Source: a virus
DNA: 64,000 nucleotides
Virus record (IMG/VR): IMGVR_UViG_3300035130_000101
Span: 1-64,000 of that record
Reading direction: 5' to 3' (one strand)
In this document: piece after piece, positions 1 to 64,000 of the stretch
Layout: every line of letters starts with the position of its first letter
Position numbering within the stretch: position 1 is the stretch's first letter
Notes under the pieces: model-generated
What the model saw: the letters and a program-made list of their open reading frames with translations, nothing else
Told to the model about the DNA's origin: nothing
The model's database searches: none
Made by a program: the position numbers and the translations under genes

Positions 1-635
1 CCGTGACCGTCTGAAATCATCTTAATGTTGTCAATACCGTAGAAGATGTGCAGCTCTAAATCTTCTACTTGTTCCCTGGCTCGTTCAAAGATGGTCAATA
101 ACGCCGCCAATCCCCGATCTGGTGAACTGGAATAGATCAGTCTTTTTGAATTACGCTTGGGCGAAATTAGACTGTCGGCCAAATCTACCCGGACTCCGTT
201 GCTACTCAAAACTAACTTATCGGCAATATACGGAGCCAGATTGAGTAAGTAATCTCGGTGTGTTCGACAAAGGGCCATTATTTTGTCAGCCTTGATAACA
301 TCTTTATTCCAGTCGGGGTAATAGACATCCTGACAGATTAGCCACGCCCGGCGATTCGCTGTTGGCTCAAATTCCTCGAATGTTGTCGGGTGGCGATAAA
401 TAATCCACAGACCATCATCGGTCAAATCAGCCTCAGATAAATCGCGCCACTCTACCCCACGCCATTCTCCGTTATCGCCATTGGGTAATGCTGTATAGCT
501 TGTGACATCGTGACCCATTTTGGCCAGTCGCCGGGATAACTCAATATGGCTTGTTTCACTACCACCGATACCAGACTCCAGATTGCGCCAGGACCACGGC
601 TCTATATGATTAGGCGAATAAAAATGAAGTTTCAT
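1..635 (-). CDS. glycosyltransferase (GT-B/GT4-like), C-terminus outside window
   Basis: Hand translation from rc-ATG at 633-635: MKLHFYSPNHIEPWSWRNLESGIGGSETSHIELSRRLAKMGHDV..., open to the window edge. The GGSE motif is typical of GT4 N-termini. Confidence 0.5.
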   Translation of the reverse strand, partial: MKLHFYSPNHIEPWSWRNLESGIGGSETSHIELSRRLAKMGHDVTSYTALPNGDNGEWRGVEWRDLSEADLTDDGLWIIYRHPTTFEEFEPTANRRAWLICQDVYYPDWNKDVIKADKIMALCRTHRDYLLNLAPYIADKLVLSSNGVRVDLADSLISPKRNSKRLIYSSSPDRGLAALLTIFERAREQVEDLELHIFYGIDNIKMISDGH

Positions 636-666
636 CTTATGATAAAGCTAGTGCCTTTGCCATAAT

Positions 667-936
667 CTAACCTGTTATCCTGTCAACGATAATCGCCCCG
701 GCGCTCAGGGCAAATGGCAGACAAAACCAGGTAGTGTATACCGGTATAGTCCAGTAAGCAGCGGCTATAATCAAGCCGACATAAATCGACATACACCATA
801 CGCACTCAAAAGCGCCGGAATGTTGTCGCGCCCGCCACTTAAACTCGGTCAGTAAGTCCCACGGACCACGCTCGCTGTCATTGGTGAGCAAAGACGATAT
901 GCGCCAGACCGTCAGGGCTAAAATGATATAGTTCAT
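667..936 (-). CDS. small membrane protein (DUF1360-like guess)
   Basis: 89 aa with hydrophobic segments and a CVWCMS motif; ORF track. Confidence 0.45.
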   Translation of the reverse strand: MNYIILALTVWRISSLLTNDSERGPWDLLTEFKWRARQHSGAFECVWCMSIYVGLIIAAAYWTIPVYTTWFCLPFALSAGAIIVDRITG

Positions 937-942
937 AAAATC

Positions 943-956
943 TCAATTCAAATTAA
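943..956. repeat. junction palindrome, degenerate copy
   Basis: TCAATTCAAATTAA; 6 nt from ATG 936. Confidence 0.4.
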
Positions 957-1033
957 AATAAAAAAGGGCATATCCTCACAGTGAGGATATGCCCAGGTTA
1001 AAGGCCAGTTGTTGTTAGGGCTTTAGTTCTATC

Positions 1034-1315
1034 TTATTCTATTATGAAAACTCGTGTCTCCACGTGTCTTATAGGGTAGAATTTTTCAGAACTAAGGTCA
1101 ATGGTCATTGATTGCTTCCCTTCTCTTTCTCCGACAGATTCAACCGTAATCAACTTGTCTAACCCCGGAAATTCACAAGATGGTTTCGGGTTTGGTAGCA
1201 GGGGATTCCGCTCCCTCTCTACTACTGCCTTTATAGCGACATCTACCAGTTCTATCCCAAAGCCAGAAATAATAGTTATGCCGGATATAGCTTTGATAAA
1301 ATCTCTGCGGTTCAT
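1034..1315 (-). CDS. hypothetical protein with Tat-like N-terminus
   Basis: MNRRDFIKAISGITIISGFG; its start overlaps the stop of the upstream gene. Confidence 0.45.
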   Translation of the reverse strand: MNRRDFIKAISGITIISGFGIELVDVAIKAVVERERNPLLPNPKPSCEFPGLDKLITVESVGEREGKQSMTIDLSSEKFYPIRHVETRVFIIE

Positions 1316-4300
1316 CTTATCTCTTCCAAAATCGCCGTCGCTCTCGCTTCGGCAATTCCCTTGATTTTTTGCAGCCCTTCCAATCCGGCTTGACGGATAG
1401 CTGCCGGCGTGTCAAGTCCGGCGTTTCTCATTCGCTTGGCAATGGCAGACGTGACAGCGGAGAGGGATTCAAGATCAAACTCTGGCGCATTTTGCACCGC
1501 TAAAGCTTCGGCTGCCTGTTGCCTTGCTTTGGCTTTGGCTTGTTCCAAACGTTCGAGAGGGGAAACGTAATCAGGCGGAGGCGTAGCAGACCGAACTTCA
1601 ACCGGCTTGACAACTTCCGGCTTGACTTGCCACTTGCCGGGTTGTAAGGCTACGTCTTGTTTGTGGACCAGGGTTTCAAGGCCGTGGTCACCGTAACCAT
1701 AGTTGATAACATATCCGTCTCCGCGTTTTGTATGTTGCAGATATGGCATACCAAACAATTCGCGCGGTGGCCGAGGCCAGACATAAGAGCCTCTAATGTG
1801 GTGATTGCCACGGCTGCCAATATAGGTCGCCTGTACAAAGTCGTCATCATTCATTGTCGAACTCGCTTCCATAACGGTACTACCACCGCTTTGTGATTGC
1901 TTTCTGCATCCACAGCCCACGTCCTTTATCTCCAGTTTCTTGTGCTTCGTTCTTATGTATTCTAGCACATCTTCAGCTTTTTGTCTACCATCTTTGCTAT
2001 CTAGCTCGATATGCCGCTCGCCGGCTCGTAGCCGGTAACGGACTAACTTTTCTGGCAGATGCTTGAAACAATGCCCGGCTTTGGCTAACCTTAGCCAGTA
2101 GTCCCAATCTTCGAGTGTGTCCATTGCCTCATCAAAGCCGCCGATCTCGTTGTGCCAGGCTCGCGGCAAGAGCGTTGATACCAAGTTCCAATTGTAAGCC
2201 GTCTCCAGGGTGGTCGGTTCGGCTAATGCTTTTTGACAGTCAAACGGACGGCGTTCATAGGCTATAATAGCCTCGCCGGTTTTGGGATTGTAGCTCTCTA
2301 GCCGGTTTTCTTTTTGGAGTTTGCGGGCCGACGTTTCGTTGATGACCGCCTGCCCGACGTAATCGGTATAGATAGCCGCCTGGTACTGATTCCAGTAGTT
2401 GACCATCTGGCCCAGGGCGTCAATCGGGCGAAGGGTGTCATCAGCGTCAAGGAAGAGGATAAGGGGGGCGCGGGCTATTTCTACGCCACGGTTACGGGCG
2501 TAGCCTGCGCCAAGGGGTTTTAGTTCTGTTTTGTATTGAGTAAGGGGAACATATCTGACATACGGATATGCACTTAATATGTCATAATCATCTTGATACC
2601 ATCCCGTAGTATCAGTATCATCAACTACAATCGCCTCCCATCGCCTAAACCTTTGCGATTCCAGGGAATCGAGCGCATCGATAACGGTATGCTCATGACT
2701 AGGCCCAACGGGAATGATGACGGATACTATCGGTTCGTCATACTGGCGCACCGGGTGACTGATACCGTTGATAGGCGTGGCGTAGCTGGCCAGTGGGTGG
2801 TGATGGTCACTTACCCACGAATGCCAGCCTCGATAATCTGTCATCTTATGCTCACGGTTGCCAGTTACGAGGCCAGATTTCCAGGAGTAGTGGAATAGGC
2901 CCTTGTCGGTGACCTTGCGCGCCTTCCAGCCATAAGCGCCCATTCGCAACCACAATTCCCCGTCCTCTTCCCCCGCTCCGTCCGGGCAGTATCTTGCCCG
3001 ATAACCGCCAAGTCGCTCCCAAACAATACGCCTGAAAACGTTGCAAGTCCAGACGGTATTAACGCCGTCTATCATCCGGTCATAGTCCCACTCAGGATTA
3101 CCCGGCGATAGCTGTACCGTCCCATCCGGCTCGTGAGAAGTCAAGCCGGTATAGGCCAACCCGAGCGAGTTGTCCGCTTCCAATTCCTTGACACAAATCT
3201 CAAGGAAAGTTGGATCAAGCCAATCGTCGCTGTCTAAGCAACAGACATACTTAGATGTGGTGTGAGCTATGCCGTTGTTACGGGCAATGGCTACGGTTTG
3301 GTTAGGTTGGTGAATGACTTCGACCGGATAGTAACTCTGTGCGCCCATTCCGGCCAAGCTATCGTATTGCTCAGATAACCCCGGTTTACTGCCGTCATCA
3401 ACGATAACGATCTTTTCCGGTTTGATCGATTGAGACAAGCAGCTTTCAACGGCTCGTTGAACCTGCTCGACTGGCTTATTGTAGACAGGAATGATAACGC
3501 TAACAGACGGCGGCTCAACTATCATTGCCAGCCGGTAAACATTAGCAATCGCTTCACACGCCGCTTGCCATGTATAAGCCCTTGCTGCTTCCCGGCCATT
3601 GTCACCCAGTGCCTTGCCGTATCTCAAACAATAGTCCAGACCTTCGGTAATGTCATCCTCGTAGAGATAGCCGGTTTGCCCGTGTTCTATCAGGTCAACG
3701 TTACCACCTTTGTTGATACCCAGGATCGGCTTACCGGCGGCCATCGCTTCAAGGGTAAGCAGGCCGTAGGTCTCCTTAGCTGGACTGATAACCGCCTTGC
3801 TGCCCTGTACGAGCTTTTTCATTTCATCGTAAGGGATAGTGCCGCCCAAACCGTGAACATTGGACGGCGCGCCCTTCGGGGCGAATGTGCAAATAAATTG
3901 AATGTTAGGGAATTGCTTGGCTAACTCGGTGACGAAGAGATTAGAGCAAGCGTCACTTACCCGATTTTTGGGGTAAGCAATAACGTAATTTTCCGGCTCA
4001 AGATTATGCTGCCATTCTTGCCAGTCAACGCCGTGACCAATGATATGGGGCGTGAATCGTAAATCCCGCTGGAACACTTCTGCTACCCACGCGCTGGGTA
4101 CAGTCACCTCTTTGGCATAGTGCAAAATATTAACGATGCGCCGGTTGGCTTCGTACTCGCTTTTGGACGCGTCATAATCTGCGGTAAAGTACAATCCGTG
4201 ACTGTGATTGACTACCGGCTTATCTTTCGGCGGAGCGACTTCGAGTGAACCGGCGTGAACGGCTAGCAGGTCATACTGCTTGGCTTGCGGAGTGACTAGC

Positions 4301-4413
4301 TCGATATCGTAGTCGGGCAGGTACTTAAAATAATTCCTGACAACGGTATGAATTCCGCTTTCTCCGCTCTCGAACCACTCGATGTACGGTAGCATTTTTA
4401 CTTTTAGTGTCAT
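1312..4413 (-). CDS. multidomain glycosyltransferase (GT4-like N-term, two GT2 domains, HhH-like C-terminal tail)
   Basis: 1033 aa. GT-B motif LTLEAMAAGKP. Two GT-A signatures: VSVIIPVYN...IVIVDDGS...DSDD and VSVIIPVGP...AIVVDD...DADD. C-terminus reads LQKIKGIAEARATAILEEI. Confidence 0.85.
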   Translation of the reverse strand: MTLKVKMLPYIEWFESGESGIHTVVRNYFKYLPDYDIELVTPQAKQYDLLAVHAGSLEVAPPKDKPVVNHSHGLYFTADYDASKSEYEANRRIVNILHYAKEVTVPSAWVAEVFQRDLRFTPHIIGHGVDWQEWQHNLEPENYVIAYPKNRVSDACSNLFVTELAKQFPNIQFICTFAPKGAPSNVHGLGGTIPYDEMKKLVQGSKAVISPAKETYGLLTLEAMAAGKPILGINKGGNVDLIEHGQTGYLYEDDITEGLDYCLRYGKALGDNGREAARAYTWQAACEAIANVYRLAMIVEPPSVSVIIPVYNKPVEQVQRAVESCLSQSIKPEKIVIVDDGSKPGLSEQYDSLAGMGAQSYYPVEVIHQPNQTVAIARNNGIAHTTSKYVCCLDSDDWLDPTFLEICVKELEADNSLGLAYTGLTSHEPDGTVQLSPGNPEWDYDRMIDGVNTVWTCNVFRRIVWERLGGYRARYCPDGAGEEDGELWLRMGAYGWKARKVTDKGLFHYSWKSGLVTGNREHKMTDYRGWHSWVSDHHHPLASYATPINGISHPVRQYDEPIVSVIIPVGPSHEHTVIDALDSLESQRFRRWEAIVVDDTDTTGWYQDDYDILSAYPYVRYVPLTQYKTELKPLGAGYARNRGVEIARAPLILFLDADDTLRPIDALGQMVNYWNQYQAAIYTDYVGQAVINETSARKLQKENRLESYNPKTGEAIIAYERRPFDCQKALAEPTTLETAYNWNLVSTLLPRAWHNEIGGFDEAMDTLEDWDYWLRLAKAGHCFKHLPEKLVRYRLRAGERHIELDSKDGRQKAEDVLEYIRTKHKKLEIKDVGCGCRKQSQSGGSTVMEASSTMNDDDFVQATYIGSRGNHHIRGSYVWPRPPRELFGMPYLQHTKRGDGYVINYGYGDHGLETLVHKQDVALQPGKWQVKPEVVKPVEVRSATPPPDYVSPLERLEQAKAKARQQAAEALAVQNAPEFDLESLSAVTSAIAKRMRNAGLDTPAAIRQAGLEGLQKIKGIAEARATAILEEIR

Positions 4414-4417
4414 TTGA

Positions 4418-4666
4418 TTATATCAAGTCCTTCATCGAATTCTTCCACCAAATACATAAGGATATAGCAAGAAGCAAAATCCCTATGACAATAAATACAG
4501 TAATCCAAAGAATAATACCAAAAAAAATAGTGCAAAGACTCAAAAATATTAATAAGACAGTTATAGTTTCCTCAGAAAGTCTTGATCTTTCATAATTCAT
4601 CAAAGCCAATACCTGCTCTGGAGTCAATCTTTTTAATTCATCTTCTGAAAAGTCTTTCAATCTCAT
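4418..4666 (-). CDS. small transmembrane protein
   Basis: 82 aa with a long hydrophobic stretch (VLLIFLSLCTIFFGIILWITVFIVIGILLLAISLCIWW). Confidence 0.45.
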   Translation of the reverse strand: MRLKDFSEDELKRLTPEQVLALMNYERSRLSEETITVLLIFLSLCTIFFGIILWITVFIVIGILLLAISLCIWWKNSMKDLI

Positions 4667-4689
4667 TTATCTATATCCATAGTTTTTTC

Positions 4690-4703
4690 TCAATTGCAAT
4701 TAG
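4690..4703. repeat. junction palindrome
   Basis: TCAATTGCAATTAG; overlaps the stop codon at 4700-4702. Confidence 0.6.
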
Positions 4704-5053
4704 GATTTTTCAGAATCGGCATTATCCGAATCTTCCAAGCGCATCATTACGCTTTCCATTTGTTCTATAGCTTGCCTTATTTCATTTAGGTGGAATCGTT
4801 GAATGGCGAAAGCTCGAATAATGTCAAATACGTGCGACTCATCACGTTCATCTATAGCGATATACTGACCAATTTCGCCTATCTTTTGCCAATCCCAGGG
4901 CTGGTCGTCTATAGCCTCTTGAAGACTTCTGAGTGTTACAGATTCTTTTCTGGTGAGTTGAATGATGATACCACCAGCGTAATCTGGGTCAGACAGAACA
5001 TCACCAACTTCTGTTTCTTTTGTATGGTATGGAATATCACCAATCTTTTTCAT
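4700..5053 (-). CDS. hypothetical protein
   Basis: 117-aa ORF in an operon context; its start overlaps the stop of 5050..5688. Confidence 0.5.
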   Translation of the reverse strand: MKKIGDIPYHTKETEVGDVLSDPDYAGGIIIQLTRKESVTLRSLQEAIDDQPWDWQKIGEIGQYIAIDERDESHVFDIIRAFAIQRFHLNEIRQAIEQMESVMMRLEDSDNADSEKS

Positions 5054-5688
5054 TGTTCCACTTCGCCTATCCGGTCCCTGATAAAAGCCTCGTATTGCTC
5101 AGGCGTGTCGAAGTCGGTAACGTAATCGGTTATGCTGCTATGGATCTTCTCAAAGTGGGGATGATTGGTATCATACTCGTTTTTATCTTTGATGTCATAG
5201 TAAGTATGGTACAGGTTGCGGAGCTTGCCAAAATGCTCGCCTCTTGCCGCTTGCTTGATAGTCTCTTTCGCCGCCTCTATCACTCTTGGCTTGTCATAAA
5301 AGGACAGGGCAAAGATTTCGTGTGAACTGCCAAAGACAGTAAACCGGCCCTGCTTGGATAGTATCAAGTCAAGTGACCGGGGCGAGTAAAGCACATCGCC
5401 AAGCAGGATGACTATCTGCTTGCTGTACCATTTCTCCGAGGTGCTTAGTAACGTTTCCGTAGTCCATCGCCGTCGTTTGGGTGCTAACCAGTGCCGGACT
5501 TGCCCGGTAATCTCTGGTCTATTAGTGACGACAATTGGCCTGTTTCTACCCAATAGCCGGATCGTCCTCAGTATAAGCGGTTCACCTTTAATCGGCAATA
5601 GCTGCTTTATAGGGTACTCGCTCCATCGCTGTTGCTCACCGGCGGCAAGGATGAAGATGTCCATTGGCGAAACGCCCCTCTTTTTCAT
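5050..5688 (-). CDS. nucleotidyltransferase-like (sugar-phosphate NTP-transferase fold)
   Basis: N-terminus DIFILAAGEQQRW...LLPIKGEPLI resembles the LAAGxGxR...K motif of sugar nucleotidyltransferases. Confidence 0.5.
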   Translation of the reverse strand: MKKRGVSPMDIFILAAGEQQRWSEYPIKQLLPIKGEPLILRTIRLLGRNRPIVVTNRPEITGQVRHWLAPKRRRWTTETLLSTSEKWYSKQIVILLGDVLYSPRSLDLILSKQGRFTVFGSSHEIFALSFYDKPRVIEAAKETIKQAARGEHFGKLRNLYHTYYDIKDKNEYDTNHPHFEKIHSSITDYVTDFDTPEQYEAFIRDRIGEVEQ

Positions 5689-5695
5689 CTCTCTA

Positions 5696-5893
5696 TTACT
5701 CTATAAAATATATCTGAATAAATGACTGGTGATGTTCATAATAGCCTATCAAGACTAACAGAGCAAACACAAAAAAAATACCGATTAATGTTAACATTAT
5801 CAAGGTATAATAGTCACTGTATAGATCAAATGGCAATGTCCACGACAGAGCGAAATATATCAACAACAGAATACAGAAAATAATCCCTATCAT
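5696..5893 (-). CDS. small transmembrane protein
   Basis: 65 aa with two hydrophobic helices. Confidence 0.4.
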   Translation of the reverse strand: MIGIIFCILLLIYFALSWTLPFDLYSDYYTLIMLTLIGIFFVFALLVLIGYYEHHQSFIQIYFIE

Positions 5894-5895
5894 TC

Positions 5896-6429
5896 TTATT
5901 TACACATCCAAATCGTCCGCCACTTGTCCCGGTCTTCGACTAATGTTTTGCCGATGGACTTAATTGACTGAAAGCCACAACCTCGCAAAAACGTTTCAAA
6001 ATCAACATCATCTTCGATTCTGGTATAGGGGAAGCCGGGACCGTCACCGTCGTATTGAGATTCTATCAAAGCAATCTCAGAATGGTTTCTAATCCAATCC
6101 AGAATATTGGTCGGATTGTCGAGATAGGGCAGAACAGAAAAGCAGATGACGATATCTATATCAAATGGTGGAGGTTCCGTACACAATTCGCCAATGTCTC
6201 CGCCAGTTATCCTGTCTATAAAAATACCATATTCAGCGGCCCTCTTATGCAATAGGAACGTGTTCTTGTCAACTCCTATTGCTTTGGCATTAGCTAATTT
6301 GCACCTAAATAATATATCACCGCCGCCACACCCCAAGTCAAGCACCGTCTTGCCAGCAAAGTCAATGTGCTGGCTGATAATATCCCACTGTGCGGGCGCT
6401 CTGGTATTATGCAATGGCGGCAATTTCAT
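5896..6429 (-). CDS. class I SAM-dependent methyltransferase
   Basis: Motif I VLDLGCGGGD, followed by an acidic loop GVD. Confidence 0.75.
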   Translation of the reverse strand: MKLPPLHNTRAPAQWDIISQHIDFAGKTVLDLGCGGGDILFRCKLANAKAIGVDKNTFLLHKRAAEYGIFIDRITGGDIGELCTEPPPFDIDIVICFSVLPYLDNPTNILDWIRNHSEIALIESQYDGDGPGFPYTRIEDDVDFETFLRGCGFQSIKSIGKTLVEDRDKWRTIWMCK

Positions 6430-6832
6430 CTAATGTTCTCCTGAGCCAATATTCGTCTCCCTCGCGGCGTTTGCTCGGTCGCGGGTCACACTCTAATCGG
6501 CTCTCGCTAAAGTCAATCAGGTAGGGATGATTGTCTCTAATCAGGATATTCGGCCTGGTCAGGTCGCCATGCCTGATACCGGCAATCTCCAGAGCTTTGG
6601 GTATCTTGTCAAAATGGTAAGCTAACAGGTCAATGTCGGTTACAGGTGTCTGTTCGATGTGGTGCAAGCGGATTGTCTCTATGTCTGTCTGCTCGGCATA
6701 TGGTACGTAGCCGGAGGGGTAAAGCGTCCTGAGGCACCATATTTCGTTATCGGTCATAAATTTAGGCTGAGTCTTGTAGACCCAAACGCCGTTACCGACT
6801 ATTCTGGATATACCGTTGTCAGAGATAATCAC
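6407..6832 (-). CDS. small kinase-like protein
   Basis: IRHGDLTRPNILI...YLIDFSES resembles the HxDxxxxN catalytic loop plus a DFG-like motif of LPS/aminoglycoside/protein kinases. Confidence 0.5.
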   Translation of the reverse strand: MIISDNGISRIVGNGVWVYKTQPKFMTDNEIWCLRTLYPSGYVPYAEQTDIETIRLHHIEQTPVTDIDLLAYHFDKIPKALEIAGIRHGDLTRPNILIRDNHPYLIDFSESRLECDPRPSKRREGDEYWLRRTLDEIAAIA

Positions 6833-7158
6833 AGTACTTCAAACCATTTACAATAGGTGATTTTACACATAGATTCCAGTTCCAAAAAAATCATTGCTGA
6901 CGAATCACTACTCCCGGCTACTGGATTATGTACTACCTTATCAATAATCCTCACGATCTCACCAATAACGACAGATCCTTTTGTTCCTTTTTGAATGATA
7001 TTAAATTTTGTCCCAATCTCTAATAGAGGTTGAACAGAATCAACTGGGCCAAAAAAGTGTATCTCTCCGTCTTGACATATCAAGTTGACATCAACCGGCA
7101 AAGGCTCCATATCATCAGTAGTGCAAAGATAATAATTTGTATTTAATTCCCAGGTCAT
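6829..7158 (-). CDS. hypothetical protein
   Basis: 109-aa ORF with overlapping stop/start junctions to its neighbours. Confidence 0.45.
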   Translation of the reverse strand: MTWELNTNYYLCTTDDMEPLPVDVNLICQDGEIHFFGPVDSVQPLLEIGTKFNIIQKGTKGSVVIGEIVRIIDKVVHNPVAGSSDSSAMIFLELESMCKITYCKWFEVL

Positions 7159-7205
7159 AATAAACAGTCCTTTTGCTAATTACGTTCATAGATTTTCTAG
7201 GTTGC

Positions 7206-7658
7206 TCATCGCCATACAGAAACATCTGCGGTTGGGTATATTTCACAGGCTTTTAGGTATCTTCTTACAAATTCTACAAGCCCATCATAATCACCCCAAC
7301 CGTTAGATGGATTGAATTGCTTGAACCGTTCGGGGTCGCCCTCAAGTAATGCTAACCCTTTCCGAAGTGGCTCAATCAATTCGCCAGCCTTACTGATATT
7401 GATTTCATCAGGTCGCCATAAATATTGGTATATACCGGCTTCTGAGGCCATTGTGGTAAGATTATGTGTGATATTTGCGGTATAAACTTCTTTGCTATCA
7501 TCGTCGCCAATTTGGGTTATAGCCGGTTCGCACCCTGGGAATTTTTCATTCCATTCATCACGTGAAATCTCTTTTATTGAACCATTTTCACGGATAAAAA
7601 TACCCGACCCAGTCTCGTTCTTTTTATCAGGAAATATTAAGGAAACATCAAGACTCAT
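7206..7658 (-). CDS. hypothetical protein
   Basis: 150-aa ORF, co-oriented with the island. Confidence 0.5.
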   Translation of the reverse strand: MSLDVSLIFPDKKNETGSGIFIRENGSIKEISRDEWNEKFPGCEPAITQIGDDDSKEVYTANITHNLTTMASEAGIYQYLWRPDEINISKAGELIEPLRKGLALLEGDPERFKQFNPSNGWGDYDGLVEFVRRYLKACEIYPTADVSVWR

Positions 7659-7695
7659 TTTTGTACCTTTCCGCCTACAATAATGACATAGAGTG

Positions 7696-8415
7696 TTAAA
7701 TCTTGTAGATTGAGTTTATATGGTCGGTATAGATTTTGTTATAAGAATAGTCATCAAAGTAGCGGTTAATACCATCTGCCTTTTCAGACAGTTCTTTATG
7801 CGGCTCAAGCTCGTGCGTCTCGACAATGACCAACTTTGGCCGGTAACGGTCAATCGAAAAACCGTCAAGCACGTCTATCTCTGCGCCCTCAACATCGACA
7901 ATCAACACTTCAAAATCTGGCTGCCAGTTATGCTTTTCAAGCAGAAAATCGAGCGTCACCATCTCGCACTCGATAAACTTATCGGCATCAAGGCCGCTGA
8001 ATTTCGACCACTCGATACCGTTGTAGATGGCTACCATCTCCGGCTTGATAGTAGAGTTTGAGCCACCGAGGTAGAGCTTGACAGTATCATTCCTTGAGCC
8101 GATGCAACATTGCTCAAGTATTACCCTATCATTGCCTTGATAAAGTTTCTGGCAGTCTGCTATCATATCCGGCTGAGGTTCAACTAAAAGCCCCTGCCAG
8201 CCGGCCTCGATAAGGCAATGCGAATTGCTCCAATTGTAGCAGTTAAAAGCGCCGATCTCCACCACCCTCCCGTCGGTGATGTAGCCGAAATGTGACAGGT
8301 AGATGTCAACGAGATTAGGGACCTGACAGTTAGGGACGTTGATGTATCTCATCTTTTCGTATTTGGTATAACTGAGGCAATGATGACAACGATAAACCAA
8401 AATAGAGCAAACCAT
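7696..8415 (-). CDS. FkbM-family methyltransferase-like
   Basis: The pattern VVEIGAF...GWQGLLVEPQP...LVIVETHE resembles FkbM-type methyltransferases. The start is uncertain; an internal Met lies 21 codons in. Confidence 0.55.
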   Translation of the reverse strand: MVCSILVYRCHHCLSYTKYEKMRYINVPNCQVPNLVDIYLSHFGYITDGRVVEIGAFNCYNWSNSHCLIEAGWQGLLVEPQPDMIADCQKLYQGNDRVILEQCCIGSRNDTVKLYLGGSNSTIKPEMVAIYNGIEWSKFSGLDADKFIECEMVTLDFLLEKHNWQPDFEVLIVDVEGAEIDVLDGFSIDRYRPKLVIVETHELEPHKELSEKADGINRYFDDYSYNKIYTDHINSIYKI

Positions 8416-8420
8416 ATATA

Positions 8421-8430
8421 TCTCAATTCA
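8421..8430. repeat. junction palindrome half-site
   Basis: TCTCAATTCA; 5 nt from ATG 8415. Confidence 0.3.
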
Positions 8431-8528
8431 CCAGTCACCATCATTCATAAGCCTATCGTGGCAGACAAAAAACTGACGATCATTACAATAGACCAGACAA
8501 AATAAGCATATTTCGATGTCACTTTTTC

Positions 8529-8542
8529 TCAATTCAAATTGA
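8529..8542. repeat. junction palindrome
   Basis: TCAATTCAAATTGA; contains the stop codon of the aminotransferase gene (..FNLN*). Confidence 0.55.
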
Positions 8543-9659
8543 AAAAATCTCTAAACTTTTCAACGATGTAGGATAGGTCATTCAGGTTAAGCCCCTGGTG
8601 GCAGCCAATATATAGCCCGTTTCGATTCACCCAATCTGCCACCGGGTAATCGTCCGGCTCCCACAGCCCCTGGTAACACGGCTGCCGAGTCAGCGGCAGG
8701 GCCAGCCTTGATTCAATGCCGTTCTCTGCCAGGAATCGCCGCAGGTTGTTCCTTGTGCCTTCTTGCCGACAAACGAGCGGGTACATCTGAAAAGCGTGTT
8801 CTGAGTGTGACCGGATAGCCGGCAATTGTAGCCGGTCCTCAAGTGACGCTAAATGCTCTGTCAGATAGGCGGCGTTCTCTTGCCGGTGGCTGATAATTTC
8901 CGGTAGATCGTCCAGTTGCGCCAGACCCAGCGCAGCCTCAAGTTCAGTCATCCTAAAGCTATGGCCCACTCGCTTGAAGTCAAATTTGCGCCCAAGCCAG
9001 GTATGATCGTAATGCTGGCCAGTCGGTAGCTCATTAAGGTCAATTCCGTGGTTGACCAGTGACCGCATATAGAGTGCATATTCGGGATTGTCGGTAATAC
9101 CCAGGCCGCCAACTCCGGTCACAAGGATATGAGCCATATAGGTAGAGAAACAAGAAATGTCACCAAACGAGCCAACTGGATAACCAAAGCGGGTGACAAG
9201 CATCGCCTCGCAGGAATCCTCTATGACCTTGATCTTGCTGCCGTAGATAGCAAACGGGGCAACCGTCCGGCTCAACTCATCTATGGCGCTGGCTTGTCCA
9301 AAGATGTGGACCGGGATAATGCACTTGGTATTCTCGTTGATTGCCGCTTCGATCTTGGTGTAGTCAAGATCATAGTACCGGCTATCCACGTCAACCAGTA
9401 CCGGCTTTAATCGCAAGTGCAAAACGACGTTGACCGTAGCCACAAACGTAATAGCTGGAATGATAACCTCGCTGCCGTCCGGCCAGCCGTGCATCTCCTT
9501 TAGCGTCTGCAAAGCCACCAAGAGCGATGACGTGCCGCTATTGGACAATACTCCATACTGGCAATTGTGCATCTGAGCAAAGCGGGATTCGAACTCTCTC
9601 GACATCTGACCGTAGGACAACCGGCCGGTATCTAAAACCTGATTGACCAATTGTTGCAT
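8529..9659 (-). CDS. DegT/DnrJ/EryC1-type PLP-dependent sugar aminotransferase
   Basis: LSYGQMSREFESRFA...NSGTSSLLVAL... is the typical family pattern. Start taken at the internal ATG 9659, 1 nt after the upstream stop; the track ORF extends to 9749. Confidence 0.8.
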   Translation of the reverse strand: MQQLVNQVLDTGRLSYGQMSREFESRFAQMHNCQYGVLSNSGTSSLLVALQTLKEMHGWPDGSEVIIPAITFVATVNVVLHLRLKPVLVDVDSRYYDLDYTKIEAAINENTKCIIPVHIFGQASAIDELSRTVAPFAIYGSKIKVIEDSCEAMLVTRFGYPVGSFGDISCFSTYMAHILVTGVGGLGITDNPEYALYMRSLVNHGIDLNELPTGQHYDHTWLGRKFDFKRVGHSFRMTELEAALGLAQLDDLPEIISHRQENAAYLTEHLASLEDRLQLPAIRSHSEHAFQMYPLVCRQEGTRNNLRRFLAENGIESRLALPLTRQPCYQGLWEPDDYPVADWVNRNGLYIGCHQGLNLNDLSYIVEKFRDFFNLN

Positions 9660-9660
9660 T

Positions 9661-10485
9661 TTAGGCGTAGCTTGGAATGTCCCAAGTGCTATTTTGTTCA
9701 AGGCTCTTCTCCTGAAAAGCCCAGGTAGAAGGCCGGAACAGGTTGTCACCCGTCATAATAATTTGTTTGCCGGTATATTCTTGCATAACAGACCTGATGT
9801 CATTCAGGTTTTTTATCCTGGTTTCAAGTTCTTCATTATCTGATTTCTCAATACCAAATGAGGCCGATTCATAAGCAAGACCGTTACATTCGATATAGCG
9901 GAACCGTTCAGCAATGAGAAGCCATTCAGCGTCAACGCCTGCGCCGTTTGCTGTTGATTCAGCTACAATTTTTTGAGCCACTGGTCTGGAAAGCCCACGA
10001 GAGCCTGATAGTATATCTACATTGTAGCCAAAAAGACGATTGCACTCCAACTCGGTAATTCTTTGCAATTCGGGGTGGGTATTAAATGCCTGTTCGGTTC
10101 GGCCAAAAACAACGAAATCGTATAGAGGAATGTGATTTACTACACTTCGCAATTCATCGGGATAATTGATTATCCAGTAAAGCACTCTGTCAAAATCGCA
10201 ATAATGAAAATGATCGGCTTGAGTTTGCAATCCGAAATTGATACTCATTCTTCGAGCCTGAGCCAAGCCACCCATAGCTTGGACTTTGGCAGCCTCACCT
10301 AGTAAGTCAATTACCTTACCGTCTGTAGTATCCGTCACGACAACAACTATGCTGTCATATATTCGCTGCAATTCAGGCAGATATAATGAGATAGCGTCGA
10401 TGAGCTTTCCATCAGAATCGTGAAGGGCTGATAAAAGAGTGGTCACAATAAAGCCCTTTTTACTACTTCTTTTGTCTGTCCTCAT
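9661..10485 (-). CDS. hypothetical protein
   Basis: 274-aa ORF within the sugar island; no motif recognised. Confidence 0.55.
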   Translation of the reverse strand: MRTDKRSSKKGFIVTTLLSALHDSDGKLIDAISLYLPELQRIYDSIVVVVTDTTDGKVIDLLGEAAKVQAMGGLAQARRMSINFGLQTQADHFHYCDFDRVLYWIINYPDELRSVVNHIPLYDFVVFGRTEQAFNTHPELQRITELECNRLFGYNVDILSGSRGLSRPVAQKIVAESTANGAGVDAEWLLIAERFRYIECNGLAYESASFGIEKSDNEELETRIKNLNDIRSVMQEYTGKQIIMTGDNLFRPSTWAFQEKSLEQNSTWDIPSYA

Positions 10486-10673
10486 TTATTACATCGATAT
10501 AGATAGTGATAGTTTATGTAGTTGAATTTAGTATTTTTGATTTCTTCTTTAGAGGGAACGTCTGAAACCCAATCGTCAATCTCTTGCCAATTGTGCCTAC
10601 ACTTTTTCACGAATAGAGATCTTATCTTGTTCATAGCGCCCCAATGTATCTGAGTAGCACAATTACGACCCAA
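10482..10673 (-). CDS. hypothetical small protein
   Basis: 63-aa ORF; overlaps 10631..10819, so one of the two may be spurious. Confidence 0.3.
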   Translation of the reverse strand: MGRNCATQIHWGAMNKIRSLFVKKCRHNWQEIDDWVSDVPSKEEIKNTKFNYINYHYLYRCNK

Positions 10674-10819
10674 ATAAAAAATGCTGTAAGTCCCAGGCCG
10701 ATTATCAGGGATATTACTCCACCGACAATTGAGGCTATTTTTATCCGCCTGAAATCTCTATCGAAATCATCTGACATTTTTTGAAACCGTTTATCAAAGT
10801 CACTCATAATCCAAACCAA
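10631..10819 (-). CDS. small transmembrane protein
   Basis: 62 aa with a C-terminal hydrophobic helix (IASIVGGVISLIIGLGLTAFFIWVVIVLL). Confidence 0.4.
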   Translation of the reverse strand: MVWIMSDFDKRFQKMSDDFDRDFRRIKIASIVGGVISLIIGLGLTAFFIWVVIVLLRYIGAL

Positions 10820-11531
10820 ACCTTTCCTTCAATTCCTGTCTGTCTGTCATCTTCAGTCCCGGTATCCCGCTCCGGTCGTGATAGTTCCATTGCCCCCGTT
10901 GGATGACGTTGACGTGCCGCAGCGGAGCCTGCCGGGTGCCGAGTACCAACCAATCGGGGTGGTTGTTTACCCTGCCAGCCATCTCTATCTGTTGGGCCGT
11001 TTCACCGGGGACAAGCACCTCTCTCAGTAAGTCTCGCCGCCACATTCCACCCCAGAGTGACATATGGTACTGGCTATTCGGGTCGCTCTTAATCAGGTCG
11101 AGATAGCCCAGAGTATCATAGGTATTGTAGCCCCAATAGAACTGATTGTAGCCTTCTGGTGGCGTGCCTGAGTAAAGCCGCTCATCAGCCAGGTCGAACT
11201 TGAGAACGTTGGTATACTGGTGCATATAGTCGTAGATCATCTGGACGGCTTTGGTGTCAACGGGACGGGAAAGAAAATAATCATCGAGCATAAGGATAAA
11301 GACTTCATCGGCTACGGTGTCCAGTACCTTTATGAGTGCATCGCTCCATTTGTTGGCCGGGTAATTTTTGAATTTGCCGATAGAGTAGAAATTGGAATCA
11401 CACTCAATTCTGGTATAGCCGCAAGTCAGGCGAGTATGCTCAAGTCCGTTAAAATATTTGGTCCACTGATACCAAAAGGGGGGAATAGTCCACTGCTGAT
11501 TGTCGCTGGTCATTACAATTACTTGTATCAT
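10800..11531 (-). CDS. hypothetical protein (possibly glycosyltransferase-like)
   Basis: 243 aa. MIQVIVMTSDN...FILMLDDYF is weakly GT-A-like. The guess rests on context only. Confidence 0.5.
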   Translation of the reverse strand: MIQVIVMTSDNQQWTIPPFWYQWTKYFNGLEHTRLTCGYTRIECDSNFYSIGKFKNYPANKWSDALIKVLDTVADEVFILMLDDYFLSRPVDTKAVQMIYDYMHQYTNVLKFDLADERLYSGTPPEGYNQFYWGYNTYDTLGYLDLIKSDPNSQYHMSLWGGMWRRDLLREVLVPGETAQQIEMAGRVNNHPDWLVLGTRQAPLRHVNVIQRGQWNYHDRSGIPGLKMTDRQELKERFGLDYE

Positions 11532-11594
11532 CGGTTCCTCTACAAAAAATATCCGGGTCTCTGTATGCCGGATGGGATTAAATGTTGTTATCGG

Positions 11595-12494
11595 TTACGT
11601 TCCTTTGTTTCCTCTATACCATTCTATCGTTTGCCTTAACCCATCTATCAGCGACGTTTCCGGCTGCCACCCTAACAGTGACTTAGCTCGGCTATTATCA
11701 TATAGCCGTCTTTTCTCACCAGTAGGCTTTGTCTTATCCCAGGCGACGGTGCCATCGAAACCGGTCAACTCAACCAATAAATCAACCAACTCAGCAATCG
11801 ACACCTCTTGATTAGACGAGATATTGACCGGCTGACCCACGTCGGTATCAATGAATTTGGACAGGGCCTTTGCCACGTCACCAGCATACAGAAAATCTCT
11901 AGTAGCCTTGCCGTCGCCCCAAATGGTAACAACCTCTTTGGCCTCGATAAACTTACGTACCAAGGCAGCTATGACGTGGCCGCTTTCTCCAAAGTTGTCT
12001 CTTGGACCATACATATTAACCGGAATAGGATACTCAAAAGCCATCCCGTACTGCTCGCGGCAGGCTTCCAGTTGCGCCAGGGCCACCCGCTTACTAATGC
12101 CATATGAACCATTAGACTTTTCAGGATAGCCACTCCACAGGTTGCCCTCTTTCATCGGCAATAGCGGAAAGTCAGGATAAGCGCAAACCGAGGAGACAAA
12201 CACGAACTTCCCGACGCCAATCTCAGCACACTTCTGGATAAGCTGAGTATTCATCATCACATTGTCATAATAGATGCTGGCCGGGTTTGCCATATTGTAG
12301 GAAATGCCGCCGACGTTGGCCGCTAGGTGGTAGACGATATCGGGCTTGACAAAATGATCGAAAAGGGCATCAATATGATCATGTTGCCGCAGGTCATAGG
12401 CGCGGGATAGAACGGGGTAAACGTCGTGGTCACTTAAGAGGGGGTAGAGATGGCTGCCAAGAAAGCCAGCGGAGCCGGTCAGGAGTATCTTCAT
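11595..12494 (-). CDS. NAD-dependent sugar epimerase/reductase (SDR, GDP-fucose-synthase-like)
   Basis: Rossmann motif LLTGSAGFLGSHL and catalytic YGISK (YxxxK). Start taken at ATG 12494, with a GAGGA RBS and an ATGA overlap with the upstream stop. Confidence 0.8.
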   Translation of the reverse strand: MKILLTGSAGFLGSHLYPLLSDHDVYPVLSRAYDLRQHDHIDALFDHFVKPDIVYHLAANVGGISYNMANPASIYYDNVMMNTQLIQKCAEIGVGKFVFVSSVCAYPDFPLLPMKEGNLWSGYPEKSNGSYGISKRVALAQLEACREQYGMAFEYPIPVNMYGPRDNFGESGHVIAALVRKFIEAKEVVTIWGDGKATRDFLYAGDVAKALSKFIDTDVGQPVNISSNQEVSIAELVDLLVELTGFDGTVAWDKTKPTGEKRRLYDNSRAKSLLGWQPETSLIDGLRQTIEWYRGNKGT

Positions 12495-12673
12495 TGCCGT
12501 TTCCTCATTGCCAGCCATACCTCATCGGCCGTCGGCTTGCGCACTTTTTCCGCCGCCAAGTAGGTTTGCAGAATCCAGACGATATGCGCCGTCTTGCTAC
12601 GCTGTGCTTTTTGGGCGCTGGCGGTTAGTTGGGTATTGAGTTTATCGGGTAAGCGTAGGGTGAAGCGGGTCAT
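12491..12673 (-). CDS. ribbon-helix-helix (CopG/Arc-like) protein
   Basis: MTRFTLRLPDKLNTQLTASAQKAQRSKTAHIVWILQTYL shows the beta-alpha-alpha pattern. Confidence 0.65.
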   Translation of the reverse strand: MTRFTLRLPDKLNTQLTASAQKAQRSKTAHIVWILQTYLAAEKVRKPTADEVWLAMRKRQ

Positions 12674-12679
12674 TTTTTC

Positions 12680-12693
12680 TCAATTTCGGTTGA
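12680..12693. repeat. junction palindrome, variant
   Basis: TCAATTTCGGTTGA; 6 nt after stop 12700 and 6 nt before ATG 12673. Confidence 0.5.
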
Positions 12694-12699
12694 TATTTT

Positions 12700-12999
12700 C
12701 TAGCCGTAGCCGTAGCCGTCGCCGGAGCCGTAGCCGTAGCCGTCGCCGGAGCCGTAGCCGTCGCCGGAGCCGTAGCCGTCGCCGTAGCCGTCGCCGTCGC
12801 CGGAGCCGTAGCCGTCGCCGTAGCCGTCGCCGTAGCCGTAGCCGTAGCCGTCGCCGGAGCCGGAGCCGTAGCCGTCGCCGGAGCCGGAGCCGTAGCCGTC
12901 GCCGGAGCCGGAGCCGTCGCCGGAGCCGTAGCCGTCGCCGTAGCCGTCGCCGGAGCCGGAGCCGTAGCCGTCGCCGTAGCTAATCAATGCGCTGTCCAC
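12700..12999 (-). CDS. Gly-Tyr-Ser-Asp repeat protein (low complexity)
   Basis: 99 aa made almost entirely of GDGYGS-type repeats. Its start overlaps the stop of 12984..13274. The mirror plus-strand frame encodes RS repeats. Confidence 0.55.
   Translation of the reverse strand: MDSALISYGDGYGSGSGDGYGDGYGSGDGSGSGDGYGSGSGDGYGSGSGDGYGYGYGDGYGDGYGSGDGDGYGDGYGSGDGYGSGDGYGYGSGDGYGYG
12703..12975. repeat. imperfect tandem repeats (GCCGTAGCCGTCGCCGGA-type, 6/18-bp units)
   Basis: Visible run of GCCGTA/GCCGTC/GCCGGA hexamers encoding GYGDGS repeats on the minus strand. Confidence 0.85.
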
Positions 13000-13274
13000 T
13001 CTGGAACCTCCTCAATCGACTGCCGGGCTTTCGGCGTACAATCCAAAATCTCAATGGCTTCGGTCAAAGTGACCAAAGTGACAGCGACGGGGAATTTGCA
13101 ATCATTGGGCTTGCTTACTCCCCGAACGGCCAACTCAGATAATGAGGCTGCCCCTGACCAGTACCACAAGCGTCGGGCATTGGTCAAAACGACTTCCTTA
13201 CCATTCCGGCTTTCCAATTCGCCTGCAAAAACACCGGCGCTGTACGTTCTGACAATTACATACTTCTTGTCCAT
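12984..13274 (-). CDS. conserved phage protein of unknown function
   Basis: 96 aa with YSAGVFAGEL...NARRLWYWSGAASLSELA. AGGGAG RBS; preceded by a promoter and the palindrome motif. Confidence 0.6.
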   Translation of the reverse strand: MDKKYVIVRTYSAGVFAGELESRNGKEVVLTNARRLWYWSGAASLSELAVRGVSKPNDCKFPVAVTLVTLTEAIEILDCTPKARQSIEEVPEWTAH

Positions 13275-13306
13275 TGTTCACTCCCTTTCTATCTGTCTGA
13301 TTATTT

Positions 13307-13320
13307 CAATTGCGGTTAAT
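13307..13320. repeat. junction palindrome, variant
   Basis: TCAATTGCGGTTAA; lies between promoter 13347-13376 and ATG 13274, so it is transcribed. Confidence 0.55.
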
Positions 13321-13346
13321 ATTTCTATAGGAAACAAGCCTATCTC

Positions 13347-13376
13347 ATTATACACCACCTTGACACCATTTGTCAA
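13347..13376 (-). promoter_or_regulatory. sigma70-type promoter
   Basis: On the minus strand: TTATTGACA, 18-nt spacer, TATAAT. Confidence 0.55.
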
Positions 13377-13380
13377 TAAG

Positions 13381-13414
13381 AAAAGCCGCCGGCCCCGATA
13401 CACCGACGGCTTTT
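13381..13414 (-). terminator. rho-independent terminator after the recombinase-like gene
   Basis: AAAA GCCGCCGG ..loop.. CCGACGGC TTTT. The stem is perfect, with one G-U pair, in the minus-strand RNA. Confidence 0.55.
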
Positions 13415-13487
13415 CCTTCGATCTTTGCAGCGCCCGGCGCGCCTGAACGTGGACGTTGCTAATAGGAAGTGAACCGATTCCATTGTA

Positions 13488-14144
13488 TCACAGGTGGTTA
13501 CGTGTGTCAACACATCTCATATACCTGGCAATTGTGCCGGACTTGAGACCGGTTAGCTCGCGCACTACTGCCGGTCCGTCATCCTCTAATCGGTGAACAA
13601 TGCCAGACTGATAGATCGTCATCGCTGTTACCGGCTTAGTGATTTCCTGTTCCCTAGCCACCCTTTTGATATGGTTAGTCAGCGTAGACACGGACGTATG
13701 TCCACCTCTGGACACTGACTTTTTAACAATATCTCCCGGTCTGGTCAAGTTATGATAAGCCTCTCTGGCTAAAATCTGATAAAGTAATGGTAAGCCAGTT
13801 ATAACCGCCTTTACCTGCCCCCGGCTTATAGTCTCTACCAGTTTTGTTTTGTGCAGAGTTGATACCATCCGAACTTCGACGGGCTTTCCAATGTCATCAA
13901 AAAACATACTAATCGCCCGCTTCGCTTGGTTGGTAGTAGATCGGGAGTATTCGCCGGGCCGGACCATCCAGGCCAAATACTCGTCAATATGCCATTGCTC
14001 AAGCTCGGATAATTTGATCGGAGCGTGAAATTTGGCAAGCTCGATTATCCAGCGGGAATAGAGCCGGACGGTATTTTTGGACAGGCCCGCAAAGGCGCTG
14101 TCTAATTTTTGTTGTAACTCATTTGATGGTTTCATATTTGACAT
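13488..14144 (-). CDS. short tyrosine-recombinase-like protein (SAM-like N-domain; catalytic signature incomplete)
   Basis: 218 aa. The N-terminus (TVRLYSRWIIELAKFH...IDEYLAWM...YSRSTTNQAKRAISMFFD) looks like an integrase core-binding domain. LTRPGDI (box I Arg) and ARY (Tyr) can be placed, but HxxR and the Lys hairpin cannot be found by eye. Confidence 0.6.
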   Translation of the reverse strand: MSNMKPSNELQQKLDSAFAGLSKNTVRLYSRWIIELAKFHAPIKLSELEQWHIDEYLAWMVRPGEYSRSTTNQAKRAISMFFDDIGKPVEVRMVSTLHKTKLVETISRGQVKAVITGLPLLYQILAREAYHNLTRPGDIVKKSVSRGGHTSVSTLTNHIKRVAREQEITKPVTAMTIYQSGIVHRLEDDGPAVVRELTGLKSGTIARYMRCVDTRNHL

Positions 14145-14165
14145 TATAGCACGTTTTGGTATAAT
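14138..14165 (+). promoter_or_regulatory. sigma70-type promoter directed into the cassette array (Pc-like)
   Basis: TTGACA (14138-14143), 16-nt spacer, TGG-TATAAT (14160-14165). The -35 overlaps the recombinase-like start codon. Confidence 0.65.
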
Positions 14166-14193
14166 ATCAAGTAAGATATAGTGTTATGATATT

Positions 14194-14202
14194 GTTAGAT
14201 TG
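14194..14202 (+). repeat. attI-like core box GTTAGATTG
   Basis: Matches GTTRRRY and lies 2 nt before ATG 14205. Its complement (8/9) opens the first repeat at 14404. Confidence 0.5.
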
Positions 14203-14204
14203 CT

Positions 14205-14411
14205 ATGGTTTATCTTGGTTACGTTTACGATGAAATGTCATACTGCCCGGAGTTGGTTGGTGTGTTTGCCACCAAACCTGCCGCTTACCGTGCAGTTAGA
14301 AAACGGATCAAAGAGATGATTATAGAGCATTGGGAGTGTTGGGCGGGAGGACGATACCGCCACGATTACCATTTTACGTGGCGTATTAAACCCGTTGAAC
14401 CAGCAACCTAA
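14205..14411 (+). CDS. cassette ORF 1 (68 aa, unknown)
   Basis: ORF track. The stop TAA lies inside box CAACCTAAC. Confidence 0.6.
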   Translation: MVYLGYVYDEMSYCPELVGVFATKPAAYRAVRKRIKEMIIEHWECWAGGRYRHDYHFTWRIKPVEPAT

Positions 14412-14491
14412 CAACGGCTTACAGCGGACGGATTGACCTGGCCGTTTACATCGACCGCCCTGGCCGCCGCTGAAGCCGGGGCGTTATACGG
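14404..14491 (+). repeat. attC-like site 1 (88 bp)
   Basis: R'' CAACCTAAC, R' GTTATACGG. Arms 14415-14431 and 14464-14478 pair 15/15, with bulged A14421 and A14428. Confidence 0.7.
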
Positions 14492-14521
14492 CACGTTGCC
14501 AACAGAGTCCGGAGTAATTGT

Positions 14522-14896
14522 ATGTGGTACAAAAAATACCCTAAATTAAATTCAGCACTATTCACGTATGAGAATAGTGGCAAGCGGAGCAACGACCCGC
14601 CCCCGTATTCGTTAGTTGAGCGTGGTGGCGAACTGATAGACATTGAAGATAAATATTCGGTGTCGGGCTACAAAATTTTAGGCTACACGGAAAGCCCGCC
14701 GTTCCCGGCAGAAGGGTATCCAGCCGTAGCTGTCCTTTTTGAAAATCAATCGTTTGAAAAAATTTGGTGGCACTATCCCTGTAATGAGCCGTATAACAAT
14801 CAAAATGCAGGGGACGCCCCAAGCTCGATTTTACAGCCGCCTAATCTTGTGGCTCCAAGTCGGAGTAGGCGGCGAACTAATAAAACGCGCCCCTGA
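14522..14896 (+). CDS. cassette ORF 2 (124 aa, unknown)
   Basis: GGAG RBS. The last ~36 codons run into attC-like site 2. Confidence 0.55.
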   Translation: MWYKKYPKLNSALFTYENSGKRSNDPPPYSLVERGGELIDIEDKYSVSGYKILGYTESPPFPAEGYPAVAVLFENQSFEKIWWHYPCNEPYNNQNAGDAPSSILQPPNLVAPSRSRRRTNKTRP

Positions 14897-14914
14897 TTTT
14901 GGGGCGTTAGGCGG
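14789..14914 (+). repeat. attC-like site 2 (126 bp)
   Basis: R'' CCGTATAAC is the exact complement of 14483-14491; R' GTTAGGCGG. Arms 14801-14817 and 14887-14901 pair 15/15, with bulged G14807 and A14814. Confidence 0.7.
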
Positions 14915-14941
14915 ATTGCCGCTAGAAAAGGAGTTGATCTT

Positions 14942-15229
14942 ATGAATGATGTAGATAGGCGACTGATGCAAGACAAACAAGACCAGCTTTTGGCCGTGGC
15001 GAAAAAAGCGATGGTTCAACAGAAAGAAATCAACGAATTGCATCAGGCATTAACGCGAATCGCATCGTACGATACCCCCGACGAGATACGCCAAGACGCG
15101 GCTGATGAATATGGCCTAGATTACGAAGAAGCCTTGGAAATGGCCTATGAAAACATTATCCAGGAGGCCAAATCAATGCTTGGCAAATATCCCCCTAACA
15201 AGCCGGTGGAGCCGACCGGACAATCTTAA
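14942..15229 (+). CDS. cassette ORF 3 (95 aa, acidic, unknown)
   Basis: AAGGAG RBS. The C-terminal ..YPPNKPVEPTGQS is encoded by the left arm of attC-like site 3. Confidence 0.6.
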   Translation: MNDVDRRLMQDKQDQLLAVAKKAMVQQKEINELHQALTRIASYDTPDEIRQDAADEYGLDYEEALEMAYENIIQEAKSMLGKYPPNKPVEPTGQS

Positions 15230-15278
15230 TTTTCAAGACCAGGCCCAGGCCGGCGGCTCACCGGCGGGCGTTAGGCGG
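15191..15278 (+). repeat. attC-like site 3 (88 bp)
   Basis: R'' CCCCCTAAC, R' GTTAGGCGG. Arms 15202-15219 and 15250-15265 pair 16/16, with bulged G15208/9 and A15215. Confidence 0.7.
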
Positions 15279-15303
15279 CTTCGCTGCGAAAGGAACAATC
15301 GAA

Positions 15304-15723
15304 ATGGGTACGTATTGGGATGGGAATGGAAAGTATCAAGAATGGTCAGACAAACTCGAAGATCAAGTCCCTATGTCTGGCCGGGCTGAAAAATTGCACA
15401 TTGATCTAGTGCGTAATATCAGCAATTGTTATTATGACCACTTCAACAATGGTAACTGCAATTGGGGGAACAAAAGCGAACAATTTGCACACATCGAATA
15501 CCACGCCGATGCACTTCACGAAGCAGCACTGGCCGAAGGCATTGAAAATATCCGTAGTTTACTGTCGTCTATTCGTTCCCCGTTGGACGCTGATTTTGCA
15601 AAAAATTTGTTTTACTGCGGCGAAGATGCAGAGGACTTGGAAGAAAATTGGGAAAAGCTGGCAGATATTATTATCGGTTGGGCGTGGAAGGTTGAGCAGT
15701 CTTTACCAGTACCAGCCGCCTAA
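15304..15723 (+). CDS. cassette ORF 4 (139 aa, unknown)
   Basis: AAAGGA RBS. The stop TAA lies inside box CCGCCTAAC. Confidence 0.6.
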   Translation: MGTYWDGNGKYQEWSDKLEDQVPMSGRAEKLHIDLVRNISNCYYDHFNNGNCNWGNKSEQFAHIEYHADALHEAALAEGIENIRSLLSSIRSPLDADFAKNLFYCGEDAEDLEENWEKLADIIIGWAWKVEQSLPVPAA

Positions 15724-15844
15724 CAAAAAATTGTACCCGAATTGCTACTGTTCGTTTCAACAACGGCCACACGCTGGCAATCTCGGTTTAAATTGCGGCT
15801 CTTAACGCCAAGCCGCAATCGGGTAAATTTAGGGCGTTAGCTGG
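15716..15844 (+). repeat. attC-like site 4 (129 bp)
   Basis: R'' CCGCCTAAC, R' GTTAGCTGG. Arms 15728-15745 and 15815-15830 pair 16/16, with bulged G15733 and A15740/1. An inner hairpin lies at 15792-15819. Confidence 0.7.
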
Positions 15845-15870
15845 CTCATTGCCAGTGGAGGCGAGTGGAA

Positions 15871-16059
15871 ATGCTAGAATGTCCTGATTGCAAAATTCCG
15901 TTTGAGGTGGTAAGAATACATCGCCGCCACCAGACTGCTTTTAAAAATATGAATGCCGCTGTGAAATGGTGTCCGTTTTGTGGTCGCCAGCTAACAAAGC
16001 AATTCAAGCGGACTGAGCAACCGTCACAGTCCGATCAATCATTAGAGTCTGCCGCTTAA
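15871..16059 (+). CDS. cassette ORF 5 (zinc-ribbon-like, 62 aa)
   Basis: CPDCK...CPFCG. ATG 15871 with a GGAGG RBS; the track starts at GTG 15865. Confidence 0.55.
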   Translation: MLECPDCKIPFEVVRIHRRHQTAFKNMNAAVKWCPFCGRQLTKQFKRTEQPSQSDQSLESAA

Positions 16060-16075
16060 TTGCGGCGTTAGGCGG
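15987..16075 (+). repeat. attC-like site 5 (89 bp)
   Basis: R'' CCAGCTAAC is the exact complement of 15836-15844; R' GTTAGGCGG. Arms 15999-16013 and 16051-16063 pair 13/13, with bulged C16005 and A16012. Confidence 0.7.
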
Positions 16076-16080
16076 ATAAA

Positions 16081-16293
16081 ATGATAGAAAACTACATTTG
16101 TATCGAACAACGGAAACGGATTGGTAGTATCGTTTACGACGATGTCATACTCGAACTAGAACGATTTGCAGATAGGATAGAAATAGAGATGTCGAACAGT
16201 GACGATCACAATGTACATATTAGGATAAATATTGAGCAGGCAAAAAAGTTAGCTGAGTTCATAGGCGGTTTTGTTGGTATGGTATCCGCTTGA
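16081..16293 (+). CDS. cassette ORF 6 (70 aa, unknown)
   Basis: The ATG is 5 nt after box GTTAGGCGG, which can serve as the SD. Confidence 0.55.
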   Translation: MIENYICIEQRKRIGSIVYDDVILELERFADRIEIEMSNSDDHNVHIRINIEQAKKLAEFIGGFVGMVSA

Positions 16294-16359
16294 CTTTACG
16301 CCGCAGGGTCGTTCACCCGCCACGGCCCTGGCAGCGGCACAACGGCGGGTGTTAGGCGG
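16286..16359 (+). repeat. attC-like site 6 (74 bp, degenerate)
   Basis: R'' CCGCTTGAC (7/9), R' GTTAGGCGG. GC-rich imperfect hairpins lie between them, with no clean two-bulge pattern. Confidence 0.4.
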
Positions 16360-16364
16360 ACAAA

Positions 16365-16580
16365 GTGGCAAAAATATATGGTGTGACAAAAATACATTTT
16401 CTGGCAGAGCCATTAGTGATAATTGGCGAGAAAAAGATGACGTTGGAAATGGCAGAACGTTGGCTTGCCAGAGAACACGGTGAAAATGCAGAAGTAGACG
16501 CAATCAATTGCACATCAATATATGATGACCGTGATTATTATATTTTGGGGATTGTAGAAAATAGCAACCAATCCGCCTAA
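16365..16580 (+). CDS. cassette ORF 7 (71 aa, unknown)
   Basis: GTG start 5 nt after GTTAGGCGG. The stop TAA lies inside CCGCCTAAC. Confidence 0.5.
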   Translation: MAKIYGVTKIHFLAEPLVIIGEKKMTLEMAERWLAREHGENAEVDAINCTSIYDDRDYYILGIVENSNQSA

Positions 16581-16701
16581 CAAATCGTTCGTAGCGAATT
16601 GCTAACCTTGTTTTTTATTGTGGTCGGTTGGGGCCACTACCGCACATTAACCCGCAGGCATTGTGCCAACCCGCAATCGCCACAACTCAAGCGTTAGGTG
16701 C
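16573..16701 (+). repeat. attC-like site 7 (129 bp, paralog of site 4)
   Basis: R'' CCGCCTAAC, R' GTTAGGTGC. Arms 16587-16602 and 16673-16686 pair 13/14, with bulged C16590 and A16597. Confidence 0.65.
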
Positions 16702-16705
16702 TTGT

Positions 16706-16993
16706 ATGAAAAATCCACGGTGGTTAATGGTAACAAGAAAAATCACAGATGGTTTAGTGCTGGTTTGGTCGCCGGAATGCAATGAGCAATTATGGGCGTT
16801 AGGTAACAGGCCAGGATATAAACATCACAATTGCGCTATCTGTAATAGAGAAATTCCAAAAAATACAGAAAAAATGTACAGACCTGTGGGAAATCCACGC
16901 AATAGAATGTGCAGAATTTGCCAAGACTGCGCTTTGATGAACCACCCACCTAACAAACATTTGCAGCCCGACCCCGACAGCCGCCGCAAATGA
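16706..16993 (+). CDS. cassette ORF 8 (Cys-rich zinc-finger-like, 95 aa)
   Basis: ATG 4 nt after GTTAGGTGC. HHNCAICN...CRICQDC. The C-terminal ..HPPNKHLQPDPDSRRK is encoded by the attC-like arm. Confidence 0.55.
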   Translation: MKNPRWLMVTRKITDGLVLVWSPECNEQLWALGNRPGYKHHNCAICNREIPKNTEKMYRPVGNPRNRMCRICQDCALMNHPPNKHLQPDPDSRRK

Positions 16994-17068
16994 GACGGCT
17001 GCGGGCGTGGGCACATCGGTATCAAGCGAGCCGCCGCAGGCGGGCGGCTGAAATGTGGCGTTATATGG
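16946..17068 (+). repeat. attC-like site 8 (123 bp)
   Basis: R'' CCACCTAAC, R' GTTATATGG. Arms 16957-16968 and 17046-17056 pair 11/11, with bulged G16963; pairing is irregular beyond that. Confidence 0.6.
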
Positions 17069-17080
17069 CTAGGAGGAAAA

Positions 17081-17329
17081 ATGATCTACGACGGACTGCT
17101 GGTTTACGGTGACAATTTCAATCCAGGTGCCGTTTGTCCGCATTACCTGCCAGAGAGCCAATACACTTTTACGTGGTATCGCAACGAGGACGGTATCCCG
17201 GTTTTGAGCGGTTACGATCCTAAAGATGATTTGGCTACAGATTGGCTTTGTGTGTGCGGCCACTATGAAACTGGAGGCTGCTGCTGTAGGCACTGTGGCG
17301 CTGAACCGCCGTGGGGCTGTATGTGCTAA
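17081..17329 (+). CDS. cassette ORF 9 (Cys-rich, 82 aa)
   Basis: AGGAGG RBS; CVCGHYETGGCCCRHCGAEPPWGCMC. Confidence 0.6.
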   Translation: MIYDGLLVYGDNFNPGAVCPHYLPESQYTFTWYRNEDGIPVLSGYDPKDDLATDWLCVCGHYETGGCCCRHCGAEPPWGCMC

Positions 17330-17332
17330 CAG

Positions 17333-17442
17333 CCATATAACAAACATTTGCAGCCGACCGCCCAGGCTGCGGATAACGAAGATCAAGCGCAATCATAGTC
17401 ACATTTCACCGTGGGCGGCGGCTGAAATGTGGCGTTACTTCT
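17333..17442 (+). repeat. attC-like site 9 (110 bp, paralog of site 8)
   Basis: R'' CCATATAAC is the exact complement of 17060-17068; R' GTTACTTCT. Arms 17344-17364 and 17412-17430 pair 19/19, with bulged G17350 and A17357. Confidence 0.7.
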
Positions 17443-17443
17443 T

Positions 17444-17689
17444 ATGCAAAACAAGCAAAAATATTCAGCGCGTCAAATTATACCACCTCAGTTAACAGAT
17501 ACCGATAAAGAGCGATTTATCACAAATAGCAAGGCTCATATGTTGTTCGACCTGGCTATAAAACTGGCTGACAAAGGCGACGAACTTACAATTGAGGTAA
17601 AATTTGAGGAATATAAAACCAAACACTATGACACACCCTGGCTGAATGAAAGCCGGGTTGATATGGTTGCGTGGGTAACAACCCCGTAA
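17444..17689 (+). CDS. cassette ORF 10 (81 aa, unknown)
   Basis: ATG 17444; the track starts at GTG 17429, inside site 9. Confidence 0.5.
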   Translation: MQNKQKYSARQIIPPQLTDTDKERFITNSKAHMLFDLAIKLADKGDELTIEVKFEEYKTKHYDTPWLNESRVDMVAWVTTP

Positions 17690-17738
17690 CCTAACAAATC
17701 ATTCAAGCGGAATTGCTGATCTTGGTTTTTATTGCGTC
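17682..17738 (+). repeat. attC-like site 10, left half only (truncated)
   Basis: ..GTAACCTAACAAATCATTCAAGCGGAATTGC.. matches the left arms of sites 5 and 7. No right arm or GTTRRRY box follows. Confidence 0.45.
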
Positions 17739-17746
17739 AGTTATAG

Positions 17747-17775
17747 TTGCTAAATAACAGTATTGGAGGTATAAT
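17747..17775 (+). promoter_or_regulatory. sigma70-type promoter
   Basis: TTGCTA, 17-nt spacer, TATAAT. Confidence 0.55.
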
Positions 17776-17780
17776 AACCG

Positions 17781-17860
17781 TGTTCAGGATAGCATAACTC
17801 AATGGGCGCATTTTTTATTTAACGTGGCCCCCATCGGCTAAAAGAGTGCTATCCTGAACA
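17781..17860 (+). promoter_or_regulatory. structured 5' leader (14-bp perfect inverted repeat)
   Basis: TGTTCAGGATAGCA (17781-17794) pairs with TGCTATCCTGAACA (17847-17860). It starts at about the predicted TSS, upstream of 17905..18300. Confidence 0.4.
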
Positions 17861-17904
17861 AATAGCGCCGGCCGGTGGGGGTCTCCATTTTTAAGGGAGG
17901 AATA

Positions 17905-18300
17905 ATGATATACTTTAGATCAAGAAAATATAAGTCTACCTTTAATTGTTCCTTTATGGCAAAAGATGGCCAAAACATTGATGATTTGTCAAGGTGTCAG
18001 ATAGGCGATTCAGTATCAATTATATTCGACATTCCGCAGAAAATTGCAGACATGGTAAGTGAGAGTGGGCTATCTGATAGTGCTGGAATACGCATTTACA
18101 AAGATAATAATACTTATTCAGTTCATATTCCATTCAAGATAATCGAGCGTGATCATTCGTTCTCTTGGAATGATATCGGCACTTTACAAACCCTAGGAAC
18201 ATCAATTTACGTTGAGGCAAAAAGCGGATACTGGGAAGATATGTTCAAATGGATATGCCTGAATGAAAGACCAATATGGGCAGTGGAAGATGAACAATGA
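17905..18300 (+). CDS. hypothetical protein
   Basis: AAGGGAGG RBS before ATG 17905. ATGA overlap with the endonuclease gene. Confidence 0.55.
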   Translation: MIYFRSRKYKSTFNCSFMAKDGQNIDDLSRCQIGDSVSIIFDIPQKIADMVSESGLSDSAGIRIYKDNNTYSVHIPFKIIERDHSFSWNDIGTLQTLGTSIYVEAKSGYWEDMFKWICLNERPIWAVEDEQ

Positions 18301-19493
18301 AACGTATCTTCACTATCGAACAGGACAAAGAAGTTGCCGAGCTATACCAGCAGGGAATGTCATCTATCAAGCTCGCCGAGCAATATGGCGTTGACAAGTC
18401 AACGGTCTTGGGGGCGTTGAAACGGCAAGGGATAAGGCGGAGAACTAATAGAGCCTTTACCAGAGGTGAAGAGCAACAGATAGCTCACATATATCAAGCT
18501 GGACACAAGATAACGGACATTGCAAAAGCGTATGGCTATGATTTCACTACTATTAAAAATGCCCTCAAGAGACAAGGAGTTAAGCAAGGGGATGACCGGT
18601 TTACTTTTTCGGCCACACAAGAAAAGGAGATACTTGAAGAGTACAAATCTGGAAACAAGATGGCCGATATTGCAAAAAAATATCAGGCATCCCCAGGAAC
18701 AATATCTAAAGCGATAACCAATCAGGGTGGCAAGGTCAGAGACGGACGCATCTTTACTGATAGCGAAGAAGTAATGATAGGCCACATTTACGAATCCGGC
18801 TTTAGCCCTCAGCAAATTTCAGTGGCGTATGGCGTATCACGTAGCGCAATTATAAATACAATAGATAGACGTGGGATTGATAAGCGCCCTAACAGAAAAA
18901 ACTTTTTTGACGAAAAGGCTTTTGATAGTCTTGACAGTGAAGCCCCCCTATATTGGCTTGGCTTTTGTTATGCCGATGCCAATGTAACTAACTATGAACT
19001 CAGGATTGGACTTGCTATCAAGGATATAGATCACTTGCAGTTACTGGGAGATTTTATGCAAAGTGATAAGACGGTAAAAAAATATCGAAATAATACAGCT
19101 TGTCAATTGAGCTTTGCTAGCGTGTATCTTACAAAAAGGTTGCACTCATTAGGATTGATAGCAGGTAGAGGTGAATTTGAAAAGCTCGTGCCGCATATTC
19201 CCGATAATCTGGCTCATCATTTTATTCGCGGATATCTTGACGGTGACGGCTGCATTACTGAAAGTAATTATCTTATCAGATTTCTAGGGCAAGTTGATAT
19301 ACTGGAATGGATTAGAAATATCCTTCATAGTAATGCAGGTGCTAGCAATTCCGTTTCTATTAAAAAACGGAGGGGCATCTACAGTATTGGATGGGGAGGC
19401 CGATATCAAGGTCCTAAAATAATAGACTATCTTTATAAAAATGCGACTATATATCTCGATAGAAAAAGAAAAGTAGCAAGAAGTTGGAAATAA
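18297..19493 (+). CDS. LAGLIDADG homing endonuclease with four N-terminal HTH repeats
   Basis: Motifs LYWLGFCYADANV and HFIRGYLDGDGCI. There are four ~49-aa repeats (F(T)..E...Y..G....IA..YG....TI..AL.RQG). Confidence 0.8.
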   Translation: MKRIFTIEQDKEVAELYQQGMSSIKLAEQYGVDKSTVLGALKRQGIRRRTNRAFTRGEEQQIAHIYQAGHKITDIAKAYGYDFTTIKNALKRQGVKQGDDRFTFSATQEKEILEEYKSGNKMADIAKKYQASPGTISKAITNQGGKVRDGRIFTDSEEVMIGHIYESGFSPQQISVAYGVSRSAIINTIDRRGIDKRPNRKNFFDEKAFDSLDSEAPLYWLGFCYADANVTNYELRIGLAIKDIDHLQLLGDFMQSDKTVKKYRNNTACQLSFASVYLTKRLHSLGLIAGRGEFEKLVPHIPDNLAHHFIRGYLDGDGCITESNYLIRFLGQVDILEWIRNILHSNAGASNSVSIKKRRGIYSIGWGGRYQGPKIIDYLYKNATIYLDRKRKVARSWK

Positions 19494-19495
19494 AA

Positions 19496-19526
19496 AATAG
19501 GACTGAGGACAATCCTCAGTCCTATT
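19496..19526 (-). terminator. rho-independent terminator after the capsid gene
   Basis: 14-bp stem AATAGGACTGAGGA/TCCTCAGTCCTATT with a 3-nt loop. A U-run follows on the minus-strand transcript. Confidence 0.65.
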
Positions 19527-19545
19527 AACATAACAACTTTACATA

Positions 19546-21081
19546 TTATAACCAAACGGCATATTTGCTGCCGGTGCTTCTCAGTGAAATTCCGCCGTCC
19601 ACCCAGTGGGCGCTCTCGGCGTCGGCTTCTCTCAGGTGACTGATCGGCGCATACTTCACGTTTTGGAGCCTTCCAGCCAATTGGGGCGTCCGCAACACCA
19701 CCCGCTGTTCCGTCTTGCACAGCCCCTTGAGACAGAAGTTGATATCGTTCCAGGCCCAGGCGAACACGCCCCGGTCGGTCCAGAACCGCTGCACGTTGCG
19801 AATGAGATTGAACTCGGTCATTGCCTGCCGATAATCTTTGTGCTGGCGGTAAGTGACGGGGAAGTTGCCGGTCGTCCGCAGCGGAACCATATAGATGTCG
19901 CTGGCGTACTCGCCCGGATCGAGACTGGCCGGCGTGTTGGTGTTGTTCTGTTCGTAGATGCCGGTGTCCTCAATGACCTTGTACGTCCGGCCATTGACGG
20001 CAATCTGGCCCATCACCCGCATATTGTCCCGGTCCTGAATGTTCGAGCGACCGTCCAGCGTCACTCGCGCATTGCTGGCCGCAGCGATGGCAATGGCTAC
20101 CTGGTCGGTATTGTAGGCAATCGGCCATACCCTGGACATCTCATACCACAGTTGAGGCCGCATCGCAAAGACCCACTCAGCCGGTAGCATCCCGGTATCA
20201 GCCGCCAACGTGTAGATGAAATACTCCATCATCGATATCTGGTTGACCAGGGCCGTGGCATTGGAAGCCACATCAGCATAGGCAAAGTTGTCGATATAGC
20301 TATCCAACGACGGACAGGCAGTGTTTGTGTCGGCGTCAACCTGGCCCGTGGCAATCTGGTTGTCAAGGCCGGGGAACTCTTTATAACCACCGCCGATGTT
20401 GTTGTTGGCCGGGCTGCCTTGCCACATATGCGTGGTAAGAAGCCGCTCCAGCCGCACCCCGACGCTGACCATCTGGGACATCGTTACCAGGTTCAAAATC
20501 TGATTGGGATTCAGGCCGCCGGGCATCAACCCGGCTTGTGTTCCCATATTCAGATTCATCCCGTGTAGTACCAGGTCCGAGAAGTCACCCCGGTTGATAC
20601 GTAGACCAAGTTCGTCCATTTCGATAGTTTCAGTCGAACGGGCCACCCGCCCGAATTGCGCCGTCAGGTTACAGGCTTTCAAGTAGCCCGTGGGCGCATC
20701 CTCGCAGGGCGTCGCCGGTTCGTTGCCGATGTCATCCGAAAAGCCGGACAAAGCCCCAAAGCGCGGATCTTCGTCATTGTTCGGCAGAAGCGGCAAAACG
20801 GATGAAATGCCGTGTGGCTGGACGTGGGTCGAGATGATGTCACGTTCCAAACCAAGAGTGGAGAAGGTGCCGCGCAAGCCGTGAAGCTTTTGAGCAGTCA
20901 TCGTGGTGGCCGGCGCTTTGGTAATCAGGTCGTTGACCATTTCCATTGCCTTGACCTGAAATTCCTTGTCGCTGTTAGTCTGGCCGATCTGGTTGGCCGC
21001 CAGCGCCGCCAGAAGCGCCTGATTTTGCTGAATCAAGCCCATCAGTTGTTCAGAACTCATTGTGTCACTCATTGCCGCCAT
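19546..21081 (-). CDS. putative major capsid protein
   Basis: 511 aa. It lies directly downstream of the scaffold-like gene in the head module and is followed by a strong terminator. The call rests on position and size only. Confidence 0.55.
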   Translation of the reverse strand: MAAMSDTMSSEQLMGLIQQNQALLAALAANQIGQTNSDKEFQVKAMEMVNDLITKAPATTMTAQKLHGLRGTFSTLGLERDIISTHVQPHGISSVLPLLPNNDEDPRFGALSGFSDDIGNEPATPCEDAPTGYLKACNLTAQFGRVARSTETIEMDELGLRINRGDFSDLVLHGMNLNMGTQAGLMPGGLNPNQILNLVTMSQMVSVGVRLERLLTTHMWQGSPANNNIGGGYKEFPGLDNQIATGQVDADTNTACPSLDSYIDNFAYADVASNATALVNQISMMEYFIYTLAADTGMLPAEWVFAMRPQLWYEMSRVWPIAYNTDQVAIAIAAASNARVTLDGRSNIQDRDNMRVMGQIAVNGRTYKVIEDTGIYEQNNTNTPASLDPGEYASDIYMVPLRTTGNFPVTYRQHKDYRQAMTEFNLIRNVQRFWTDRGVFAWAWNDINFCLKGLCKTEQRVVLRTPQLAGRLQNVKYAPISHLREADAESAHWVDGGISLRSTGSKYAVWL

Positions 21082-22784
21082 CCTGCCTGAGTCCAGCCCA
21101 GTTCATTCCACCATAACCCCGTCGAGCCGTCCTGCTTGGCCTTGTTCTGTTCTGGCCCTGGCACTTCGCCTGTCACCTGATTTTGCTTGGTGAAAAGCTC
21201 GCTCTTGACAAACGAGGCCAGCGACGCTTCCGGGATGGAAGCCGCCTGTTTTTCAAGCCGCTCTTTGTCCGTTTTCTCCAACTCCTTGAGCCGGCTATCA
21301 ATGACCTGGACGCTCTCGCCAATGGCCCTGATAGAGGTGGTCAAAGCCCGGACTGCCTCGACCATATCCGCCGAAGGCTGCTCCGCTTGAGCCGGGGCAG
21401 GTTGCTCTTTGGCCTGTTCTACCGGTGGCGTCTTTTCTTTGCTCTCCGTTCCGGCGTCGCTGGCTTGCTTGGCCCGCTGCGCCAGCTCATCTTCCATTTG
21501 TTTTACCCGCTCCTCGCCAAAGGCTGCAATGAACTCCTCTCGCTTGTGAGCCGGTATCTCTTTTACATCGTTCATACCGTTACTCTCCTTACTGATTAAA
21601 TGAAACGCTAAACTGTTAGCTGCCGCCTTTGTCGGCAGGAACGTAATTTCCCTACTACGCCGGCGAGTGATAATCGACTTGTCCTTATCATCTTCCCGGC
21701 GCACCTCTTTGCGAGGCATACCGTGTGACATCCCCCGCCAGTTTGCTTTGATGACACCTTCAGCCGCCCACCCCTTATCTTTGTCGAACGTGCCGCCGGC
21801 GATGCAAAAGCCGGACTTTTCGTCATAGGCGTGATAGTGGGTTTTCCCGACCGGATAGGGATAATGCCACAGCCAGACTTCCGGCATCGGCCACTCGCCG
21901 CTATTTACCGCCTGGTCGAACTCTTTGTGAGCGTCGGAGGAGATGATCTCAGGCGGGTTGTCGTTGTCACGGTAATTGTTGGTATATGCGCCAAGCCAGT
22001 GGTATTGCCCGTCCACCTCTTTCCAGATGTGAGAGAAGGTATTTTTTTCTAACTGCGGTTGAGATTTCTCTTTCAGGCCGAATATCTCTTTGGTTTTGGC
22101 AATGGCCCGGTCGATAATCGTTTCCTGCTCGACTTCCTTTTGGGTGTTTTCCAAGATGCGCCGGGCTTTGGCTTGCAACGAGGCTTTCTTGTCAGCGGAG
22201 ATGCCCTTCATCTGAGGGATACGGGCGATTGCATTGCGTATATGGGGCAGATCAACTTTGCCGGAAGCGTCTTTGTAGGGCAAGTGGCGACAGGTGCGGG
22301 GCTTGGTTTTGTTTTCGCTGTCCTTTTCGCCGCAGCCGGATTCAACGTAGAGGAAGCTGGAGTCAGGTAAGTTGTTGACGAAAGCGGTTGACCAGACGGC
22401 TTTCAAAACGTCGTCACGATCATCAACCTCTTTATCGTCGCTTTCATCTATCTCTTTCAAATCACCACGAGCCACACCCATTCGGTTAATAAACTCCCCG
22501 GCCAGATTAGCCAGAGCGCCGGGCTTGTCCTCTACCATATCGGACATCATAATATTTGAGGCCAGGTCCCTGAAATACTCGGTCGCCTTGCGTACATCGG
22601 CTTCCATCTCCCGGCTTTCCATATAGGCGTCAAGCTCTTCAAACGAAGTAATACCGGGCGGAATCCACATCGGTTCATCATACATCTTAGTAACGTCGGC
22701 CTCTTTGGTTTCCTGGCCGGCGTCTTTGTTTTCGGTATCTTCGGCTTTGTCTGCGGTTTTTGGGTCGTCTGCTTTGTTGCCCAT
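21069..22784 (-). CDS. putative scaffolding / head-maturation protein
   Basis: 571 aa with acidic, Lys/Glu-rich ends and coiled-coil-like C-terminal segments. AAGGTGG RBS. It sits upstream of the capsid gene. Confidence 0.5.
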   Translation of the reverse strand: MGNKADDPKTADKAEDTENKDAGQETKEADVTKMYDEPMWIPPGITSFEELDAYMESREMEADVRKATEYFRDLASNIMMSDMVEDKPGALANLAGEFINRMGVARGDLKEIDESDDKEVDDRDDVLKAVWSTAFVNNLPDSSFLYVESGCGEKDSENKTKPRTCRHLPYKDASGKVDLPHIRNAIARIPQMKGISADKKASLQAKARRILENTQKEVEQETIIDRAIAKTKEIFGLKEKSQPQLEKNTFSHIWKEVDGQYHWLGAYTNNYRDNDNPPEIISSDAHKEFDQAVNSGEWPMPEVWLWHYPYPVGKTHYHAYDEKSGFCIAGGTFDKDKGWAAEGVIKANWRGMSHGMPRKEVRREDDKDKSIITRRRSREITFLPTKAAANSLAFHLISKESNGMNDVKEIPAHKREEFIAAFGEERVKQMEDELAQRAKQASDAGTESKEKTPPVEQAKEQPAPAQAEQPSADMVEAVRALTTSIRAIGESVQVIDSRLKELEKTDKERLEKQAASIPEASLASFVKSELFTKQNQVTGEVPGPEQNKAKQDGSTGLWWNELGWTQAGWRQ

Positions 22785-22795
22785 TGCACCACCTT

Positions 22796-22833
22796 AAAAA
22801 CAAAAAGGGCTTAAGTCGGATTGACTTAAGCCC
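22796..22833 (-). terminator. rho-independent terminator
   Basis: 11-bp stem GGGCTTAAGTC/GACTTAAGCCC (22807-22833), followed on the minus strand by UUUUUGUUUUU. Confidence 0.65.
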
Positions 22834-23091
22834 CAGGTAAGAGAGCGGTTTATTGAGCGGGCCTCTCGCCCGCTTGGAGTATCATCGGTCTGACTCTGGC
22901 AGCCTGCCCGGCCCAGGCTATCGGGCAACTTATGGACGCATTTTCAAAAAAATATATCCTTGTCTAATCGGGGTTTTGATTATGGCTCAATCCCCCGCTA
23001 AAGCCGGGTGAGTAGCCAAGTGTCTAGGATAGCACCCCAGGGACGTTAGCTTGTCCACTCTCCACAATTATATCAAAATAACTGTGCTATG

Positions 23092-23439
23092 TCAAGCAAT
23101 AATAACCGCCTGCTCATTGCGTATCACCCACCCAACCGGAACCCCCGCCTTGACCACGAATATTCGCTCCAACGTGCCGGTAGAATTACGCATACTCTCC
23201 GGTACAATCGAGTGCATCAAATCATCCCAACCATTGCCGATCTCAGAGATTGACAGCAGCGACACGTCAAAGTTGCGAGGCTCAAGTGGTACTCTGGTTG
23301 GCTTGCACCAGCCGATAGGCAAGCCCGATGACAAAAAGACCTTAATGGATATTAGCGCCACGCCTTCGCAGCCGCCGTCATCCCGGTTGTTGGCGACGGA
23401 TTGTAAGCGCCACTTGAGTTTGGTCCAGTTATCAGCCAT
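23092..23439 (-). CDS. hypothetical protein (head module)
   Basis: Start taken at MADNWTKLKW (23439), overlapping the upstream stop by 8 nt. The antisense ORF 23051..23470 is judged a shadow. Confidence 0.45.
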   Translation of the reverse strand: MADNWTKLKWRLQSVANNRDDGGCEGVALISIKVFLSSGLPIGWCKPTRVPLEPRNFDVSLLSISEIGNGWDDLMHSIVPESMRNSTGTLERIFVVKAGVPVGWVIRNEQAVIIA

Positions 23440-23686
23440 ATTTTTCTGCAAACTCCGAATCGGGATATAACTCGACAATAGTCACCTTTAGCCAAGCCAG
23501 GGCCTCTATGATGGTGTCAAATCCTTGCGCCTTCCTAATACCGTTCGTAGTATCGCCAATTATGGCGTTGATACCACTGTCCCAAAACCAGCTTATGGTT
23601 ATGTTGATCTCGCTGTCGTAAATGTCTTGGAGGATATTCGAGACATCAACTGTAACGGTTGCCTCTTTAGCCATACAGTTTATCAA
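23432..23686 (-). CDS. hypothetical protein
   Basis: 84-aa ORF that overlaps its neighbours in operon fashion. Confidence 0.5.
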   Translation of the reverse strand: MINCMAKEATVTVDVSNILQDIYDSEINITISWFWDSGINAIIGDTTNGIRKAQGFDTIIEALAWLKVTIVELYPDSEFAEKYG

Positions 23687-24155
23687 GCCCCCTGTTCTTT
23701 GCCTTAATCATCGCATTGGTAAACGGTCGCCGCCGCCGCTTCTGTATCAACTCAGTCCATCCTCTGGCCTTGATACCGGGTCGCGGTCGCCGCTTATTGA
23801 CGAATAGCATCCGCCCCCGGCCCCGGCCAGACTTGAGCTTGCCGGGCGTAGTCTTGCTCTTCCAGTCTTGTGACATCGTGGCGTAGCGGACGCAAGTACC
23901 TTCATCAAGCCATTTGAATTTGTTTAGCGCATCTTCGGAGCCGTTTGGGCCAGTCAGAACAGAAGCATCTTTTGTGGTCAACCCGATTAACGTTTCCGCC
24001 TTTGGCTTGTCACCCTTCCAGGTTGCCCAGGTTTGCTCAAGTAACTTTTCGTTCTCTTTTCCCTCGGCGCGCAAAGCATTAAGAAGCTCTAAGCGAACCT
24101 CTTTAAGTCTCATTGGCTTGGCTTTGATCGCCTTGACCTGAAATACTTCTGCCAT
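23667..24155 (-). CDS. hypothetical basic protein
   Basis: 162 aa with an Arg/Lys-rich C-terminus (KSGRGRGRMLFVNKRRPRPGIKARG). Confidence 0.5.
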   Translation of the reverse strand: MAEVFQVKAIKAKPMRLKEVRLELLNALRAEGKENEKLLEQTWATWKGDKPKAETLIGLTTKDASVLTGPNGSEDALNKFKWLDEGTCVRYATMSQDWKSKTTPGKLKSGRGRGRMLFVNKRRPRPGIKARGWTELIQKRRRRPFTNAMIKAKNRGLDKLYG

Positions 24156-24170
24156 TATGCATCCTAACTA

Positions 24171-24199
24171 TTGACAATCAATAGTGAATAGAGCATAAT
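24171..24199 (+). promoter_or_regulatory. sigma70-type promoter for a plus-strand moron
   Basis: ACTATTGACA, 17-nt spacer, CATAAT. AAGGAG RBS before ATG 24229. Confidence 0.65.
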
Positions 24200-24228
24200 A
24201 AGGTATACTGATTAAGGAGTGAATAACA

Positions 24229-24489
24229 ATGGAAATCAACGTCAAATTTCAATGGTGTAACAATCGCCCGGTTTTTGAAATTCCTCTAATTGACACCGAA
24301 ACCGGCCCAGAGCCTCGCTTGCCCAAGCATTGCGGCGGAACCTTCCTTTACAATCCCGACAAAACCCGCTGTGCCGTTATTGCCACCAAAGGGACGGCCA
24401 CCTATTTGATGCAGCGCAAGTATGCCAGATTTCTTGGCGTAGCAAAAGCCACCCCGGACGGCATCGGGCATTACGAATTGCCGCTCTGA
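24229..24489 (+). CDS. moron-like hypothetical protein
   Basis: 86 aa. It has its own promoter and RBS, lies opposite to the head operon, and converges on 24471..24815. Confidence 0.55.
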   Translation: MEINVKFQWCNNRPVFEIPLIDTETGPEPRLPKHCGGTFLYNPDKTRCAVIATKGTATYLMQRKYARFLGVAKATPDGIGHYELPL

Positions 24490-24815
24490 TCGTCTACCTC
24501 TTGCCACCGTCCGCCGATCTTATTCATCCCCAACCGCTGCCGGGTCCGCTTCTGAAAGCGCTGGAACCGCTTTTGAAACTCTCGCCGTAATCGCCGGTCA
24601 TCTGTCGGCTTTGGCCGATTGTACCGTAGCTCGTTATTCAGAAAATAGCTATGATACCACGTCCCGCAGTTAGGACATTCCAGGCCAATCTCGATTAAGT
24701 CCTCTTCCTGCTGCCGGTCGGTAAAGCCATCGGCGCGAACAAGAGTATTGCAATTGCTACATTTGGTTAGCTTCTGGCCTTTCAGTTGGGCCAGGACTTG
24801 CCGGGTTGTCTGCAT
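24471..24815 (-). CDS. zinc-ribbon protein
   Basis: CSNCN...CPNCG, with a basic C-terminus. Confidence 0.55.
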   Translation of the reverse strand: MQTTRQVLAQLKGQKLTKCSNCNTLVRADGFTDRQQEEDLIEIGLECPNCGTWYHSYFLNNELRYNRPKPTDDRRLRREFQKRFQRFQKRTRQRLGMNKIGGRWQEVDDQSGNS

Positions 24816-24836
24816 ATCTACCTACCTCACAAAATC

Positions 24837-24850
24837 TCAATTGCGATTGA
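24837..24850. repeat. junction palindrome
   Basis: TCAATTGCGATTGA; 5 nt after stop 24856. Confidence 0.65.
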
Positions 24851-24855
24851 AAAAA

Positions 24856-25482
24856 TTATCTACGTGGCCCTCTTAGGCCCGGTGGTCTACCCCTGGTTGC
24901 CGGTTCACTGGTCGGTACAAGCGTACATTGACAACGCCAACCTCCGCAAGCGAGATCACGTGACTGCGGTCGAAGCCCATATCGCTCCCATACACTGGCC
25001 CGGTAAACTCTGCCGTTCAGCCTGGCGCAATCCTCGCAATGCTCAGTTGGCCCAACTACCCATTGCAACTTTTGATCTCCACAGGCCATTGTTTTGGCTT
25101 TTTCTCTGGCCTCACTGTACCTACCAATCCATAGCTCTGCTCTCTGTAAATGAGGCTCAAGCTTTGCACCGGATGATTTATTATTTTCCTCAATGGAATC
25201 ACCAAAGCCAAGCAGATACGGAAACTGAGAATTTATAAACGAATCACGAGCCGCAATTTCTTGGTTTGTTAGTTCGTCTTCGTTGATTCCACAAGATGCC
25301 GCTCCTTCTTTCCAGGCTATCCGCAAATGTCTAGTTATGGCAAAATTCATCGTATCAAAAAAGTCGAATACGGTACTTTCGCCTAACCACAAACGACGTA
25401 CAGCCGACCTAACAGCCAGCCGGTAGTCAGAAATAGCTTTCGTGTGGTCTAGCCAGGATTCGACATCTGCCAAGTTGTCCAT
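24856..25482 (-). CDS. MuF/SPP1 gp7-like head morphogenesis protein
   Basis: The C-terminal EHCEDCARLNGRVY...CGGWRCQCTL is the typical Mu F-like motif. It lies downstream of the portal gene. Confidence 0.7.
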   Translation of the reverse strand: MDNLADVESWLDHTKAISDYRLAVRSAVRRLWLGESTVFDFFDTMNFAITRHLRIAWKEGAASCGINEDELTNQEIAARDSFINSQFPYLLGFGDSIEENNKSSGAKLEPHLQRAELWIGRYSEAREKAKTMACGDQKLQWVVGPTEHCEDCARLNGRVYRASVWERYGLRPQSRDLACGGWRCQCTLVPTSEPATRGRPPGLRGPRR

Positions 25483-25931
25483 CAGTCCTTCAAGAAATCT
25501 TCCGTAGTATAAGAATTAATGTCTTCGACTAACTCGGCAGATGTGGAATCAATGATAATTTTAGTATGCGGATGCCAATAGTCATTAAGCCATTTTATTA
25601 GCTCTCTCGTCAATCGTTCAAATTCGTCTTTTGCCTGTTCATTTATATTCATCGGCTTTTCACTCCCACGCTTCCCATATATGCAGGCTTCGACATCCTT
25701 CAAACATTCATTTAGAATAGCGGAAATCTCATCCACTTTGAACTTGTAACCGTCATCTGATTCATAATCGGTCAAGATGACTTTTTCGATGTCAAAAAGC
25801 ATTTCTGCCATCCGCGCAATAATCATCTTGACATTGTGACCATCCGTACCGTGTCCGAAATCTTGCTTATACACTTGGCAAAACTCAATCTCTTTTTGCT
25901 GTCTCTCATCAAATAGAATAAGCCAACTCAT
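25482..25931 (-). CDS. hypothetical protein
   Basis: 149-aa acidic ORF. Confidence 0.5.
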   Translation of the reverse strand: MSWLILFDERQQKEIEFCQVYKQDFGHGTDGHNVKMIIARMAEMLFDIEKVILTDYESDDGYKFKVDEISAILNECLKDVEACIYGKRGSEKPMNINEQAKDEFERLTRELIKWLNDYWHPHTKIIIDSTSAELVEDINSYTTEDFLKD

Positions 25932-25946
25932 CTGTCTGCCTTTCTT

Positions 25947-26423
25947 TTATACTTCCCACGCTTCCCATATTTGCCTAAGAAATCTAGTCTCGTAATCCGA
26001 TAAGCCAAACCTATCTTGTCTAGTTTTCCAGGTCTTATCAATATCCGTTTCAGTATCACGTTGTTGTCTAGCAACTTCCCAATCACATAACATCTCCAAA
26101 ATATCACCCAATGGCATACTCAAAATACCATCAGGCCAATATTCAGGGTGATGACTATTACGAGAAACGTGCAATCTTGCAGCGTTATTATTATGTACTA
26201 TGGCTTCATACTCAGGTGAGCCATATTCATACTTTCGGGCATTATCAAGTTGGCAAAATCCCCCGAATTCTTCAAGGTCGAATTTGCTAAGGTCGTGTCT
26301 ATCTGCCCTGTCCTCTAAGTCGCGGGCAAGTTTCCTGAGAAGATTGGCAACTCTTTGACGATGCTCGATTATCTTAACCAGCGTTATGATCTCGGAACTT
26401 GTTTCCATCTTTATATCTCCCAC
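25947..26423 (-). CDS. HD-domain-like hypothetical protein
   Basis: RHDLSKFD...SRNSHHPEYW is His/Asp metal-site-like. This is a guess. Confidence 0.45.
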   Translation of the reverse strand: MGDIKMETSSEIITLVKIIEHRQRVANLLRKLARDLEDRADRHDLSKFDLEEFGGFCQLDNARKYEYGSPEYEAIVHNNNAARLHVSRNSHHPEYWPDGILSMPLGDILEMLCDWEVARQQRDTETDIDKTWKTRQDRFGLSDYETRFLRQIWEAWEV

Positions 26424-28291
26424 GCCACACAGGACCAGAATCCCGGCGCAAATGGATCTTTCTTACTATCACAATTGTGCCGGGCCATAAATGCCTTACG
26501 CCGCTCCGGGTCACTACGCTTGATAGTCATATTTGGGTCGCCGTAATGGACAACCCGCTCTTTGCCCTGATAACGTACCGTCCGCATATATTTCTTGTCC
26601 GGCCTGGTTGACGCCCGTTGACCGGAGGCCATAACCGTAATGCCGTTGTAGGTGATGCGGGATAGGGCCTTTTCGTCCTGGTCGGCCATACCCTCTTCGG
26701 CGTCATCTTCCGGCTCTTCCTCTTCTACCATCTCTTCACTGTCCGGCTCCGGCTCCGCTGCCATCATCGGTTCTGCCATCCGCAGGCCCTTCAATTTCTG
26801 CAAGGCCGCCAATGCCATACTTGCCTGTACCTTGATCTTACTCCGCGCATTAGACATCAAGACCCGCTGCATAGTCAGTATCGCTTCCTCGATTTGCTCA
26901 GGCGTGGCATCCAACGGCGGCAGGACTTCAGTATATTCCGGTGACTGGAAGAGCGCCAGCACATCTTCACCGTCCGGCGTTCGACCATCGGCCAATTCCA
27001 TCGCAATGAATTGCGCTTCGGTAATCTCACCACTCTCGACCATCGCCTCTCTTTCGGTGCGAATATCTGTCACGCCGAGAGACAAGTCCTTTTCCCGGCG
27101 CTCGCTTCTGACATTGCGAATATCGGCGTTAAGCTTGTCTTGTTCGTCATCCTGGTAATCGAATACGAGCCTAAGATATGGCGGTAGGAACTTGGCTTCA
27201 ATCTGCTGTGTGGCCTGTCCAATAATCACGCCCGGTCCCTTGCCACGCATCTTTAAATGTTGCACTTCGGCGTCGGCTTTCGTCTGGCCGGCTACGCCAA
27301 AAGCAAAGGCAAGTTGACGCATATCCACGCCAAAAGCCAGGGCCAGAACTGCCATTCCAAGCTGAGTATCGGTCATCGAATCAAAGCCATCTGGCAACGA
27401 GGCAAAATCTAACAGCCTTATTGCGCCCTTGACAGCCGCAACAGGTAACTTGGCATATCTGGTCAAGCCTTGATTATCCATCACCTCATCAGTTCCTCTT
27501 AAGGCAACTGATACAGCCGTTGCCTCTCTTACGCTGCCATCACCGCCCTCAATAGCAACCATCCCTCTGTATGGCCGGCTACCGAGTTTTTCCTGCTTGT
27601 ACCGCCCCTCGTCTATCAGGTTTTGCGCTACGTTCACGGCCCGGCTCACAGCGCAAAAGCCCACGCCGTACATAGAGCCGATGGGGGCTGACTGGGGAGT
27701 GAGATTGATAACCCGGCTTTTGTGTAACCGGTATCTTGCGCCGTCCATATCGGTATAGATAATCGGATATTCAGGATTCTGCGTCCGCCAGCAGTCGCAG
27801 CCGTCAAGGTGAATGAGTTTGGTAGGTGGCCCCTGGAGAGGTTCGTCACCCCGGCCCGGTCCCTCGATGACCATAAAAGCGCCGTTATCGATGGTATGAT
27901 AATCCTCGATAAAAGCGCCGTAGCAAGCAGGCCAGCCCTGTACCGTGAAGTTGCTACGGCTCTCAGAGTTGTTCTGCAAAATCCTGGTGTACTCTTCGGC
28001 TTCCCTGACGTAGCTCTTGATAGTGTTGTCACGAGCTACCACCTTGACCGGCATTGCTACCATCATATCCCGCAAGGTGTTGACCGTGCCGGATAGATGA
28101 TCGCTCAATTTCCAGAACTTGCGTAACTCGTTGTCACGGGCCTGTGACCACCAGGCCGGCAATAGCTCGCCGGCGACGGCTAACCAGGCGTAGAAGGGAA
28201 AGCCGCCATAAGCCGTATCGTCATCTCGTGGGGGAAAGACTTCTTTTGTCTCAAGAGCCGCTGCTAATGCTTGTTCCTGTCCGTTATCCAT
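26411..28291 (-). CDS. portal protein with C-terminal extension
   Basis: 626 aa. It lies immediately downstream of the large terminase (ATGA-type junction). An acidic tract EPEPDSEEMVEEEEPEDDAEEG is followed by a ~90-aa extra domain. Confidence 0.75.
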   Translation of the reverse strand: MDNGQEQALAAALETKEVFPPRDDDTAYGGFPFYAWLAVAGELLPAWWSQARDNELRKFWKLSDHLSGTVNTLRDMMVAMPVKVVARDNTIKSYVREAEEYTRILQNNSESRSNFTVQGWPACYGAFIEDYHTIDNGAFMVIEGPGRGDEPLQGPPTKLIHLDGCDCWRTQNPEYPIIYTDMDGARYRLHKSRVINLTPQSAPIGSMYGVGFCAVSRAVNVAQNLIDEGRYKQEKLGSRPYRGMVAIEGGDGSVREATAVSVALRGTDEVMDNQGLTRYAKLPVAAVKGAIRLLDFASLPDGFDSMTDTQLGMAVLALAFGVDMRQLAFAFGVAGQTKADAEVQHLKMRGKGPGVIIGQATQQIEAKFLPPYLRLVFDYQDDEQDKLNADIRNVRSERREKDLSLGVTDIRTEREAMVESGEITEAQFIAMELADGRTPDGEDVLALFQSPEYTEVLPPLDATPEQIEEAILTMQRVLMSNARSKIKVQASMALAALQKLKGLRMAEPMMAAEPEPDSEEMVEEEEPEDDAEEGMADQDEKALSRITYNGITVMASGQRASTRPDKKYMRTVRYQGKERVVHYGDPNMTIKRSDPERRKAFMARHNCDSKKDPFAPGFWSCVAWEI

Positions 28292-29931
28292 TATGCTACC
28301 CTCTTACCGTCTACTACCACGACCACGCCGGTATTACGTAAGTCGTTCCAACTCCAAAAGCAGGCGTCCACCAGATCATAGGGCTTGTGCTTGGGTACTC
28401 GGTTTAGCGCCTTTTCCAACGTCGTATGAGTACCGATGACGTGTATGATCTTACCCTTTTCATAATCCGATAGCATCAAGTTCCAGCGATGCACCTTCGG
28501 CCCGTAGCCTGCGCCTGCCTTGTCGCTCACGAAGTCCGGTAGAAAACGGGTTGTGTCGATAGTCCCGTTGCCGTCCGTCACCTGTATTATACCATCAATT
28601 CGCTCGATTTGGGGAAAGTTATCATCCTTGACTAACTCCTCGATAGCCAGGTAGAACTCATCGGCCCACAGGTCGCCGCCCTGGTCGGTTTCCACGCCCA
28701 CCCGGTCAAAGCGTAATTCGACCGCCTTGAGGATAGCTCGCTTAAGGCAATCAAGCGGAGTGGTGATTTGCTCCCAACTCCAAAAGCGGTAGATAACGTC
28801 ATCAACGCCTATGCCGTCGGCGTTGATACCCATACTGTCGCTCTGGTCGGTAGAGGTGACGGCCGGATCGCACCACACGCAGCCGTCCGTCAATTCCGGT
28901 ACGTCGTCAAAAGCGCAATGTCTGAATTCGAGATGATTGAACAGGCCGCCGTCCTGTTGCTCTACTTCGTGTTGCGCCTCTTTGAGAAATGCAGACAAGC
29001 CCCAGGTATTGATAGCATCCTGGCAAACCTGGATATTCTGCCCGTCCCAGGTTGGTGTACCGGCTATGATGGTATAGCCGCCGCCCTCGGTAGCCTCATA
29101 TGCCAAATCATCAATCGCCTTGTATGGTCCTGACACTCGCCTATCCGCCAGAAAGCTGGCCTCGATATCTGACACCCCGGCCAGTTGCGCCGCTATGCCA
29201 TCGGGAATAATCATATTCTGGATAAAGAGAATAGCCGCATCATCGGAGCCAGCGGGGAGTAGCGAGGTGGTCAGGGTGTCCTTTTTCTTTTGGGTGGTTT
29301 TGGGCGAGTCGTGCTTGCCGTCGATATCGTCCAGTATAATAAAGTCGGGCCGGTTTTCTTTTGCCTTCGCCCCACGCCGGGCCGTGTCAAGACCGATGGC
29401 ATCGAGGATAAAGCCGTTAGCGCAGCGTAGCCGTTGCCGCCGCCATCCTTTTGACTGGCCGTACTTGCCCACTTCGCGCTGGGCCATTTCGGGATAGTAA
29501 GCGGCTAGTTGCTCGTTGCCTTCTAAGATGTCGGCAATCGTCCCTACGTGCTGGTCAGCCTGATCTTGCACCTCACAGCAATACCAGCCGTAGAGCCGGT
29601 GGCTTTCAGCGCCCAGTCGGATTGCCGCCAGCTCTGCGCTTGTCGATTTCGTCCCACCTCTCGGCCAGATAGCCACCAACGGAGCCGGCCTAATGCCCTT
29701 GCGGATTGACCAGACCCATTGCCAGAACTCGGTGTGTCGCTGGGCAAATGGAGCGGTTACGTAGGTTGGGAATATGGTTGTTAGCCACTCTTGCCAATCG
29801 AGCGGCGGTATCTTCTTTCGGTGTAAATCTTGCAATTTCCCGGCAGTTTCCATAAGGAACTGCTGCCGAGCCACAGGATGCAACGATTTGAACCACGTTA
29901 TTAGCTTCGGGTCAATCGTTCGTGGTTGCAT
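28291..29931 (-). CDS. terminase large subunit
   Basis: 546 aa. Walker A-like WPRGGTKST, Walker B-like DFIILDDIDG, and a C-terminal nuclease-like region. It is flanked by the small terminase and the portal. Confidence 0.8.
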   Translation of the reverse strand: MQPRTIDPKLITWFKSLHPVARQQFLMETAGKLQDLHRKKIPPLDWQEWLTTIFPTYVTAPFAQRHTEFWQWVWSIRKGIRPAPLVAIWPRGGTKSTSAELAAIRLGAESHRLYGWYCCEVQDQADQHVGTIADILEGNEQLAAYYPEMAQREVGKYGQSKGWRRQRLRCANGFILDAIGLDTARRGAKAKENRPDFIILDDIDGKHDSPKTTQKKKDTLTTSLLPAGSDDAAILFIQNMIIPDGIAAQLAGVSDIEASFLADRRVSGPYKAIDDLAYEATEGGGYTIIAGTPTWDGQNIQVCQDAINTWGLSAFLKEAQHEVEQQDGGLFNHLEFRHCAFDDVPELTDGCVWCDPAVTSTDQSDSMGINADGIGVDDVIYRFWSWEQITTPLDCLKRAILKAVELRFDRVGVETDQGGDLWADEFYLAIEELVKDDNFPQIERIDGIIQVTDGNGTIDTTRFLPDFVSDKAGAGYGPKVHRWNLMLSDYEKGKIIHVIGTHTTLEKALNRVPKHKPYDLVDACFWSWNDLRNTGVVVVVDGKRVA

Positions 29932-30454
29932 CGCTCTCCATTGCCGCCATAGTCAATATCTCAAGGAATTGACGTTGAACCTCATCACTATTCAGGCTAT
30001 CCGGCAACGTTTGCCGCCAGTCGATCTTGACCGGCGCGTCAAGACCGAACAACTTAAGCCGCCGGTCGATGCACCAACGGATACCGGCTAAAAAGCTCTC
30101 GTTGCCGGTCATCTGTTCCTGTTTGGTACTGACTTCGTTGCGCTCGCTTTCAGCTTCACTGACTACTTTGGCGGTACTGCTTTCCTTGACCTGCAACGAC
30201 CGCTGCCAGGCTTGCCAGTATTCGACTTCTAAGTTGTCTATCTTTGCAAGCTCGATAGCTACCCGTTCATTGAAATTGACAAGGGAGGATTCAAGCCACT
30301 TGGCCCGAATAGCCTTGAGGTCATAACCTACCATCTGCCGGGTCATTCCAAGCCGGGCGGCAATATCTACTTGAATGACGCCTTGCAGGTAGAGCCGGGC
30401 GATTTCTACCCGATCACGTTCTATTTGGATTACACTTCGTTTTGGTGCTGCCAT
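29912..30454 (-). CDS. terminase small subunit (HTH)
   Basis: RVEIARLYLQGVIQVDIAARLGMTRQMVGYDLKAI. ATG at 30454; the track's 30460 is a TTG. Confidence 0.65.
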   Translation of the reverse strand: MAAPKRSVIQIERDRVEIARLYLQGVIQVDIAARLGMTRQMVGYDLKAIRAKWLESSLVNFNERVAIELAKIDNLEVEYWQAWQRSLQVKESSTAKVVSEAESERNEVSTKQEQMTGNESFLAGIRWCIDRRLKLFGLDAPVKIDWRQTLPDSLNSDEVQRQFLEILTMAAMESDATTND

Positions 30455-30485
30455 AAGCAAACTTCTTAATGCAAACTAACTTTTC

Positions 30486-30499
30486 TTAATTGCAATTGA
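30486..30499. repeat. junction palindrome
   Basis: TTAATTGCAATTGA; contains the stop codon at 30486-30488 (..LNCN*). Confidence 0.6.
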
Positions 30500-31359
30500 G
30501 ATTTTTTGATAGCACTCGCAACGCCTCTTGTTTGTCGAGCGCCGGGCCGACGTACTCGAAAGAGGCTCGAAGGCGTTTTGTTAATCCACTGATTCCCTTT
30601 TGCTTGGCTAAATCCCGTCCTTTTACCATCGACTTTGTTTTTCTGGTTGGTTTTTGTATCATCACCCAGTTTTTTGACCTATTTCTAGCGTGTATCATTG
30701 CCGGATTGCTCGTTTGAGACTGCCACCGATACCCAACCGCCTTAAACATCGCCCCGACATAATCACTCAAAGCGTTACCAATCCCCACGCCCTGGAAGTC
30801 CGGCAAGCAAACCGTTCGATGTTCCCGCTTGATGTTCTTTGCTTTTGGATGCGGAAAGTGCAACGCTGCCGTAAACGCCACTGGCCTATCGTCATAAAAA
30901 GCGCAGAAGCAAACTGCCGCCGTATTCAAGACGGTGTCTAAATAATGATACTGCCGGAATATTCGCCCAAGCGGTGTGATGAACGCGTTTAACTTCGAGC
31001 TTAATCTCTGGTCGCTGGTGAAGATACCTCCCGGTGTAATATTCGCCCGTGTGAGGCTGATACACCCAATCCGGCTCAAGCCAATCCAGAATGTCATAAT
31101 GCACAGAGACGGCAATAAACTTTTTGTCCTTGCGCCTGATCGCTTTGGATAACGCCGCGCTGCCTATCTGGGCCACGGTCCTATCAACGACACTTGTAAA
31201 CTCATCTATGACAACCAACTCTCGTTCATCGGCCAAAGCCCTGGCCAGCGTCGCCCGGAATTGCTCACCATTCGACAGTACCCGAAACGGACGCAACCAC
31301 GACGGCGGGGAAGAAAAGCCGACAGATGACAGATAGCCGGTGATGTCTTTTGTGCTCAA
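30486..31359 (-). pseudogene. ABC-type ATPase C-terminal half joined to a GNAT-like domain, split by a +1 frame change
   Basis: ORF 30892..31359 has LSNGEQFRATLARAL plus VVIDEFTS but no Walker A upstream. ORF 30486..31115 has FQGVGIGNALSDYV (GNAT motif A). The frames switch near 30955-30975. Confidence 0.4.
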
Positions 31360-31637
31360 GCCGTCTGGAATAGTATCTCTACCGCCCCCACATCGCCCAC
31401 GTTCCTGATCTCTTTCAGCAGTTCTATCGCCTGCCGTGCCTCACTCTCTATCGGCAATGAAGCCACAAGCGCCGAAATGTCTGTACTCTTCATATCGGCG
31501 GTGACAAAGCGGACGGTACTTAGTTTGTGGTTAAGGTACATCGCTGCTATCTTCGTCATCTTCCGGCAAATGAACCCCATTACTCTCTGCGAAAAATGTC
31601 CAGGTTTCTTCCTGCCCCAGTGAGATAAGATTGGCAA
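31356..31637 (-). CDS. hypothetical protein (start uncertain)
   Basis: The track ORF overlaps 31531..31800 by 107 nt; internal Mets at 31559 and 31541 are more likely starts. Confidence 0.35.
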   Translation of the reverse strand: MPILSHWGRKKPGHFSQRVMGFICRKMTKIAAMYLNHKLSTVRFVTADMKSTDISALVASLPIESEARQAIELLKEIRNVGDVGAVEILFQTA

Positions 31638-31800
31638 ATTCGCACCGTAAGATGTCGAAACGTTTGTGCAAATCTTTCAAATCATCCGAGTTTAACTTGA
31701 GTGCCTGTAGTAGCAGCAGGTCATTAAGCTCGGTCCAGTCATTATTGATATGCCTGGTGATCTCGCCAACCCGGTCCATTGTCATTTTTTTTCTGACCAA
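31531..31800 (-). CDS. hypothetical protein
   Basis: 89-aa ORF with an acidic C-terminus. Confidence 0.45.
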   Translation of the reverse strand: MVRKKMTMDRVGEITRHINNDWTELNDLLLLQALKLNSDDLKDLHKRFDILRCEFANLISLGQEETWTFFAESNGVHLPEDDEDSSDVP

Positions 31801-31861
31801 CAGATAGCCTCAGTTAATGAAAGCCTGGATAAAGGCAGATGCTTGCTGACGGTGATGTCTC

Positions 31862-32401
31862 TTAAAGTTCGTTAATTTGACGGTCCACCACCGCCATCTC
31901 TTCTCTAATTTCATTGATTTTGGTCGTCTCCCATTCTATCTCATTTTGTATTTCCGTTGATACATTCATACCCTGCCGGGCCGCGGTATCTCTGGCCTTA
32001 TCGAGATTTTGCATATGCGTCTTGAGCTGGAACCTGAGATGTGTTAAATGGTCCTGCAAAACGTCTCCAAATAACTCTGCGGTTCGACGCTTTACCTGTT
32101 CGGAAACGTTACCATTCTTGGATATATATTCCAGAATTACCAGAAAGATGCGCTCAAACTTATCATCTCTGGACACCAAATAATCGTTAAGTTCCCGAAT
32201 AATATCATCGATGGTGGCCCGTTCTTTGAGCAAATCGAATGTTATTTCGTCTAGCCGGTCAACATTTTTATAAAATTGTGACGAGAAGATACTGAGAACA
32301 TCCTCGATTGTCTTAACCTGCTGTAGACTTTGTTCAAGGCGTTCGTTGAGTTGATATAGTTGTCTAAGGTACTGGAGTATTTCTCTTGGTTCGCTAGACA
32401 C
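31862..32401 (-). CDS. coiled-coil hypothetical protein
   Basis: 179 aa, heptad-like and Glu/Leu/Gln-rich. Confidence 0.55.
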   Translation of the reverse strand: MSSEPREILQYLRQLYQLNERLEQSLQQVKTIEDVLSIFSSQFYKNVDRLDEITFDLLKERATIDDIIRELNDYLVSRDDKFERIFLVILEYISKNGNVSEQVKRRTAELFGDVLQDHLTHLRFQLKTHMQNLDKARDTAARQGMNVSTEIQNEIEWETTKINEIREEMAVVDRQINEL

Positions 32402-32418
32402 ATTGCACTACAAATAAC

Positions 32419-32775
32419 CTATTTCCCGCCGTACAGCAGCCGGCCGTTGGTGATAATCTTCTGACCCAACGTACCAACCAATGTTAGCCAGGCAAAGTCA
32501 ACGGCGGCAGTATTGAGCCAATCTATAAGGCCGGCTTCGACCAGGGCCGGGTAACTTTCGACATCGGACGGTAAGATGAAATTGACGGTAATAACCAACC
32601 CGATGTAACCGATAAGATACGGCATTACCATCCCCCTGAACCACCCGGCCAACTCTGCCCAGTCAAACGAGCCGGTACGCAAAGCGGCGGCAATGGCCAG
32701 CACCACGTCTAGAAAAATGAGGCCAACCAGAATTTGAAACTGTGCGGTTTGCATTACTGCTTGAATCAAGTCCAT
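32419..32775 (-). CDS. holin-like membrane protein
   Basis: 118 aa with 3-4 hydrophobic helices. LIFLDVVLAIAAALRTGSFDW resembles holin family 4-type motifs. Tentative. Confidence 0.45.
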   Translation of the reverse strand: MDLIQAVMQTAQFQILVGLIFLDVVLAIAAALRTGSFDWAELAGWFRGMVMPYLIGYIGLVITVNFILPSDVESYPALVEAGLIDWLNTAAVDFAWLTLVGTLGQKIITNGRLLYGGK

Positions 32776-32777
32776 CG

Positions 32778-33005
32778 TTATTCCCTCCCGGAAAACAGAA
32801 AACGGGCCGCGTTATAGACCCGTTGCAATATAACCTCTTCGCTTGTCACACCTTGCGCCCAGCGCTTGATCTCAGCCGGAGTGCATCCATCCTTAACCGC
32901 CGCTTCTATTTTCGACAACAGGGCCAGGTGATGCTCTTCCAGTAAAAGATAGTCGCGCTCACATAGGGCGCTTTCGATTTCGGTTTGGTGTGTGCTTTTA
33001 GACAT
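32778..33005 (-). CDS. hypothetical protein
   Basis: 75-aa ORF. The promoter -10 ends 6 nt from the ATG. Confidence 0.5.
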   Translation of the reverse strand: MSKSTHQTEIESALCERDYLLLEEHHLALLSKIEAAVKDGCTPAEIKRWAQGVTSEEVILQRVYNAARFLFSGRE

Positions 33006-33011
33006 AATACC

Positions 33012-33040
33012 ATTTTAGCACATTGCCCGTTTTTTTTCAA
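33012..33040 (-). promoter_or_regulatory. sigma70-type promoter, near-leaderless
   Basis: On the minus strand: TTGAAA, 17-nt spacer, TG-C-TAAAAT. The -10 ends 6 nt upstream of ATG 33005. Confidence 0.45.
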
Positions 33041-33050
33041 TAGTGATTGA
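33037..33050. repeat. junction palindrome, variant
   Basis: TCAATAGTGATTGA; overlaps the -35 of promoter 33012-33040. Confidence 0.4.
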
Positions 33051-33358
33051 GAAATTATAGGATTTCTAACTTTTTACGAGTAAGCCCGGCGCAACCATCA
33101 CGCCGGGCTTGCCTTACACACAAGATTAGCACATTGACATACTATTATGCAAAACCGTTTTCCCCAACGGTTCAACTAGAACTCATTATCTCATCAGCAC
33201 TCCTTTCTGTCATACCCACGTTTGCCGTTATCGCCGTCGTTGCACTACCTTGATTCCTACTCCTTAGCCATTCGGTCATCGAGCCAGGGACGGCGGTTGC
33301 TTCACTCGCCGGCATAGTCCTATACCACTAGGTTTACCCCTGCCGGTGAGGTTAGTCA

Positions 33359-33595
33359 CTATCCTAATGGGTCAAGCCCGGCGCGCTCTCTGACCTGATT
33401 GTACTCGGCCAGATGCTCGTCACCGTCCGTCCTCATAGCCGGGGCAGTTTCCACACGATAGTCGATAATGGTATTATCAATCATCGCTACCGCTATGCTG
33501 ATACAGTCATCAACATCATCGGTATCGTCGCTATCGATGCCGGTCAATACCTGCTTGATTTCACGCATCTTGTCAATCAACTCTTGGACTGTCAT
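33359..33595 (-). CDS. hypothetical acidic protein
   Basis: 78 aa; AAGGAG RBS. Confidence 0.5.
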   Translation of the reverse strand: MTVQELIDKMREIKQVLTGIDSDDTDDVDDCISIAVAMIDNTIIDYRVETAPAMRTDGDEHLAEYNQVRERAGLDPLG

Positions 33596-33612
33596 AGTTC
33601 AACTCCTTTTTC

Positions 33613-33626
33613 TCAATTGCAATTAA
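33613..33626. repeat. junction palindrome
   Basis: TCAATTGCAATTAA; overlaps stop 33623-33625 and lies 17 nt from ATG 33595. Confidence 0.6.
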
Positions 33627-34177
33627 GATTTTTTGCGCCAGCCGTGGGCAGTCGGCTCGCTGTTGAGTTTGCGGTAGTTTAGGTCGATAATCTCTTGCCA
33701 GGTTACGCCAAGTTCGCTGATAAATGGCTCAAGACATCCCCAAATGACTTTTAACCGACTAACGTCAATCCATTGTTTGTCGAGGTAGTCATTTAGAATT
33801 GTATAGGAGTTTTGCCCCATTACCGCCAATAGCTTTTTGACCGACCACCGATAGTAGTTCTCTCCCTTTATCTGCTCAAGAGAAATATCGGCAATGTAAC
33901 AGATAATCCTTAGATAATATGTGTAATCCCCTGTTTCGTCCAAGACAAGCGGGGTATAAAAGAGTGTCTCGTTATCACACCGGCAATCCCACTGGCTGGC
34001 CTCTCCGCAATTCTTACACTGCCACCAGGAGAATTGCGGCTTAAATCTCTCTTTGCCGTACAAATCCAGCAACTCGCCCGCTTCCCCTGCCAGCTTGATA
34101 GCCGGGTGCAACGGGTCACTGTGGAGAGGATGGTCCTTAGCGTACCAGGTTAGAAGAGCTTTTTCGATGTCGTTCAT
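33623..34177 (-). CDS. MazG-like nucleotide pyrophosphohydrolase domain protein
   Basis: KLAGEAGELLDLYGK is a typical MazG EExxE-like helix. It also has an inserted Cys cluster CKNCGEASQWDCRC. Confidence 0.5.
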   Translation of the reverse strand: MNDIEKALLTWYAKDHPLHSDPLHPAIKLAGEAGELLDLYGKERFKPQFSWWQCKNCGEASQWDCRCDNETLFYTPLVLDETGDYTYYLRIICYIADISLEQIKGENYYRWSVKKLLAVMGQNSYTILNDYLDKQWIDVSRLKVIWGCLEPFISELGVTWQEIIDLNYRKLNSEPTAHGWRKKS

Positions 34178-35748
34178 ATCATTTTCACCTGTGTAATCTC
34201 TTTCTCAGCTATCTCTAGGTTTTTGCAACCCCTTTCCCAGTAATTTGGCTTAAGTTCAAACAAGATAGCCTTGCGATCCATCTTAACTGCCTGATAACCC
34301 TCACTCGCGTGACCACCATATGGAGACATTATTATATCTCCCAATTTGGTGTATTCACCGATTAGTTGACCTATTAAATCAAGCTGAAGAGGGCAGATGT
34401 GTTTTTCCTCGCTCTCGTCCTTTTGTTTTGCATATTTTAAGGCATTGGTTATTACATTGGTCTGCCGAATATCCATCAGGCAGTTGGGGTGACTGTCGGG
34501 CAAGCCGTCCAGATCAAACCAGACCGGTGAAGCGTATCGCTGCCACAACAGAATCGAGTAGTAGGTATTGTCTCTCCAACTGACAGGCGGACGATTGCCG
34601 ACGTAATCGGAATGCACTTCATTGCCTTTGGTAATCGCCATCTGCCAGGTTCGTTCTTTTTCCTCGATTGTCTGAACTTCGCCGTTTGTCTGAATAATGT
34701 CAGAGTATACCCGCTCAAATGTCTGGTACTCAACATCCGGTGGCCTGATGCTATGCTTGACTACGTTATTCTCAAAGTCACCTTTCCAGTTACGAAACGT
34801 GACAACGAACGAACCATCAGTCAAGGCGACCCGGCTATGGAATTTCCAGCCGTCAACCGACTCAAACTGCTTGATTATCGAGGCCAACATTCGGGCGGTG
34901 CAGTGGATAGAAGTCAAGCGGCCGGGGGTAGTTTTTCTCAGAATGTCACTGCAAAGAAGATCATCCATATATTTTTTTGTTGACCAGAATGAGTACTGGA
35001 CCGGTACCTGCTCGATATTATCAATCCTTCCCCTAATATCAACCCCTAACGGCGTTGAGATATACTCGCCCTCATTAGTCCAGATATGGACCATCCGCTC
35101 TACGACCTGCGGGTTAAGCGGCGGCAACTTGTCATTGATCTTTTCGCCGCCCTTGTTGAATACCAGGACGTAATCAGCGCAGCCCTGCCGGGTAACTTCG
35201 GCCCGCTCTGAAAAGCTCTTGTGTAGTAGGCCGTAGGTTTTGGTACGTTGCATCTCGATAACCGGGTCTTTCCAGACCGTCATCCATCGCTCGAAATTAA
35301 AGCCGATGGATTCACAGAGGCGGATAATCTCACCGGGGAAGTCATACAGACCGGCATAACCGTGAGATGACATATAGCGCATCGTGTCTTTGCAGTGAAC
35401 GGCCATTCGCCCACCATCCTCCAGGACCCTGAACATCTCAGTCAGGTGATAATACCAGCCCTCGAAAAATTGTTCCTCGCTATCGGTGTTGCCCAAATCG
35501 GCAATGGAGTCAGAATAAATATACAACGCGAGAAAGGGCGGGGAATACGGGATGAATTGAACTGATTTGTCGGGTAAATTCCTCATTCCAAAAACACAAT
35601 CAGCCCCATAAAAAGCCCAGTTCTCTCCAAACTTCTGGTCAATTATCTGATTCACTTCATCCTCCCATTCAAAAAGTGGGGCAAGACCATTTCCGTATTG
35701 CCCAGATTGGTTGTCAATTTCTTTTGGTCTATTCGCCACAAACCACAT
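34174..35748 (-). CDS. DNA N6-adenine/N4-cytosine methyltransferase
   Basis: 524 aa. Motif IV SPPF (FIPYSPPFLALY) and a C-terminal AdoMet-site-like SPYGGHASEGYQA (beta-class order). Its 5' end overlaps the helicase by 97 nt, so the start is uncertain. Confidence 0.75.
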   Translation of the reverse strand: MWFVANRPKEIDNQSGQYGNGLAPLFEWEDEVNQIIDQKFGENWAFYGADCVFGMRNLPDKSVQFIPYSPPFLALYIYSDSIADLGNTDSEEQFFEGWYYHLTEMFRVLEDGGRMAVHCKDTMRYMSSHGYAGLYDFPGEIIRLCESIGFNFERWMTVWKDPVIEMQRTKTYGLLHKSFSERAEVTRQGCADYVLVFNKGGEKINDKLPPLNPQVVERMVHIWTNEGEYISTPLGVDIRGRIDNIEQVPVQYSFWSTKKYMDDLLCSDILRKTTPGRLTSIHCTARMLASIIKQFESVDGWKFHSRVALTDGSFVVTFRNWKGDFENNVVKHSIRPPDVEYQTFERVYSDIIQTNGEVQTIEEKERTWQMAITKGNEVHSDYVGNRPPVSWRDNTYYSILLWQRYASPVWFDLDGLPDSHPNCLMDIRQTNVITNALKYAKQKDESEEKHICPLQLDLIGQLIGEYTKLGDIIMSPYGGHASEGYQAVKMDRKAILFELKPNYWERGCKNLEIAEKEITQVKMI

Positions 35749-37130
35749 TCGGCTACAACCTCGTTCACTCGTTTCTGCATTTTCTTATGTTGCGCTCCCT
35801 TGCGCTTGAGTGACTTGACTATGCCTATCTCCGTTTCCGTGGCGTACATATTGACAACAGACTGCCGGGCATTGCCGAACCGGTCAGTTCTGCCAACGGC
35901 CTGATACCAGCTCTCCCATTTGTAATTGATAGAAACGAAGTGGTGCCTGGCGCAATGTTGCCAGTTAAGCCCGAGCCCGGCAATGCTATCTTTCGTAATG
36001 ATAATCCGACTATTGCCGGTCGAAAAGGAATCAAGCTTAGCCTCTTTGTTTGCCAGGTTATCTCGGCCTGATACCTCTACTACTTCACCGTTCTTGTAAA
36101 TAGCCTGTAGCTCTTTAGCCAGGAGCTTTGATTCATCTTCCAGATCACACCAAACGATATGAGGTTCGCTTGGCTCTTTTTCGACTTCCTCAATCGCACA
36201 TATTACCCGGTCCTGATAGGTGGCTTTCTTCTCTGCCCACATCTCTGTTGATGAAGGCGTATCGGGCAACATCAAATAACGTTGCCCTTTCTTGGTGGTC
36301 ATATCCCAGGCCCGGCGATGGTCAACGTCTAGCGTATGGAATCGGATGTCAAGCGGTGGCCTGATGTATCCCTCATCGCTGCCACCGATATCAGACGGCG
36401 TAGAGATGATACTGGCCCAGGTTGTTACCCAGCGCCAGAAGTCCTTTTCGCCCAACGGCTTAAGAATGTAATTGCCGGCCACCATCTTTTTATCTTTCAT
36501 CGAGGCGTTCATAAACCAGTTGGCAATCATCTGGTTGGAGTCCATCACGCCTAATGCCTCGGCGTGATTGCCAAGTTCGAGGAAGTCATTCGGGGAAGGT
36601 GTAGCGGAGCAAAGCAAACCATAGCGGATCTCGTTCATAAATGGCAAAACAAACTTTTTCGTCTCGCCGGTATAGCTCTTGAGAATCGAGCTTTCATCGA
36701 TAACAACACCGCCGTCTTTCCAATGAAACGGCTTGAATTTGCCCCGGAACATATCAAAGTTGACAATGGTTATCGGACAATCTGACAAAACAGCATCGTC
36801 ATAATTCCTGACCTGTTCAATCTCAACGTCAATCTTTCGGGCTTCCCTGACGGTTTGCTTGGCTACGGCTAACGGGCAAACTATCAAGACCGGCGCGCCG
36901 GTCTTTTTGTGTACCTGCTTGGCCCATTCGACCTGCAAGAGCGTTTTCCCTAATCCTCGCTCCCAAAACGCAGCGCCCCGGCCAAGCTTGATTAGCCACT
37001 GCAATGACCACTGCTGCCAGTCGAATAACATCGGGTTAATATCAGCCAGATCAACGTCAAAACCAACCGGCTTGGCGCTAATCTGTTTACTGATAAGATA
37101 ATCCTCATACGTTTCAAATTTTGGTATCAT
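35652..37130 (-). CDS. SNF2/DEAD-like helicase
   Basis: Motif I GLGKTL, motif II VIDESSILK, motif VI QAVGRTDRFGN. Confidence 0.85.
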   Translation of the reverse strand: MIPKFETYEDYLISKQISAKPVGFDVDLADINPMLFDWQQWSLQWLIKLGRGAAFWERGLGKTLLQVEWAKQVHKKTGAPVLIVCPLAVAKQTVREARKIDVEIEQVRNYDDAVLSDCPITIVNFDMFRGKFKPFHWKDGGVVIDESSILKSYTGETKKFVLPFMNEIRYGLLCSATPSPNDFLELGNHAEALGVMDSNQMIANWFMNASMKDKKMVAGNYILKPLGEKDFWRWVTTWASIISTPSDIGGSDEGYIRPPLDIRFHTLDVDHRRAWDMTTKKGQRYLMLPDTPSSTEMWAEKKATYQDRVICAIEEVEKEPSEPHIVWCDLEDESKLLAKELQAIYKNGEVVEVSGRDNLANKEAKLDSFSTGNSRIIITKDSIAGLGLNWQHCARHHFVSINYKWESWYQAVGRTDRFGNARQSVVNMYATETEIGIVKSLKRKGAQHKKMQKRVNEVVAECGLWRIDQKKLTTNLGNTEMVLPHFLNGRMK

Positions 37131-37149
37131 AGCTCACTCCTTAATGACT

Positions 37150-37178
37150 ATAATAGCACACCCGCTATTGATTGTCAA
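37150..37178 (-). promoter_or_regulatory. sigma70-type promoter for the helicase operon
   Basis: On the minus strand: CTATTGACA, 17-nt spacer, TATTAT. It lies within the palindrome CTATTGATTGTCAATAG (37165-37181). The AAGGAG RBS is right at the predicted 5' end. Confidence 0.55.
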
Positions 37179-37452
37179 TAGTCCTGCCTACTTGCAGATG
37201 ATGCGGCAAGACATTGCGCTTTCCAACGATGTCGAGGCCGTCGATCTCCAGGGCCTCGTCATACTGGCCCATATTGACGTAAACGGTCGTTGCTGGCTGG
37301 CCGAACTTGCGCCGGTAGGCAGCAACGGCGGCTTTGATCTTGTCGGCCTGGGTAGTTTTTTTATCGGCGTCGTACCACATCAAAAGCATCGGTTTCCTCT
37401 TTTTGGTAAAGGCCGTTATCGGAATCGGCCCGGTGATAAAATCGGTTAGCAT
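37165..37452 (-). CDS. hypothetical protein
   Basis: 95 aa; AAGGAG RBS after the palindrome motif. Confidence 0.5.
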   Translation of the reverse strand: MLTDFITGPIPITAFTKKRKPMLLMWYDADKKTTQADKIKAAVAAYRRKFGQPATTVYVNMGQYDEALEIDGLDIVGKRNVLPHHLQVGRTIDNQ

Positions 37453-37471
37453 TTTGGTTCACTCCTTTTTT

Positions 37472-37485
37472 TGAATTGCAATTGA
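37472..37485. repeat. junction palindrome
   Basis: TGAATTGCAATTGA; 5 nt after stop 37491. In gene sense it is followed by AAAAAAGGAG. Confidence 0.65.
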
Positions 37486-37490
37486 AATAA

Positions 37491-38546
37491 TTATGAGTTG
37501 ATTTGCCACATCTCCGGCGCTCGATGCGATGGGCCGTCAAAATCGAGCATCTTCCAAGATACTTCCATTACCCTATCAAGCACCGCCCGGCCAAGATAAT
37601 CCTCAAGCGCCAAACGGCCCGGCGCTTTCTCCGACATTTCGCCCGGTCCGCAGTTGAATGTCAAGATAGTTGGCATCTCAGCATTGTACCGGTAATTCAG
37701 GACAGAATAGAGCGTTGACTTCACCCACTCGGACGGCTGCCGCTTGTCTAGGTCGTCTATCACAATGACAAGGCCCTGCTGCAACTCTCGGATGACATCG
37801 GCCTCGGTCTCCTGGCTAATCCGGTTGCCGTCCTCGTCTTTGTCCCACGTACCTTGCAGCCGCTTGAGATATTCGGGCCATACCCGGAAATAGCAATCAC
37901 GAAAGCCCCGGTCTATAGCCTCGTGAATGACGGCAGCGGCAAGGTGGCTTTTGCCGGTCCCAACGTTGCCATACATAATCAGCCAGTTATCCCGCTCCCG
38001 CTTGCCGGAAAAGAGCATATCAACGTAAGCCGTCACCTTTTGGCGCAGTTGTTCACTCTCCGGCCAATCGTGGCGAATAGCGTAGCTGTCAAATGTGGCT
38101 TGGCGCAACCAACCAATCAGGCCAGCTTTTGTCAGATGAGCTTCGTACAGGTCGCGCTGTATCTTGTCGGCTTCACGCTCTTTCAGGCGCTTGGTTCGCT
38201 CAAGTGAAGTTCGCCCACGGTCGCAGCCGCAATAGTCCGGCCATATCAGGACGGGCCGAACCACGCCAATAACCTCTTGCTCGATAATGCGAGGAATGAG
38301 AAGGGAGCCGCAAAACTTGCACTTGAGGCCGACGCGCTGGGCGATCTCTTCAGACGATAGCTGTACCAGTTCACGCCGGTAATGTCGCCACGCCTGCCGC
38401 CACTGTTCGTCTTGGCGCTCGGCTTCCCGGCGCATAGCAGCATAGCGGAGCCGCTCTTGCCGGTCCTCAACCTCTTGCTTTGAAGGCTGCCGTTGCCCTC
38501 TTTGCGATTTCGTCATCTGCTGGTGTAGCCACTTGTTTACGTCCAT
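37491..38546 (-). CDS. DnaC/IstB-like AAA+ helicase loader
   Basis: Walker A YGNVGTGKSHL, Walker B LVIVIDDLDK, and an N-terminal CxxC...C zinc-like region. Confidence 0.8.
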   Translation of the reverse strand: MDVNKWLHQQMTKSQRGQRQPSKQEVEDRQERLRYAAMRREAERQDEQWRQAWRHYRRELVQLSSEEIAQRVGLKCKFCGSLLIPRIIEQEVIGVVRPVLIWPDYCGCDRGRTSLERTKRLKEREADKIQRDLYEAHLTKAGLIGWLRQATFDSYAIRHDWPESEQLRQKVTAYVDMLFSGKRERDNWLIMYGNVGTGKSHLAAAVIHEAIDRGFRDCYFRVWPEYLKRLQGTWDKDEDGNRISQETEADVIRELQQGLVIVIDDLDKRQPSEWVKSTLYSVLNYRYNAEMPTILTFNCGPGEMSEKAPGRLALEDYLGRAVLDRVMEVSWKMLDFDGPSHRAPEMWQINS

Positions 38547-39309
38547 TTCGGTTCACTCCGTTTGGTTTTTTCTTTGGCTTGTCGGTTATTTGACCGGCAG
38601 CAAGCCAACTATCAAGTATAGCTTTTATGTAAGTCCATTTTCTAACATTGTTTTCCGCTGCCTCTTTTATTGCTTTCTCTACCCAACCAGCCGGACATTC
38701 GGCGGTATAGGTGCGAATATTGTCTGATATAATCTGGCTCAAAGAACCGATATTCTCTTCCCAGGATATGCACGCTTTCTGAAAATCAGTCGGCGGTATA
38801 GTAGTATTTAAACTCTGATTCTGTATCTGTATCTGGTGCGTTTCTTGAAACGTTTCATTTCCGTTTCTTGAAACGTTTCTTTTCGTATATTGATTATGAT
38901 TATCTTCCCCGTCGTCGGTGTCGTCATCACCGTTTTTAGTCTGCTTTCGTCTGTATCTCTTAACGCGCTCGTAGCTGTTATCGCTCTTGAATTGGCGTTG
39001 CTCCCAATTGGTGACAACAAAAATGCCGTCATTGTCGACAAAAAGCATATCAAATTCGACAAATTCACGGCATATTTTGGAAAATTGTCCGTTTTCAAGA
39101 CCGATCTCTGAGCAAATGAAGTCATCTGGTAACGCCGTTCCCTTATTGGAAACGAGCCGGCCGCGCTCCGGTGACTCCCCGGCCAGCATTAAGAGCGATG
39201 TCCACACCCCAATTATTAGCGGCTTGGGCAGGTTTAACTCAGCCGCAATCATCTTGATCTTCCTGTCTGAAAGTGTCTCTGTGTAAAGTCTTAACCAGGG
39301 CATCGACAT
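38467..39309 (-). CDS. replisome organizer (N-terminal phage rep-org domain + DnaD/DnaB_2-like C-domain)
   Basis: MPWLRLYTETLSDRKI... at the N-terminus. The C-terminus reads WEENIGSLSQIISDNIRTY...KWTYIKAILDSWLAAG. The iterons lie in its linker. Confidence 0.7.
   Translation of the reverse strand: MSMPWLRLYTETLSDRKIKMIAAELNLPKPLIIGVWTSLLMLAGESPERGRLVSNKGTALPDDFICSEIGLENGQFSKICREFVEFDMLFVDNDGIFVVTNWEQRQFKSDNSYERVKRYRRKQTKNGDDDTDDGEDNHNQYTKRNVSRNGNETFQETHQIQIQNQSLNTTIPPTDFQKACISWEENIGSLSQIISDNIRTYTAECPAGWVEKAIKEAAENNVRKWTYIKAILDSWLAAGQITDKPKKKPNGVNRNGRKQVATPADDEIAKRATAAFKARG
38839..38856. repeat. iteron copy 1 (CGTTTCTTGAAACGTTTC)
   Basis: Exact 18-mer containing GTTTC-NN-GAAAC dyads, inside the organizer gene linker. 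Confidence 0.6.
38862..38879. repeat. iteron copy 2
   Basis: Exact 18-mer, 23 bp from copy 1. An AT-rich stretch follows at 38881-38905. Confidence 0.6.
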
Positions 39310-39348
39310 TGAAAAAACCTCTTTCCGTTACACTCGTTGTTTCAAGAC

Positions 39349-39366
39349 CGTTTCTTGAAACGTTTC
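39349..39366. repeat. iteron copy 3
   Basis: Exact 18-mer upstream of the organizer gene start. A partial GTTTCAAGAC lies at 39339-39348. Confidence 0.6.
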
Positions 39367-39385
39367 ATTATCCATTAAAGAAACC

Positions 39386-39399
39386 TCAATTGCGATTGA
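39386..39399. repeat. junction palindrome
   Basis: TCAATTGCGATTGA; directly after the 39403-39496 terminator in gene sense. Confidence 0.6.
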
Positions 39400-39402
39400 A
39401 AT

Positions 39403-39496
39403 AAAAAAGCCCCTTTATCAAGCCGGCCCGGACAGGGTGGTTTTTTGTCCGGGGCTGGCCGGCCCCGGAGGGCCGGCTTGATAAAAGAGCCTTTTT
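39403..39496 (-). terminator. large branched hairpin terminator
   Basis: Outer arms 39403-39429 and 39470-39496. The 16-bp perfect core extends by G-U pairs only in the minus-strand RNA, and U6 follows on the minus strand. Confidence 0.6.
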
Positions 39497-39620
39497 AATT
39501 AAGGTGTATTTGATTATTAGAGAGCGTCTATTGCTCACCTTATCCCTGTCCCTTTTGCCGCTTTGACCTCTCGGCCCCGGTTTGCCAGACCGGACGGCGT
39601 TAAACGTACTTTATCTTACA
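39403..39620 (-). ncRNA. candidate ~215-nt non-coding transcript next to the ori-like region
   Basis: A consensus promoter (39627-39655) and the terminator (39403-39496) bracket a stretch with no ATG-initiated ORF. Confidence 0.35.
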
Positions 39621-39626
39621 CTGATT

Positions 39627-39655
39627 ATTATACCGCGCCTTAACAAAATTGTCAA
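39627..39655 (-). promoter_or_regulatory. sigma70 consensus promoter
   Basis: On the minus strand: ACTATTGACA, 17-nt spacer, TATAAT. Confidence 0.65.
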
Positions 39656-39696
39656 TAGTGTTCATAAGTCAATTATAGCGGAGTTAGCGCCGGGTG

Positions 39697-39975
39697 TCAA
39701 GGCTGAGTTTTTCGACTGTGATACTCCTGATGACACCGATGGCACAAACAAGTCAAGTCCCCTGGCTCTTCTCGCCCCAGCCGCTCATACGTTCGGTGGT
39801 GCGCTTCCAGCCGATCCGGGCTATTGCACAACTGACAACGATAGCCGGCGCGCCGTTTGCACTCGTCGGCCCGTTTACGCCAAGCGTCGGACTGGATGTA
39901 GCGGTGATAGTCCGGCCGGCGCAAGTAGACCAAGAAAGAGAGAGCGGCTTTAACTTTGGCTATCATATATCCCAA
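39697..39975 (-). CDS. HNH endonuclease
   Basis: CQLCNSPDRLEAHHRTY...CLCHRCHQEYH. Confidence 0.8.
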   Translation of the reverse strand: MGYMIAKVKAALSFLVYLRRPDYHRYIQSDAWRKRADECKRRAGYRCQLCNSPDRLEAHHRTYERLGREEPGDLTCLCHRCHQEYHSRKTQP

Positions 39976-40225
39976 CCTCTACCACCTGCCCGGCCTCTTT
40001 GACGATGACCGCATCTCTGGTCAGTTGCAGCGCATTGCCGAAACCAACCTGCACTAACTCGCTTCTCTCGACCAGATGCAAGACGGTCGCCTTTGGCAAA
40101 CTCAGCAACCGGGCTACCTGGTCAACGGTCGTGTGGCCCTGGGCGACGGCTACGGCGATGCGTTGCTTTGTGGTCATCTTGGGAATTCGTCCCACGTTCG
40201 ACCGTCCAAGATACGTCCGCCCCAA
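39950..40225 (-). CDS. HTH DNA-binding protein
   Basis: TTVDQVARLLSLPKATVLHLVER. Confidence 0.45.
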   Translation of the reverse strand: MGRTYLGRSNVGRIPKMTTKQRIAVAVAQGHTTVDQVARLLSLPKATVLHLVERSELVQVGFGNALQLTRDAVIVKEAGQVVEVGIYDSQS

Positions 40226-40878
40226 ACGCCATCAACTTTACGATTGCCGCCGTGCTGTTTGTGAAAATAGGCAATATCATACCTCTGACAATCATCCCTG
40301 ACTTGCCTAAACCAGTCAAGATCAGCCGGGCGATAGTTTGGGCCGCTCTCGCCGCCTGAAATTATCCAGTCAATAACAGGACTGTAAGGATAAAAGTCAA
40401 CCGGTCCAAGTGCCGGCTCGTAACTGACAAATTTAACGGTCGCAGGAATCTCGTCAAGGGATTCGAGCCGCCATAAATAATCTTTTGCCTCTATGCTGAC
40501 ACCTAACCAGACATTGGGCCAGCCGTTGCCCCAATCATCCGGCATACAATATCTGGCCCATTCCGGTCTTTTGGTCAAAATCTGGTAGGTTAAATGGGGA
40601 GTCTGCCTGATAATGTCCCAGGCTTCATCTCGCCACGGGTCGGCCTCTTCGATGAAGAAATCTGACCAGGAACAGGTAAAAACTTTGGCCGACTTTTGCC
40701 AAGATAACGGCTTTCCGAATGTGGCCCGGCTTGATTTAACTATCGTTGCCGGGTCTTGTCCGTATCGTTTTTTGTCCCGATACATATAGCAATTTTTGCA
40801 GCCGGGGCTAACTTTCTGGCAACCTTGCCAGGGATTCCAGGTATGATTCGTCCATTCTATATTGCTATTTTTGCCCAT
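40174..40878 (-). CDS. phage Gp37/Gp68 family protein (DUF5131)
   Basis: The N-terminus IEWTNHTWNPWQGCQKVSPGCKNCYM is characteristic of this family. Confidence 0.8.
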   Translation of the reverse strand: MGKNSNIEWTNHTWNPWQGCQKVSPGCKNCYMYRDKKRYGQDPATIVKSSRATFGKPLSWQKSAKVFTCSWSDFFIEEADPWRDEAWDIIRQTPHLTYQILTKRPEWARYCMPDDWGNGWPNVWLGVSIEAKDYLWRLESLDEIPATVKFVSYEPALGPVDFYPYSPVIDWIISGGESGPNYRPADLDWFRQVRDDCQRYDIAYFHKQHGGNRKVDGVWGGRILDGRTWDEFPR

Positions 40879-40882
40879 ATCA

Positions 40883-41104
40883 TTACCTCAGCCACACGCT
40901 AAACAGGTCTTTGATCAGTGACCAGTTGTCATTAAGGTCCTGACTATCCAACCCGGCCGCGTGGAGCTTGCCGATCAACGTACCGGTTGGCTGCTCGCCG
41001 GCTTTGATCGCTTGCCAGGCATCAGCGGTGTGTTCATCCATAATGCGACGGATGATAGCACCCTTGTCAGATTTTTTTGAATTGCAATTGAAAGAAAGCG
41101 TCAT
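40883..41104 (-). CDS. hypothetical protein
   Basis: Start taken at the ATGA overlap with the upstream stop (41101-41104); an alternative ATG is at 41041. The palindrome motif lies inside the 5' part. Confidence 0.4.
   Translation of the reverse strand: MTLSFNCNSKKSDKGAIIRRIMDEHTADAWQAIKAGEQPTGTLIGKLHAAGLDSQDLNDNWSLIKDLFSVWLR
41078..41091. repeat. junction palindrome
   Basis: TGAATTGCAATTGA; 9 nt after stop 41101. Confidence 0.6.
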
Positions 41105-41298
41105 TGCACTCGCTCCAATCTGACCGTATGGGCGGGATGGTCGAACTCGAACTCGATAGCTATTTGCGGTGACACAAAAAACCGCTCCAGCTTGGCGCGC
41201 ACCTCTTCGGGGCAAAACGCAAAACAGTCGCGGATAACGTCCTCATTATCGGTTTGGTTGACCGGTTGATAGCCGGTCCTGATAAAACGGTAAAGCAT
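41101..41298 (-). CDS. hypothetical protein
   Basis: 65-aa ORF. Confidence 0.45.
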   Translation of the reverse strand: MLYRFIRTGYQPVNQTDNEDVIRDCFAFCPEEVRAKLERFFVSPQIAIEFEFDHPAHTVRLERVQ

Positions 41299-41301
41299 AG
41301 C

Positions 41302-41619
41302 TCACTCCTTTGCAAACTTCACTATCGGCAAAATATACCGGTCAGGATTATCGAACATATCAGACGTAAAGCGGAACACACGCCAGCCAAGCAAAACGGC
41401 CTGGTTGTACTTCTCGCAGTCGCCCGTAAAGCCCTTGCCCCTGGTGTGACGGCCACCTGAATGAATACCGCCTTCGATCTCTATGGCAATGAGCTTGTCG
41501 GGCAATGCCCGGTCAAAGCGCCATTTTCGCTCCGGATGAAAGCGGTACTCTTCGACGAGAGCCGGGCCGCCGTAAACTCGCCAGTAATAATCGAAGGTGG
41601 CCTCAAGATCGGTTTTCAT
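41302..41619 (-). CDS. Vsr/DUF559-like endonuclease-fold protein
   Basis: FHPERKWRFDRALPDKLIAIEIEGGIHS...LLGWRVFRF. Start at the internal Met (41619). Confidence 0.55.
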   Translation of the reverse strand: MKTDLEATFDYYWRVYGGPALVEEYRFHPERKWRFDRALPDKLIAIEIEGGIHSGGRHTRGKGFTGDCEKYNQAVLLGWRVFRFTSDMFDNPDRYILPIVKFAKE

Positions 41620-41827
41620 CACCGTTGCCGATGGGAACAAACTCAACGTTAACCCGATAACCAACCCCGGCGGCAATTCTGTCCAAGGTATTCAATTGAA
41701 CATTGCGCGGCATATCGTCATCAGCAATTAACTGGCCGATACGATTACGAGATACGCCAACCTCTTTAGCCAATTCATAAACAGGCTTGCGGCTTTTGCG
41801 AACAATCAAAAATAGCGGATTTAGCAT
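41603..41827 (-). CDS. XRE/Cro-CI-type HTH regulator
   Basis: VYELAKEVGVSRNRIGQLIADD. It sits at the divergent promoter pair. Confidence 0.7.
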   Translation of the reverse strand: MLNPLFLIVRKSRKPVYELAKEVGVSRNRIGQLIADDDMPRNVQLNTLDRIAAGVGYRVNVEFVPIGNGDENRS

Positions 41828-41848
41828 TTGTTCTTACCTCCACTTGTC

Positions 41849-41877
41849 ATTATAACACAAAAGATTACTTTTGTCAA
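41849..41877 (-). promoter_or_regulatory. sigma70 consensus promoter (leftward)
   Basis: On the minus strand: TTGACA, 17-nt spacer, TATAAT. The GGAGG RBS lies at the predicted 5' end. Confidence 0.7.
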
Positions 41878-41904
41878 TATATACAATGAAATTGCAAAAT
41901 AGAC

Positions 41905-41933
41905 TTGACAATGAAATGGAAATGTGATATAAT
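41905..41933 (+). promoter_or_regulatory. sigma70 consensus promoter (rightward)
   Basis: TTGACA, 17-nt spacer, TATAAT. Confidence 0.7.
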
Positions 41934-41974
41934 GTAGACATCAAAGCAAACAGATTAGGGCAAGGGAGATTAAG

Positions 41975-42166
41975 ATGGAAGTCAACTTTAACGAAATGGT
42001 ACACGAGCTATTTGAGGCTTTAGATGATACGGTCTTGGCCGAGTATTACAATTACGAAGCTGGGCTTGTTGATTATCCATCAGAGACAGCCCTTAACGCC
42101 TTGCGTAACTATCAAGACAAAGGATTCGGAGAAAGTAAGGCATTACAGGTAATAGATATACAATAA
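41975..42166 (+). CDS. hypothetical acidic early protein
   Basis: 63 aa; AGGGAG RBS. Confidence 0.55.
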   Translation: MEVNFNEMVHELFEALDDTVLAEYYNYEAGLVDYPSETALNALRNYQDKGFGESKALQVIDIQ

Positions 42167-42171
42167 AAAAA

Positions 42172-42198
42172 CTCCCCGGCGTTCGCAGCGCCGGGGAG
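42172..42198. other. 10-bp GC-rich hairpin
   Basis: CTCCCCGGCG ttcgcag CGCCGGGGAG. The A-run lies on the upstream side only, so it is not a canonical plus-strand terminator. Confidence 0.4.
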
Positions 42199-42223
42199 CC
42201 TAGCCAAACTAAGGAGTGATTAA

Positions 42224-42424
42224 ATGTCAAGTAATATTGTAGCACAGAATACACAGCAGGTCAACAGTCTTGATGACCGGCCCATTTTAGTCATTTTGCC
42301 CAATCGTTGCTATTGGCTGGATATGACCGATGACCAGCCGATACCGTTTCAAGGCGAGCCGCAGTATGGGCAATACTGGGACGGATCGCCGGAAGATTGG
42401 TATGGCCTGGAGGCCAGAGGATGA
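42224..42424 (+). CDS. hypothetical protein
   Basis: 66 aa; AAGGAG RBS. Confidence 0.5.
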   Translation: MSSNIVAQNTQQVNSLDDRPILVILPNRCYWLDMTDDQPIPFQGEPQYGQYWDGSPEDWYGLEARG

Positions 42425-42690
42425 TTGACCAAATCTTAGACTGGGGCAGAGCCAACGCCAACGGCAGCAAGAAAGCCATTGACACCGCCGGCCACTTCGA
42501 CCGCAGCCAGACCGAAGCCTGGCGCAAAGAACTGCGCCGTCGCTTCAAAGACGGTGAGCGTCACATTGATGGTAGCTGGCGACAGGGCTATGAACTGGTC
42601 TTACCCACGGGTGAGGCCATCGGAGTGACGAACGGCCACGCTAGTCATTTTGTGATATACTATCGAAAAGGAGCGATATACTATGGCTAA
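42421..42690 (+). CDS. hypothetical protein
   Basis: ATGA overlap with the upstream stop; the track ORF starts at 42397. Confidence 0.5.
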   Translation: MIDQILDWGRANANGSKKAIDTAGHFDRSQTEAWRKELRRRFKDGERHIDGSWRQGYELVLPTGEAIGVTNGHASHFVIYYRKGAIYYG

Positions 42691-42886
42691 TCCGACCAGA
42701 GACGAAATCTTATTGAGAGAAGAACTCTACCGGCTGGCTTACCAGCACCGGGCCAGTCACATCGACCAGCGCCGGCAATCTATCTTTAAGCGAGATGGTC
42801 ACGGCTGGCAAGAGTTGAAAGTAGGCGAAGTGGAATGGAAGCGGTGGCATCAGGCTTACCCGCCGATGTCAACAGAAGTGGTTTAA
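42683..42886 (+). CDS. hypothetical protein
   Basis: 67-aa ORF. Confidence 0.5.
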   Translation: MANPTRDEILLREELYRLAYQHRASHIDQRRQSIFKRDGHGWQELKVGEVEWKRWHQAYPPMSTEVV

Positions 42887-42888
42887 AT

Positions 42889-42902
42889 TCAATCGCAATT
42901 CA
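42889..42902. repeat. junction palindrome (plus-strand operon)
   Basis: TCAATCGCAATTCA; 2 nt after stop 42886, followed by AAAAAAAGGAG and ATG 42916. Confidence 0.65.
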
Positions 42903-42915
42903 AAAAAAAGGAGTT

Positions 42916-43956
42916 ATGATGTCTGAAAAATCTTTAGTACCAACAAGTAATACTTTAGCTGTAATGCCAGCGATGGAGATTGCCGAAGCCGTTGATCGTT
43001 ATTCAGCTATCACTGCTTTCACCCAACGGATTATGAAAAATGGTATAGACTATGGCGCAGTGCCAGGAACAGATAAGCCGACTTTGCTCAAGCCGGGGGC
43101 AGAAAAACTGTCTGCCTTTTTTGGATTGACGCCGGCTTTTGAACCGATAGAGATTATCAAAGATTGGACTGGTAGAGATCACGGTGAGCCGTTCTTTGAG
43201 TATCAATACAAGTGTCGCCTGTTTCGGGGTGACCGGCTCATTGCCGAAGGAATTGGCTCTTGTAACAGTTGGGAGAAAAAATATCGCTATCGCTGGGTGA
43301 GTGAAGATGAAGTACCGTTTCATCTCAATCCTGACAATCTCTTATCACGCAAAAGCGGACTGATTGAATTTGAGTTTGCCATCAACAAACGAGAAACCGC
43401 TGGCAGGTATGGCAAACCGGCAGAATATTGGGATGCTTTTAAAACCGCTATTGCCGCCGGAGATGCAATCAAGACTACCCGTAAAACGTCATCCGGTAAA
43501 GATCTTGACGCCTGGATGATAGAGACGGTTGTCTACCGAGTACCGAATGAGGATATTTTTAGCCAGGTAAATACCATCGACAAAATGGCTCAGAAGCGGG
43601 CGCTTGTCGCTGCTGTCCTGATAGGTGTCAATGCCTCTGAGTTTTTCACTCAAGACCTTGAAGATATGGACATCGATAGCAATATCGTTGATTCTGTTGC
43701 TGTGCCGGTATCAAGCGAACAATCCAAGCAATCTGGCAAAAAGCAACAGAGTAAAAAGCAAAATGGCAACGGGCGCAATCCTCAAACGATGCTGGAAGAG
43801 GTCAACGCCCGGACCGGCAATCACTACGAAAATGTAAATCACCTGTATAACACGCTGGGCAACTGGCCGGACTTCTCTAACGATGAGGCGTATCAATCTG
43901 CCCTGAATAATGCTGTTGACCACGCCAACAAAGACAAAGACGAATTGCCATTTTAG
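42916..43956 (+). CDS. putative single-strand annealing (recombinase) protein
   Basis: NGIDYGAVPGTDKPTLLKPGAEKLSAFFGL...IDKMAQKRALVAAVL resembles RecT/Sak-type SSAPs. AAAGGAG RBS after the palindrome motif. Confidence 0.45.
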   Translation: MMSEKSLVPTSNTLAVMPAMEIAEAVDRYSAITAFTQRIMKNGIDYGAVPGTDKPTLLKPGAEKLSAFFGLTPAFEPIEIIKDWTGRDHGEPFFEYQYKCRLFRGDRLIAEGIGSCNSWEKKYRYRWVSEDEVPFHLNPDNLLSRKSGLIEFEFAINKRETAGRYGKPAEYWDAFKTAIAAGDAIKTTRKTSSGKDLDAWMIETVVYRVPNEDIFSQVNTIDKMAQKRALVAAVLIGVNASEFFTQDLEDMDIDSNIVDSVAVPVSSEQSKQSGKKQQSKKQNGNGRNPQTMLEEVNARTGNHYENVNHLYNTLGNWPDFSNDEAYQSALNNAVDHANKDKDELPF

Positions 43957-44030
43957 CAATCATACTCCGCCGCTCGTGACTGCGCTCGCCTCAAGGCAAA
44001 GGGCTTGACGGCGGCGGGGTAGAAAAAATC

Positions 44031-44044
44031 TCAATCGTAATTGA
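44031..44044. repeat. junction palindrome within a 30-nt dyad
   Basis: AAAAAATCTCAAT cgta ATTGAGATTTTTT spans 44023-44052. This copy could act as a weak bidirectional terminator. Confidence 0.55.
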
Positions 44045-44064
44045 GATTTTTTAAGGTTAGACTA

Positions 44065-44093
44065 TTGACATTTAACTCCAAATAGCTTATAAT
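44065..44093 (+). promoter_or_regulatory. sigma70 consensus promoter
   Basis: ACTATTGACA, 17-nt spacer, TATAAT. Confidence 0.7.
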
Positions 44094-44140
44094 GGATAGT
44101 ATAGATAGATAGTTATTTAGTAAGCTAAGGAGTGAACCAA

Positions 44141-45304
44141 ATGAACAAAGTGATAGGTTATTATGTCCTCTGGCGAGTGCCAGAGCTTGACGCCCGATAT
44201 GATGACCTGGCAGACCTGGCCGGGTCACTGGGCATCGAAGAGAAGTACATCCCTACCCCACCCAAGCGTCGGGGCGCGTGGGAAAAGGCCACCAACCTGG
44301 GCCGCAATTACCCGATTGAGCCGCCATTCGAGTTGGTGCAGGAAGTCCAACGCAAGTACGGCGTTACCCCGACCGTCCGGCTTGAGACGGTCATTGTCTC
44401 CAAGTCTGCGCCGGTCCTTATCCGGCACATCGTCCGGCGAGTGACCATCCCGGCCAGTGACGAATCCTCAGACAAGCGCCGGTTGGCCGAGCGGCAATTA
44501 GACCAGCAGACGGTTTGCATAATGCAGTTCGATTGCAATACCGAAGCGATGCAATCGACCGGCTACAGCGACCTGAGAGATTTCGCCGGTTGGGTCAACG
44601 GCAACCTTAGAGACATCGTGCAATCGCTGCACGATGACGTTGATCGGGCAATGAACCGGGAAAGCGGGTCAAAGGTTCGTGACGGCATCCGTGAGTTTTT
44701 GCTCGATAACGGCGGCGTGTTACAGACAGCCGGCGGCGCTTATTTCCTGCCCTATACGCCGGAACTGTACGACGACCTGAAAGCCGTCAAGGTCTATCTG
44801 GAAGGCTGCATCGATTGGGCCGCCAAGCGTAATGATGACGGATCTCCGGCAGATCGGCCCTCGTTTGTGGTCATTCCCCTGGTCAAGACAGATGAGGCGC
44901 TCGATACCATCCTCGACATTGCCGAATCCGCCGAAGCGCAATTCGGACAGTCAATCGAGGAGATGATTAACGAACTGTCACCACTCTTCAAGGGCGACCG
45001 GAGCGAGAAAGTTGCCAACAACATCCGGGCCAGGGTGAATGACCGCTACGCCCAGATGCAAGAGAACGTCCGGCGCTACAAGCTGGCCCTGGATGATAGC
45101 TTGCCCCGGCTTGACGCTCTGCTCGATAAGGCCCGGCAGTTAATCGACCAGGCAATGGCAATTGACACATACCGGGTCGGACGTAAGACGGTAGAGGCCG
45201 GACAGGTAGAGGCCGCCGATGTGACCTGGCGCGGCCAGCGAGTTATGGAAAGCGTCACCATTGACGCAGTTAGCACCGACTACCGCAAGAGCCGGGAATT
45301 GTAG
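44141..45304 (+). CDS. hypothetical protein
   Basis: 387 aa. AAGGAG lies 8 nt before ATG 44141; the track starts at GTG 44132. Confidence 0.6.
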   Translation: MNKVIGYYVLWRVPELDARYDDLADLAGSLGIEEKYIPTPPKRRGAWEKATNLGRNYPIEPPFELVQEVQRKYGVTPTVRLETVIVSKSAPVLIRHIVRRVTIPASDESSDKRRLAERQLDQQTVCIMQFDCNTEAMQSTGYSDLRDFAGWVNGNLRDIVQSLHDDVDRAMNRESGSKVRDGIREFLLDNGGVLQTAGGAYFLPYTPELYDDLKAVKVYLEGCIDWAAKRNDDGSPADRPSFVVIPLVKTDEALDTILDIAESAEAQFGQSIEEMINELSPLFKGDRSEKVANNIRARVNDRYAQMQENVRRYKLALDDSLPRLDALLDKARQLIDQAMAIDTYRVGRKTVEAGQVEAADVTWRGQRVMESVTIDAVSTDYRKSREL

Positions 45305-45311
45305 AGACAAT

Positions 45312-45342
45312 GGCCGGCGTGAGAGATTGCGCCGGCCTTTTT
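45312..45342 (+). terminator. rho-independent terminator (leaky?)
   Basis: Stem GGCCGGCG/CGCCGGCC followed by TTTTT. Confidence 0.6.
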
Positions 45343-45372
45343 GTCACGATAAAAGAAAAGGAGAGAACTATT

Positions 45373-45723
45373 ATGACCGATCTAATAACCGTCACCCAGG
45401 CCGCCAAACTGCTTGGCGTGAGTTATTACACCGTTACCAACAAGTATATCAAGCGTGGCCTACTCCCCGCCGAACTGGTCAACACCGGCCAGGGCAAGGG
45501 CCACACTCGTTACCAGATCAAACGGGCCGATGTCGAGGCATTGAAGGAACGCCGGGAAAGCGGCGAGGCGGCTTTCCGGCCCGGCCCAACGGGAGAGAAT
45601 AAGGGCAAGACGCTGATGTACCTGCCCAGGCCGGCGGCGTGGGGAGAATGGATTAAGACGGCGCTTGAGCCAGAGGAGAGGGTTGCCGCGTTGGAAGCGG
45701 CAGCGAGGGCGAAAGAGAAGTAA
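45373..45723 (+). CDS. MerR/excisionase-type HTH protein
   Basis: ITVTQAAKLLGVSYYTVTNKYIKRGLL. AAAGGAGA RBS. Confidence 0.6.
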   Translation: MTDLITVTQAAKLLGVSYYTVTNKYIKRGLLPAELVNTGQGKGHTRYQIKRADVEALKERRESGEAAFRPGPTGENKGKTLMYLPRPAAWGEWIKTALEPEERVAALEAAARAKEK

Positions 45724-45728
45724 AAATC

Positions 45729-45742
45729 TCAACCGCAATTCA
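45729..45742. repeat. junction palindrome, variant
   Basis: TCAACCGCAATTCA; 5 nt after stop 45723. It is followed by a terminator rather than a gene. Confidence 0.55.
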
Positions 45743-45747
45743 AAAAA

Positions 45748-45773
45748 TAAAAGCCCCATATCGGGGCTTTTTT
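45748..45773. terminator. bidirectional rho-independent terminator
   Basis: AAAAGCCCC atatc GGGGCTTTTTT, between convergent genes. Confidence 0.7.
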
Positions 45774-45795
45774 GCTGGTGTAACGGTGTTGAACA

Positions 45796-46545
45796 TTAGC
45801 CAATATGCAGAACTGCAACCCTGGCCTTTTGGTAAATTGTTTCTTTCAAATTCTTGATACTCTTATCGACAGGTATGTAATACTCCGATCCAGAATGACC
45901 AGCAGGGCAAAGCCATTTTGCTTCTAACGTTTGTCTAATAATATCTTCCTCCCAAACTATAAAAGTAGGGCAATCGCAAAAAATGCACTTCATCTCAAAA
46001 GAATCTATAGGTATAGTGTTCAACTTTCCTTCTTCGCAACGACTTTTTTCTTCTACAAATTGATCGGCATACTTAATAATTGCCCTTATAGTTGAATCCG
46101 TATCCCAAACTGCATCGTGCAACCAAGACGATAGCGGTTGTTCCCTGTACGAAATAATCAAATCGAAATATTCATTGAAAGTCATCTTTTTATCAGGATC
46201 ATATTTGGGATATTGCGGGGCTAACGTGTTGGCTATTACCCTAACGATAGACGACCATAAGTTTTTCAGGTTGGGAGTATATGATTGGGTTTTGCCTTGT
46301 GATTTTGGTTTAGGTGTCTCACTGTGCAAGTCAGCTATCCAATCTGGAAGATTATTACTCTTTTCAAGATTGCAACTGCTGCAAGACCAAACCAAATTCA
46401 AGATGGAATCAGTACCACCCCTTGACAACGGTATTAAGTGGTCACAATGACCGTTATCATCTACTTTGCCACAATGAAAACAAGTGGCATTATCTCGCCT
46501 TTTGACCAAGCTTCTCAGGCGACTCCAGCTAGTTTCCGTTGTCAT
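45796..46545 (-). CDS. HNH endonuclease (249 aa)
   Basis: CFHCGKVDDNGHCDHLIPLSRGGTDSILNLVWSCSSCNLEKSN. Confidence 0.8.
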   Translation of the reverse strand: MTTETSWSRLRSLVKRRDNATCFHCGKVDDNGHCDHLIPLSRGGTDSILNLVWSCSSCNLEKSNNLPDWIADLHSETPKPKSQGKTQSYTPNLKNLWSSIVRVIANTLAPQYPKYDPDKKMTFNEYFDLIISYREQPLSSWLHDAVWDTDSTIRAIIKYADQFVEEKSRCEEGKLNTIPIDSFEMKCIFCDCPTFIVWEEDIIRQTLEAKWLCPAGHSGSEYYIPVDKSIKNLKETIYQKARVAVLHIG

Positions 46546-46681
46546 ACTTTTTCCTCATTTCCTCAATATACTTGTCTATTGCCTGCCTGATATGCTCTGC
46601 AATGCTTTTACCGGTACGCTCTTTTAGAGCCTTCAGGATTGCCCTTTGTTCCTTCGTCAAATAAATTTCAGTCCGTATCAT
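46529..46681 (-). CDS. ribbon-helix-helix protein (50 aa, not in ORF track)
   Basis: Hand translation: MIRTEIYLTKEQRAILKALKERTGKSIAEHIRQAIDKYIEEMRKKYDNGN. GGAGG RBS. It overlaps the HNH start by 17 nt. Confidence 0.55.
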   Translation of the reverse strand: MIRTEIYLTKEQRAILKALKERTGKSIAEHIRQAIDKYIEEMRKKYDNGN

Positions 46682-46685
46682 AATA

Positions 46686-46717
46686 AATATCCTCCGTATA
46701 CGTATACGGAGGATATT
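46686..46717. promoter_or_regulatory. 32-bp perfect palindrome covering the RHH gene's SD
   Basis: AATATCCTCCGTATAC|GTATACGGAGGATATT. In the RNA it would pair GGAGG with CCUCC. Confidence 0.5.
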
Positions 46718-46766
46718 ATACCATAGACTTGCTCATTATCATAATTAGGGGCTAATAAGTGACTTA

Positions 46767-48026
46767 TTAGATGCTAAGTTCCTCCCTAAGTGACTTCACC
46801 TTGTAGAAATTATCACCGCTCAAGTTAGGTTTCTCCCAAATTTCTTGAGCTATCTCTTGATTACTAGCCCCGTCCAAGATCATTGCAGATATTCTATCAT
46901 CAATACTACTAGAGCCAGATTGCAAAACCAAGTCCGGGACAATCACGTTGTCATTGTTTTCATTTCCGTATGGAGGAATATAGCACTCTTGTTCGCCATT
47001 GCCGGCGTCAATTGTCGCTCTGCGCTGTTTGGTTATCTGGTCTATTTCAAGCCGGACGATGAATAGCCCTTCCCTAATATCTCCCTGCCCTTCCAGGCCA
47101 AGCGGTTTAACTAACTCAGAGTGAGAACCGATAAACAGCCTGAATCCAACCTTGCGGCTTTCCCGAATGAGCATACCTAAGATTTTGCCACCGGCTTTTG
47201 TTTCCTCTTTGATTGAGTTAAACTCATCGATGATAACCGTCATTGGCTCAAAGCTAGTATCACCGCTTGCCCGCCTCTTGTATCGGTTATTTACCTCATC
47301 GACCAGTCCGATTAAGAAATCCTCTATACTGGTATAATCCCGGCCGGCCCCGATGATTTTATCAGTCGGCCAGATACCCGGCGTATAGTGCGGGTCAATA
47401 ATCGTTACGTTCTTTGATCTCTGGGCTATATGCTGCAAGAGCGTAGTTTTTCCGGCGTCCGATGCCCCTTTGATTAGCACTCTCTCAGCCCTATCTAGCA
47501 TCGACAACAGGTCAACGTAGTTTGGCTTTTGCGGTACGATCTTCCCGGCTTCCAACATCTTGGATTGTCCGGTTGTCATCAACGTGTTGGCATAGAGTAA
47601 TTCAGCCGGCGTCGGATCGTGGTCGTGACCGTTGACCCGGAGGCGAGTACCGCCAAGCCGAGCTAACTCTTCAGATATAGTCCCATCTAGTAATCTAATT
47701 TGTTCGTAGAACCAAGCCTCGTTGTTTGCAGAATAAATCAGACGTGAATCAAGCTCCATCTTCCTCGTTTTGGCCCGTTCTCGCTTGGTCCACTGGTAGA
47801 ATATAAATACCAGCGCGCAAAAACCGATAATAGCCGATAGGCCGATAGCTACTCCCAGGCCGATAGCCAACCAAAAGGCAACGACCGTGATAACCGGCCA
47901 CGCGGCAACGATCAAAGCAGCAAATAGCATAAACAGGAATATGCCAACCACCATATAAAAACGGACCCGAATAGCACCCGTCCGGCTCCGTTGGAAATCG
48001 GCAATGACCGTATCACGTTGCGTCAT
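46767..48026 (-). CDS. membrane-anchored FtsK/HerA-like P-loop ATPase
   Basis: Two N-terminal TM helices, Walker A GASDAGKTTLL, Walker B TVIIDEFNS, and an FtsK-like IIDPH...RESRKVGFRLFIGSH pattern. Confidence 0.65.
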   Translation of the reverse strand: MTQRDTVIADFQRSRTGAIRVRFYMVVGIFLFMLFAALIVAAWPVITVVAFWLAIGLGVAIGLSAIIGFCALVFIFYQWTKRERAKTRKMELDSRLIYSANNEAWFYEQIRLLDGTISEELARLGGTRLRVNGHDHDPTPAELLYANTLMTTGQSKMLEAGKIVPQKPNYVDLLSMLDRAERVLIKGASDAGKTTLLQHIAQRSKNVTIIDPHYTPGIWPTDKIIGAGRDYTSIEDFLIGLVDEVNNRYKRRASGDTSFEPMTVIIDEFNSIKEETKAGGKILGMLIRESRKVGFRLFIGSHSELVKPLGLEGQGDIREGLFIVRLEIDQITKQRRATIDAGNGEQECYIPPYGNENNDNVIVPDLVLQSGSSSIDDRISAMILDGASNQEIAQEIWEKPNLSGDNFYKVKSLREELSI

Positions 48027-48301
48027 AAGTTTATCCCCACGCCAAAGGCCAACGCCTTAAAGCTAATGACGATGACCTTATTTGCCAGTCCGACCGCCTC
48101 GCACCATATCCGCCACTCCGCCCGAATTGACAAGATAGCCTGGTGCAGGCGCTCGAAAATGGACAGGATAAGCGCAAAGACGAAAACGACGCTGTCGTTG
48201 TCATCAACTATTTGAACCGATACTAAGATGCGGGTAGCCTGTAAGATCATCACTTGCCCTTTTCCAGGGTGATAACCCGCTGGTTTTCCAGCCGGGCACA
48301 C
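48023..48301 (-). CDS. small hydrophobic protein
   Basis: 92-aa ORF; overlaps 48250..48435. Confidence 0.35.
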   Translation of the reverse strand: MCPAGKPAGYHPGKGQVMILQATRILVSVQIVDDNDSVVFVFALILSIFERLHQAILSIRAEWRIWCEAVGLANKVIVISFKALAFGVGINL

Positions 48302-48435
48302 TCCTGGCGGAAATCCCGGTCAACGCCGAAACCAACAGCCAGGGCGAACAACGTCGGCTTGTCACCACCTTGCAAGAAACTACTTACCAAAATAGCCAGG
48401 ATGTCACCTTTGTAAAGGGTCAATGATTGCATCAT
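48250..48435 (-). CDS. hypothetical small protein
   Basis: 61-aa ORF. Confidence 0.35.
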   Translation of the reverse strand: MMQSLTLYKGDILAILVSSFLQGGDKPTLFALAVGFGVDRDFRQECARLENQRVITLEKGK

Positions 48436-48437
48436 AT

Positions 48438-49166
48438 TTACTTCCTATCCTCTATACTTTTATAAGCCCGGCTTACTGTAGAAACGGAGCATCCCCACGA
48501 GGCCGCAAGCTCCGCTGCCGTGGGTTTGTCACCATTGCAATTGACGGCAATCCAGCGCGCCCTATCTGCAAATGACATTGACTCCCACGTTTGCGCCTGC
48601 TTTAATTCTGTTTGCAATACCGTTGCTTGAGATTGCGCTATCTCTAAATCTTTTTGCGTCGCCTGTAATTCCTGTTGCCTCTCTTGACGCTCTGCAATCG
48701 AGATAGTTGCATCGGTTTGCAAGTCATCGTCGTTCGGTTGCACTTTGTAAGCATAAGCCGCGCCCAGTACCATCAGTGGCATATAGGATGCAAGTCCGAA
48801 CGTCCATAATCTTTGCGCCGTTGGTGACAGCGATTGCGCCATTGTTTCATTATTCATTGTCGAGTACATTACCGGTCCAAGCGTAAGTGCAATCAAGACG
48901 ATAAGCGCAATTTTCAACGTCCATAAAATCGCAGATTGCACCTTACTGTCCGTTTTTGTCCGGGCCAGATAACCGATAACAAGACCCTCGACAATAGCCC
49001 GGATTGACCAGGCCCAATGATCTGCCAGCCAGATATTGACCGGGATTGCACCGGGCGACTTGCCAGATGACATAAATCCCTGAATCTGATAGGGAATAAT
49101 CATTGTCGCTGCCGACAAGATTAGCAGTATCCAGAGTTGATTACTACGCTTTGTCAACCACTCCAT
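48438..49166 (-). CDS. membrane protein with C-terminal HTH
   Basis: Several TM helices, a coiled segment, then AAELAASWGCSVSTVSRAYKSI. Confidence 0.55.
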   Translation of the reverse strand: MEWLTKRSNQLWILLILSAATMIIPYQIQGFMSSGKSPGAIPVNIWLADHWAWSIRAIVEGLVIGYLARTKTDSKVQSAILWTLKIALIVLIALTLGPVMYSTMNNETMAQSLSPTAQRLWTFGLASYMPLMVLGAAYAYKVQPNDDDLQTDATISIAERQERQQELQATQKDLEIAQSQATVLQTELKQAQTWESMSFADRARWIAVNCNGDKPTAAELAASWGCSVSTVSRAYKSIEDRK

Positions 49167-49314
49167 TGGTTACCCCCTCCTTTTGCCGGGCCATCTCCTT
49201 CTCCAATATCTGCCGGACAATCCAGCTAACCGACCGGTCCTCAGCGGCGGCCCGCTCTTCCAAAAACTCCACGATCTCATTAGTCAATACAAAAGCCTTC
49301 GTTGGTTGCGTCAT
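49144..49314 (-). CDS. ribbon-helix-helix protein (56 aa, not in ORF track)
   Basis: Hand translation: MTQPTKAFVLTNEIVEFLEERAAAEDRSVSWIVRQILEKEMARQKEGVTNGVVDKA. GGAGGG RBS. Confidence 0.55.
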   Translation of the reverse strand: MTQPTKAFVLTNEIVEFLEERAAAEDRSVSWIVRQILEKEMARQKEGVTNGVVDKA

Positions 49315-49350
49315 TATTTTTCCCTCCGTGATATATATGAACTATGCAAC

Positions 49351-49379
49351 AGTATACCACCTCTTATACTGAGTGTCAA
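49351..49379 (-). promoter_or_regulatory. sigma70-type promoter for the RHH/FtsK-like unit
   Basis: On the minus strand: CTATTGACA, 17-nt spacer, TATACT. Confidence 0.6.
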
Positions 49380-49400
49380 TAGGTGCTAATAATTGGCAAT

Positions 49401-49430
49401 AAAAAAGGCCCGGTTATCCGGGCCAAAAAA
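49401..49430. terminator. bidirectional rho-independent terminator
   Basis: AAAAAA GGCCCGG ttat CCGGGCC AAAAAA. Confidence 0.7.
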
Positions 49431-49432
49431 TA

Positions 49433-49446
49433 TCAATTGCAATTGA
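49433..49446. repeat. junction palindrome, perfect
   Basis: TCAATTGCAATTGA; 5 nt after stop 49452. It is followed by a terminator in gene sense. Confidence 0.7.
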
Positions 49447-49451
49447 GAAAA

Positions 49452-49991
49452 TTATAGTAACCAGATTCTTGCCTCAGTATATATCTCTGTCCCAACTGCA
49501 AAAAGACTCCCTGCTGCTACTCCAAACCCAAAAGTTGCAGAGGTTGCCGAGCATCTATGTTGTATTTCTAAGGCTTTACTGGCCGCTAATGTGAAATTGC
49601 CGACTATAAACGAGCGCGTTTGCGATAATGGCCCCGTGTGATAGGAAAACTCGCTAGTCCCGCTCATTATAACAGCAGCATCAGTTGCATTGTATAATCT
49701 AGCAGCGTGGTAGTTTACTAGATAGGCTGGGGCAGTAGCGGTGACAAAGTACGTACCGGCTGGTAGCGTGAATTGATTAGATGCCAGAGAATACCCAGCC
49801 AGATCGCTATATACTGTTGTGTTTAGTACTCTAGTTCGCCAGGCCCCACTGGTAAATGTCCCACCGTCCGTCCCAGATGCTTTTTGATCTTGGATGATAA
49901 CAACAAGTCGTCTAGGGCTAATCTCCGGCTTGACCAAACTATCTATCTGTCGTTGCAGACTATTCACCTGCCGCATCAACTCTTCTATCAC
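49452..49991 (-). CDS. putative tail fibre/receptor-binding tip protein
   Basis: 179 aa, last gene of the tail operon, with an N-terminal coiled segment. The call rests on position only. Confidence 0.45.
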   Translation of the reverse strand: MIEELMRQVNSLQRQIDSLVKPEISPRRLVVIIQDQKASGTDGGTFTSGAWRTRVLNTTVYSDLAGYSLASNQFTLPAGTYFVTATAPAYLVNYHAARLYNATDAAVIMSGTSEFSYHTGPLSQTRSFIVGNFTLAASKALEIQHRCSATSATFGFGVAAGSLFAVGTEIYTEARIWLL

Positions 49992-51115
49992 AGCGCCGCC
50001 TCGTAATCAAGCCTGGCCTGTACTGTCTCTTCGCCGTTATCGTTAAGCGAAATAGTGACGGCCCGAATAATGGTATTGAATTGGCGATTGAGATACTTGG
50101 CCCCGACCTTATAGCCAAAGTCCCAATCGATGCCATAGCGAGTGCCTTCGGTATCGACCGGCGTCGCTCCAAAACGGATACGAGGCCGTCCGGCTGTCAA
50201 CCTGTCCCTGGCCGCTTCCCTCACGCCATTGTCGGTCGTCTGGTTGCGAGCGTCGGCAAAACCTTCTGACCTGGCCCAGATCGAGGCGCTATACCGGTCG
50301 CTGTCATAAACCTGTTGGATAGTACGCAACTCGCCTTCGCCCTGGCCGCCGGCGTAGATGTAGTTCTCTTCATCTGTGTAATCATACTCAAGCGCCGGTT
50401 CACGCATATTGCCGCTTTGCTGGTCGAACGTTACACGGTCGCTCACGTCCTGCCCTGGCTGCCCTGTGTAAGTCCTGAATTGGAACGTGATACTGTTAGC
50501 CGCCACCACATTCGGTACGATGTCAAAAAATACCTCTGTCCCGGCTTCCCTGGCCGCATTACCTAAAGTCGCTAAAACTCCCTGCCCGGCCGTGGTCAAG
50601 AGCTTGTCAAAAGCAAAAGCCTTCGTGATAGACGGTCCCAAGCTCAGGTCGGCGTCAATGCTGAGATTGCTCCATACTCTCGTACCAGCATCCGGCGTCG
50701 GGTCAACCCCATCGGCAATGGATTCGGTCACAACCTCTTTCATCATATCGTCGGCATTGTCGGTTTTGTCGGCTTGCGCTGCACCGGAATAGGCCGCTAC
50801 AATCCGCCGCCGTAGTAGGTCGTTGACATCCGGGCCACCAAATTCTACTATCTGGTCACTGCCGCGAGTGCTAAACTTCCAGCGTCGGACAAAATAGACG
50901 CGCCATAGGCTGAGAGCGCCGCCGGTCGGTTGCCGCCATATCTGTATCATCCGATCCGGGGCAATCAAGTCCGGGTCGAATGACAGCGGCATCTGGAGAT
51001 TGCAATAGGCAATACCGTTGACGACACGGGAAGCGTCAAGAGAGATGACTTGACTAAGGGGAGCAAGGCGGAGGCCACTGTCATTTGTTAGCCAAAGTTC
51101 ATAAGATGCTGTCAT
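49988..51115 (-). CDS. putative tail/baseplate structural protein
   Basis: 375 aa, downstream of the fibre-like gene. The call rests on position only. Confidence 0.5.
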   Translation of the reverse strand: MTASYELWLTNDSGLRLAPLSQVISLDASRVVNGIAYCNLQMPLSFDPDLIAPDRMIQIWRQPTGGALSLWRVYFVRRWKFSTRGSDQIVEFGGPDVNDLLRRRIVAAYSGAAQADKTDNADDMMKEVVTESIADGVDPTPDAGTRVWSNLSIDADLSLGPSITKAFAFDKLLTTAGQGVLATLGNAAREAGTEVFFDIVPNVVAANSITFQFRTYTGQPGQDVSDRVTFDQQSGNMREPALEYDYTDEENYIYAGGQGEGELRTIQQVYDSDRYSASIWARSEGFADARNQTTDNGVREAARDRLTAGRPRIRFGATPVDTEGTRYGIDWDFGYKVGAKYLNRQFNTIIRAVTISLNDNGEETVQARLDYEAAL

Positions 51116-51121
51116 AAATTT

Positions 51122-51135
51122 TCAACTGCGATTGA
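51122..51135. repeat. junction palindrome, variant
   Basis: TCAACTGCGATTGA; 5 nt after stop 51141 and 6 nt before ATG 51115, with no SD. Confidence 0.6.
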
Positions 51136-51140
51136 AAAAA

Positions 51141-53666
51141 TTAGTATGATGAAAAGCTGTCGCGCCAGAGCATATAGGCGGTAATGGTAGGCGCACCAGC
51201 TACATTAACAAATGAGGTTACGTCGTTGTTATCGGGTAGAAGCGCCCACGTTCCAAAATCTGAATTTGCCAATATAGCATCTGGACGTGAACCAAAAAAG
51301 TCAGAAATAATACTTTGTTCTTTAGGTGACAAATCAATTACTAATGTTTCACCGTCAAGTAATGAGTAATTGAATAAAAGTTCTTTACCGGTACGCAAAG
51401 AACGCAAATTATATATTGTTGCTGTAGTACCACCGGAGCGATTGAAAAAGACTTTAGGATATACTATCGTTCCGTCATTGTCTATTGATGTTAGTCCTCC
51501 AAAGTAAGCTGTTCCAGTGGTAGTATATCCAATAAACAAATCAAAAAGTTTGTTATTTGTTGGATCGCTTCGCCCGATTTGTATAGCATATACAATTGGC
51601 GATCCCGGCAAATCTATATCTAAACTTGACCAGGTGTACCCATTCCAAAAGGCTATTCTATCCGTTGTCGTGATGCCACCAGCGGTAGTAAAAAAACCAC
51701 CGGCATATAATGTTCCATCTGGACCAATGGCTAATGAATAAACAGTATTATTCATTCCAGTACTGAGGGCTGACCAAAAACTTCCATTCCACGAAGCGAC
51801 GCGAATTGCAGCCCCGCCACCAGCAGTAGAAAAATCCCCCCCTGCATATAATGTTCCGTCTGGGCCAATGGCTAATGTCTGGACACTACCATCCATTCCA
51901 GTGCCGAGGGCTGACCAGGAAGAGCCATCCCACGAAGCAACGCGATTTGCAGCCCCGCCACCGGCAGTAGTGAAATTACCTCCTGCATATAATGTTCCGT
52001 CTGGGTCAATGGCTAAGTCATTGACAGTACTATTCATTCCAGTGCTGAGGGCTGACCAGGAAGAGCCATCCCACGAAGCGATATAATTTGCAGCCCCGCC
52101 ACCGGCAGTAGTGAAATTACCTCCTGCATATAATGTTCCGTCTGGGCCAATGGCTAATGTCTGGACAACGTTATCCATTCCAGTGCCGAGGGCTGACCAG
52201 GAAGAGCCATCCCACGAAGCAACGCGATTTGCAGCCCCGCCACCGGCAGTAGTGAAATCCCCCCCCGCATATAATGTTCCGTCCGGGCCAATGGCTAATG
52301 CAAAGACAGCACTACTCATACCAGTGCCGAGGGCTGACCAACTTTCATCTTGTTTATGCCATCTAACTATATTGTCAGCATTGGCGATATTATCAAAATT
52401 TGTAAACTGTCCGCCTACATAGACATAGGTATCATCTTCGACGATTGCTCTAATATTTGTGTATGTACCGGCTGCATCTGGTGGTCCCAGGGGATTCCAT
52501 TGTCCAGTGGAACGTAATCGGCCAGCAACATACCTAAACGTGGCGCTATCATTCGTATCCAGCACCGCCGCGCTCTCCCCCACTTCCAGCCAAAACGGGT
52601 TAGGCGCGGTCAACTGAATAGCGGCCCGCTGAGAAAACTTATTGAGTTTTAACCAGTTGCCATCGTCGATACTCCGGTCATCACAGTAGACAACCGGCAT
52701 ATCTCCTTCAAGCCCGCCGCCATATCTAACCGCTATCTCTTTCTGGACTTTAGCGCCGTTAAAGCGGATTCGGGTCAGTTGCAGATCGTCGGCAAAGAAG
52801 GCTTCTTCCAACTCTTGCGTCTTCTCGTGAAGCTCTGATTCTGTATCAGCAATGAACTGTCCGATTATGGTAAACTCTCTCGGCTCTATCTTTTCGTTGT
52901 TTAGCTCACCACCGGGCAGGATTGCATAGCTATCAACTCCGAGGCGACGGGGTGCACTACCGGCTCCGACTACCCGTTCGACCTGGAATTTGTACTCCTC
53001 CCAAAAGTCAACGGACTTGCCACCGGCTTTACTCAGGGCGCTGCGCTGACTTATCGAGGCGTGTTCGCTGCCAAGCCATTCGCATCCGTCCTGAGTGCCG
53101 TCGATGTAGGTTGTCCAATATGCAAGCGGCTCGACCTGCACTCCGTCCAGATAAAACGTACCAGGTTGCGCTGCGGTAATTTCAAGCGTCGTCCGTCCGT
53201 TGGCTTGCGCTGCCGCAAAGGGCGCGCCGTACAATGACCAGCTATCATCTATCTTCTCGACGAACTTGAGCCTCTTGGTTGCGCTGCCGATAGTTACCAG
53301 GAGATTGGTATTGCCCCGCACTCTGGCCGTGACAAAATGCTCGACATTGGTCAAGGCGGAGGTGGTCAGGCTTACGCCGTCGCCAATGGCAGGCGCGGCC
53401 ACCTGGTAGGAATAGAGGCCGTATTTTTGATAAGTCGTTACTCTGGTCGTAGTAGCGCCGGAAACGTCCGAGAAATTAGCGGTCGTTTCCGCCGATGGAT
53501 TCAGAACGTAATTGCTTGAGGCCACCGGCGTTATGATTCGCCATTTGTTATCCACGGTTGGTACCCCTGTCTTGAAGATTACAGGCAGGTAAATCTTCTC
53601 TTGCGCCTGGGAGTAGCCCGGCCATAAGATGATTACCAGACATATTAAAGCTAGTAGTTTTTTCAT
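51141..53666 (-). CDS. tail fibre-like protein with five ~47-aa propeller-type repeats and a signal-peptide-like N-terminus
   Basis: 841 aa. MKKLLALICLVIILWPGYSQAQE. The repeats read ASWDGSSWSALGTGM..V..LAIGPDGTLYAGG.FTTAGGGAAN. Confidence 0.65.
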   Translation of the reverse strand: MKKLLALICLVIILWPGYSQAQEKIYLPVIFKTGVPTVDNKWRIITPVASSNYVLNPSAETTANFSDVSGATTTRVTTYQKYGLYSYQVAAPAIGDGVSLTTSALTNVEHFVTARVRGNTNLLVTIGSATKRLKFVEKIDDSWSLYGAPFAAAQANGRTTLEITAAQPGTFYLDGVQVEPLAYWTTYIDGTQDGCEWLGSEHASISQRSALSKAGGKSVDFWEEYKFQVERVVGAGSAPRRLGVDSYAILPGGELNNEKIEPREFTIIGQFIADTESELHEKTQELEEAFFADDLQLTRIRFNGAKVQKEIAVRYGGGLEGDMPVVYCDDRSIDDGNWLKLNKFSQRAAIQLTAPNPFWLEVGESAAVLDTNDSATFRYVAGRLRSTGQWNPLGPPDAAGTYTNIRAIVEDDTYVYVGGQFTNFDNIANADNIVRWHKQDESWSALGTGMSSAVFALAIGPDGTLYAGGDFTTAGGGAANRVASWDGSSWSALGTGMDNVVQTLAIGPDGTLYAGGNFTTAGGGAANYIASWDGSSWSALSTGMNSTVNDLAIDPDGTLYAGGNFTTAGGGAANRVASWDGSSWSALGTGMDGSVQTLAIGPDGTLYAGGDFSTAGGGAAIRVASWNGSFWSALSTGMNNTVYSLAIGPDGTLYAGGFFTTAGGITTTDRIAFWNGYTWSSLDIDLPGSPIVYAIQIGRSDPTNNKLFDLFIGYTTTGTAYFGGLTSIDNDGTIVYPKVFFNRSGGTTATIYNLRSLRTGKELLFNYSLLDGETLVIDLSPKEQSIISDFFGSRPDAILANSDFGTWALLPDNNDVTSFVNVAGAPTITAYMLWRDSFSSY
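51650..52350. repeat. 141-bp tandem coding repeats (5 copies)
   Basis: GCATATAATGTTCC(A/G)TC(T/C)GG recurs at 51703, 51844, 51985, 52126 and 52267. Confidence 0.8.
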
Positions 53667-53678
53667 TTCTGATTTCTT

Positions 53679-53692
53679 TCAATTGCAATTGA
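53679..53692. repeat. junction palindrome, perfect
   Basis: TCAATTGCAATTGA; 7 nt after stop 53700 and 12 nt before ATG 53666. Confidence 0.7.
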
Positions 53693-53699
53693 TACTTTT

Positions 53700-56600
53700 T
53701 CATCCAATAAGCGCCTTTGCTACCTGATACTGCTGGATAACCGACTGCGGGGAGGCCAACGTGTTAACTGTCATATTGAACGTGTTATTTCTGTCGCCAC
53801 CACCTTTTAGCATCCCGGCTAATCGGTCCATAACCAGGCTGTCAATCGTCATCCCTCTCGGCGTGACAAGCAACTCCTCACCCGGCTCAAGGTACATCGG
53901 GCCAAACGTGTCACCCCGACCTTGCCCCGGTATTTTGTAGCCCAGGCCCAAGCCGTTTTGTAAACCGATACCCCGCATAAAGCCGATGCCTTTAGAAAAG
54001 CCGATGCCGGTTTGTGCGCCGGATGCACTGCCAGCATCCTGCGCTGCCCGTGCCGCCTCTTTAGCAGCCTCCGCCATTTTCCTGAAAGCCTCTTCTGCGT
54101 CCATAACGATCTCGATTAGATCATCGATAGCATCGGCAGCATCTTCCATATCGTCGACGATCTTTTCAGCCGCCCGAGATGCCGCTTCGCCTACTGCCGT
54201 GAAAGCCGAACCGAGAGCGTGAACGGCGGCAGTCAATTGATTGACCAGGGTCATAATAGCATTGATTGCGTCAGTGGCGGTTGTTTGGAGCGTCGGCAAC
54301 GTTAGCACGTAAATATCGATGAGTGCAGTATCAAGCGGTATTATCCCCGTATCTTTTAACAATAGTAGTTTCTCGGATATCAGATCATATGTCAGCGTGA
54401 AGGCATCTTGCAACAGGGGCAAAGTGATCTCTACAAAATCGAGAATGGATTGCACGAAAGCCGTCCATTGCTCCTGTACCGGTAGCAGTCCAGCAGAGAT
54501 AGATTCAAACGCTGCTAACGGGTCAGCAGTGTCAAACTCTGGTCCAGTTGACTCTTCCTCTCCGCCACCGAATAAGCTACTAAAAACACCGGTGACGGCT
54601 TCGACTGCTTTGCTTGCCAGCGAGCCTATGCCATCAATAAGACCCTGGATTAAATCAGCGCCAAAATCATAAAAAACGGTACTTGGTGAACTAATGCCAA
54701 GAGCTTCCTTAAAAGAGCTTATCAAAGCATTGGCACTTTCTGTTATAGCATTTTCCAAGTCCTGTTGAGCCTGTTTTATACCATTCTTGATACCATCTAT
54801 GATATTTGTGCCGACTACTTTAGCTATTGTTTTCATATTTTCGCCAATGCCATTTAGGACACTGGTAAGTTCGCTTATCGTCGCCGGCTCGACTTGTATG
54901 CCTATTTCATCGAGTAGGCCAGACACGATACCGGCGACGATTTGCGCCGCCAGTCCAACTATAGCTTGTGACACCGCCGATACTGCCGCTACCAGTCCGA
55001 TTATGATCTTGCCCAAGACCTTAGCCATCTCAGGGCCATTATCTCCAAAGTTACCAATTTGCTCGCCTAAAAATTGACCGATGGCAAAACCGGCATCTTT
55101 TAAGCCTGCTTGGGTTTCAGGTGATCCGGCCCATCTGATTATCTCCGCTACAACAACAATCAGTGCCTGAGTAGCCATATCAACGGCAGTATTAGTCCAT
55201 TCCCAAAATTTAGCAGCCCAGTCTGAGTGAGCCTCGATCAACTCCGGTGCATAGTCTCTAATCTTTTGCCCGACAAACCCGGTCAACTCAGCCATCTTAC
55301 CGGGACCATCAACGAGAGCGGTTACTGTCCAGTCCCAAAACTGATTGCCCCAAGTTGTTAATTGCGCCTCTATCTGAGGCCAAGCGTTATTGATAGTATC
55401 GACGATCATTTCAATGACCGCCTGAAAATCAGTCGCCCCGCTGCGAAATGCTTCTATCCAACTGCTGACAAAAGCGATGGCGTTTTCAAGCGCAGGCACA
55501 ACCTGATTATCCAGAGCATCGGTCAACGGGCCGGCAAAATCTGAGGCAAACGAGATACCCAGACTGATAAGCTGATTAACAAACGGCAATAGTCGAGTGC
55601 CAATCGTATCGGCCAGGGCGCGCAAGGTGTTTTTGAATAGCTGTATCTGACTTTTGGTGGTAGCGTATCGCTGCGCCGCCTCGTTTGCCAGGGCCGTGTT
55701 TTCCTCAAAAGCCCCGTTAGCCGTCTGTAAGGTGCGCTCTAACAGATCACCCGCCCCGGCCAGTGACAGAAATGACCGGATTAACCGTTGATCTTCCAGG
55801 CCCAACTCGGCCAGCGTATTAACAGCATCGTCACCTTGCGCCCCCAGGCCCTCGACAAAAGCCAGAAATGCTCCGCTTGCATCTTTCTCCCAAGCGGCCT
55901 TGAAATCCTCAACGGTCATATTAGACGTGGCTGCAAATGTCGCCAGCAGGTTACTATCTATCGGTTGCCCGTGCTGCTGCCTGAGTAAATCTGTTTCCGC
56001 TTGCAATTCCTGAATAGCCTGAGCTGTCTCAAAAGCCTTTTGCCGGGTCTTGTCGCCCAACTGCCGCCCGAACTCCTCAGCCGAGCCACCGGCGGCAATG
56101 AAAGCTTGCTCTTGCGCTAATAGCTCCGCTTGCAAGCCAGGAAATTGCGCCTCTAGCCTGGCGGATTCGGCATTGAGTTTTGTCAACTTGTCAACGTTCT
56201 TATCAATCTCATCTGTATAATCAACAAAGCCGGTAGCAGCCCCGGCCACGGCGTTATTGATTGCCAACAGAACCTTTTGTGTTGCCGTACCACCCGCTTC
56301 CGCCTCTACGCCAACCGATGACATTGCCGTACCGATGGCCAGTACATCAGCCTGGGTAAGCCCGGCTATTTTACCAGCCCCGGCTAGCCTCTCGCCAAAA
56401 GCCAAAATATCACGTTCTGTAGTAGCGAAGTTATTACCCAGGGCAACGATAGTCGAACCAAGTTGCTCGATATTCATCCCCATATCATCGGCGGAAATGT
56501 TGAAAATGTTGGAGATACGGGCCAGGCCGGTCGCAGCCTCTTCGGTCGAGAGGTTAGTTGATACACCCAGCGCGGCGACAGTTTCAGTAAATTCCAGTAG

Positions 56601-57044
56601 GGCATCTTTGCCGATACCCAATTGACCGCCCAGCTCACCGATAGCAGCTAATTCCTCGAAGGTCAAGGGGACTGTTTTTGTCAGATCAACAAAGCCAGCG
56701 CGCAACTCCTTGCCAGCTTCGTTCAATTCACCGATACCGGAAGTCAAGCCGTCTGTTGTTTTGATGACCCCGGCAAATGCATCTTCAAACGATATGGCCG
56801 TGGTAGTCGAGACAGTAGCCAGCGCGCCCACGCCAGCGGCCAGCGCGCCCACACCGGCGACGGCTACGCCTGCGGCAAGTTTGGCGGTACTGCCTAATGC
56901 GCTGCCGAGCTTGCCGAACATTCCGCCGGCTTTGTCGGCGGACTTACCTAAGCCAAGTTGGGCTTTGTCGGCTTTGGAGAGATCGCGGAGATATGAGTTA
57001 AGGTTGCGTGCTAAAAATTCTACTCCTACTGGTGTTAATGCCAC
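53700..57044 (-). CDS. tail tape measure protein
   Basis: 1114 aa, Ala/Gly/Leu-rich with long helical segments. TMP core-like AGKIAGLTQADVLAIGTAMSSVGVEAEAGGTA. GTG start with an AAGGA RBS. Confidence 0.85.
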   Translation of the reverse strand: MALTPVGVEFLARNLNSYLRDLSKADKAQLGLGKSADKAGGMFGKLGSALGSTAKLAAGVAVAGVGALAAGVGALATVSTTTAISFEDAFAGVIKTTDGLTSGIGELNEAGKELRAGFVDLTKTVPLTFEELAAIGELGGQLGIGKDALLEFTETVAALGVSTNLSTEEAATGLARISNIFNISADDMGMNIEQLGSTIVALGNNFATTERDILAFGERLAGAGKIAGLTQADVLAIGTAMSSVGVEAEAGGTATQKVLLAINNAVAGAATGFVDYTDEIDKNVDKLTKLNAESARLEAQFPGLQAELLAQEQAFIAAGGSAEEFGRQLGDKTRQKAFETAQAIQELQAETDLLRQQHGQPIDSNLLATFAATSNMTVEDFKAAWEKDASGAFLAFVEGLGAQGDDAVNTLAELGLEDQRLIRSFLSLAGAGDLLERTLQTANGAFEENTALANEAAQRYATTKSQIQLFKNTLRALADTIGTRLLPFVNQLISLGISFASDFAGPLTDALDNQVVPALENAIAFVSSWIEAFRSGATDFQAVIEMIVDTINNAWPQIEAQLTTWGNQFWDWTVTALVDGPGKMAELTGFVGQKIRDYAPELIEAHSDWAAKFWEWTNTAVDMATQALIVVVAEIIRWAGSPETQAGLKDAGFAIGQFLGEQIGNFGDNGPEMAKVLGKIIIGLVAAVSAVSQAIVGLAAQIVAGIVSGLLDEIGIQVEPATISELTSVLNGIGENMKTIAKVVGTNIIDGIKNGIKQAQQDLENAITESANALISSFKEALGISSPSTVFYDFGADLIQGLIDGIGSLASKAVEAVTGVFSSLFGGGEEESTGPEFDTADPLAAFESISAGLLPVQEQWTAFVQSILDFVEITLPLLQDAFTLTYDLISEKLLLLKDTGIIPLDTALIDIYVLTLPTLQTTATDAINAIMTLVNQLTAAVHALGSAFTAVGEAASRAAEKIVDDMEDAADAIDDLIEIVMDAEEAFRKMAEAAKEAARAAQDAGSASGAQTGIGFSKGIGFMRGIGLQNGLGLGYKIPGQGRGDTFGPMYLEPGEELLVTPRGMTIDSLVMDRLAGMLKGGGDRNNTFNMTVNTLASPQSVIQQYQVAKALIG

Positions 57045-57073
57045 TTGACAAAATCCTTAAACTAAGATACAAT
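57045..57073 (+). promoter_or_regulatory. sigma70-type promoter (upstream of tandem pair)
   Basis: TTGACA, 17-nt spacer, TACAAT. It abuts the tape-measure start codon on the other strand. Confidence 0.55.
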
Positions 57074-57089
57074 AATTCTTGCCAGACAG

Positions 57090-57118
57090 TTGACTGAATA
57101 GAATGGTTGATATAAAAT
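57090..57118 (+). promoter_or_regulatory. sigma70-type promoter
   Basis: TTGACT, 17-nt spacer, TAAAAT. Confidence 0.55.
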
Positions 57119-57125
57119 TACAAAT

Positions 57126-57192
57126 ACTCTCCTCTGCTTTGGTCAATTGTCTGGCGACAAAGGCCATTCCAAAAGCGGAGGAGTTTTTTATT
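57126..57192 (+). promoter_or_regulatory. leader with terminator-like hairpin (attenuator or small RNA)
   Basis: CTCCTCTGCTTTGG (57129-57142) pairs with CCAAAAGCGGAGGAG (57169-57183), followed by TTTTTT. It ends 3 nt before the AAGGAG RBS of 57207. Confidence 0.45.
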
Positions 57193-57206
57193 GCAAGGAG
57201 ATAGCT

Positions 57207-57824
57207 ATGAGCAATATCGTTAAAGCAAAGGTCAAGGTAAGGGGCACTCGCCCATTTTGGCAACATCGTTTTGGCCCGGAAGCATTGCCACTCGAAAAGA
57301 AGGAAAAGACGGGCGTCGCCGGCAACAACCCCGAAGAATGGAGACAGACGGCAATGGTCAATAAAGACGGACAGCTTTTCTTTGAAGGTACTTACATTTT
57401 TGGTTCGCTGCGTGAGGCTGCAAAGTACACGAAGCGAGGCCGGGCATCCCTGCAAAAGCCGGTTGCCGCTACGCTTCAAATCTTGGAAGATAGAATCCTG
57501 CTTGATCGCTTTTTCCCCGGCTTTCCCAACGGTCACAAATTCGACATCGCTACCGTTGAAGAGCTGCCACGCGACCAGGAAGAATTGGTCTATTTGGACG
57601 TGAGAGGCGTCGTGAATCCATCGACGCGAGGCCGGAACGTGCGCTATCGGGTCGCTGCTTCTCCTGGTTGGCAAACCGAGTTTACCATTATGTTTGATAA
57701 GACCATTGTCAGCCGGAATGAAATGGAAGCTATCTTGATTGACGCCGGGCGACTGGTTGGCATCGGCAATGGTCGGACTATCGGAATGGGCCGGTTTGAG
57801 GTTGAACAGTTCGAGTGCGAGTGA
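57207..57824 (+). CDS. unknown protein, paralog A (Gly-rich C-terminal loop)
   Basis: AAGGAG RBS. 205 aa, clearly paralogous to 60128..60706. Ends GIGNGRTIGMGRFEV. Confidence 0.65.
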   Translation: MSNIVKAKVKVRGTRPFWQHRFGPEALPLEKKEKTGVAGNNPEEWRQTAMVNKDGQLFFEGTYIFGSLREAAKYTKRGRASLQKPVAATLQILEDRILLDRFFPGFPNGHKFDIATVEELPRDQEELVYLDVRGVVNPSTRGRNVRYRVAASPGWQTEFTIMFDKTIVSRNEMEAILIDAGRLVGIGNGRTIGMGRFEVEQFECE

Positions 57825-58086
57825 TATTACGGGGTCCGGTACAGTAGGGCGCAGCGGGGTAAGGTGTGGTAGAGTTTGGTACAGCGAGTTACGGTCCAGC
57901 TTGGCAAGCCATAGCAAGGAAAACAAATCTAATTTACGCGATATAGTATAACGCGGTCGAGTCGGGTTTTGTCCGGCAAGGATATGTCGAGTCAGGTTAG
58001 GCTGAGTCGGGTTAGGTCTCGTAAAGCGATGCAAGAAAAACAAACTAAACCACCACGAGGCGTAGTAGGGAACGGTAAGGTGGGGT
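57825..58086 (+). repeat. GT-rich, C-poor spacer with short repeats
   Basis: GAGTC(G/A)GGTT occurs three times (57959, 57989, 58004). GGTGTGGTAGAGT (57863) is also at 58489. GTTAGG(C/T) lies at 57996 and 58011. Confidence 0.6.
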
Positions 58087-58440
58087 ATGGCTCGCTTGTG
58101 TTCGGTCGAGTTAAGCAAAGCAAGGGATTTAATGCCAAAATCAAGACAGCCACAAGCAATATGGCAAGCCACCCGCCAAAGAGTTTGGCTTAGGGACAAG
58201 GGCCGTTGCCAGGGACCATACTGCAAAGATAAGCCTGAATGGTCCCTATCTCTGAAAGAGTGCCATATTGACCATATTCGCTCTGGCAAGTTGGCTACAA
58301 ACAAATCGAGTAACCTCCGTGTTTTATGCCGTCGCTGCCATACCCTTAGAGCCGACAACAGGCATCGGGGTATGATAGCTTCTGCCCTACGTGCTAACAT
58401 AATTCCTGCCAATTGGCGTGAATTAGTCTGGGATGACTGA
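58087..58440 (+). CDS. HNH endonuclease
   Basis: CQGPYCKD...CHIDHIRSGKLATNKSSNLRVLCRRCHTLR. AAGGTGG RBS. Confidence 0.8.
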   Translation: MARLCSVELSKARDLMPKSRQPQAIWQATRQRVWLRDKGRCQGPYCKDKPEWSLSLKECHIDHIRSGKLATNKSSNLRVLCRRCHTLRADNRHRGMIASALRANIIPANWRELVWDD

Positions 58441-58524
58441 CCCGGCTTGGCGCAGCAGAGCAAGGATCAGCACCGACCGGCGTGGTGGGGTGTGGTAGAG
58501 TGCAGTTTAGTATCGCAAGGATAA
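58441..58524 (+). repeat. GT-rich spacer
   Basis: Contains GGTGTGGTAGAGT (58489-58501). Confidence 0.5.
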
Positions 58525-58546
58525 GGGCCAGCAATGGCCCTTTTTT
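58525..58546 (+). terminator. rho-independent terminator
   Basis: GGGCCA gcaa TGGCCC TTTTTT. Confidence 0.7.
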
Positions 58547-58661
58547 CTTTTGTGCGCCGGTCGGTGTCAGCGGCATTTTTTACCTTTTCTCTTCGCAAAA
58601 ACAACATTTTGCGAAGTAAAATATCCAACCTTAAAAGTGTGCAAATTGGTATTGAGGACTA

Positions 58662-58690
58662 TTGACAAGTGAACACTTATCTGCTATAAT
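58662..58690 (+). promoter_or_regulatory. sigma70 consensus promoter
   Basis: ACTATTGACA, 17-nt spacer, TATAAT. Confidence 0.7.
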
Positions 58691-58723
58691 AAGTACATCA
58701 AACAGTAAGAAAGGATTAAGAAA

Positions 58724-58942
58724 ATGACTAAGCAGTTCAGATTTGTAGGTTTTTCTCATAAAACTTGGGAACCCGGTTGTCGAAATCTTGGTATGGTGTG
58801 GGCTTCTTCCATCGATGAAGCTCGGCAAGCCTTCAAAGAGAACGGCTTAGCTCCTCCGGTTATAAAACGAAAATTAGGCGACGCTTCTTATCGTCTAGTG
58901 GATGATAACGGTAATGTCACTAAAGAAATGATTTTTCGCTAA
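58724..58942 (+). CDS. hypothetical small protein
   Basis: 72-aa ORF. Confidence 0.55.
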   Translation: MTKQFRFVGFSHKTWEPGCRNLGMVWASSIDEARQAFKENGLAPPVIKRKLGDASYRLVDDNGNVTKEMIFR

Positions 58943-58993
58943 CCACCCACCCGCCCCGCCGGTGGCCTCGTAACCGGCAGAAAGGTACTTAAG

Positions 58994-59197
58994 ATGAAAG
59001 ATATGGCATATTTTGTTAATCTGGTAGATGAGGCCAAGAAAACCAGAGATAATATTGGCGAGATGTTCAATGAAGCCTACTATGCCAAGCAAGATACTAC
59101 TCGTTTACAACGGTTATTTGATAAAGCTACCGACCGCATCTTGCGCCGGATGGGTTATGTCTGGTTATTAGACCAGGCGAAAAATTTCAAAGAGTAA
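58994..59197 (+). CDS. hypothetical small protein
   Basis: 67-aa ORF. Confidence 0.55.
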   Translation: MKDMAYFVNLVDEAKKTRDNIGEMFNEAYYAKQDTTRLQRLFDKATDRILRRMGYVWLLDQAKNFKE

Positions 59198-59242
59198 CCA
59201 CTTAATGGCCCGCCCGGGGCCTATCCGGGCAAAGGTGCTAAA

Positions 59243-59404
59243 ATGTTTTTGTCGCAGTCAGATTTTTCTCACTTGTTCAATGTTCTCAGGTCGGTTTATC
59301 CCAGTGACCTATACTCTGACAATGATTTGCTCGACTTCCTGGCTACACTAGACCACGTTCCAGATAATGATGAATTGTTAGACTTGTTCGAGGAGGCAAT
59401 GTAA
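59243..59404 (+). CDS. very acidic small protein (53 aa, not in ORF track)
   Basis: Hand translation: MFLSQSDFSHLFNVLRSVYPSDLYSDNDLLDFLATLDHVPDNDELLDLFEEAM. AAAGGTG RBS. TAATG junction with the next gene. Confidence 0.45.
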   Translation: MFLSQSDFSHLFNVLRSVYPSDLYSDNDLLDFLATLDHVPDNDELLDLFEEAM

Positions 59405-59604
59405 TGTCATCTTCTCTCAAATCCCAACACCGCATCCAGCTTGACCCCGGCAACTTCGCCCGGCTGCAAGACATCGCCAAGCGGCTTGGCTACGTTCACC
59501 GGGCCGGGCCAGGAGCCGGTAAGGTCGGGTCGGTAAGCACGTTGATGGACGCAATCGCAAACCAAGAATCCGTAGTATCGTTAGCCAAAGAAAGGAATGA
59601 ATGA
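59404..59604 (+). CDS. hypothetical small protein (possible DNA-binding)
   Basis: 66-aa ORF: IQLDPGNFARLQDIAKRLGY. Confidence 0.5.
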   Translation: MSSSLKSQHRIQLDPGNFARLQDIAKRLGYVHRAGPGAGKVGSVSTLMDAIANQESVVSLAKERNE

Positions 59605-59861
59605 TGACCGATTATCAGATGATAAAGGAATACCTTGCAAGGCAAGTCAAGGAATGCGAACAGGCCATTATTAAATTTACAAATCGAGCAAACTTTGACG
59701 CAGGATTGGTGGCCGAGTTTCAAAGCTATGAACCCGATGTAGCTCTTATTTATGCTCAATGGCATCGCTTTCATCGAGATAAAGTCATCTATTTTCAAAA
59801 AACGCTGGCGGTATTTCAAGATCGTTATTATGACTTTACCAAGTTTGACCCTAACCCTTAA
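59601..59861 (+). CDS. hypothetical small protein
   Basis: 86-aa ORF with an ATGA junction. Confidence 0.55.
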   Translation: MMTDYQMIKEYLARQVKECEQAIIKFTNRANFDAGLVAEFQSYEPDVALIYAQWHRFHRDKVIYFQKTLAVFQDRYYDFTKFDPNP

Positions 59862-59868
59862 CCACCTC

Positions 59869-59891
59869 GCCCCCGCAAGGGGGCTTTTTTT
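59869..59891 (+). terminator. rho-independent terminator
   Basis: GCCCCC gcaa GGGGGC TTTTTTT. Confidence 0.75.
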
Positions 59892-59928
59892 ATTTCCCCT
59901 TTTTCGGCTTGACGTAATTTGCATCACT

Positions 59929-59957
59929 TTGACACCAATAATCATTTGTGATATAAT
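59929..59957 (+). promoter_or_regulatory. sigma70 consensus promoter
   Basis: TTGACA, 17-nt spacer, TATAAT. Confidence 0.7.
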
Positions 59958-59964
59958 ATCCCTT

Positions 59965-60075
59965 GTCAGACTAAACGGTTTGCGAGGGCGCTTTTTTGTT
60001 GCCCACAATTAACCGAATAATTGCGGATAGACCGCCCGGCTTGAATAGGGTAAGCGCCCAAACCGTTAGTCTGAC
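59965..60075 (+). promoter_or_regulatory. long structured 5' leader
   Basis: GTCAGACTAAACGGTTTG..GGCGC (59965-59991) pairs with GCGCCCAAACCGTTAGTCTGAC (60054-60075). It starts at the predicted TSS. Confidence 0.45.
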
Positions 60076-60127
60076 AACTAAGGTTTTTCGAGCCGGGCGT
60101 TCTGTTTGCAAGAAAGAAAGGGTCACT

Positions 60128-60706
60128 GTGTATACCGTTGATGTATCTGTAGAAGGTGTTGCGCCATTGCTGCAACACAAGTTCCCGTTGCCGGACTTCT
60201 CCGATCTTGGCAAGGGAGGCAAACAGTCCACGGGAGAAAAGGATTATACTGAGGAATGGAAGGATTATCTGTACGTAGATTCCGATGGCGAAATCTTTCA
60301 ACCTGCCGTTCACTTTGACGGCTGTATGGTCAAGGCCGCCGTCAATTTCAAAATCCAGGGCAAGCGCGGCAAAACCTACAAAGATTTGTTCAAAGGTAAC
60401 GTGTTCTGTTCGCCGGATGAAATTCTGCACGGTATTAAAGCTCCTGAAACTTTGGACAATGACGCCGACAAGCCGCTTTATTTGGATATTCGCCCCGTTG
60501 TTATCAGCCGGGCCAGGGTAGTCAGGATTCGCCCCGCTTTTGCACCGGGCTGGAAACTGAGCTTTGAGATTGAAATCCTTGACGATCAAATTCCTGCCAA
60601 CGTTGTTAATGAGGTTCTGTCCCTGGCCGGTAAGACCGTCGGTGTCGGTGATTTTCGCCCCCGTTTTGGCCGGTTTATGGTTACGAGGTTTGAGGTTCGG
60701 AAGTAG
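60128..60706 (+). CDS. unknown protein, paralog B
   Basis: A GTG start is chosen by alignment with paralog A; the track starts at TTG 59996. Ends GVGDFRPRFGRFMV. Confidence 0.6.
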   Translation: MYTVDVSVEGVAPLLQHKFPLPDFSDLGKGGKQSTGEKDYTEEWKDYLYVDSDGEIFQPAVHFDGCMVKAAVNFKIQGKRGKTYKDLFKGNVFCSPDEILHGIKAPETLDNDADKPLYLDIRPVVISRARVVRIRPAFAPGWKLSFEIEILDDQIPANVVNEVLSLAGKTVGVGDFRPRFGRFMVTRFEVRK

Positions 60707-60960
60707 ACTTTGTGGTAAGGGTGGGCAACGGTCAGGTAAGGTCCGGTAGTGGCAGGCTAGGAGAGGTTTAGTCCGGTATCGGTGTGACCTGGTGAGGGAA
60801 GGTCTGGTAAGGTAAAGTGAGGTAAGGGAAGTCTTGTGGTAAGGGAAAGGTGAAGTCGGATCGGGTGAGCTAAGATTGGGTGGGGTGTGGATTGGTGAGA
60901 ATTGGCGCGGGCAGGTGAGGCAGAATAAGGTAAGGTTATCCAAATATTCGGTTGTCTGTT
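60707..60960 (+). repeat. GT-rich, C-poor spacer (GGTAAGG-type degenerate repeats)
   Basis: By hand count, about 25 C in ~245 nt. (C)TTGTGGTAAGGG lies at 60708 and 60832. Confidence 0.6.
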
Positions 60961-61227
60961 ATGTCAAAGTATTTTACAGTAAACGAACTCCCTGGTTTGC
61001 ATTTTCTATGGTATTCTCGATTGCCGCTTGATGTCTGGTTGCCGCTCAAGCAATACGTCTATCAAAGAGACGGCGGTATCTGCCAGTATTGCGGTAATCA
61101 GTTTGCCTACGAAAAAACTCACTGTCATCACGTTTTAGAATTATGTGAAGGCGGTACAAACCACCCCACGAACCTCAAGACGCTTTGCATTGATTGCCAT
61201 AAAACCAGACACCCGTTTATGAAGTAA
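60961..61227 (+). CDS. HNH endonuclease
   Basis: CQYCGNQFAYEKTHCHHVLELCEGGTNHPTNLKTLCIDCH. ATG 60961 with a weak RBS; the track starts at TTG 60952. Confidence 0.75.
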   Translation: MSKYFTVNELPGLHFLWYSRLPLDVWLPLKQYVYQRDGGICQYCGNQFAYEKTHCHHVLELCEGGTNHPTNLKTLCIDCHKTRHPFMK

Positions 61228-61319
61228 TCTTGTGGCAGGGCCGTGGTACGGTGATGTGATGTGAGTTTTGGTGCGGCAAGGTGCGTCCGGGTGATGTAAG
61301 GATTGGCTTGGTAAGGTAA
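61228..61319 (+). repeat. GT-rich spacer
   Basis: Begins TCTTGTGGCAGGG immediately after the stop codon. Confidence 0.5.
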
Positions 61320-61351
61320 GGGTAGATTAAGTTCTACCCTTTTTTGTTTTT
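61320..61351 (+). terminator. rho-independent terminator of the plus-strand insert
   Basis: GGGTAGA ttaagt TCTACCC TTTTTTGTTTTT. Confidence 0.7.
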
Positions 61352-61606
61352 GGCATATTTGCATCGCTTACGTGCGCCTCGATTAGTAAACTTGCTTGAT
61401 GATAGGCAATCATTTCAGCTACAAATTCTCTTGGATATTCACCACGTCTTAACTTTAATAATTCATCTAAACCGGCTCCGCAATATATCGCTGCCCTAAA
61501 TTGAGAGAATAATCCTAAGCTACCATTGTGACTTGTAATCCCTACTGGCTTTCCAGAGCGAAGCGGATATTCTTCAATTGCAATACCGTTTCTTTTAATC
61601 CCGAAA
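61327..61606 (-). other. start-less 91-codon frame continuing the chaperone-like gene (+1 frame)
   Basis: Open from 61636 to the TAA at 61327-61329, with no ATG/GTG/TTG before codon ~65 counted from the slip site. It is reachable from 61595..62113 by a +1 slip at UUU CGG (61601-61606). Confidence 0.3.
61574..61587. repeat. junction palindrome, partial
   Basis: TCAATTGCAATACC; 7 nt after stop 61595, inside the +1 extension frame. Confidence 0.4.
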
Positions 61607-62113
61607 GCGAGATTTGGCCGCTGCCAAGTCCTCCTCGCTTACGCCTGAAAGCATTGACAGCAAATTCCAATCGTCTGCCCCCAAAGCAAAATATCGTATA
61701 AAGACAAAGCGACGTTCAAACTCATCGTCAAGATCGTAGTCATCCAGGTTCAGATGGCCCCGCTTCGCCAGAAAGCGCAACTTCTTGAGCCAGGCATCAT
61801 CTGCCGGCAGGCCGTCAACCAATTCAACGCCGAGCATCGCCATTACATCAAAGCCCGCCTGTACCCGTTTGGCGAAGGCTTCCTGTTTGGCCGCGAGGTA
61901 GTCCGGGTCGTTTGGGTTTTCAACCGGATAATCTTTTCCCTCTACTTTTTGCTTTGGTACAGGCGGGTCTTTGATTGCCGTCGCCGCTTCCTGAATGGTA
62001 GCAGTAGGCACGGGGATAAGGCGAACCGTTATACCGGTCGATAGCTTGATCGGTTCGTCCAGATTGAGTTGTCCGTTCTTCTTTGCCGCGTCAACGGCGG
62101 GGCTTCTGGCCAT
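61595..62113 (-). CDS. putative tail assembly chaperone (gpG-like)
   Basis: 172 aa, acidic. It is the last minus-strand gene before the tape measure if the plus-strand insert is ignored. Confidence 0.45.
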   Translation of the reverse strand: MARSPAVDAAKKNGQLNLDEPIKLSTGITVRLIPVPTATIQEAATAIKDPPVPKQKVEGKDYPVENPNDPDYLAAKQEAFAKRVQAGFDVMAMLGVELVDGLPADDAWLKKLRFLAKRGHLNLDDYDLDDEFERRFVFIRYFALGADDWNLLSMLSGVSEEDLAAAKSRFRD

Positions 62114-62321
62114 CTGTCTTGCTCCTTATTCTATCTATGGTTTTGCCCTCGTTGTTCATTATGAAAACGAGCATACCCGGCAAGACCTCTATTTCTGTCT
62201 CAGTACCATTAGACAGCGACAGCAGGATTGACTTACTGCCGCTGTCTATAAATGTTTTGGTGCGTACCGTATGGCAATCGTGCAAAGTCTCTTGATTGCC
62301 TTGCACGAGCTTCACGAACAT
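62091..62321 (-). CDS. hypothetical small protein
   Basis: 76-aa ORF. Confidence 0.45.
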   Translation of the reverse strand: MFVKLVQGNQETLHDCHTVRTKTFIDSGSKSILLSLSNGTETEIEVLPGMLVFIMNNEGKTIDRIRSKTDGQKPRR

Positions 62322-62349
62322 AATCTACCTACCTATCTGGATTCGGTTT

Positions 62350-63861
62350 TTAATCCTCGCCAACCAGGACAATGCCATCACTGCCATTATCCGCCAGGCC
62401 AACGCCAACCACAAAGTTGACATCTTCCTTGCAAGCGGCCAGGGCATTTACCCGGTCATTTGCCGGTAATGTGGCGCTACCCTCCGGCAATAGTTGCCAG
62501 GAATAACCGCCGTCATAGGTGCGGAAGATGCGCCCGGCTGCCGCATCCGTAGCGTGGGCCAGATAGCCCACCGATTTAGAAGCAAAAGCGATGTCATAGA
62601 TGACGCCCGCCCCGGAGCCGCTAAAGCCTTTGGCAGTAAAGGTGACACCGTTATTGACGGTATAGTACAATGTACCGCCGCTGGTCCCAAGCCACCACTC
62701 ACTATCGTTATTAGCCTTAATCCAAACGGCGTTGTAATCCACACCGACGCCGGTCGGAGGCGTGATCTCCGTGAAGGTGACACCGTTCTCGCTCTTGAGG
62801 ATAGCCGAAGCGTTACCGACAGCAATGATCTTGGATTCAGAAATGGCGTGAATAGCGTTAAGATCATCCGTCAAGACAGTTCCAGCTTCCAATACCGTCA
62901 CCCCGGCGGTTGGGTCGGTCAGCTTGTAGACGTAGCCGCCATTAGCGGCGATGAAGGCGACGCTGCCCAAGCTCCAGATATCCTGCGGTTGCTTGCTCGC
63001 CACAAAGCCGGTGGTGACTTCTGTCCAGGTCGGATCAGGCGTAGTGTCGAAGTCGTCAATGTCGGCATAGTGAAGCGAGTTTGACGTTTCGTCAATGACG
63101 ACTACGTACCCGGCTACACAGGCGATACCGGTCGGACTATCGGCCGCGCCCATCGTGTCGATATCAACGGCATACCAGTTTACCCCACCGTCGATGGAGA
63201 ATACCACGTCTGCCGGTGTGGATGGTGAGCCACCTGCCGCAATCGAGACGGCAAAGATTTTTTCGCAGCCGTCCGACGGATCTTCACAATCGCCACAAGA
63301 GGCCGAGTCGCAGATAACTACATCTACGATCTCATTGGTTACAATCGACCCGGCCCGACTTGCAAAGCCGAGCTTTAGCACCTCGTACCATTCCCGCATC
63401 GAGATGTCGGCCGTTTCGTTGACCTGGGCCCGCTCGTCGCTGGATAATGCACCAAGCTCATCGGTGGCGTAGTTGGTTACCTTCGTCTTTTCCAAGATGA
63501 GCTTTTTCTCAAACTCGTTAAACAGAGACACGTCCTGACATTGCCCCAGGTTTAGATGAATGTCACTGGAACAACGCCGGTCAGCAACCCTCTTGAGTAC
63601 CGACGCTTCATTGAGCGGATAGATACCCATTATCTGAGTCGTCGGCCTTTCGTCCGCTTCCTGAATTTCGCCAATCTCCTCGAACTGGTCCGCCTTATTG
63701 GGGTGTGGCGCTTCGATCTTGGTCACATCACCGTAAGACTTTTCCAGCGCACCGGCCCGCATAAAGTTATGATAAGCCGGCGTCCTATCTGCCCGCGCCT
63801 CGTTTTCGATGATGAAAACTCGGCTTAATCCGGTTTTGGCCGGACTCCAATTGTCAGTCAT
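62350..63861 (-). CDS. putative major tail protein with C-terminal BNR/Asp-box beta-propeller-like domain
   Basis: 503 aa; GGAGG RBS. Asp-box-like SIDGGVNWY and TYDGGYSWQ, plus repeats ENGVTFTEI and NNGVTFTAK. The tail-protein role is inferred from position. Confidence 0.5.
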   Translation of the reverse strand: MTDNWSPAKTGLSRVFIIENEARADRTPAYHNFMRAGALEKSYGDVTKIEAPHPNKADQFEEIGEIQEADERPTTQIMGIYPLNEASVLKRVADRRCSSDIHLNLGQCQDVSLFNEFEKKLILEKTKVTNYATDELGALSSDERAQVNETADISMREWYEVLKLGFASRAGSIVTNEIVDVVICDSASCGDCEDPSDGCEKIFAVSIAAGGSPSTPADVVFSIDGGVNWYAVDIDTMGAADSPTGIACVAGYVVVIDETSNSLHYADIDDFDTTPDPTWTEVTTGFVASKQPQDIWSLGSVAFIAANGGYVYKLTDPTAGVTVLEAGTVLTDDLNAIHAISESKIIAVGNASAILKSENGVTFTEITPPTGVGVDYNAVWIKANNDSEWWLGTSGGTLYYTVNNGVTFTAKGFSGSGAGVIYDIAFASKSVGYLAHATDAAAGRIFRTYDGGYSWQLLPEGSATLPANDRVNALAACKEDVNFVVGVGLADNGSDGIVLVGED

Positions 63862-64000
63862 TTTCTACCTCCATACTCCTGTATAAGGCTACCAATGGGC
63901 GCTTGATAGCCGTCAGGATAATGCTATCGAGGCCGCTCCGTGAATACTGAATATCATTTTTGCTGATAAGTTTATTTTCAACCAGGCCGTTGTGTATCTG
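63854..64000 (-). CDS. hypothetical protein, N-terminus outside window
   Basis: Hand translation: ...LVENKLISKNDIQYSRSGLDSIILTAIKRPLVALYRSMEVEND*. It overlaps the next start by 8 nt. Confidence 0.4.
   Translation of the reverse strand, partial: QIHNGLVENKLISKNDIQYSRSGLDSIILTAIKRPLVALYRSMEVEND

Follow-up and report, generated by a model that had tools for sequence, protein, structure and literature searches.

The stretch of DNA analysed here (the window) comprises 64,000 nucleotides of the IMG/VR record IMGVR_UViG_3300035130_000101, and its source, an uncultured phage, is siphovirus-like. Eighteen strong copies of a palindrome, TCAAT-N4-ATTGA, whose local form is TCAATYGCAATTGA, are found in the window; they stand at the 3′ ends of genes and separate functional modules, namely packaging, the replication start, helicase/methylase, individual tail genes and the DUF6744 operon. 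Each copy is composed of two 5-bp half-sites ([TC/CT]AAT and ATT[GA/AG]) around a free central 4 bp, the centres of the half-sites being about one helical turn apart. The frame is dyad-symmetric with A/T-only flanks (W5-T-Y-core-R-A-W4), so that the whole word is 28 bp long; the dyad reaches into the flanks, where positions −2/−1 (T, Y) mirror +1/+2 (R, A), and positions −7 to −3 and +3 to +6 are A/T in about 95–100% of copies. Since the A+T content of motif-masked intergenic DNA is only 54%, the A/T flanks are part of the element. Many of the about 20 copies, direct and inverted, share a centre, TTGCAA occurring eight times and TCGCAA five times. Moreover, the motif supplies stop codons in two frames: TAA at −8 to −6 or at 2–4, and TGA, TAG or TAA at 12–14.

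The exact word TCAATTGCAATTGA occurs twice in the window and never in shuffled sequence, and with up to three mismatches there are 26 matches, compared with 4.67 ± 2.27 (largest 13) in 100 dinucleotide shuffles. A 28-nt weight matrix was built from the motif copies, with a strong site defined by a gene-sense score of at least 26.7; it returned the 18 strong sites and one weaker site at 22049, while shuffles gave 0–2 matches at a score of at least 12. Intergenic gaps make up about 9% of the window, and every one of the 18 strong sites falls within such a gap or on its border (chance about 3e-17). The earlier note, which had described the palindrome as marking about 20 gene junctions and proposed a scan with a shuffled control, is thus borne out. 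Seven matches with up to three mismatches lie within genes (1098, 9848, 16504, 30266, 35916, 45152 and 48531); none of them has the A/T flanks, and their number is as chance predicts. The claim that no copy lies outside a junction holds for the 18 strong sites, with two caveats. The weaker copy TCAACCGCAGTTAG (22049..22062, minus strand, score 21.9) has A/T flanks and lies within a conserved 571-aa ORF (21069–22784), its status being uncertain, and the strong copy at 41078 is either junctional or, if the first ATG is used, within the first codons of ORF 40883–41104. Among about 50 copies in the window and its relatives, at most one, a doubtful one, is intragenic. The positions given before for perfect or near-perfect copies are right except 13307, which should read 13306. 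Of three copies called weaker, the one at 943 is full (score 26.7), and the other two, both on the minus strand and scoring below 12, are 3′ half-sites only: ATTGAGA at 8421..8434, with the ATG of 7696–8415 5 nt after it, and GCAATTGA at 61574..61587, with the stop of 61595–62113 7 nt before it.

The distance from the stop codon to the motif is anchored both in the window and in the relatives, and the next start codon after the motif may be as near as 6 nt or more than 200 nt away. In the window the upstream stop usually lies 5 nt before the core or is embedded in it, which agrees with the register noticed earlier. The 5-nt spacing is found on the minus strand at 24837..24850 (TCAATCGCAATTGA, score 35.1; stop of 24856–25482, with a 40-nt spacer), 37472..37485 (TCAATTGCAATTCA, 37.4; stop of the DnaC-like loader 37491–38546, then A6-GGAG-ATG of 37165–37452), 49433..49446 (the perfect TCAATTGCAATTGA, 32.6; stop of 49452–49991) and 51122..51135 (TCAATCGCAGTTGA, 32.8; stop of an 841-aa tail gene, the ATG of a Gp37-like tail gene following after 6 nt), and on the plus strand at 45729..45742 (TCAACCGCAATTCA, 35.5; stop of the HTH_17 gene 45373–45723). 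Overlap with the stop codon occurs at five junctions, not four as had been counted, all on the minus strand. TAA at positions 2–4 is the stop of 4700–5053 in the copy at 4690..4703 (CTAATTGCAATTGA, 34.4) and that of 33623–34177 at 33613..33626 (TTAATTGCAATTGA, 37.3; SD and ATG 17 nt on). The last three bases form the stop at 8529..8542 (TCAATTTGAATTGA, 30.6; TGA of the DegT aminotransferase gene 8529–9749), 30486..30499 (TCAATTGCAATTAA, 33.6; TAA of the GNAT gene 30486–31115, with the terminase module downstream) and 39386..39399 (TCAATCGCAATTGA, 27.8; after a T-run and upstream of the replisome-organiser gene 38467–39309).

Other spacings are 2 nt after the stop of 42683–42886 at 42889..42902 (plus strand, TCAATCGCAATTCA, 31.5; then A8-GGAG-ATG of 42919–43956) and, on the minus strand, 6 nt after the stop of 12700–12999 at 12680..12693 (TCAACCGAAATTGA, 30.9), 7 nt after the tape-measure gene stop at 53679..53692 (the second perfect TCAATTGCAATTGA, 32.2; ATG of the 841-aa gene 12 nt after) and 9 nt after the stop of 41101–41298 at 41078..41091 (TCAATTGCAATTCA, 30.3). 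The ATG of a 60-aa RHH-like gene (12491–12673) follows the copy at 12680 after 6 nt, and the same distance separates the copy at 943..956 (minus strand, TTAATTTGAATTGA; after the terminator 994→966) from the ATG of 667–936. At these two junctions and at 51122 there is no room for an SD, as had been stated.

With regard to transcription signals, about 14 promoters of the form TTGACA-17-TATAAT, as well as G+C-rich terminators, exist in the phage apart from the motif. The copy at 13306..13319 (minus strand, TTAACCGCAATTGA, 27.8) occupies about +21 to +34 of the promoter 13376→13347, which matches the consensus at 12/12 positions, and is followed after 31 nt by the SD and ATG of 12984–13274. The copy at 44031..44044 (plus strand, TCAATCGTAATTGA, 33.1), with perfect 13-bp arms, precedes the −35 of the consensus promoter 44065–44093 by 20 nt (centre about −62). 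A bidirectional terminator follows the copy at 45729, and the terminator 49424→49407 and the promoter 49379→49351 follow that at 49433. Copies stand between terminator and promoter, after terminators or before terminators, an arrangement more in keeping with a mark of boundaries than with a signal to start or stop.

The same motif density and stop-codon register are found in phages that share the early-region gene DUF6744 (48–95% aa identity), with 2–9 copies per contig, and on the four longest of these contigs all but one of the 30 copies are junctional. The motif was not found in L132, L133 and L124 (49 kb), which are closer relatives in the structural genes (terminase 76–83% aa identity). 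The motif therefore travels with the early-region module and not with the structural module, as is to be expected when a regulator is paired with its site. Among 34 copies on six related contigs, half-sites and flanks are preserved, and the central 4 bp are free to change (TTCA, TTGG, TCCA, TTTG, TCAC and others), the flanks being A-tracts or T-tracts in any combination. The half-sites are kept across genomes of 42–52% G+C with a neighbouring gene at 48% aa identity, which implies purifying selection. In addition, the copy that precedes the DUF6744 operon's consensus promoter, in the window that at 44031, is kept in all seven genomes, at 17, 19, 20, 20, 29, 29 and 41 nt from the −35, that is, roughly whole helical turns apart. 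The better conservation of the 3′ half in gene sense, noticed earlier, holds in the window, where departures from the motif number 20 versus 11 and the core is oriented with transcription in 15/16 copies (leave-one-out), but not in the relatives, where the core is symmetric and the polarity is absent (12 vs 9). Such polarity is unexpected for the site of a symmetric dimer and may come from the descent of the copies.

Several explanations that dispense with a DNA-bound regulator have to be weighed. It is highly improbable that an alternative sigma factor or a phage polymerase uses the motif as its promoter, or that the motif ends transcription as a factor-independent terminator. Its 3′ end and flank read TTGAGA or TTGAAA, which is −35-like, and five copies have a −10-like hexamer 16–18 nt downstream, the best being at 33037..33050 (minus strand, TCAATCACTATTGA, 30.0; TTGAAA-17-TGcTAAAAT before 32778–33005); the copies at 943 and 39386 follow terminators and precede genes with no other visible promoter. 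However, most copies have no such hexamer at the right spacing, three have an ATG 6 nt away, two are directly followed by terminators, the scanned proteins included neither a phage RNA polymerase nor a sigma factor, and the sigma-70 role is already filled by the separate consensus promoters. An intrinsic terminator is likewise rejected, because the motif has neither a G+C stem nor a T-run and the G+C-rich terminators exist beside it; the earlier judgement that it is neither an ordinary promoter nor a terminator is thus upheld. It is also distinctly unlikely that the motif acts in the mRNA as an A/U-rich element, with or without a weak 5–7-bp hairpin, recognised by a nuclease or RNA-binding protein, so that cistrons would be cut apart or translation termination and re-initiation tuned. 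The polarity of the window copies would suit such an element, as would the A-rich sense strand of both flanks in all genomes, the start of the motif within the footprint of a ribosome sitting on the stop codon, its occupation of the SD place at 943, 12680, 51122 and 53679, and copies inside operons where transcriptional control is unexpected. But the A-richness equals the general bias of A over T after stops and before starts, and is thus accounted for without a role in RNA; the core symmetry in the relatives would be useless in a single-stranded target; and several copies are placed beyond likely transcripts, immediately ahead of terminators or on the upstream side of promoters. In 51 copies from seven genomes, 84.9% of cells in the 7-bp stem are paired, and shuffling the 3′ letters gives 86.3% (491 of 500 shuffles were at least as high), CTAAT is never met by ATTAG in the same copy, and single-side changes often break the stem. 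The two halves thus vary independently without base-pair covariation, which fits a separate reading of two half-sites and speaks against a hairpin. The predicted hairpins (−2 to −8 kcal/mol) are no better than shuffles except at 44031, and Rfam holds no match, so that a selected RNA structure, one of the candidates of the earlier note, is disfavoured.

Explanations based on mobility concern the same junctions. A recombination site ending gene cassettes, comparable to attC at the 3′ end of integron cassettes, with units swapped by a site-specific enzyme or by short-homology exchange and regulation secondary, is unlikely. The anchoring to the upstream stop with a variable start distance and the stops supplied in two frames would suit it, and so would the layout of arms and centre, which is like that of simple recombinase sites, where the variable centre could be the overlap region. 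The comparison of genomes gives further support, real but of a circumstantial kind: L329 has two extra genes between two copies where L327 has one copy, L195 has an LRR-like gene between two copies, the homology of the window with L195 begins 5 nt before the copy at 42889, and at the orthologue of junction 24837 both L132 and L133 have an overlapping TAATG, relative to which the window has a 40-nt insert with the motif. Two gene indels are thus flanked by copies, but other mosaic breakpoints fall at stop or start codons, most of those between L327 and L329 lie away from copies, and the window breaks from L326 and L195 at 43954, 77 nt before the copy at 44031. Nor was a recombinase linked to the motif found: the only integrase-like protein in the window is truncated and adjoins the attC-like sites, which form a separate canonical attC-type array in a block without a palindrome copy, so that the link to these sites proposed before is not supported. 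Moreover, about 20 copies, many with the same centre, would destabilise the genome under an active site-specific enzyme, and copies are also found between tail genes, which keep their synteny in such phages. That the motif is a selfish, miniature palindrome of about 28–36 bp, spread into A/T-rich junctions by a transposase in trans and functionless for the phage, is very doubtful. It shares its palindromic form with REP and other small dispersed repeats; it occurs in one lineage only, is present or absent at orthologous junctions, and longer junction cassettes (motif, A-run, GGAGTGAACC and ATG) are common to non-orthologous sites. Against this, flanks combining A- and T-tracts in any way indicate a composition that is selected and not copied from a master, the half-sites are under purifying selection, and intragenic copies are practically absent; no target-site duplications were seen at the copies, no RAYT or IS200-type transposase was found, and the only TnpB seen, in L327, is missing from its sister L329.

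The explanation we favour, tentatively and at somewhat less than an even chance, is that the motif is a double-stranded DNA site of a dimeric protein that punctuates the modules as a roadblock or silencer and serves secondarily as a recombination linker. Among the candidates of the earlier note, a dimeric-regulator operator fits best, given the 28-bp dyad, the variable centre, the independent halves and the conservation in diverged genomes. A symmetric, probably dimeric protein of helix-turn-helix type would read the two half-sites, and the obligatory A/T-only flanks may extend the contact, or the bending of the DNA, to about 28 bp. The bound protein would block or dampen RNA polymerase passing between modules, acting as a genome-wide punctuation, and its place at the DUF6744 operon would be directly before the promoter. 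The repeated occurrence of one 28-bp word at many junctions, and in related phages as well, would also make this word a short homology linker for the gain, loss or exchange of genes. The tight stop-codon register is not required by a roadblock and is equally expected for a cassette-end site, and with only the truncated integrase-like protein in the window, lysogeny is putative. No binding protein was identified among the RHH, HTH and DUF6744 candidates considered, and the RHH and XRE proteins named earlier were not confirmed: the 60-aa RHH is present also in the motif-free L132, and the family of the small switch HTH differs, being XRE-like in the window and in L323 but HTH_17 in L325, L327 and L329. 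In the AlphaFold model of DUF6744 (pLDDT 80) a DNA-binding fold is not recognisable, and there is no PDB match (best E-value 0.005). The HTH_17 protein 45373–45723 accompanies the motif in every case where the region can be seen, in a set of genomes that are not independent.

Phage repeats of this kind are known but poorly understood. The proposed roadblock function resembles that of the stoperators of Cluster A mycobacteriophages, and the 17-bp repeats of Cluster O are another known repeat of similar kind. In stoperator systems the early lytic promoter is controlled through the same site, reused as its operator; unlike these, the copies in the window overlap no −35 or −10 of its strong promoters. 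In its anatomy, with kept half-sites around a free centre, the motif follows the pattern of 434/P22-type operators.

The palindrome that the earlier note had described at gene junctions is a real, non-random and conserved element. Its 14-bp word TCAATTGCAATTGA occurs exactly twice in the window and never in shuffled sequence, and at up to three mismatches there are 26 copies against 4.67 ± 2.27 in the shuffles. When the copies are aligned in gene sense, a longer element is obtained, W5-T-Y-TCAAT[T/C]GCAATT[G/C]A-R-A-W4, of which AAAAATCTCAATTGCAATTGAGAAAAA is a 28-bp example. A 28-nt weight matrix run over the window returned 18 strong sites and a weaker one at 22049 in a 571-aa ORF, while shuffles yield 0–2 matches at a much lower threshold; the supposed weak copies at 8421 and 61574 proved to be half-sites only. 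All 18 strong sites lie where the note had placed the motif, in or at the edge of the noncoding 9% of the window (chance about 3e-17). The spacings it gave were also found again, namely a stop codon 5 nt before the motif at five window sites and an ATG 6 nt after it at three; at five window sites the stop codon is embedded in the motif itself. The distances from motif to start in the window are 6, 6, 6, 12, 16, 17, 19, 21, 23, 25, 31 and 31 nt and then 76 to more than 200 nt, and the SD sequence, where present, lies outside the motif. Moreover, when 48 copies (the 18 of the window and 30 on the four longest relative contigs) were checked against gene calls, 47 were junctional and tied to a stop. 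On those contigs 29 of the 30 copies are at junctions with the same stop registers as in the window: the stop forms the last three bases of the motif in six cases and stands 5 nt before it in five.

The phage itself is an uncultured tailed phage with a tape-measure protein (53700–57044, minus strand), a large terminase (28291–29931) and a portal, together with a replisome organiser and a DnaC-like loader, helicases, methylases, a sugar-modification operon and many small ORFs. No cultured phage close to it was found; a near-identity search of 12 kb of the window against 50,697 phage records gave no match, and tblastn with the terminase gave distant Mu-like matches only. The terminase recurs unchanged on a 70-kb JGI contig, 36930–46715 is matched at 100% identity by a 9.8-kb Logan contig, and L331, from the search for homologues of the HTH_17 protein (45373–45723), is the same phage at 100% identity. 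The signals for transcription are those usual in bacteria: about 14 promoters in the window fit TTGACA-17-TATAAT at 11–12 of 12 positions, and the terminators are clear and G+C-rich. The long operon on the minus strand of 1–12520 encodes sugar-modifying enzymes (a DegT aminotransferase, an NAD epimerase/dehydratase, FkbM and other methyltransferases, an NTP transferase and a 1033-aa multi-glycosyltransferase), whose predicted role would be glycosylation of the virion or the DNA. At 23095–22785 (minus strand) a promoter of perfect consensus, a leader of about 230 nt and a strong terminator stand in this order immediately ahead of the 571-aa and 511-aa late genes; this layout resembles, by analogy, the lambda PR′-tR′ late operon that needs an antiterminator, and it is kept in two relatives without the motif (L132 11745–11974, L133 6549–6753). 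On the minus strand of 13510–13380, an 11/12 promoter is followed after about 90 nt by a terminator-like hairpin (13396 to 13382) with no ORF, a candidate small RNA located just upstream of the promoter at 13376 to 13347. In addition, many 6-bp palindromes are wholly missing from the window, namely CTCGAG (14 expected), AGGCCT (11), CGATCG (9), CTGCAG (8), CAGCTG (5) and ACTAGT, which suggests strong avoidance of restriction sites.

The 18 strong copies are distributed over blocks A, C, D and E of the 64 kb, including the tail and replication genes, and they bound recognisable modules: the small and large terminase through the head genes (30486 to 24837), the replisome organiser and loader (39386 and 37472), the helicase/methylase unit (37472 and 33613), an 841-aa tail gene (53679 and 51122), the Gp37-like tail genes (51122 and 49433), a 345-aa gene (42889 and 44031), and the unit of the DUF6744 and HTH_17 proteins (44031 and 45729). 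The block at 14.2–19.5 kb is free of them, with no copy in 10 co-directional gaps vs 18 in 36 elsewhere (Fisher p = 0.004). The weaker copy at 22049–22062 (minus strand), well flanked by A/T, falls within the conserved 571-aa ORF, whose L132 orthologue lacks it; it could be a chance match or a functional intragenic site.

Terminators and promoters adjoin the copies in different orders. A terminator precedes the copy at 943 and 39386 in the window, at 5524 and 8400 in L323 and at 11192 and 13249 in L327, and follows it at 45729 and 49433. Before the consensus promoter of the DUF6744 operon (44065–44093 in the window) one copy is kept in all seven genomes, at 17, 19, 20, 20, 29, 29 and 41 nt from the −35 hexamer. 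No copy covers the −35 or −10 of any promoter matching at 11–12 of 12 positions, the nearest standing at +21 to +34 (13306) and at about −62 (44031). The leader of the DUF6744 promoter, ATAGATAGTATAGATAGATAG at 44094–44115 (about +1 to +20), is kept at the equivalent places in L326, L195 and L323 and is conserved in relatives down to 71% amino acid identity. Considered as a second dispersed motif, its sequence ATAGTATAGA was dropped, since it occurs at only one place in the window; the leader is likely an operator at which another regulator acts. Non-orthologous genes (37453–37472, 42903–42918, 13275–13290 and 44120–44140) and relatives, L195 among them, also have in common a stereotyped cassette for ribosome binding, A6-8-GGAGTGAACC-N3-4-ATG; whole junction cassettes, beyond the palindrome alone, appear to be reused.

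The distribution of the motif among relatives follows the early region and not the structural module. The three relatives recognised by structural genes, L133, L132 and L124 (83%, 76% and 48% terminase amino acid identity to the window), contain no copy in 49 kb, and where the window has at 24837 a 40-nt spacer holding the motif, their orthologous junction is an overlapping TAATG. By contrast with these, searching with the DUF6744 protein (Pfam DUF6744, 44141–45304) recovered motif-bearing contigs: L326 (95% amino acid identity, 2 copies), L323/L324 (71%, 9 copies in 13 kb), L325 (64%, 7), L329 (51%, 8) and L327/L328 (48%, 6), which come from groundwater and other environmental read sets and have 42–52% G+C. 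A pattern scan of metagenomes gave 71 loci with one true relative, L195, which carries three copies in 2 kb; L168 and L154 were discarded as unrelated tandem satellites. The exact 14-mer gave more than 119 matches in IMG/VR, all single and due to chance, and longer degenerate patterns gave two and then one, likewise chance. In GTDB, with one genome per species, there were 116 single matches, and since none of the genomes among the matches listed had several separate copies, no lead to a host or prophage was obtained. A shared-gene analysis showed DUF6744 to be the only gene common to all seven contigs, a universality that follows from the construction of the set; no homologue of it was found in cultured phages, and the motif sequence was not found in the literature searched. 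Sister contigs L327 and L329 also differ in a TnpB (OrfB_IS605/Cas12f-like) gene, full in L327 (7277–8419) and a 63-aa N-terminal remnant in L329 (9128–9319), so an IS605-type element has recently been gained or lost in this phage group.

Across the relatives the half-sites and flanks are kept and the central four bases are free, the family consensus being A5-T-Y-[TC/CT]AAT-N4-ATT[GA/AG]-R-A4-5. CTAAT and ATTAG are mirror-image variants, and they often supply the stop codon. In the window the core is polar: its 5′ half often has C at positions 5–6, the mirror change in the 3′ half is rare, and leave-one-out orientation agrees with the gene at 15 of 16 informative sites. In the relatives the mirror (inner) changes are about equal (12 vs 9), so the polarity looks like the result of copy descent within one genome and not a property of the family. 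The flanks are A-rich on the sense strand on both sides in all genomes, and intergenic DNA with the motif masked is only 54% A+T; the local excess of A over T after stops and before starts (1.5–1.7) equals that of the flanks, so the requirement is for A or T, and the choice between them tracks the background. A dyad of 28 bp in duplex DNA is the best description of the element.

Several simpler identities do not fit this dyad. As a sigma-70 promoter, only five copies reach 9–10 of 12 positions with the 3′ end of the motif as −35 (hexamers 16–18 bp apart), at three copies the ATG comes after 6 nt, and at two a terminator follows directly. As an intrinsic terminator it has an A/T-rich stem, an A-rich 3′ flank and no T-run after it; the terminator scan of the window called no copy, and the true terminators adjoin copies. 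The idea that the core consists of two MfeI sites, CAATTG, is also rejected: these number 42 against 39.5 expected, so the word is neither enriched nor avoided. A selected RNA hairpin is likewise rejected: predicted folds are weak and, except at 44031, not better than those of shuffles; over 51 copies from seven genomes the 7-bp stem is paired in 84.9% of cells vs 86.3% with partners shuffled, no compensatory changes were seen, and CTAAT in the 5′ half is never paired with ATTAG in the 3′ half. A search of the whole window with Rfam 15 gave no match at gathering score, and the half-site TCAAT does not seem to fit any of the consensus sequences of IHF, FNR, ArgR, CodY, cre and Zur. In summary, the motif belongs neither with promoters or terminators nor with start-associated sequences, attC sites or REP elements.

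The best-supported reading is that of an operator-like DNA site, which we regard as plausible, if still tentative. Short inverted half-sites one helical turn apart, a free centre, A/T flanks, half-sites that vary independently and conservation across diverged genomes together point to a symmetric protein that reads each half separately on the duplex. If so, the bound protein would block or damp read-through between modules, a genome-wide punctuation of stoperator type, and the repeated word might be used as a recombination linker as a by-product. The main rival, in which the copies are recombination sites at cassette boundaries, is unlikely in our judgement; its strongest point is the fixed register with the upstream stop, which a roadblock to RNA polymerase does not need. 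L329 has two extra genes between two copies where L327 has one copy, with the same terminator and promoter around; an LRR-like gene in L195 is bracketed by two copies; and L195 and the window become homologous again 5 nt before copy 42889, the homology continuing to the eighth codon of a gene that is otherwise non-homologous. Other breakpoints stand at stop codons away from copies, one of them at 43954, 77 nt before copy 44031. Since copies flank indels but breakpoints also occur elsewhere, the motif is associated with mosaic boundaries and is not their sole location. Carried further, the rival would make the palindrome the double-stranded site of a phage-native gene-cassette system, a counterpart of attC with which each gene or module ends: a putative enzyme would join sites with matching 4–6-bp centres, co-infecting relatives would swap or capture whole genes precisely at stops, and mismatched centres would protect the genome from self-scrambling. 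This fuller version is quite improbable; were it true, one phage would hold two cassette systems, since an attC array lies beside a truncated integrase in the same window.

That array, at 14390–17740 (plus strand), is integron-like and comprises about nine attC-like sites (CCTAAC ... GTTAGGC) after successive small ORFs, and no palindrome copy lies in the block of these sites (14.4–17.7 kb). Of three sites folded, two were better on the bottom strand than shuffles. Beside the array, 13488–14144 (minus strand) divergently encodes a 218-aa protein with only the N-terminal SAM-like domain of integron/Xer-type tyrosine recombinases, the catalytic domain being missing or degenerate. At 14138–14170 two convergent promoters overlap, both perfect or nearly perfect in consensus, and the leftward one would start at or beside the ATG of this gene, giving a leaderless-type message comparable to that of lambda cI. 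At the end of the block, 18297–19493 (plus strand) encodes a 398-aa protein with four tandem HTH motifs and a full-length match to phrog_4645 ‘endonuclease’ (E 7e-55), probably, on this homology, a free-standing homing-type endonuclease.

For the operator-like reading, no binder was confirmed among the scanned proteins and no gp71-like repressor was identified. The 398-aa protein was set aside as an endonuclease that sits in the copy-free block, the 60-aa RHH protein (12491–12673) as present in motif-free L132, and the small HTH proteins of the switch as varying in family among the motif-bearing genomes. In DUF6744 no DNA-binding fold could be recognised; a profile search found nothing among PDB sequences, and its AlphaFold model (pLDDT 80.5) had no Foldseek match in PDB at E ≤ 0.001. 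The HTH_17 protein (45373–45723) co-occurs with the motif wherever visible; its homologues are found on three further small contigs, two with the motif, and as these come from the sampling site of L323 they are not an independent test.

Observations of short repeats scattered over phage gene boundaries go back decades, and to our knowledge a mechanism has been demonstrated only for the Cluster A stoperators. The present family is a clean case, a simple and strongly conserved dyad found almost only at gene ends in a fixed stop-codon register, common to a clade of uncultured phages from groundwater, soil and other environments, and flanking gene gains and losses. If a binder is found, the family would be the second model, and a symmetric one, for how phages punctuate transcription across a genome, and the long-standing proposal that modular exchange is driven by conserved ‘linkers’ at junctions would become testable; the 28-bp word is also a ready metagenome marker for the phage group and its module boundaries.

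Operators of the 434/P22-type Cro/CI proteins, ACAA-N6-TTGT, are also 14 bp long with a conserved outer inverted repeat of 4–5 bp and a variable centre (uncontacted in the operator), but there are six per genome, overlapping promoters, whereas the motif has about 20 copies at gene ends. Integron attC sites are 57–141 nt long, with RYYYAAC...GTTRRRY, and are recognised by IntI as a folded single strand with extrahelical bases. Like them, the motif directly follows or overlaps the ORF stop at a variable distance from the next start and flanks gene gains and losses; unlike them, it is 14–28 bp, lacks the RYYYAAC/GTTRRRY cores, and is conserved in sequence while its pairing is not selected. The REP/BIME elements of enterobacteria are 35–40 bp, G+C-rich, form stable hairpins and are mobilised by RAYT transposases. 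The motif shares with them a palindromic and extragenic character and a position often within 15 nt of a stop between operon genes, but it is A/T-rich and forms no stable fold, and the window proteins scanned contained neither a Y1 nor a RAYT domain.

In Cluster K, start-associated sequences (SAS/ESAS) lie 3–8 bp before the start with the RBS inside (PMC4351075). SAS are anchored to the start, whereas the motif is anchored to the stop, with a start distance of 6 to 200 nt. SAS/ESAS, the T4-type PeSL cassettes and the lambdoid ‘boundary sequences’ are short conserved gene-boundary words recurring within a genome and its relatives, as the motif is, with presumed roles in expression and as linkers when modules are shuffled; the promoter and the stable stem-loop of PeSL are both absent from the motif.

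Two mycobacteriophage systems come closest, the Cluster A stoperators and the 17-bp dyad repeats found in Cluster O (PMC4351075, PMC9283540, PMC6550527). Cluster A stoperators (L5, D29, TipsytheTRex; gp71-type immunity repressor) are 20–35 copies of a 13–14-bp word in a 50–70-kb genome, proposed or shown to halt elongating RNA polymerase with the repressor bound (PMC9283540, PMC6550527; PMC4351075). Like them, the motif is dispersed in many copies over both early and late operons, with copies that lie in short gaps between genes or run into a start or stop codon. However, stoperators are asymmetric, read by a monomer and one-way with respect to transcription, and their sequence doubles as the operator of the early lytic promoter, while the motif is a dyad with A/T flanks whose copies overlap no promoter core, so that it fails two defining stoperator features, asymmetry and reuse as a promoter operator. 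The Cluster O repeats, TGTTCGG-N3-CCGAACA, are present in more than 30 copies with no function assigned, and two of them flank gene 14 of Corndog where relatives have one (PMC4351075), the same indel signature as that of L329 vs L327. Both families are inverted repeats with a free centre and genome-wide copies, separate from SigA promoters and without consistent orientation. About one third of the Cluster O copies lie inside genes, whereas the motif is junctional and stop-tied, and the obligatory A/T flanks belong to the motif and not to Cluster O. Their sequence is unrelated to TCAAT-N4-ATTGA; the layout is analogous and the family different. Dispersed junction repeats as such are already known in phages, and the motif is a further variant of that kind.

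Follow-up and report, generated by a model that had tools for sequence, protein, structure and literature searches.

The 64,000-nucleotide stretch of viral DNA analysed here (the window) carries at 13488-17738 an integron-type cassette array in phage DNA, and we think it probable that this array belongs to an integron-type platform of a siphovirus-like phage lineage that has Chloroflexota hosts and is recombined in trans by the host IntI. Ten small co-oriented ORFs (14205-17689) are set apart by nine attC-type imperfect palindromes, J1 to J9 (88, 126, 88, 129, 89, 74, 129, 123 and 110 nt long, respectively), and a truncated tenth closes the array; all of the ORFs and the other elements of the array were found where a preliminary description of this DNA had placed them. 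The window also encodes TerL, a tape measure protein, Sipho_Gp37 and a replisome organiser, and judging from its genes the carrier of the array is a siphovirus-like (tailed) phage lineage. Phage genes likewise flank the platform in relatives listed in IMG/VR (viral contigs of 54-83 kb); in L001, for example, Laminin_G_3 tail-like genes lie upstream, and the genes for the tape measure protein, Dit and Gp37 lie downstream. The platform has a fixed and a variable part. The fixed part combines a short IntI-derived gene with two predicted promoters, which overlap and diverge, and with an attI-like site that ends in G|TTRRRY; the variable part is made up of mostly single-ORF cassettes with an attC at the end of each. 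The features are as follows:

13488..14144, minus strand: short IntI-derived gene ("mini-IntI"), 218 aa ORF with a PF13495 match
14138..14165, plus strand: Pc-like outward promoter, TTGACA-16-TATAAT with TG extension, promoter scan 12/12
14143..14170, minus strand: overlapping divergent promoter-like site, TTGATA-16-TATAAT with TG, facing mini-IntI, promoter scan 11/12
14166..14202, plus strand: attI-like region, AT-rich, conserved TGTTAT-N6-TTGTTAG, crossover box G|TTAGATTG at its 3' end (14194-14202)
14195..14483, plus strand: cassette 1, ORF 14205-14411 (68 aa), attC J1 14404-14491
14484..14906, plus strand: cassette 2, ORF 14522-14896, attC J2 14789-14914
14907..15270, plus strand: cassette 3, ORF 14942-15229 (95 aa), attC J3 15191-15278
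15271..15836, plus strand: cassette 4, ORF 15304-15723 (139 aa), attC J4 15716-15844
15837..16067, plus strand: cassette 5, ORF 15865-16059 (zinc ribbon, weakly Lar-like), attC J5 15987-16075
16068..16351, plus strand: cassette 6, ORF 16081-16293 (70 aa), degenerate attC J6 16286-16359
16352..16693, plus strand: cassette 7, ORF 16365-16580 (71 aa), attC J7 16573-16701
16694..17060, plus strand: cassette 8, ORF 16706-16993 (95 aa), attC J8 16946-17068
17061..17434, plus strand: cassette 9, ORF 17081-17329 (82 aa, Cys-rich), attC J9 17333-17442
17435..17738, plus strand: cassette 10, ORF 17444-17689 (alternative start GTG at 17429), truncated attC (5' half only, from 17687)

The Pc-like promoter, a predicted one, faces away from mini-IntI as had been described, and its position and sequence are conserved in L001, L006, L065, L066 and L075. 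The overlapping minus-strand site may drive the mini-IntI gene; its -10 covers the first ATG of that gene, which suggests a near-leaderless start at M4 (14135), probably the true start. The attI-like box was also correctly located: GTTAGATTG lies at 14194-14202, 2 nt before the ATG at 14205. The attI-like region is conserved among platforms whose mini-IntI proteins are only 33-41% identical, and 8/9 positions of its box in the window are complementary to the R'' of the first cassette, the figure being 9/9 or 10/10 in L006, L065 and L075.

The attC-type sites and the cassette cargo

The junctions have the anatomy of attC sites, with R''/R' boxes and an unpaired AA/GGC spacer, and their R''-L'' arm carries two single-base bulges; the stop codon of cassette 1 lies within its R''. 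Every junction had been described as an imperfect inverted repeat of 74-129 bp. The lengths hold throughout, and folding as single-stranded DNA agrees at seven of the nine sites, whose z values against shuffles run from -3.8 to -1.7 (J3 -3.79, J9 -3.67, J1 -3.45 and J8 -1.74), but J6 (16286-16359, z +0.08), whose R'' is degenerate (GCTTGAC), and J7 (z -0.17) fold no better than shuffles. The statement that the boxes are mostly CCGCCTAAC has to be amended, as this exact sequence is present at J4 and J7 only; GTTAGGCGG is present at 4/9 junctions. The tenth attC (17687-~17738) retains its 5' half alone, which matches the first part of J7 with 80% identity, then diverges and is without L'/R'; this truncated site is the end of the array, and a homing-endonuclease-like gene follows.

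A structure-based scan for arms over the full 64 kb returned seven sites, all of them in 14.4-17.4 kb, as compared with about 0.2 per shuffled window. When 21 sites were aligned, 84.9% of the cells were paired and 122 were compensatory, versus 29-42% and 20-40, respectively, with the partners slid. With a host-only covariance model (R2), which was built from the attC sites of bacterial MAG arrays alone, J5, J1 and J3 are, in that order, the window's top three matches, on the correct strand (E 0.002-0.025, rough values), and J3 is also the top match of model R1. The covariance models recover these three short sites only, since they cannot cope with long variable loops.

Of the window's ten cassettes, eight are entirely unannotated. 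The product of cassette 5 matches PHROG 6422 (Lar-like) with an E of 1.4e-4, and cassettes in the first position of related arrays encode Mom (E 1.3e-11) and an orphan N6_N4_Mtase (E 1e-16). The cargo may consist of accessory and counter-defence genes, where the label "counter-defence" rests on the relatives because so many of the window's own cassettes are unannotated.

Crossover position and cassette turnover

Where do the crossovers that build such an array fall? Among 26 cassettes of six phage arrays, the TTRRRY upstream of a cassette fits the cassette's own downstream R'' and not that of its neighbour, with matches at 138/156 positions; 100,000 cross-junction shuffles gave 88.3 +/- 5.4 matches and a maximum of 114. 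In the window alone there are 47/54 next-junction versus 34/54 same-junction matches. The six bases after the G are a perfect fit in 18 of the 26 cassettes, rare non-consensus boxes included. For example, TTATACGG upstream of cassette 2 is the reverse complement of that cassette's R'' (9/9), as are the non-consensus TTAGCTGG of cassette 5 (R'' CCAGCTAAC, 9/9) and GTTATATGGCT of cassette 9 (R'' AGCCATATAAC, 11/11). Cassette 4, whose attC is similar to that of L006 cassette 1, matches at 9/9, cassette 8 at 8/9 (TTAGGTG upstream, R'' CACCTAAC), and cassette 6, with J6 the weakest site of the array, at 7/9.

The platform (mini-IntI gene, promoter and attI) is kept in L001, L006, L075, L065 and L066, each with different cassettes (four in L001, four in L006 and six in L075), and in 6/6 platforms the mini-IntI gene adjoins the array and is divergent from it. 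Cassette content is wholly different even where two phages have platform proteins of 75% identity, and two cassettes recur elsewhere in the array order of relatives, with homology that breaks at G|TT. Window cassette 2 and L006 cassette 4 share 88% protein identity (their mini-IntI proteins share 35%), the homology is bounded by G|TT on both sides, and a compensatory change is present in the loop stem; L001 cassette 1 and L075 cassette 4 are 65% identical (short proteins 40%). These comparisons show that cassettes have evidently been inserted, lost and reordered by crossover exactly at G|TT. The preliminary description had proposed that related phages be compared for gain, loss or reordering of cassettes at G|TT, with a fixed ORF order as the contrary outcome; contents were found to differ on the same platform, and the homology of shared cassettes ends at that point. 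Its proposal of a functional or recently functional integron-type platform on a phage is borne out by the cross-junction rule, the cassette turnover and the G|TT boundaries.

The short IntI-derived protein, the host and rival readings

Mini-IntI matches PF13495 (Phage_int_SAM_4) with an E of 9.5e-14 in a profile search and does not match the catalytic domain PF00589 at E <= 0.1. Among the NCBIfam models it scores highest with TIGR02249, integron integrase (46 bits versus a cutoff of 265), and VchIntIA (2a3v) is its top PDB match by sequence and by fold (AlphaFold2 model, pLDDT 87); by sequence, profile and fold the nearest relative is IntI. Missing are about 90-100 residues of IntI (IntI residues ~135-225) that include R-I, the lysine hairpin and the IntI-specific insert, which presumably reads the extrahelical attC bases in the 2a3v structure. 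Of the catalytic residues, R-I, K, H-II and H-III have been lost; the family conserves neither the HxxR histidine nor the GH histidine, and the window protein has Tyr in place of the box II Arg. The Tyr208 equivalent is retained in 9/10 family members and the box II Arg in 6/10. The earlier account of a minus-strand tyrosine-recombinase-like gene at 13488-14144 keeps its location and its remark on a size much smaller than that of IntI, but the term recombinase needs qualification. On its sequence, mini-IntI derives from IntI yet satisfies the definition neither of an IntI nor of a catalytic tyrosine recombinase; in the terms of IntegronFinder, this makes the element a CALIN plus platform and not a complete integron. 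Comparison with the L001 homolog shows purifying selection on the protein (dN/dS 0.12, and 0.09 in the C-terminal half). It belongs to a separate family, with about 17 clusters and lengths of 183-236 aa, in which the short form is kept down to 33% identity. SPbeta YopR and phi3T SroF (8bj6, 9rd5), which we take to be catalytically inactive regulators that bind DNA with a tyrosine-recombinase fold, are weak entries in the fold search list of mini-IntI (E 0.1-0.2 versus 1e-7 for IntI). They offer a possible functional analogy only, that of a tyrosine-recombinase fold reused as a non-cutting DNA binder, and differ in having full-length folds and no link to attC arrays.

An attC-derived pattern was found in 56 bacterial stretches, mostly Chloroflexota MAGs (about 8 expected by chance, a rough estimate), and the mini-IntI family was found in none of the 56. 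Anaerolineae and Caldilineaceae genomes have the same attC family beside full-length intI, a pointer to the host; full-length IntI proteins, 52-53% identical to IntI1 over ~320 aa, adjoin the arrays of L039 and L051. An attC of a Caldilineaceae MAG (L025) matches J7 with 84% identity over 129 nt, and an attC beside the full-length intI of L051 does so with 77% identity. Chloroflexota (Anaerolineae or Caldilineaceae) are the most likely hosts of the phages, as suggested by the resemblance of the attC sites to those on MAG contigs; some of these contigs have been binned to other phyla. During infection, the host integron integrase would recombine folded single-stranded attC sites in trans, and the phage could in this way draw on and reshuffle a cassette pool that is expressed from the Pc-like promoter. 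Mini-IntI may be a derivative that binds DNA in the attI/promoter region without catalysis; it would then either regulate the two divergent promoters or help, as a structural partner, to recruit host IntI to the attI of the phage.

Could mini-IntI itself, as a minimal tyrosine recombinase, cleave at G|TT with no help from a host, making this a self-sufficient compact phage integron? Its divergent place beside every array, the purifying selection that includes its C-terminal half, the retained Tyr and box II Arg and the closest fold, VchIntIA, would fit, and some residual catalysis by members with Tyr208 and the box II Arg (6/10) is still conceivable. We regard such self-sufficiency as quite unlikely, since R-I and the beta-hairpin lysine fall within the deleted segment, both histidines are unconserved, the window's box II Arg is Tyr, the IntI-specific insert is absent and PF00589 is unmatched; with most catalytic residues lost, cassette exchange probably depends on the host integrase. 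No further recombinase was found in the 64-kb window, and an integrase elsewhere on the phage genome, outside these ~64 kb, is possible. Shuffling by homologous recombination between similar attC repeats, without a site-specific enzyme, might explain the long near-identical attC stretches of J7 type in the window, L001, L006, L008 and L004, and the hybrid attC of L007 with its two mismatched arms. It is very unlikely, however, because the homology of shared cassettes ends at G|TT, because many neighbouring attCs are too dissimilar for homologous exchange, and because the six bases after the G travel with the downstream cassette, which argues against crossovers spread along the repeat. Small accessory genes of T4-type phages, the PeSL cassettes reportedly described by Arbiol et al. 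in 2010, similarly lie between repeated stem-loops and are shuffled among relatives, which is said to occur by homologous recombination at repeated promoter/terminator sequences; the array studied here differs in its attC-type sites and crossovers at G|TT.

The array might alternatively be a frozen relic, a piece of a host chromosomal integron captured once, whose intI has decayed and whose junctions are now mere hairpins or terminators. Capture of SCI fragments by temperate Vibrio phages is documented (PMC9892861), J6 is degenerate and J10 truncated, and homologs of cassette 2 are ordinary genes in tight phage operons without attC. This history is unlikely: mini-IntI is not decaying, cassettes turn over completely between close platforms, cassettes are shared between platforms of 35-40% identity, cross-junction complementarity has stayed almost perfect, and the compact attI/promoter region is unlike the LexA-box-rich attI region of the host. 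Least probable, and in our judgement highly so, is an array that is not phage-borne at all, be it a bacterial integron or CALIN next to a prophage or an assembly chimera. The window's left 12.5 kb (glycosyltransferases, aminotransferase and epimerase) do look bacterial, and an exact 40-mer from them is absent from IMG/VR; however, sugar-modifying genes adjoin the platform in L006 too, the left genes are co-oriented with the phage genes at an even GC content, the L001 platform has phage genes on both sides, its relatives are viral contigs, and no mini-IntI family member was found in the 56 bacterial stretches.

Relation to known integrons

Integrons and 17 CALINs have been reported in phage genomes (Qi, Rajabal, Ghaly, Tetu, Gillings 2023; PMC9892861), and the claim that a phage-carried integron arrangement is not described was therefore too strong. 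Those CALINs contain for the most part 2-3 attCs and are not associated with a platform; as for the "complete" phage integrons, they are Vibrio SCI pieces that were captured, class 1 mosaics in P1, or elements located in an inactive prophage. The same study proposed action of bacterial IntI in trans and showed IntI1 recombination for five phage attCs. Like the array described here, the phage CALINs have attC-flanked co-oriented cassettes without a functional IntI and include orphan DNA methyltransferases in their cargo; the present case differs in its ten cassettes, its lineage-wide dedicated platform and the comparative proof of cassette turnover. A short IntI-like gene with Pc, attI and a long variable array common to a phage lineage was not found in the literature searched.

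Integrons have been noted in Chloroflexi (PMC4889954). Chloroflexota SCIs, such as L039 (Anaerolineae MAG HKST-UBA12), share with the phage array the attC family, an R' remainder that matches the next R'', and an intI that is divergent from attI and cassettes. The L039 SCI has a 320-aa IntI with all motifs and an attI region of ~190 nt with three GAAC-N4-GTTC boxes, whereas in the phage element the protein (~200 aa) has lost the catalytic region, and a region of ~60 nt holds overlapping consensus promoters.

Layout of the array region and identity of its junctions

The array lies in DNA that encodes a large terminase (TerL), a tape measure protein, Sipho_Gp37, helicases, a replisome organiser, a DnaC-like loader and HNH proteins, and with terminase, tail and replication modules around the array region this is a tailed phage genome; GC content is even across the window. 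The integron-like set of parts claimed in the preliminary description (a minus-strand gene, an outward promoter, an attI box, ten ORFs and the junctions between them) was found as described at 13488-17738:

Features of the array region
13488-14144, minus strand: short IntI gene, an ORF encoding a 218-aa IntI-derived protein
14138-14165, plus strand: predicted Pc-like promoter, TTGACA-16-TATAAT with a TG extension (12/12), directed away from the short IntI gene
14170-14143, minus strand: second promoter-like site (11/12), overlapping the Pc-like promoter and pointing at the short IntI gene
14194-14202, plus strand: attI-like box GTTAGATTG, 2 nt upstream of the first ATG
Ending at 17689, plus strand: ten small ORFs in the same orientation (cassettes 1-10, from the ORF layout)
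From 17687, plus strand: truncated tenth attC, 5' half only

The two near-consensus promoters at 14138-14170 overlap back to back, with the -35 of each adjoining the -10 of the other, which suggests that polymerase binding at the two predicted sites would be mutually exclusive. The minus-strand -10 overlaps the first ATG of the short IntI gene, and a near-leaderless start at M4 (14135) is thereby suggested.

The nine complete junctions (J1-J9) are 74-129 nt long, and eight of them carry the YAAC...GTTR boxes, the exception being J6, whose R'' is degenerate (GCTTGAC). When folded as single-stranded DNA, the junctions pair R'' with R' and set the AA spacer opposite an unpaired GGC or GCG, and their long stem bears two 1-nt bulges, both on the R''-L'' (5') arm and 6 bp apart, the distal one invariably an A on the top strand (a T on the bottom strand). 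In this fold check seven of the nine beat shuffled sequences (z -3.8 to -1.7), but J6 and J7 do not. Covariation was measured in the aligned arms of 21 sites, drawn from the window, from related phage contigs and from a single bacterial integron: the stem sequences are variable, yet 84.9% of cells are paired vs 29-42% when the partners are slid by 1-3 columns, compensatory cells number 122 vs 20-40 in the slid controls, and both sides have changed in 14 of the 18 stem pairs. The junctions have the attC organization R''(RYYYAAC)-L''...L'-R'(GTTRRRY), in which the spacer is unpaired and the '' arm carries extrahelical bases.

A covariance model built from bacterial MAG attCs only (R2) gave J5, J1 and J3 as its top three matches in the window, all in the correct orientation (rough E values 0.002-0.025), and neither R2 nor a model from all sites (R1) detected anything in the window beyond these three ~88-nt sites. 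The 110-129-nt sites were missed because their variable loops of 60-70 nt are too costly for such models, which we replaced with a custom structure-based two-arm scan; over all 64 kb it finds 7 sites, every one of them within 14.4-17.4 kb, vs ~0.2 in shuffled windows. An exact-motif search with GCGTTAGGCGG, allowing 2 mismatches, gave 20 matches where 16 are expected and is not above chance alone; the attC signal resides in clustering and structure, not in an exact motif. At Rfam gathering thresholds the window gave no match, Rfam has no corresponding family, and a tRNA scan of the window found none. Plain intrinsic terminators were considered and rejected: only one junction has a T-run, and this is on the wrong strand.

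Several smaller features of the region were observed. Cassette 2 (14522-14896) and cassette 8 (16706-16993) have ORFs that run past R'' into their own attC (cassette 2 homologs are only ~90 aa long), and most other cassettes end their ORF at a TAA within the R'' box. Beyond the array, a promoter-like site (10/12) at 17747-17775 lies between it and the next ORF, and 3' of this site a perfect 14-bp inverted repeat (17781-17794/17847-17860, 52-nt loop) might encode a small RNA or act as a regulatory hairpin. A 398-aa ORF at 18297-19493 (+) combines several helix-turn-helix repeats with a C-terminus that resembles LAGLIDADG (FIRGYLDGDGCI) and looks like a homing endonuclease gene; since it directly follows the truncated last attC, the array may have lost its end when this gene inserted. 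To the left, a 12-kb block of sugar-modifying genes (1-12518) runs in the orientation of the phage genes; among its products are a 1033-aa multi-glycosyltransferase with HHH_5, a DegT-type aminotransferase, an FkbM methyltransferase, an NTP transferase and an epimerase. A 99-aa ORF at 12700-12999 (-) consists nearly entirely of GDGYGSGSG-type repeats, near which a second assembly of the same phage (L002) breaks; this phage is also present in SRR11696579.

Cassette exchange among related phages

Few homologs of the 218-aa protein were found, and the relatives that carry this platform (short IntI gene, Pc-like promoter and attI-like site) are IMG/VR viral contigs. One of them, IMGVR_UViG_3300022682_000042 (L001, 82.5 kb; short IntI 76% identical to that of the window), has phage genes on both flanks of its platform, and the same gene, promoter and attI are followed there by four cassettes, none of them as in the window. 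IMGVR_UViG_3300042731_008413 (L006, 83 kb; short IntI 35% identical) also carries four cassettes, and its platform neighbours include a glycosyltransferase and an O-methyltransferase-like gene; L075 carries six cassettes, and L065 and L066 at least one each. The ~70-nt promoter and attI region is conserved in all five. When the short-IntI alignment was used as query, a scan of viral sequences gave nothing beyond an already known contig and a metagenome scan gave one 1.6-kb contig. An exact 40-mer from the window's left arm is absent from IMG/VR, and TerL has only distant partial matches among INPHARED phages (27-32% identity), so INPHARED holds no cultured relative and gives no host by that route.

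Comparison with relatives had been set beforehand as a test that could refute the integron reading, and in it the platform is kept, the cassette content differs, positions change and the breaks fall at G|TT. Cassette 2 of the window and cassette 4 of L006 encode proteins that are 88% identical but occupy different array positions; their nucleotide homology begins after G|TTATACGG and stops at GGCG|TTAGG, and the loop stem of their attC has undergone a compensatory change. Similarly, cassette 1 of L001 and cassette 4 of L075 are 65% identical vs 40% for their platform proteins, and cassettes more conserved than the platforms that carry them indicate horizontal exchange of cassettes.

In integrons the six bases that follow the G of R' are part of the downstream cassette, and they are thus expected to pair with that cassette's own R'' rather than with the R'' at the junction where they lie. 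In the window they match the next junction at 47/54 positions vs 34/54 for the same junction, and rare non-consensus boxes (TTATACGG, TTAGCTGG, TTATATGGCT and TTAGGTG) also match. Over 26 cassettes from six phage arrays, 138/156 positions match the cassette's own R'' and 18 nine-mers are perfect, vs 88.3 ± 5.4 matching positions for shuffled pairings (maximum 114 in 100,000; 0/100,000 reach 138). The attI-like box is likewise complementary to the R'' of cassette 1 at 8/9 positions in the window and at 9/9 or 10/10 in L006, L065 and L075. This cross-junction rule, together with cassettes common to different array positions whose boundaries lie at G|TT, shows, as far as sequence comparison can, that cassettes in these phages have been exchanged at G|TT.

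Related phage contigs also have solitary or paired attC cassettes outside the main platform: a two-site cluster at L008 2966-3520 (on the same 83-kb contig as L006), a single attC close to capsid genes at L004 1286-1410, and at L007 696-1060 a hybrid attC with non-pairing arms plus a truncated one. Insertion at secondary sites would produce such a pattern, and a preprint reports IntI-catalysed insertion outside att sites (bioRxiv 10.1101/2022.09.11.507474).

First-position cassettes of L006 and L066 encode a Mom-family protein (E 1.3e-11) and an N6/N4 DNA methylase (E 1e-16), respectively. Pfam and PHROG gave no convincing function for the cassette proteins besides a weak Lar-like match of the zinc ribbon in cassette 5 of the window. 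Homologs of cassette 2 (51-59% identity) sit in tight phage operons that have no attC (L067 4137-4469 and L068 471-746); as ordinary phage-operon genes they make this cassette family phage-typical, which bears on how cassettes are created and suggests that cassette genes are taken from the phage gene pool.

The short IntI-derived protein

By every measure the nearest relative of the 218-aa protein is an integron integrase: its best NCBIfam model is TIGR02249 (46 bits vs a cutoff of 265), and VchIntIA (2a3v) is both its sole PDB sequence match and the best fold match of its AlphaFold model (pLDDT 87). A PF00589 search gave no match at E <= 0.1. Residues were mapped by mutually agreeing alignments to IntI1, an Anaerolineae IntI and VchIntIA 2a3v; a MAFFT placement that put the C-terminal tail on the IntI tail motif was dropped for that of hhalign and HMMER, which puts it on the HxxR...GH...Y helices. 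The N-terminal domain is complete, and ~90-100 residues are absent, among them the first catalytic arginine as well as the lysine hairpin and the insert specific to IntI. Compared with the R-K-H-R-H/W-Y active site of tyrosine recombinases, the HxxR box reads M-T-I-Y-Q (so that R-II is Y), the GH histidine is a leucine and the tyrosine is retained. Across the family (n = 10) the only recurring catalytic residues are the tyrosine (9/10) and the box II arginine (6/10), and H-II is M, S or another residue. The protein lacks an intact active site and would not be expected to act as a catalytically competent tyrosine recombinase. Its gene had been called recombinase-like and smaller than IntI; it is indeed IntI-related and shorter, but the protein falls short of an IntI by PF00589, the TIGR02249 cutoff and the insert, and of a catalytic recombinase by its active site.

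Such losses might be read as decay of a captured integrase. Yet dN/dS relative to L001 is 0.12 (0.13 and 0.09 for the N- and C-terminal halves), and a profile search of 1.84 billion representatives returned ~17 clusters, all of 183-236 aa and divided from ordinary full-length recombinases by a score gap; this low ratio and the discrete, conserved family show that the gene is not decaying. No family member is encoded in 56 bacterial stretches that carry the attC type described below, and no other recombinase was found among the larger ORFs of the window. The conserved N-terminal domain and the location over two overlapping divergent promoters point to two roles: the short protein may be a DNA-binding regulator of the attI/promoter region, or a non-cleaving structural partner through which host IntI is recruited to the phage attI. 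Phages have non-catalytic regulators with the tyrosine-recombinase fold, YopR and SroF, and these two appear far down the fold-match list of the 218-aa protein.

IntegronFinder requires of a complete integron an IntI that matches PF00589 and has the IntI-specific C-terminal insert (PMC4889954), and a CALIN is defined by at least two attC sites within 4 kb with IntI absent. All nine complete sites of the array fall within 3.1 kb, and the gene beside it does not qualify as an IntI. A conserved attI-like region ending in GTTRRRY adjoins the short IntI gene, and a predicted promoter reads into the cassettes. Taken strictly, these definitions make the element a CALIN accompanied by an attI, a Pc and an IntI derivative, and not a complete integron.

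Host integrons and a possible mechanism

The pattern GCGAATTGCTA-N45-75-CCGCAATCGC, derived from the commonest attC type, identified 56 stretches in species-representative genomes, where by our own estimate ~8 are expected by chance. The majority are in Chloroflexota MAGs (Anaerolineae, Caldilineaceae, Promineifilaceae and Ardenticatenales), and many of the loci are arrays of 2-4 sites. At L039 and L051 the array adjoins a full-length IntI (53% and 52% identical, respectively, to IntI1 over ~320 aa), the L039 array follows the cross-junction rule, and J7 shares 84% identity over 129 nt with a Caldilineaceae attC. Integrons have been recorded in Chloroflexi (PMC4889954). At the level of sequence, these comparisons show the phage sites to be members of the attC family that IntI serves in Chloroflexota.

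We propose that host IntI would recombine the folded attC sites of the phage in trans during infection, when single-stranded DNA is abundant, and that the array would be expressed from the Pc-like promoter; the step of which we are least sure is what the short protein does. IntI1 has been found to recombine five phage attCs in trans (PMC9892861). It is a real possibility, if short of probable, that a Chloroflexota-phage lineage keeps its own integron platform, the integrase of which has been reduced to a conserved non-catalytic protein of ~200 aa that works with or steers host IntI, and so has on-demand access to a shared pool of counter-defence cassettes. Bacterial chromosomal integrons are banks of anti-phage defence, and the phage platform would, if this is true, be their mirror image.

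The preliminary description held a phage-borne arrangement of this kind to be undescribed, and this is correct only in part. Among temperate phages, Qi et al. (2023) recorded an In0 besides three complete integrons, and they also published 17 phage CALINs, mostly of 2-3 sites (PMC9892861). Our literature search found no report of a conserved phage platform in which the IntI-derived gene is shortened, of phage arrays this long with comparative proof of turnover, or of a link between such arrays and Chloroflexota. Integrons are viewed as bacterial devices, and reports of their carriage by phages have so far mainly concerned small CALINs or accidental captures; the points of difference here are a long array with signs of turnover, a conserved platform common to several divergent phages, and a new family of small IntI-derived proteins under selection without an intact active site. 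If host IntI services the phage array, phages would tap the host cassette economy and cassettes would travel between cells in virions. The system is tractable for the contribution of non-cleaving subunits or binding domains of IntI and for integrons in the phage-host arms race, and the attC type is a sequence-based host link for uncultured Chloroflexota phages.

Two further observations concern the bacterial loci. At L039 3912-4095 (Anaerolineae MAG HKST-UBA12), three CGAAC-N4-GTTCG palindromes, which we take to be of the GAAC-N4-GTTC type of LexA box, lie between intI and attI and hint that this host integrase may be under SOS control; no such palindromes are present in the phage platforms. 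Sites of the same attC type also occur on short contigs binned to Calditrichota, Planctomycetota, Bacteroidetes, Desulfobacteraceae and a Micrarchaeota MAG (L009, L010, L031, L034, L057 and others), and these off-phylum occurrences could be due to binning errors, to mobile cassettes or to a wider host range.
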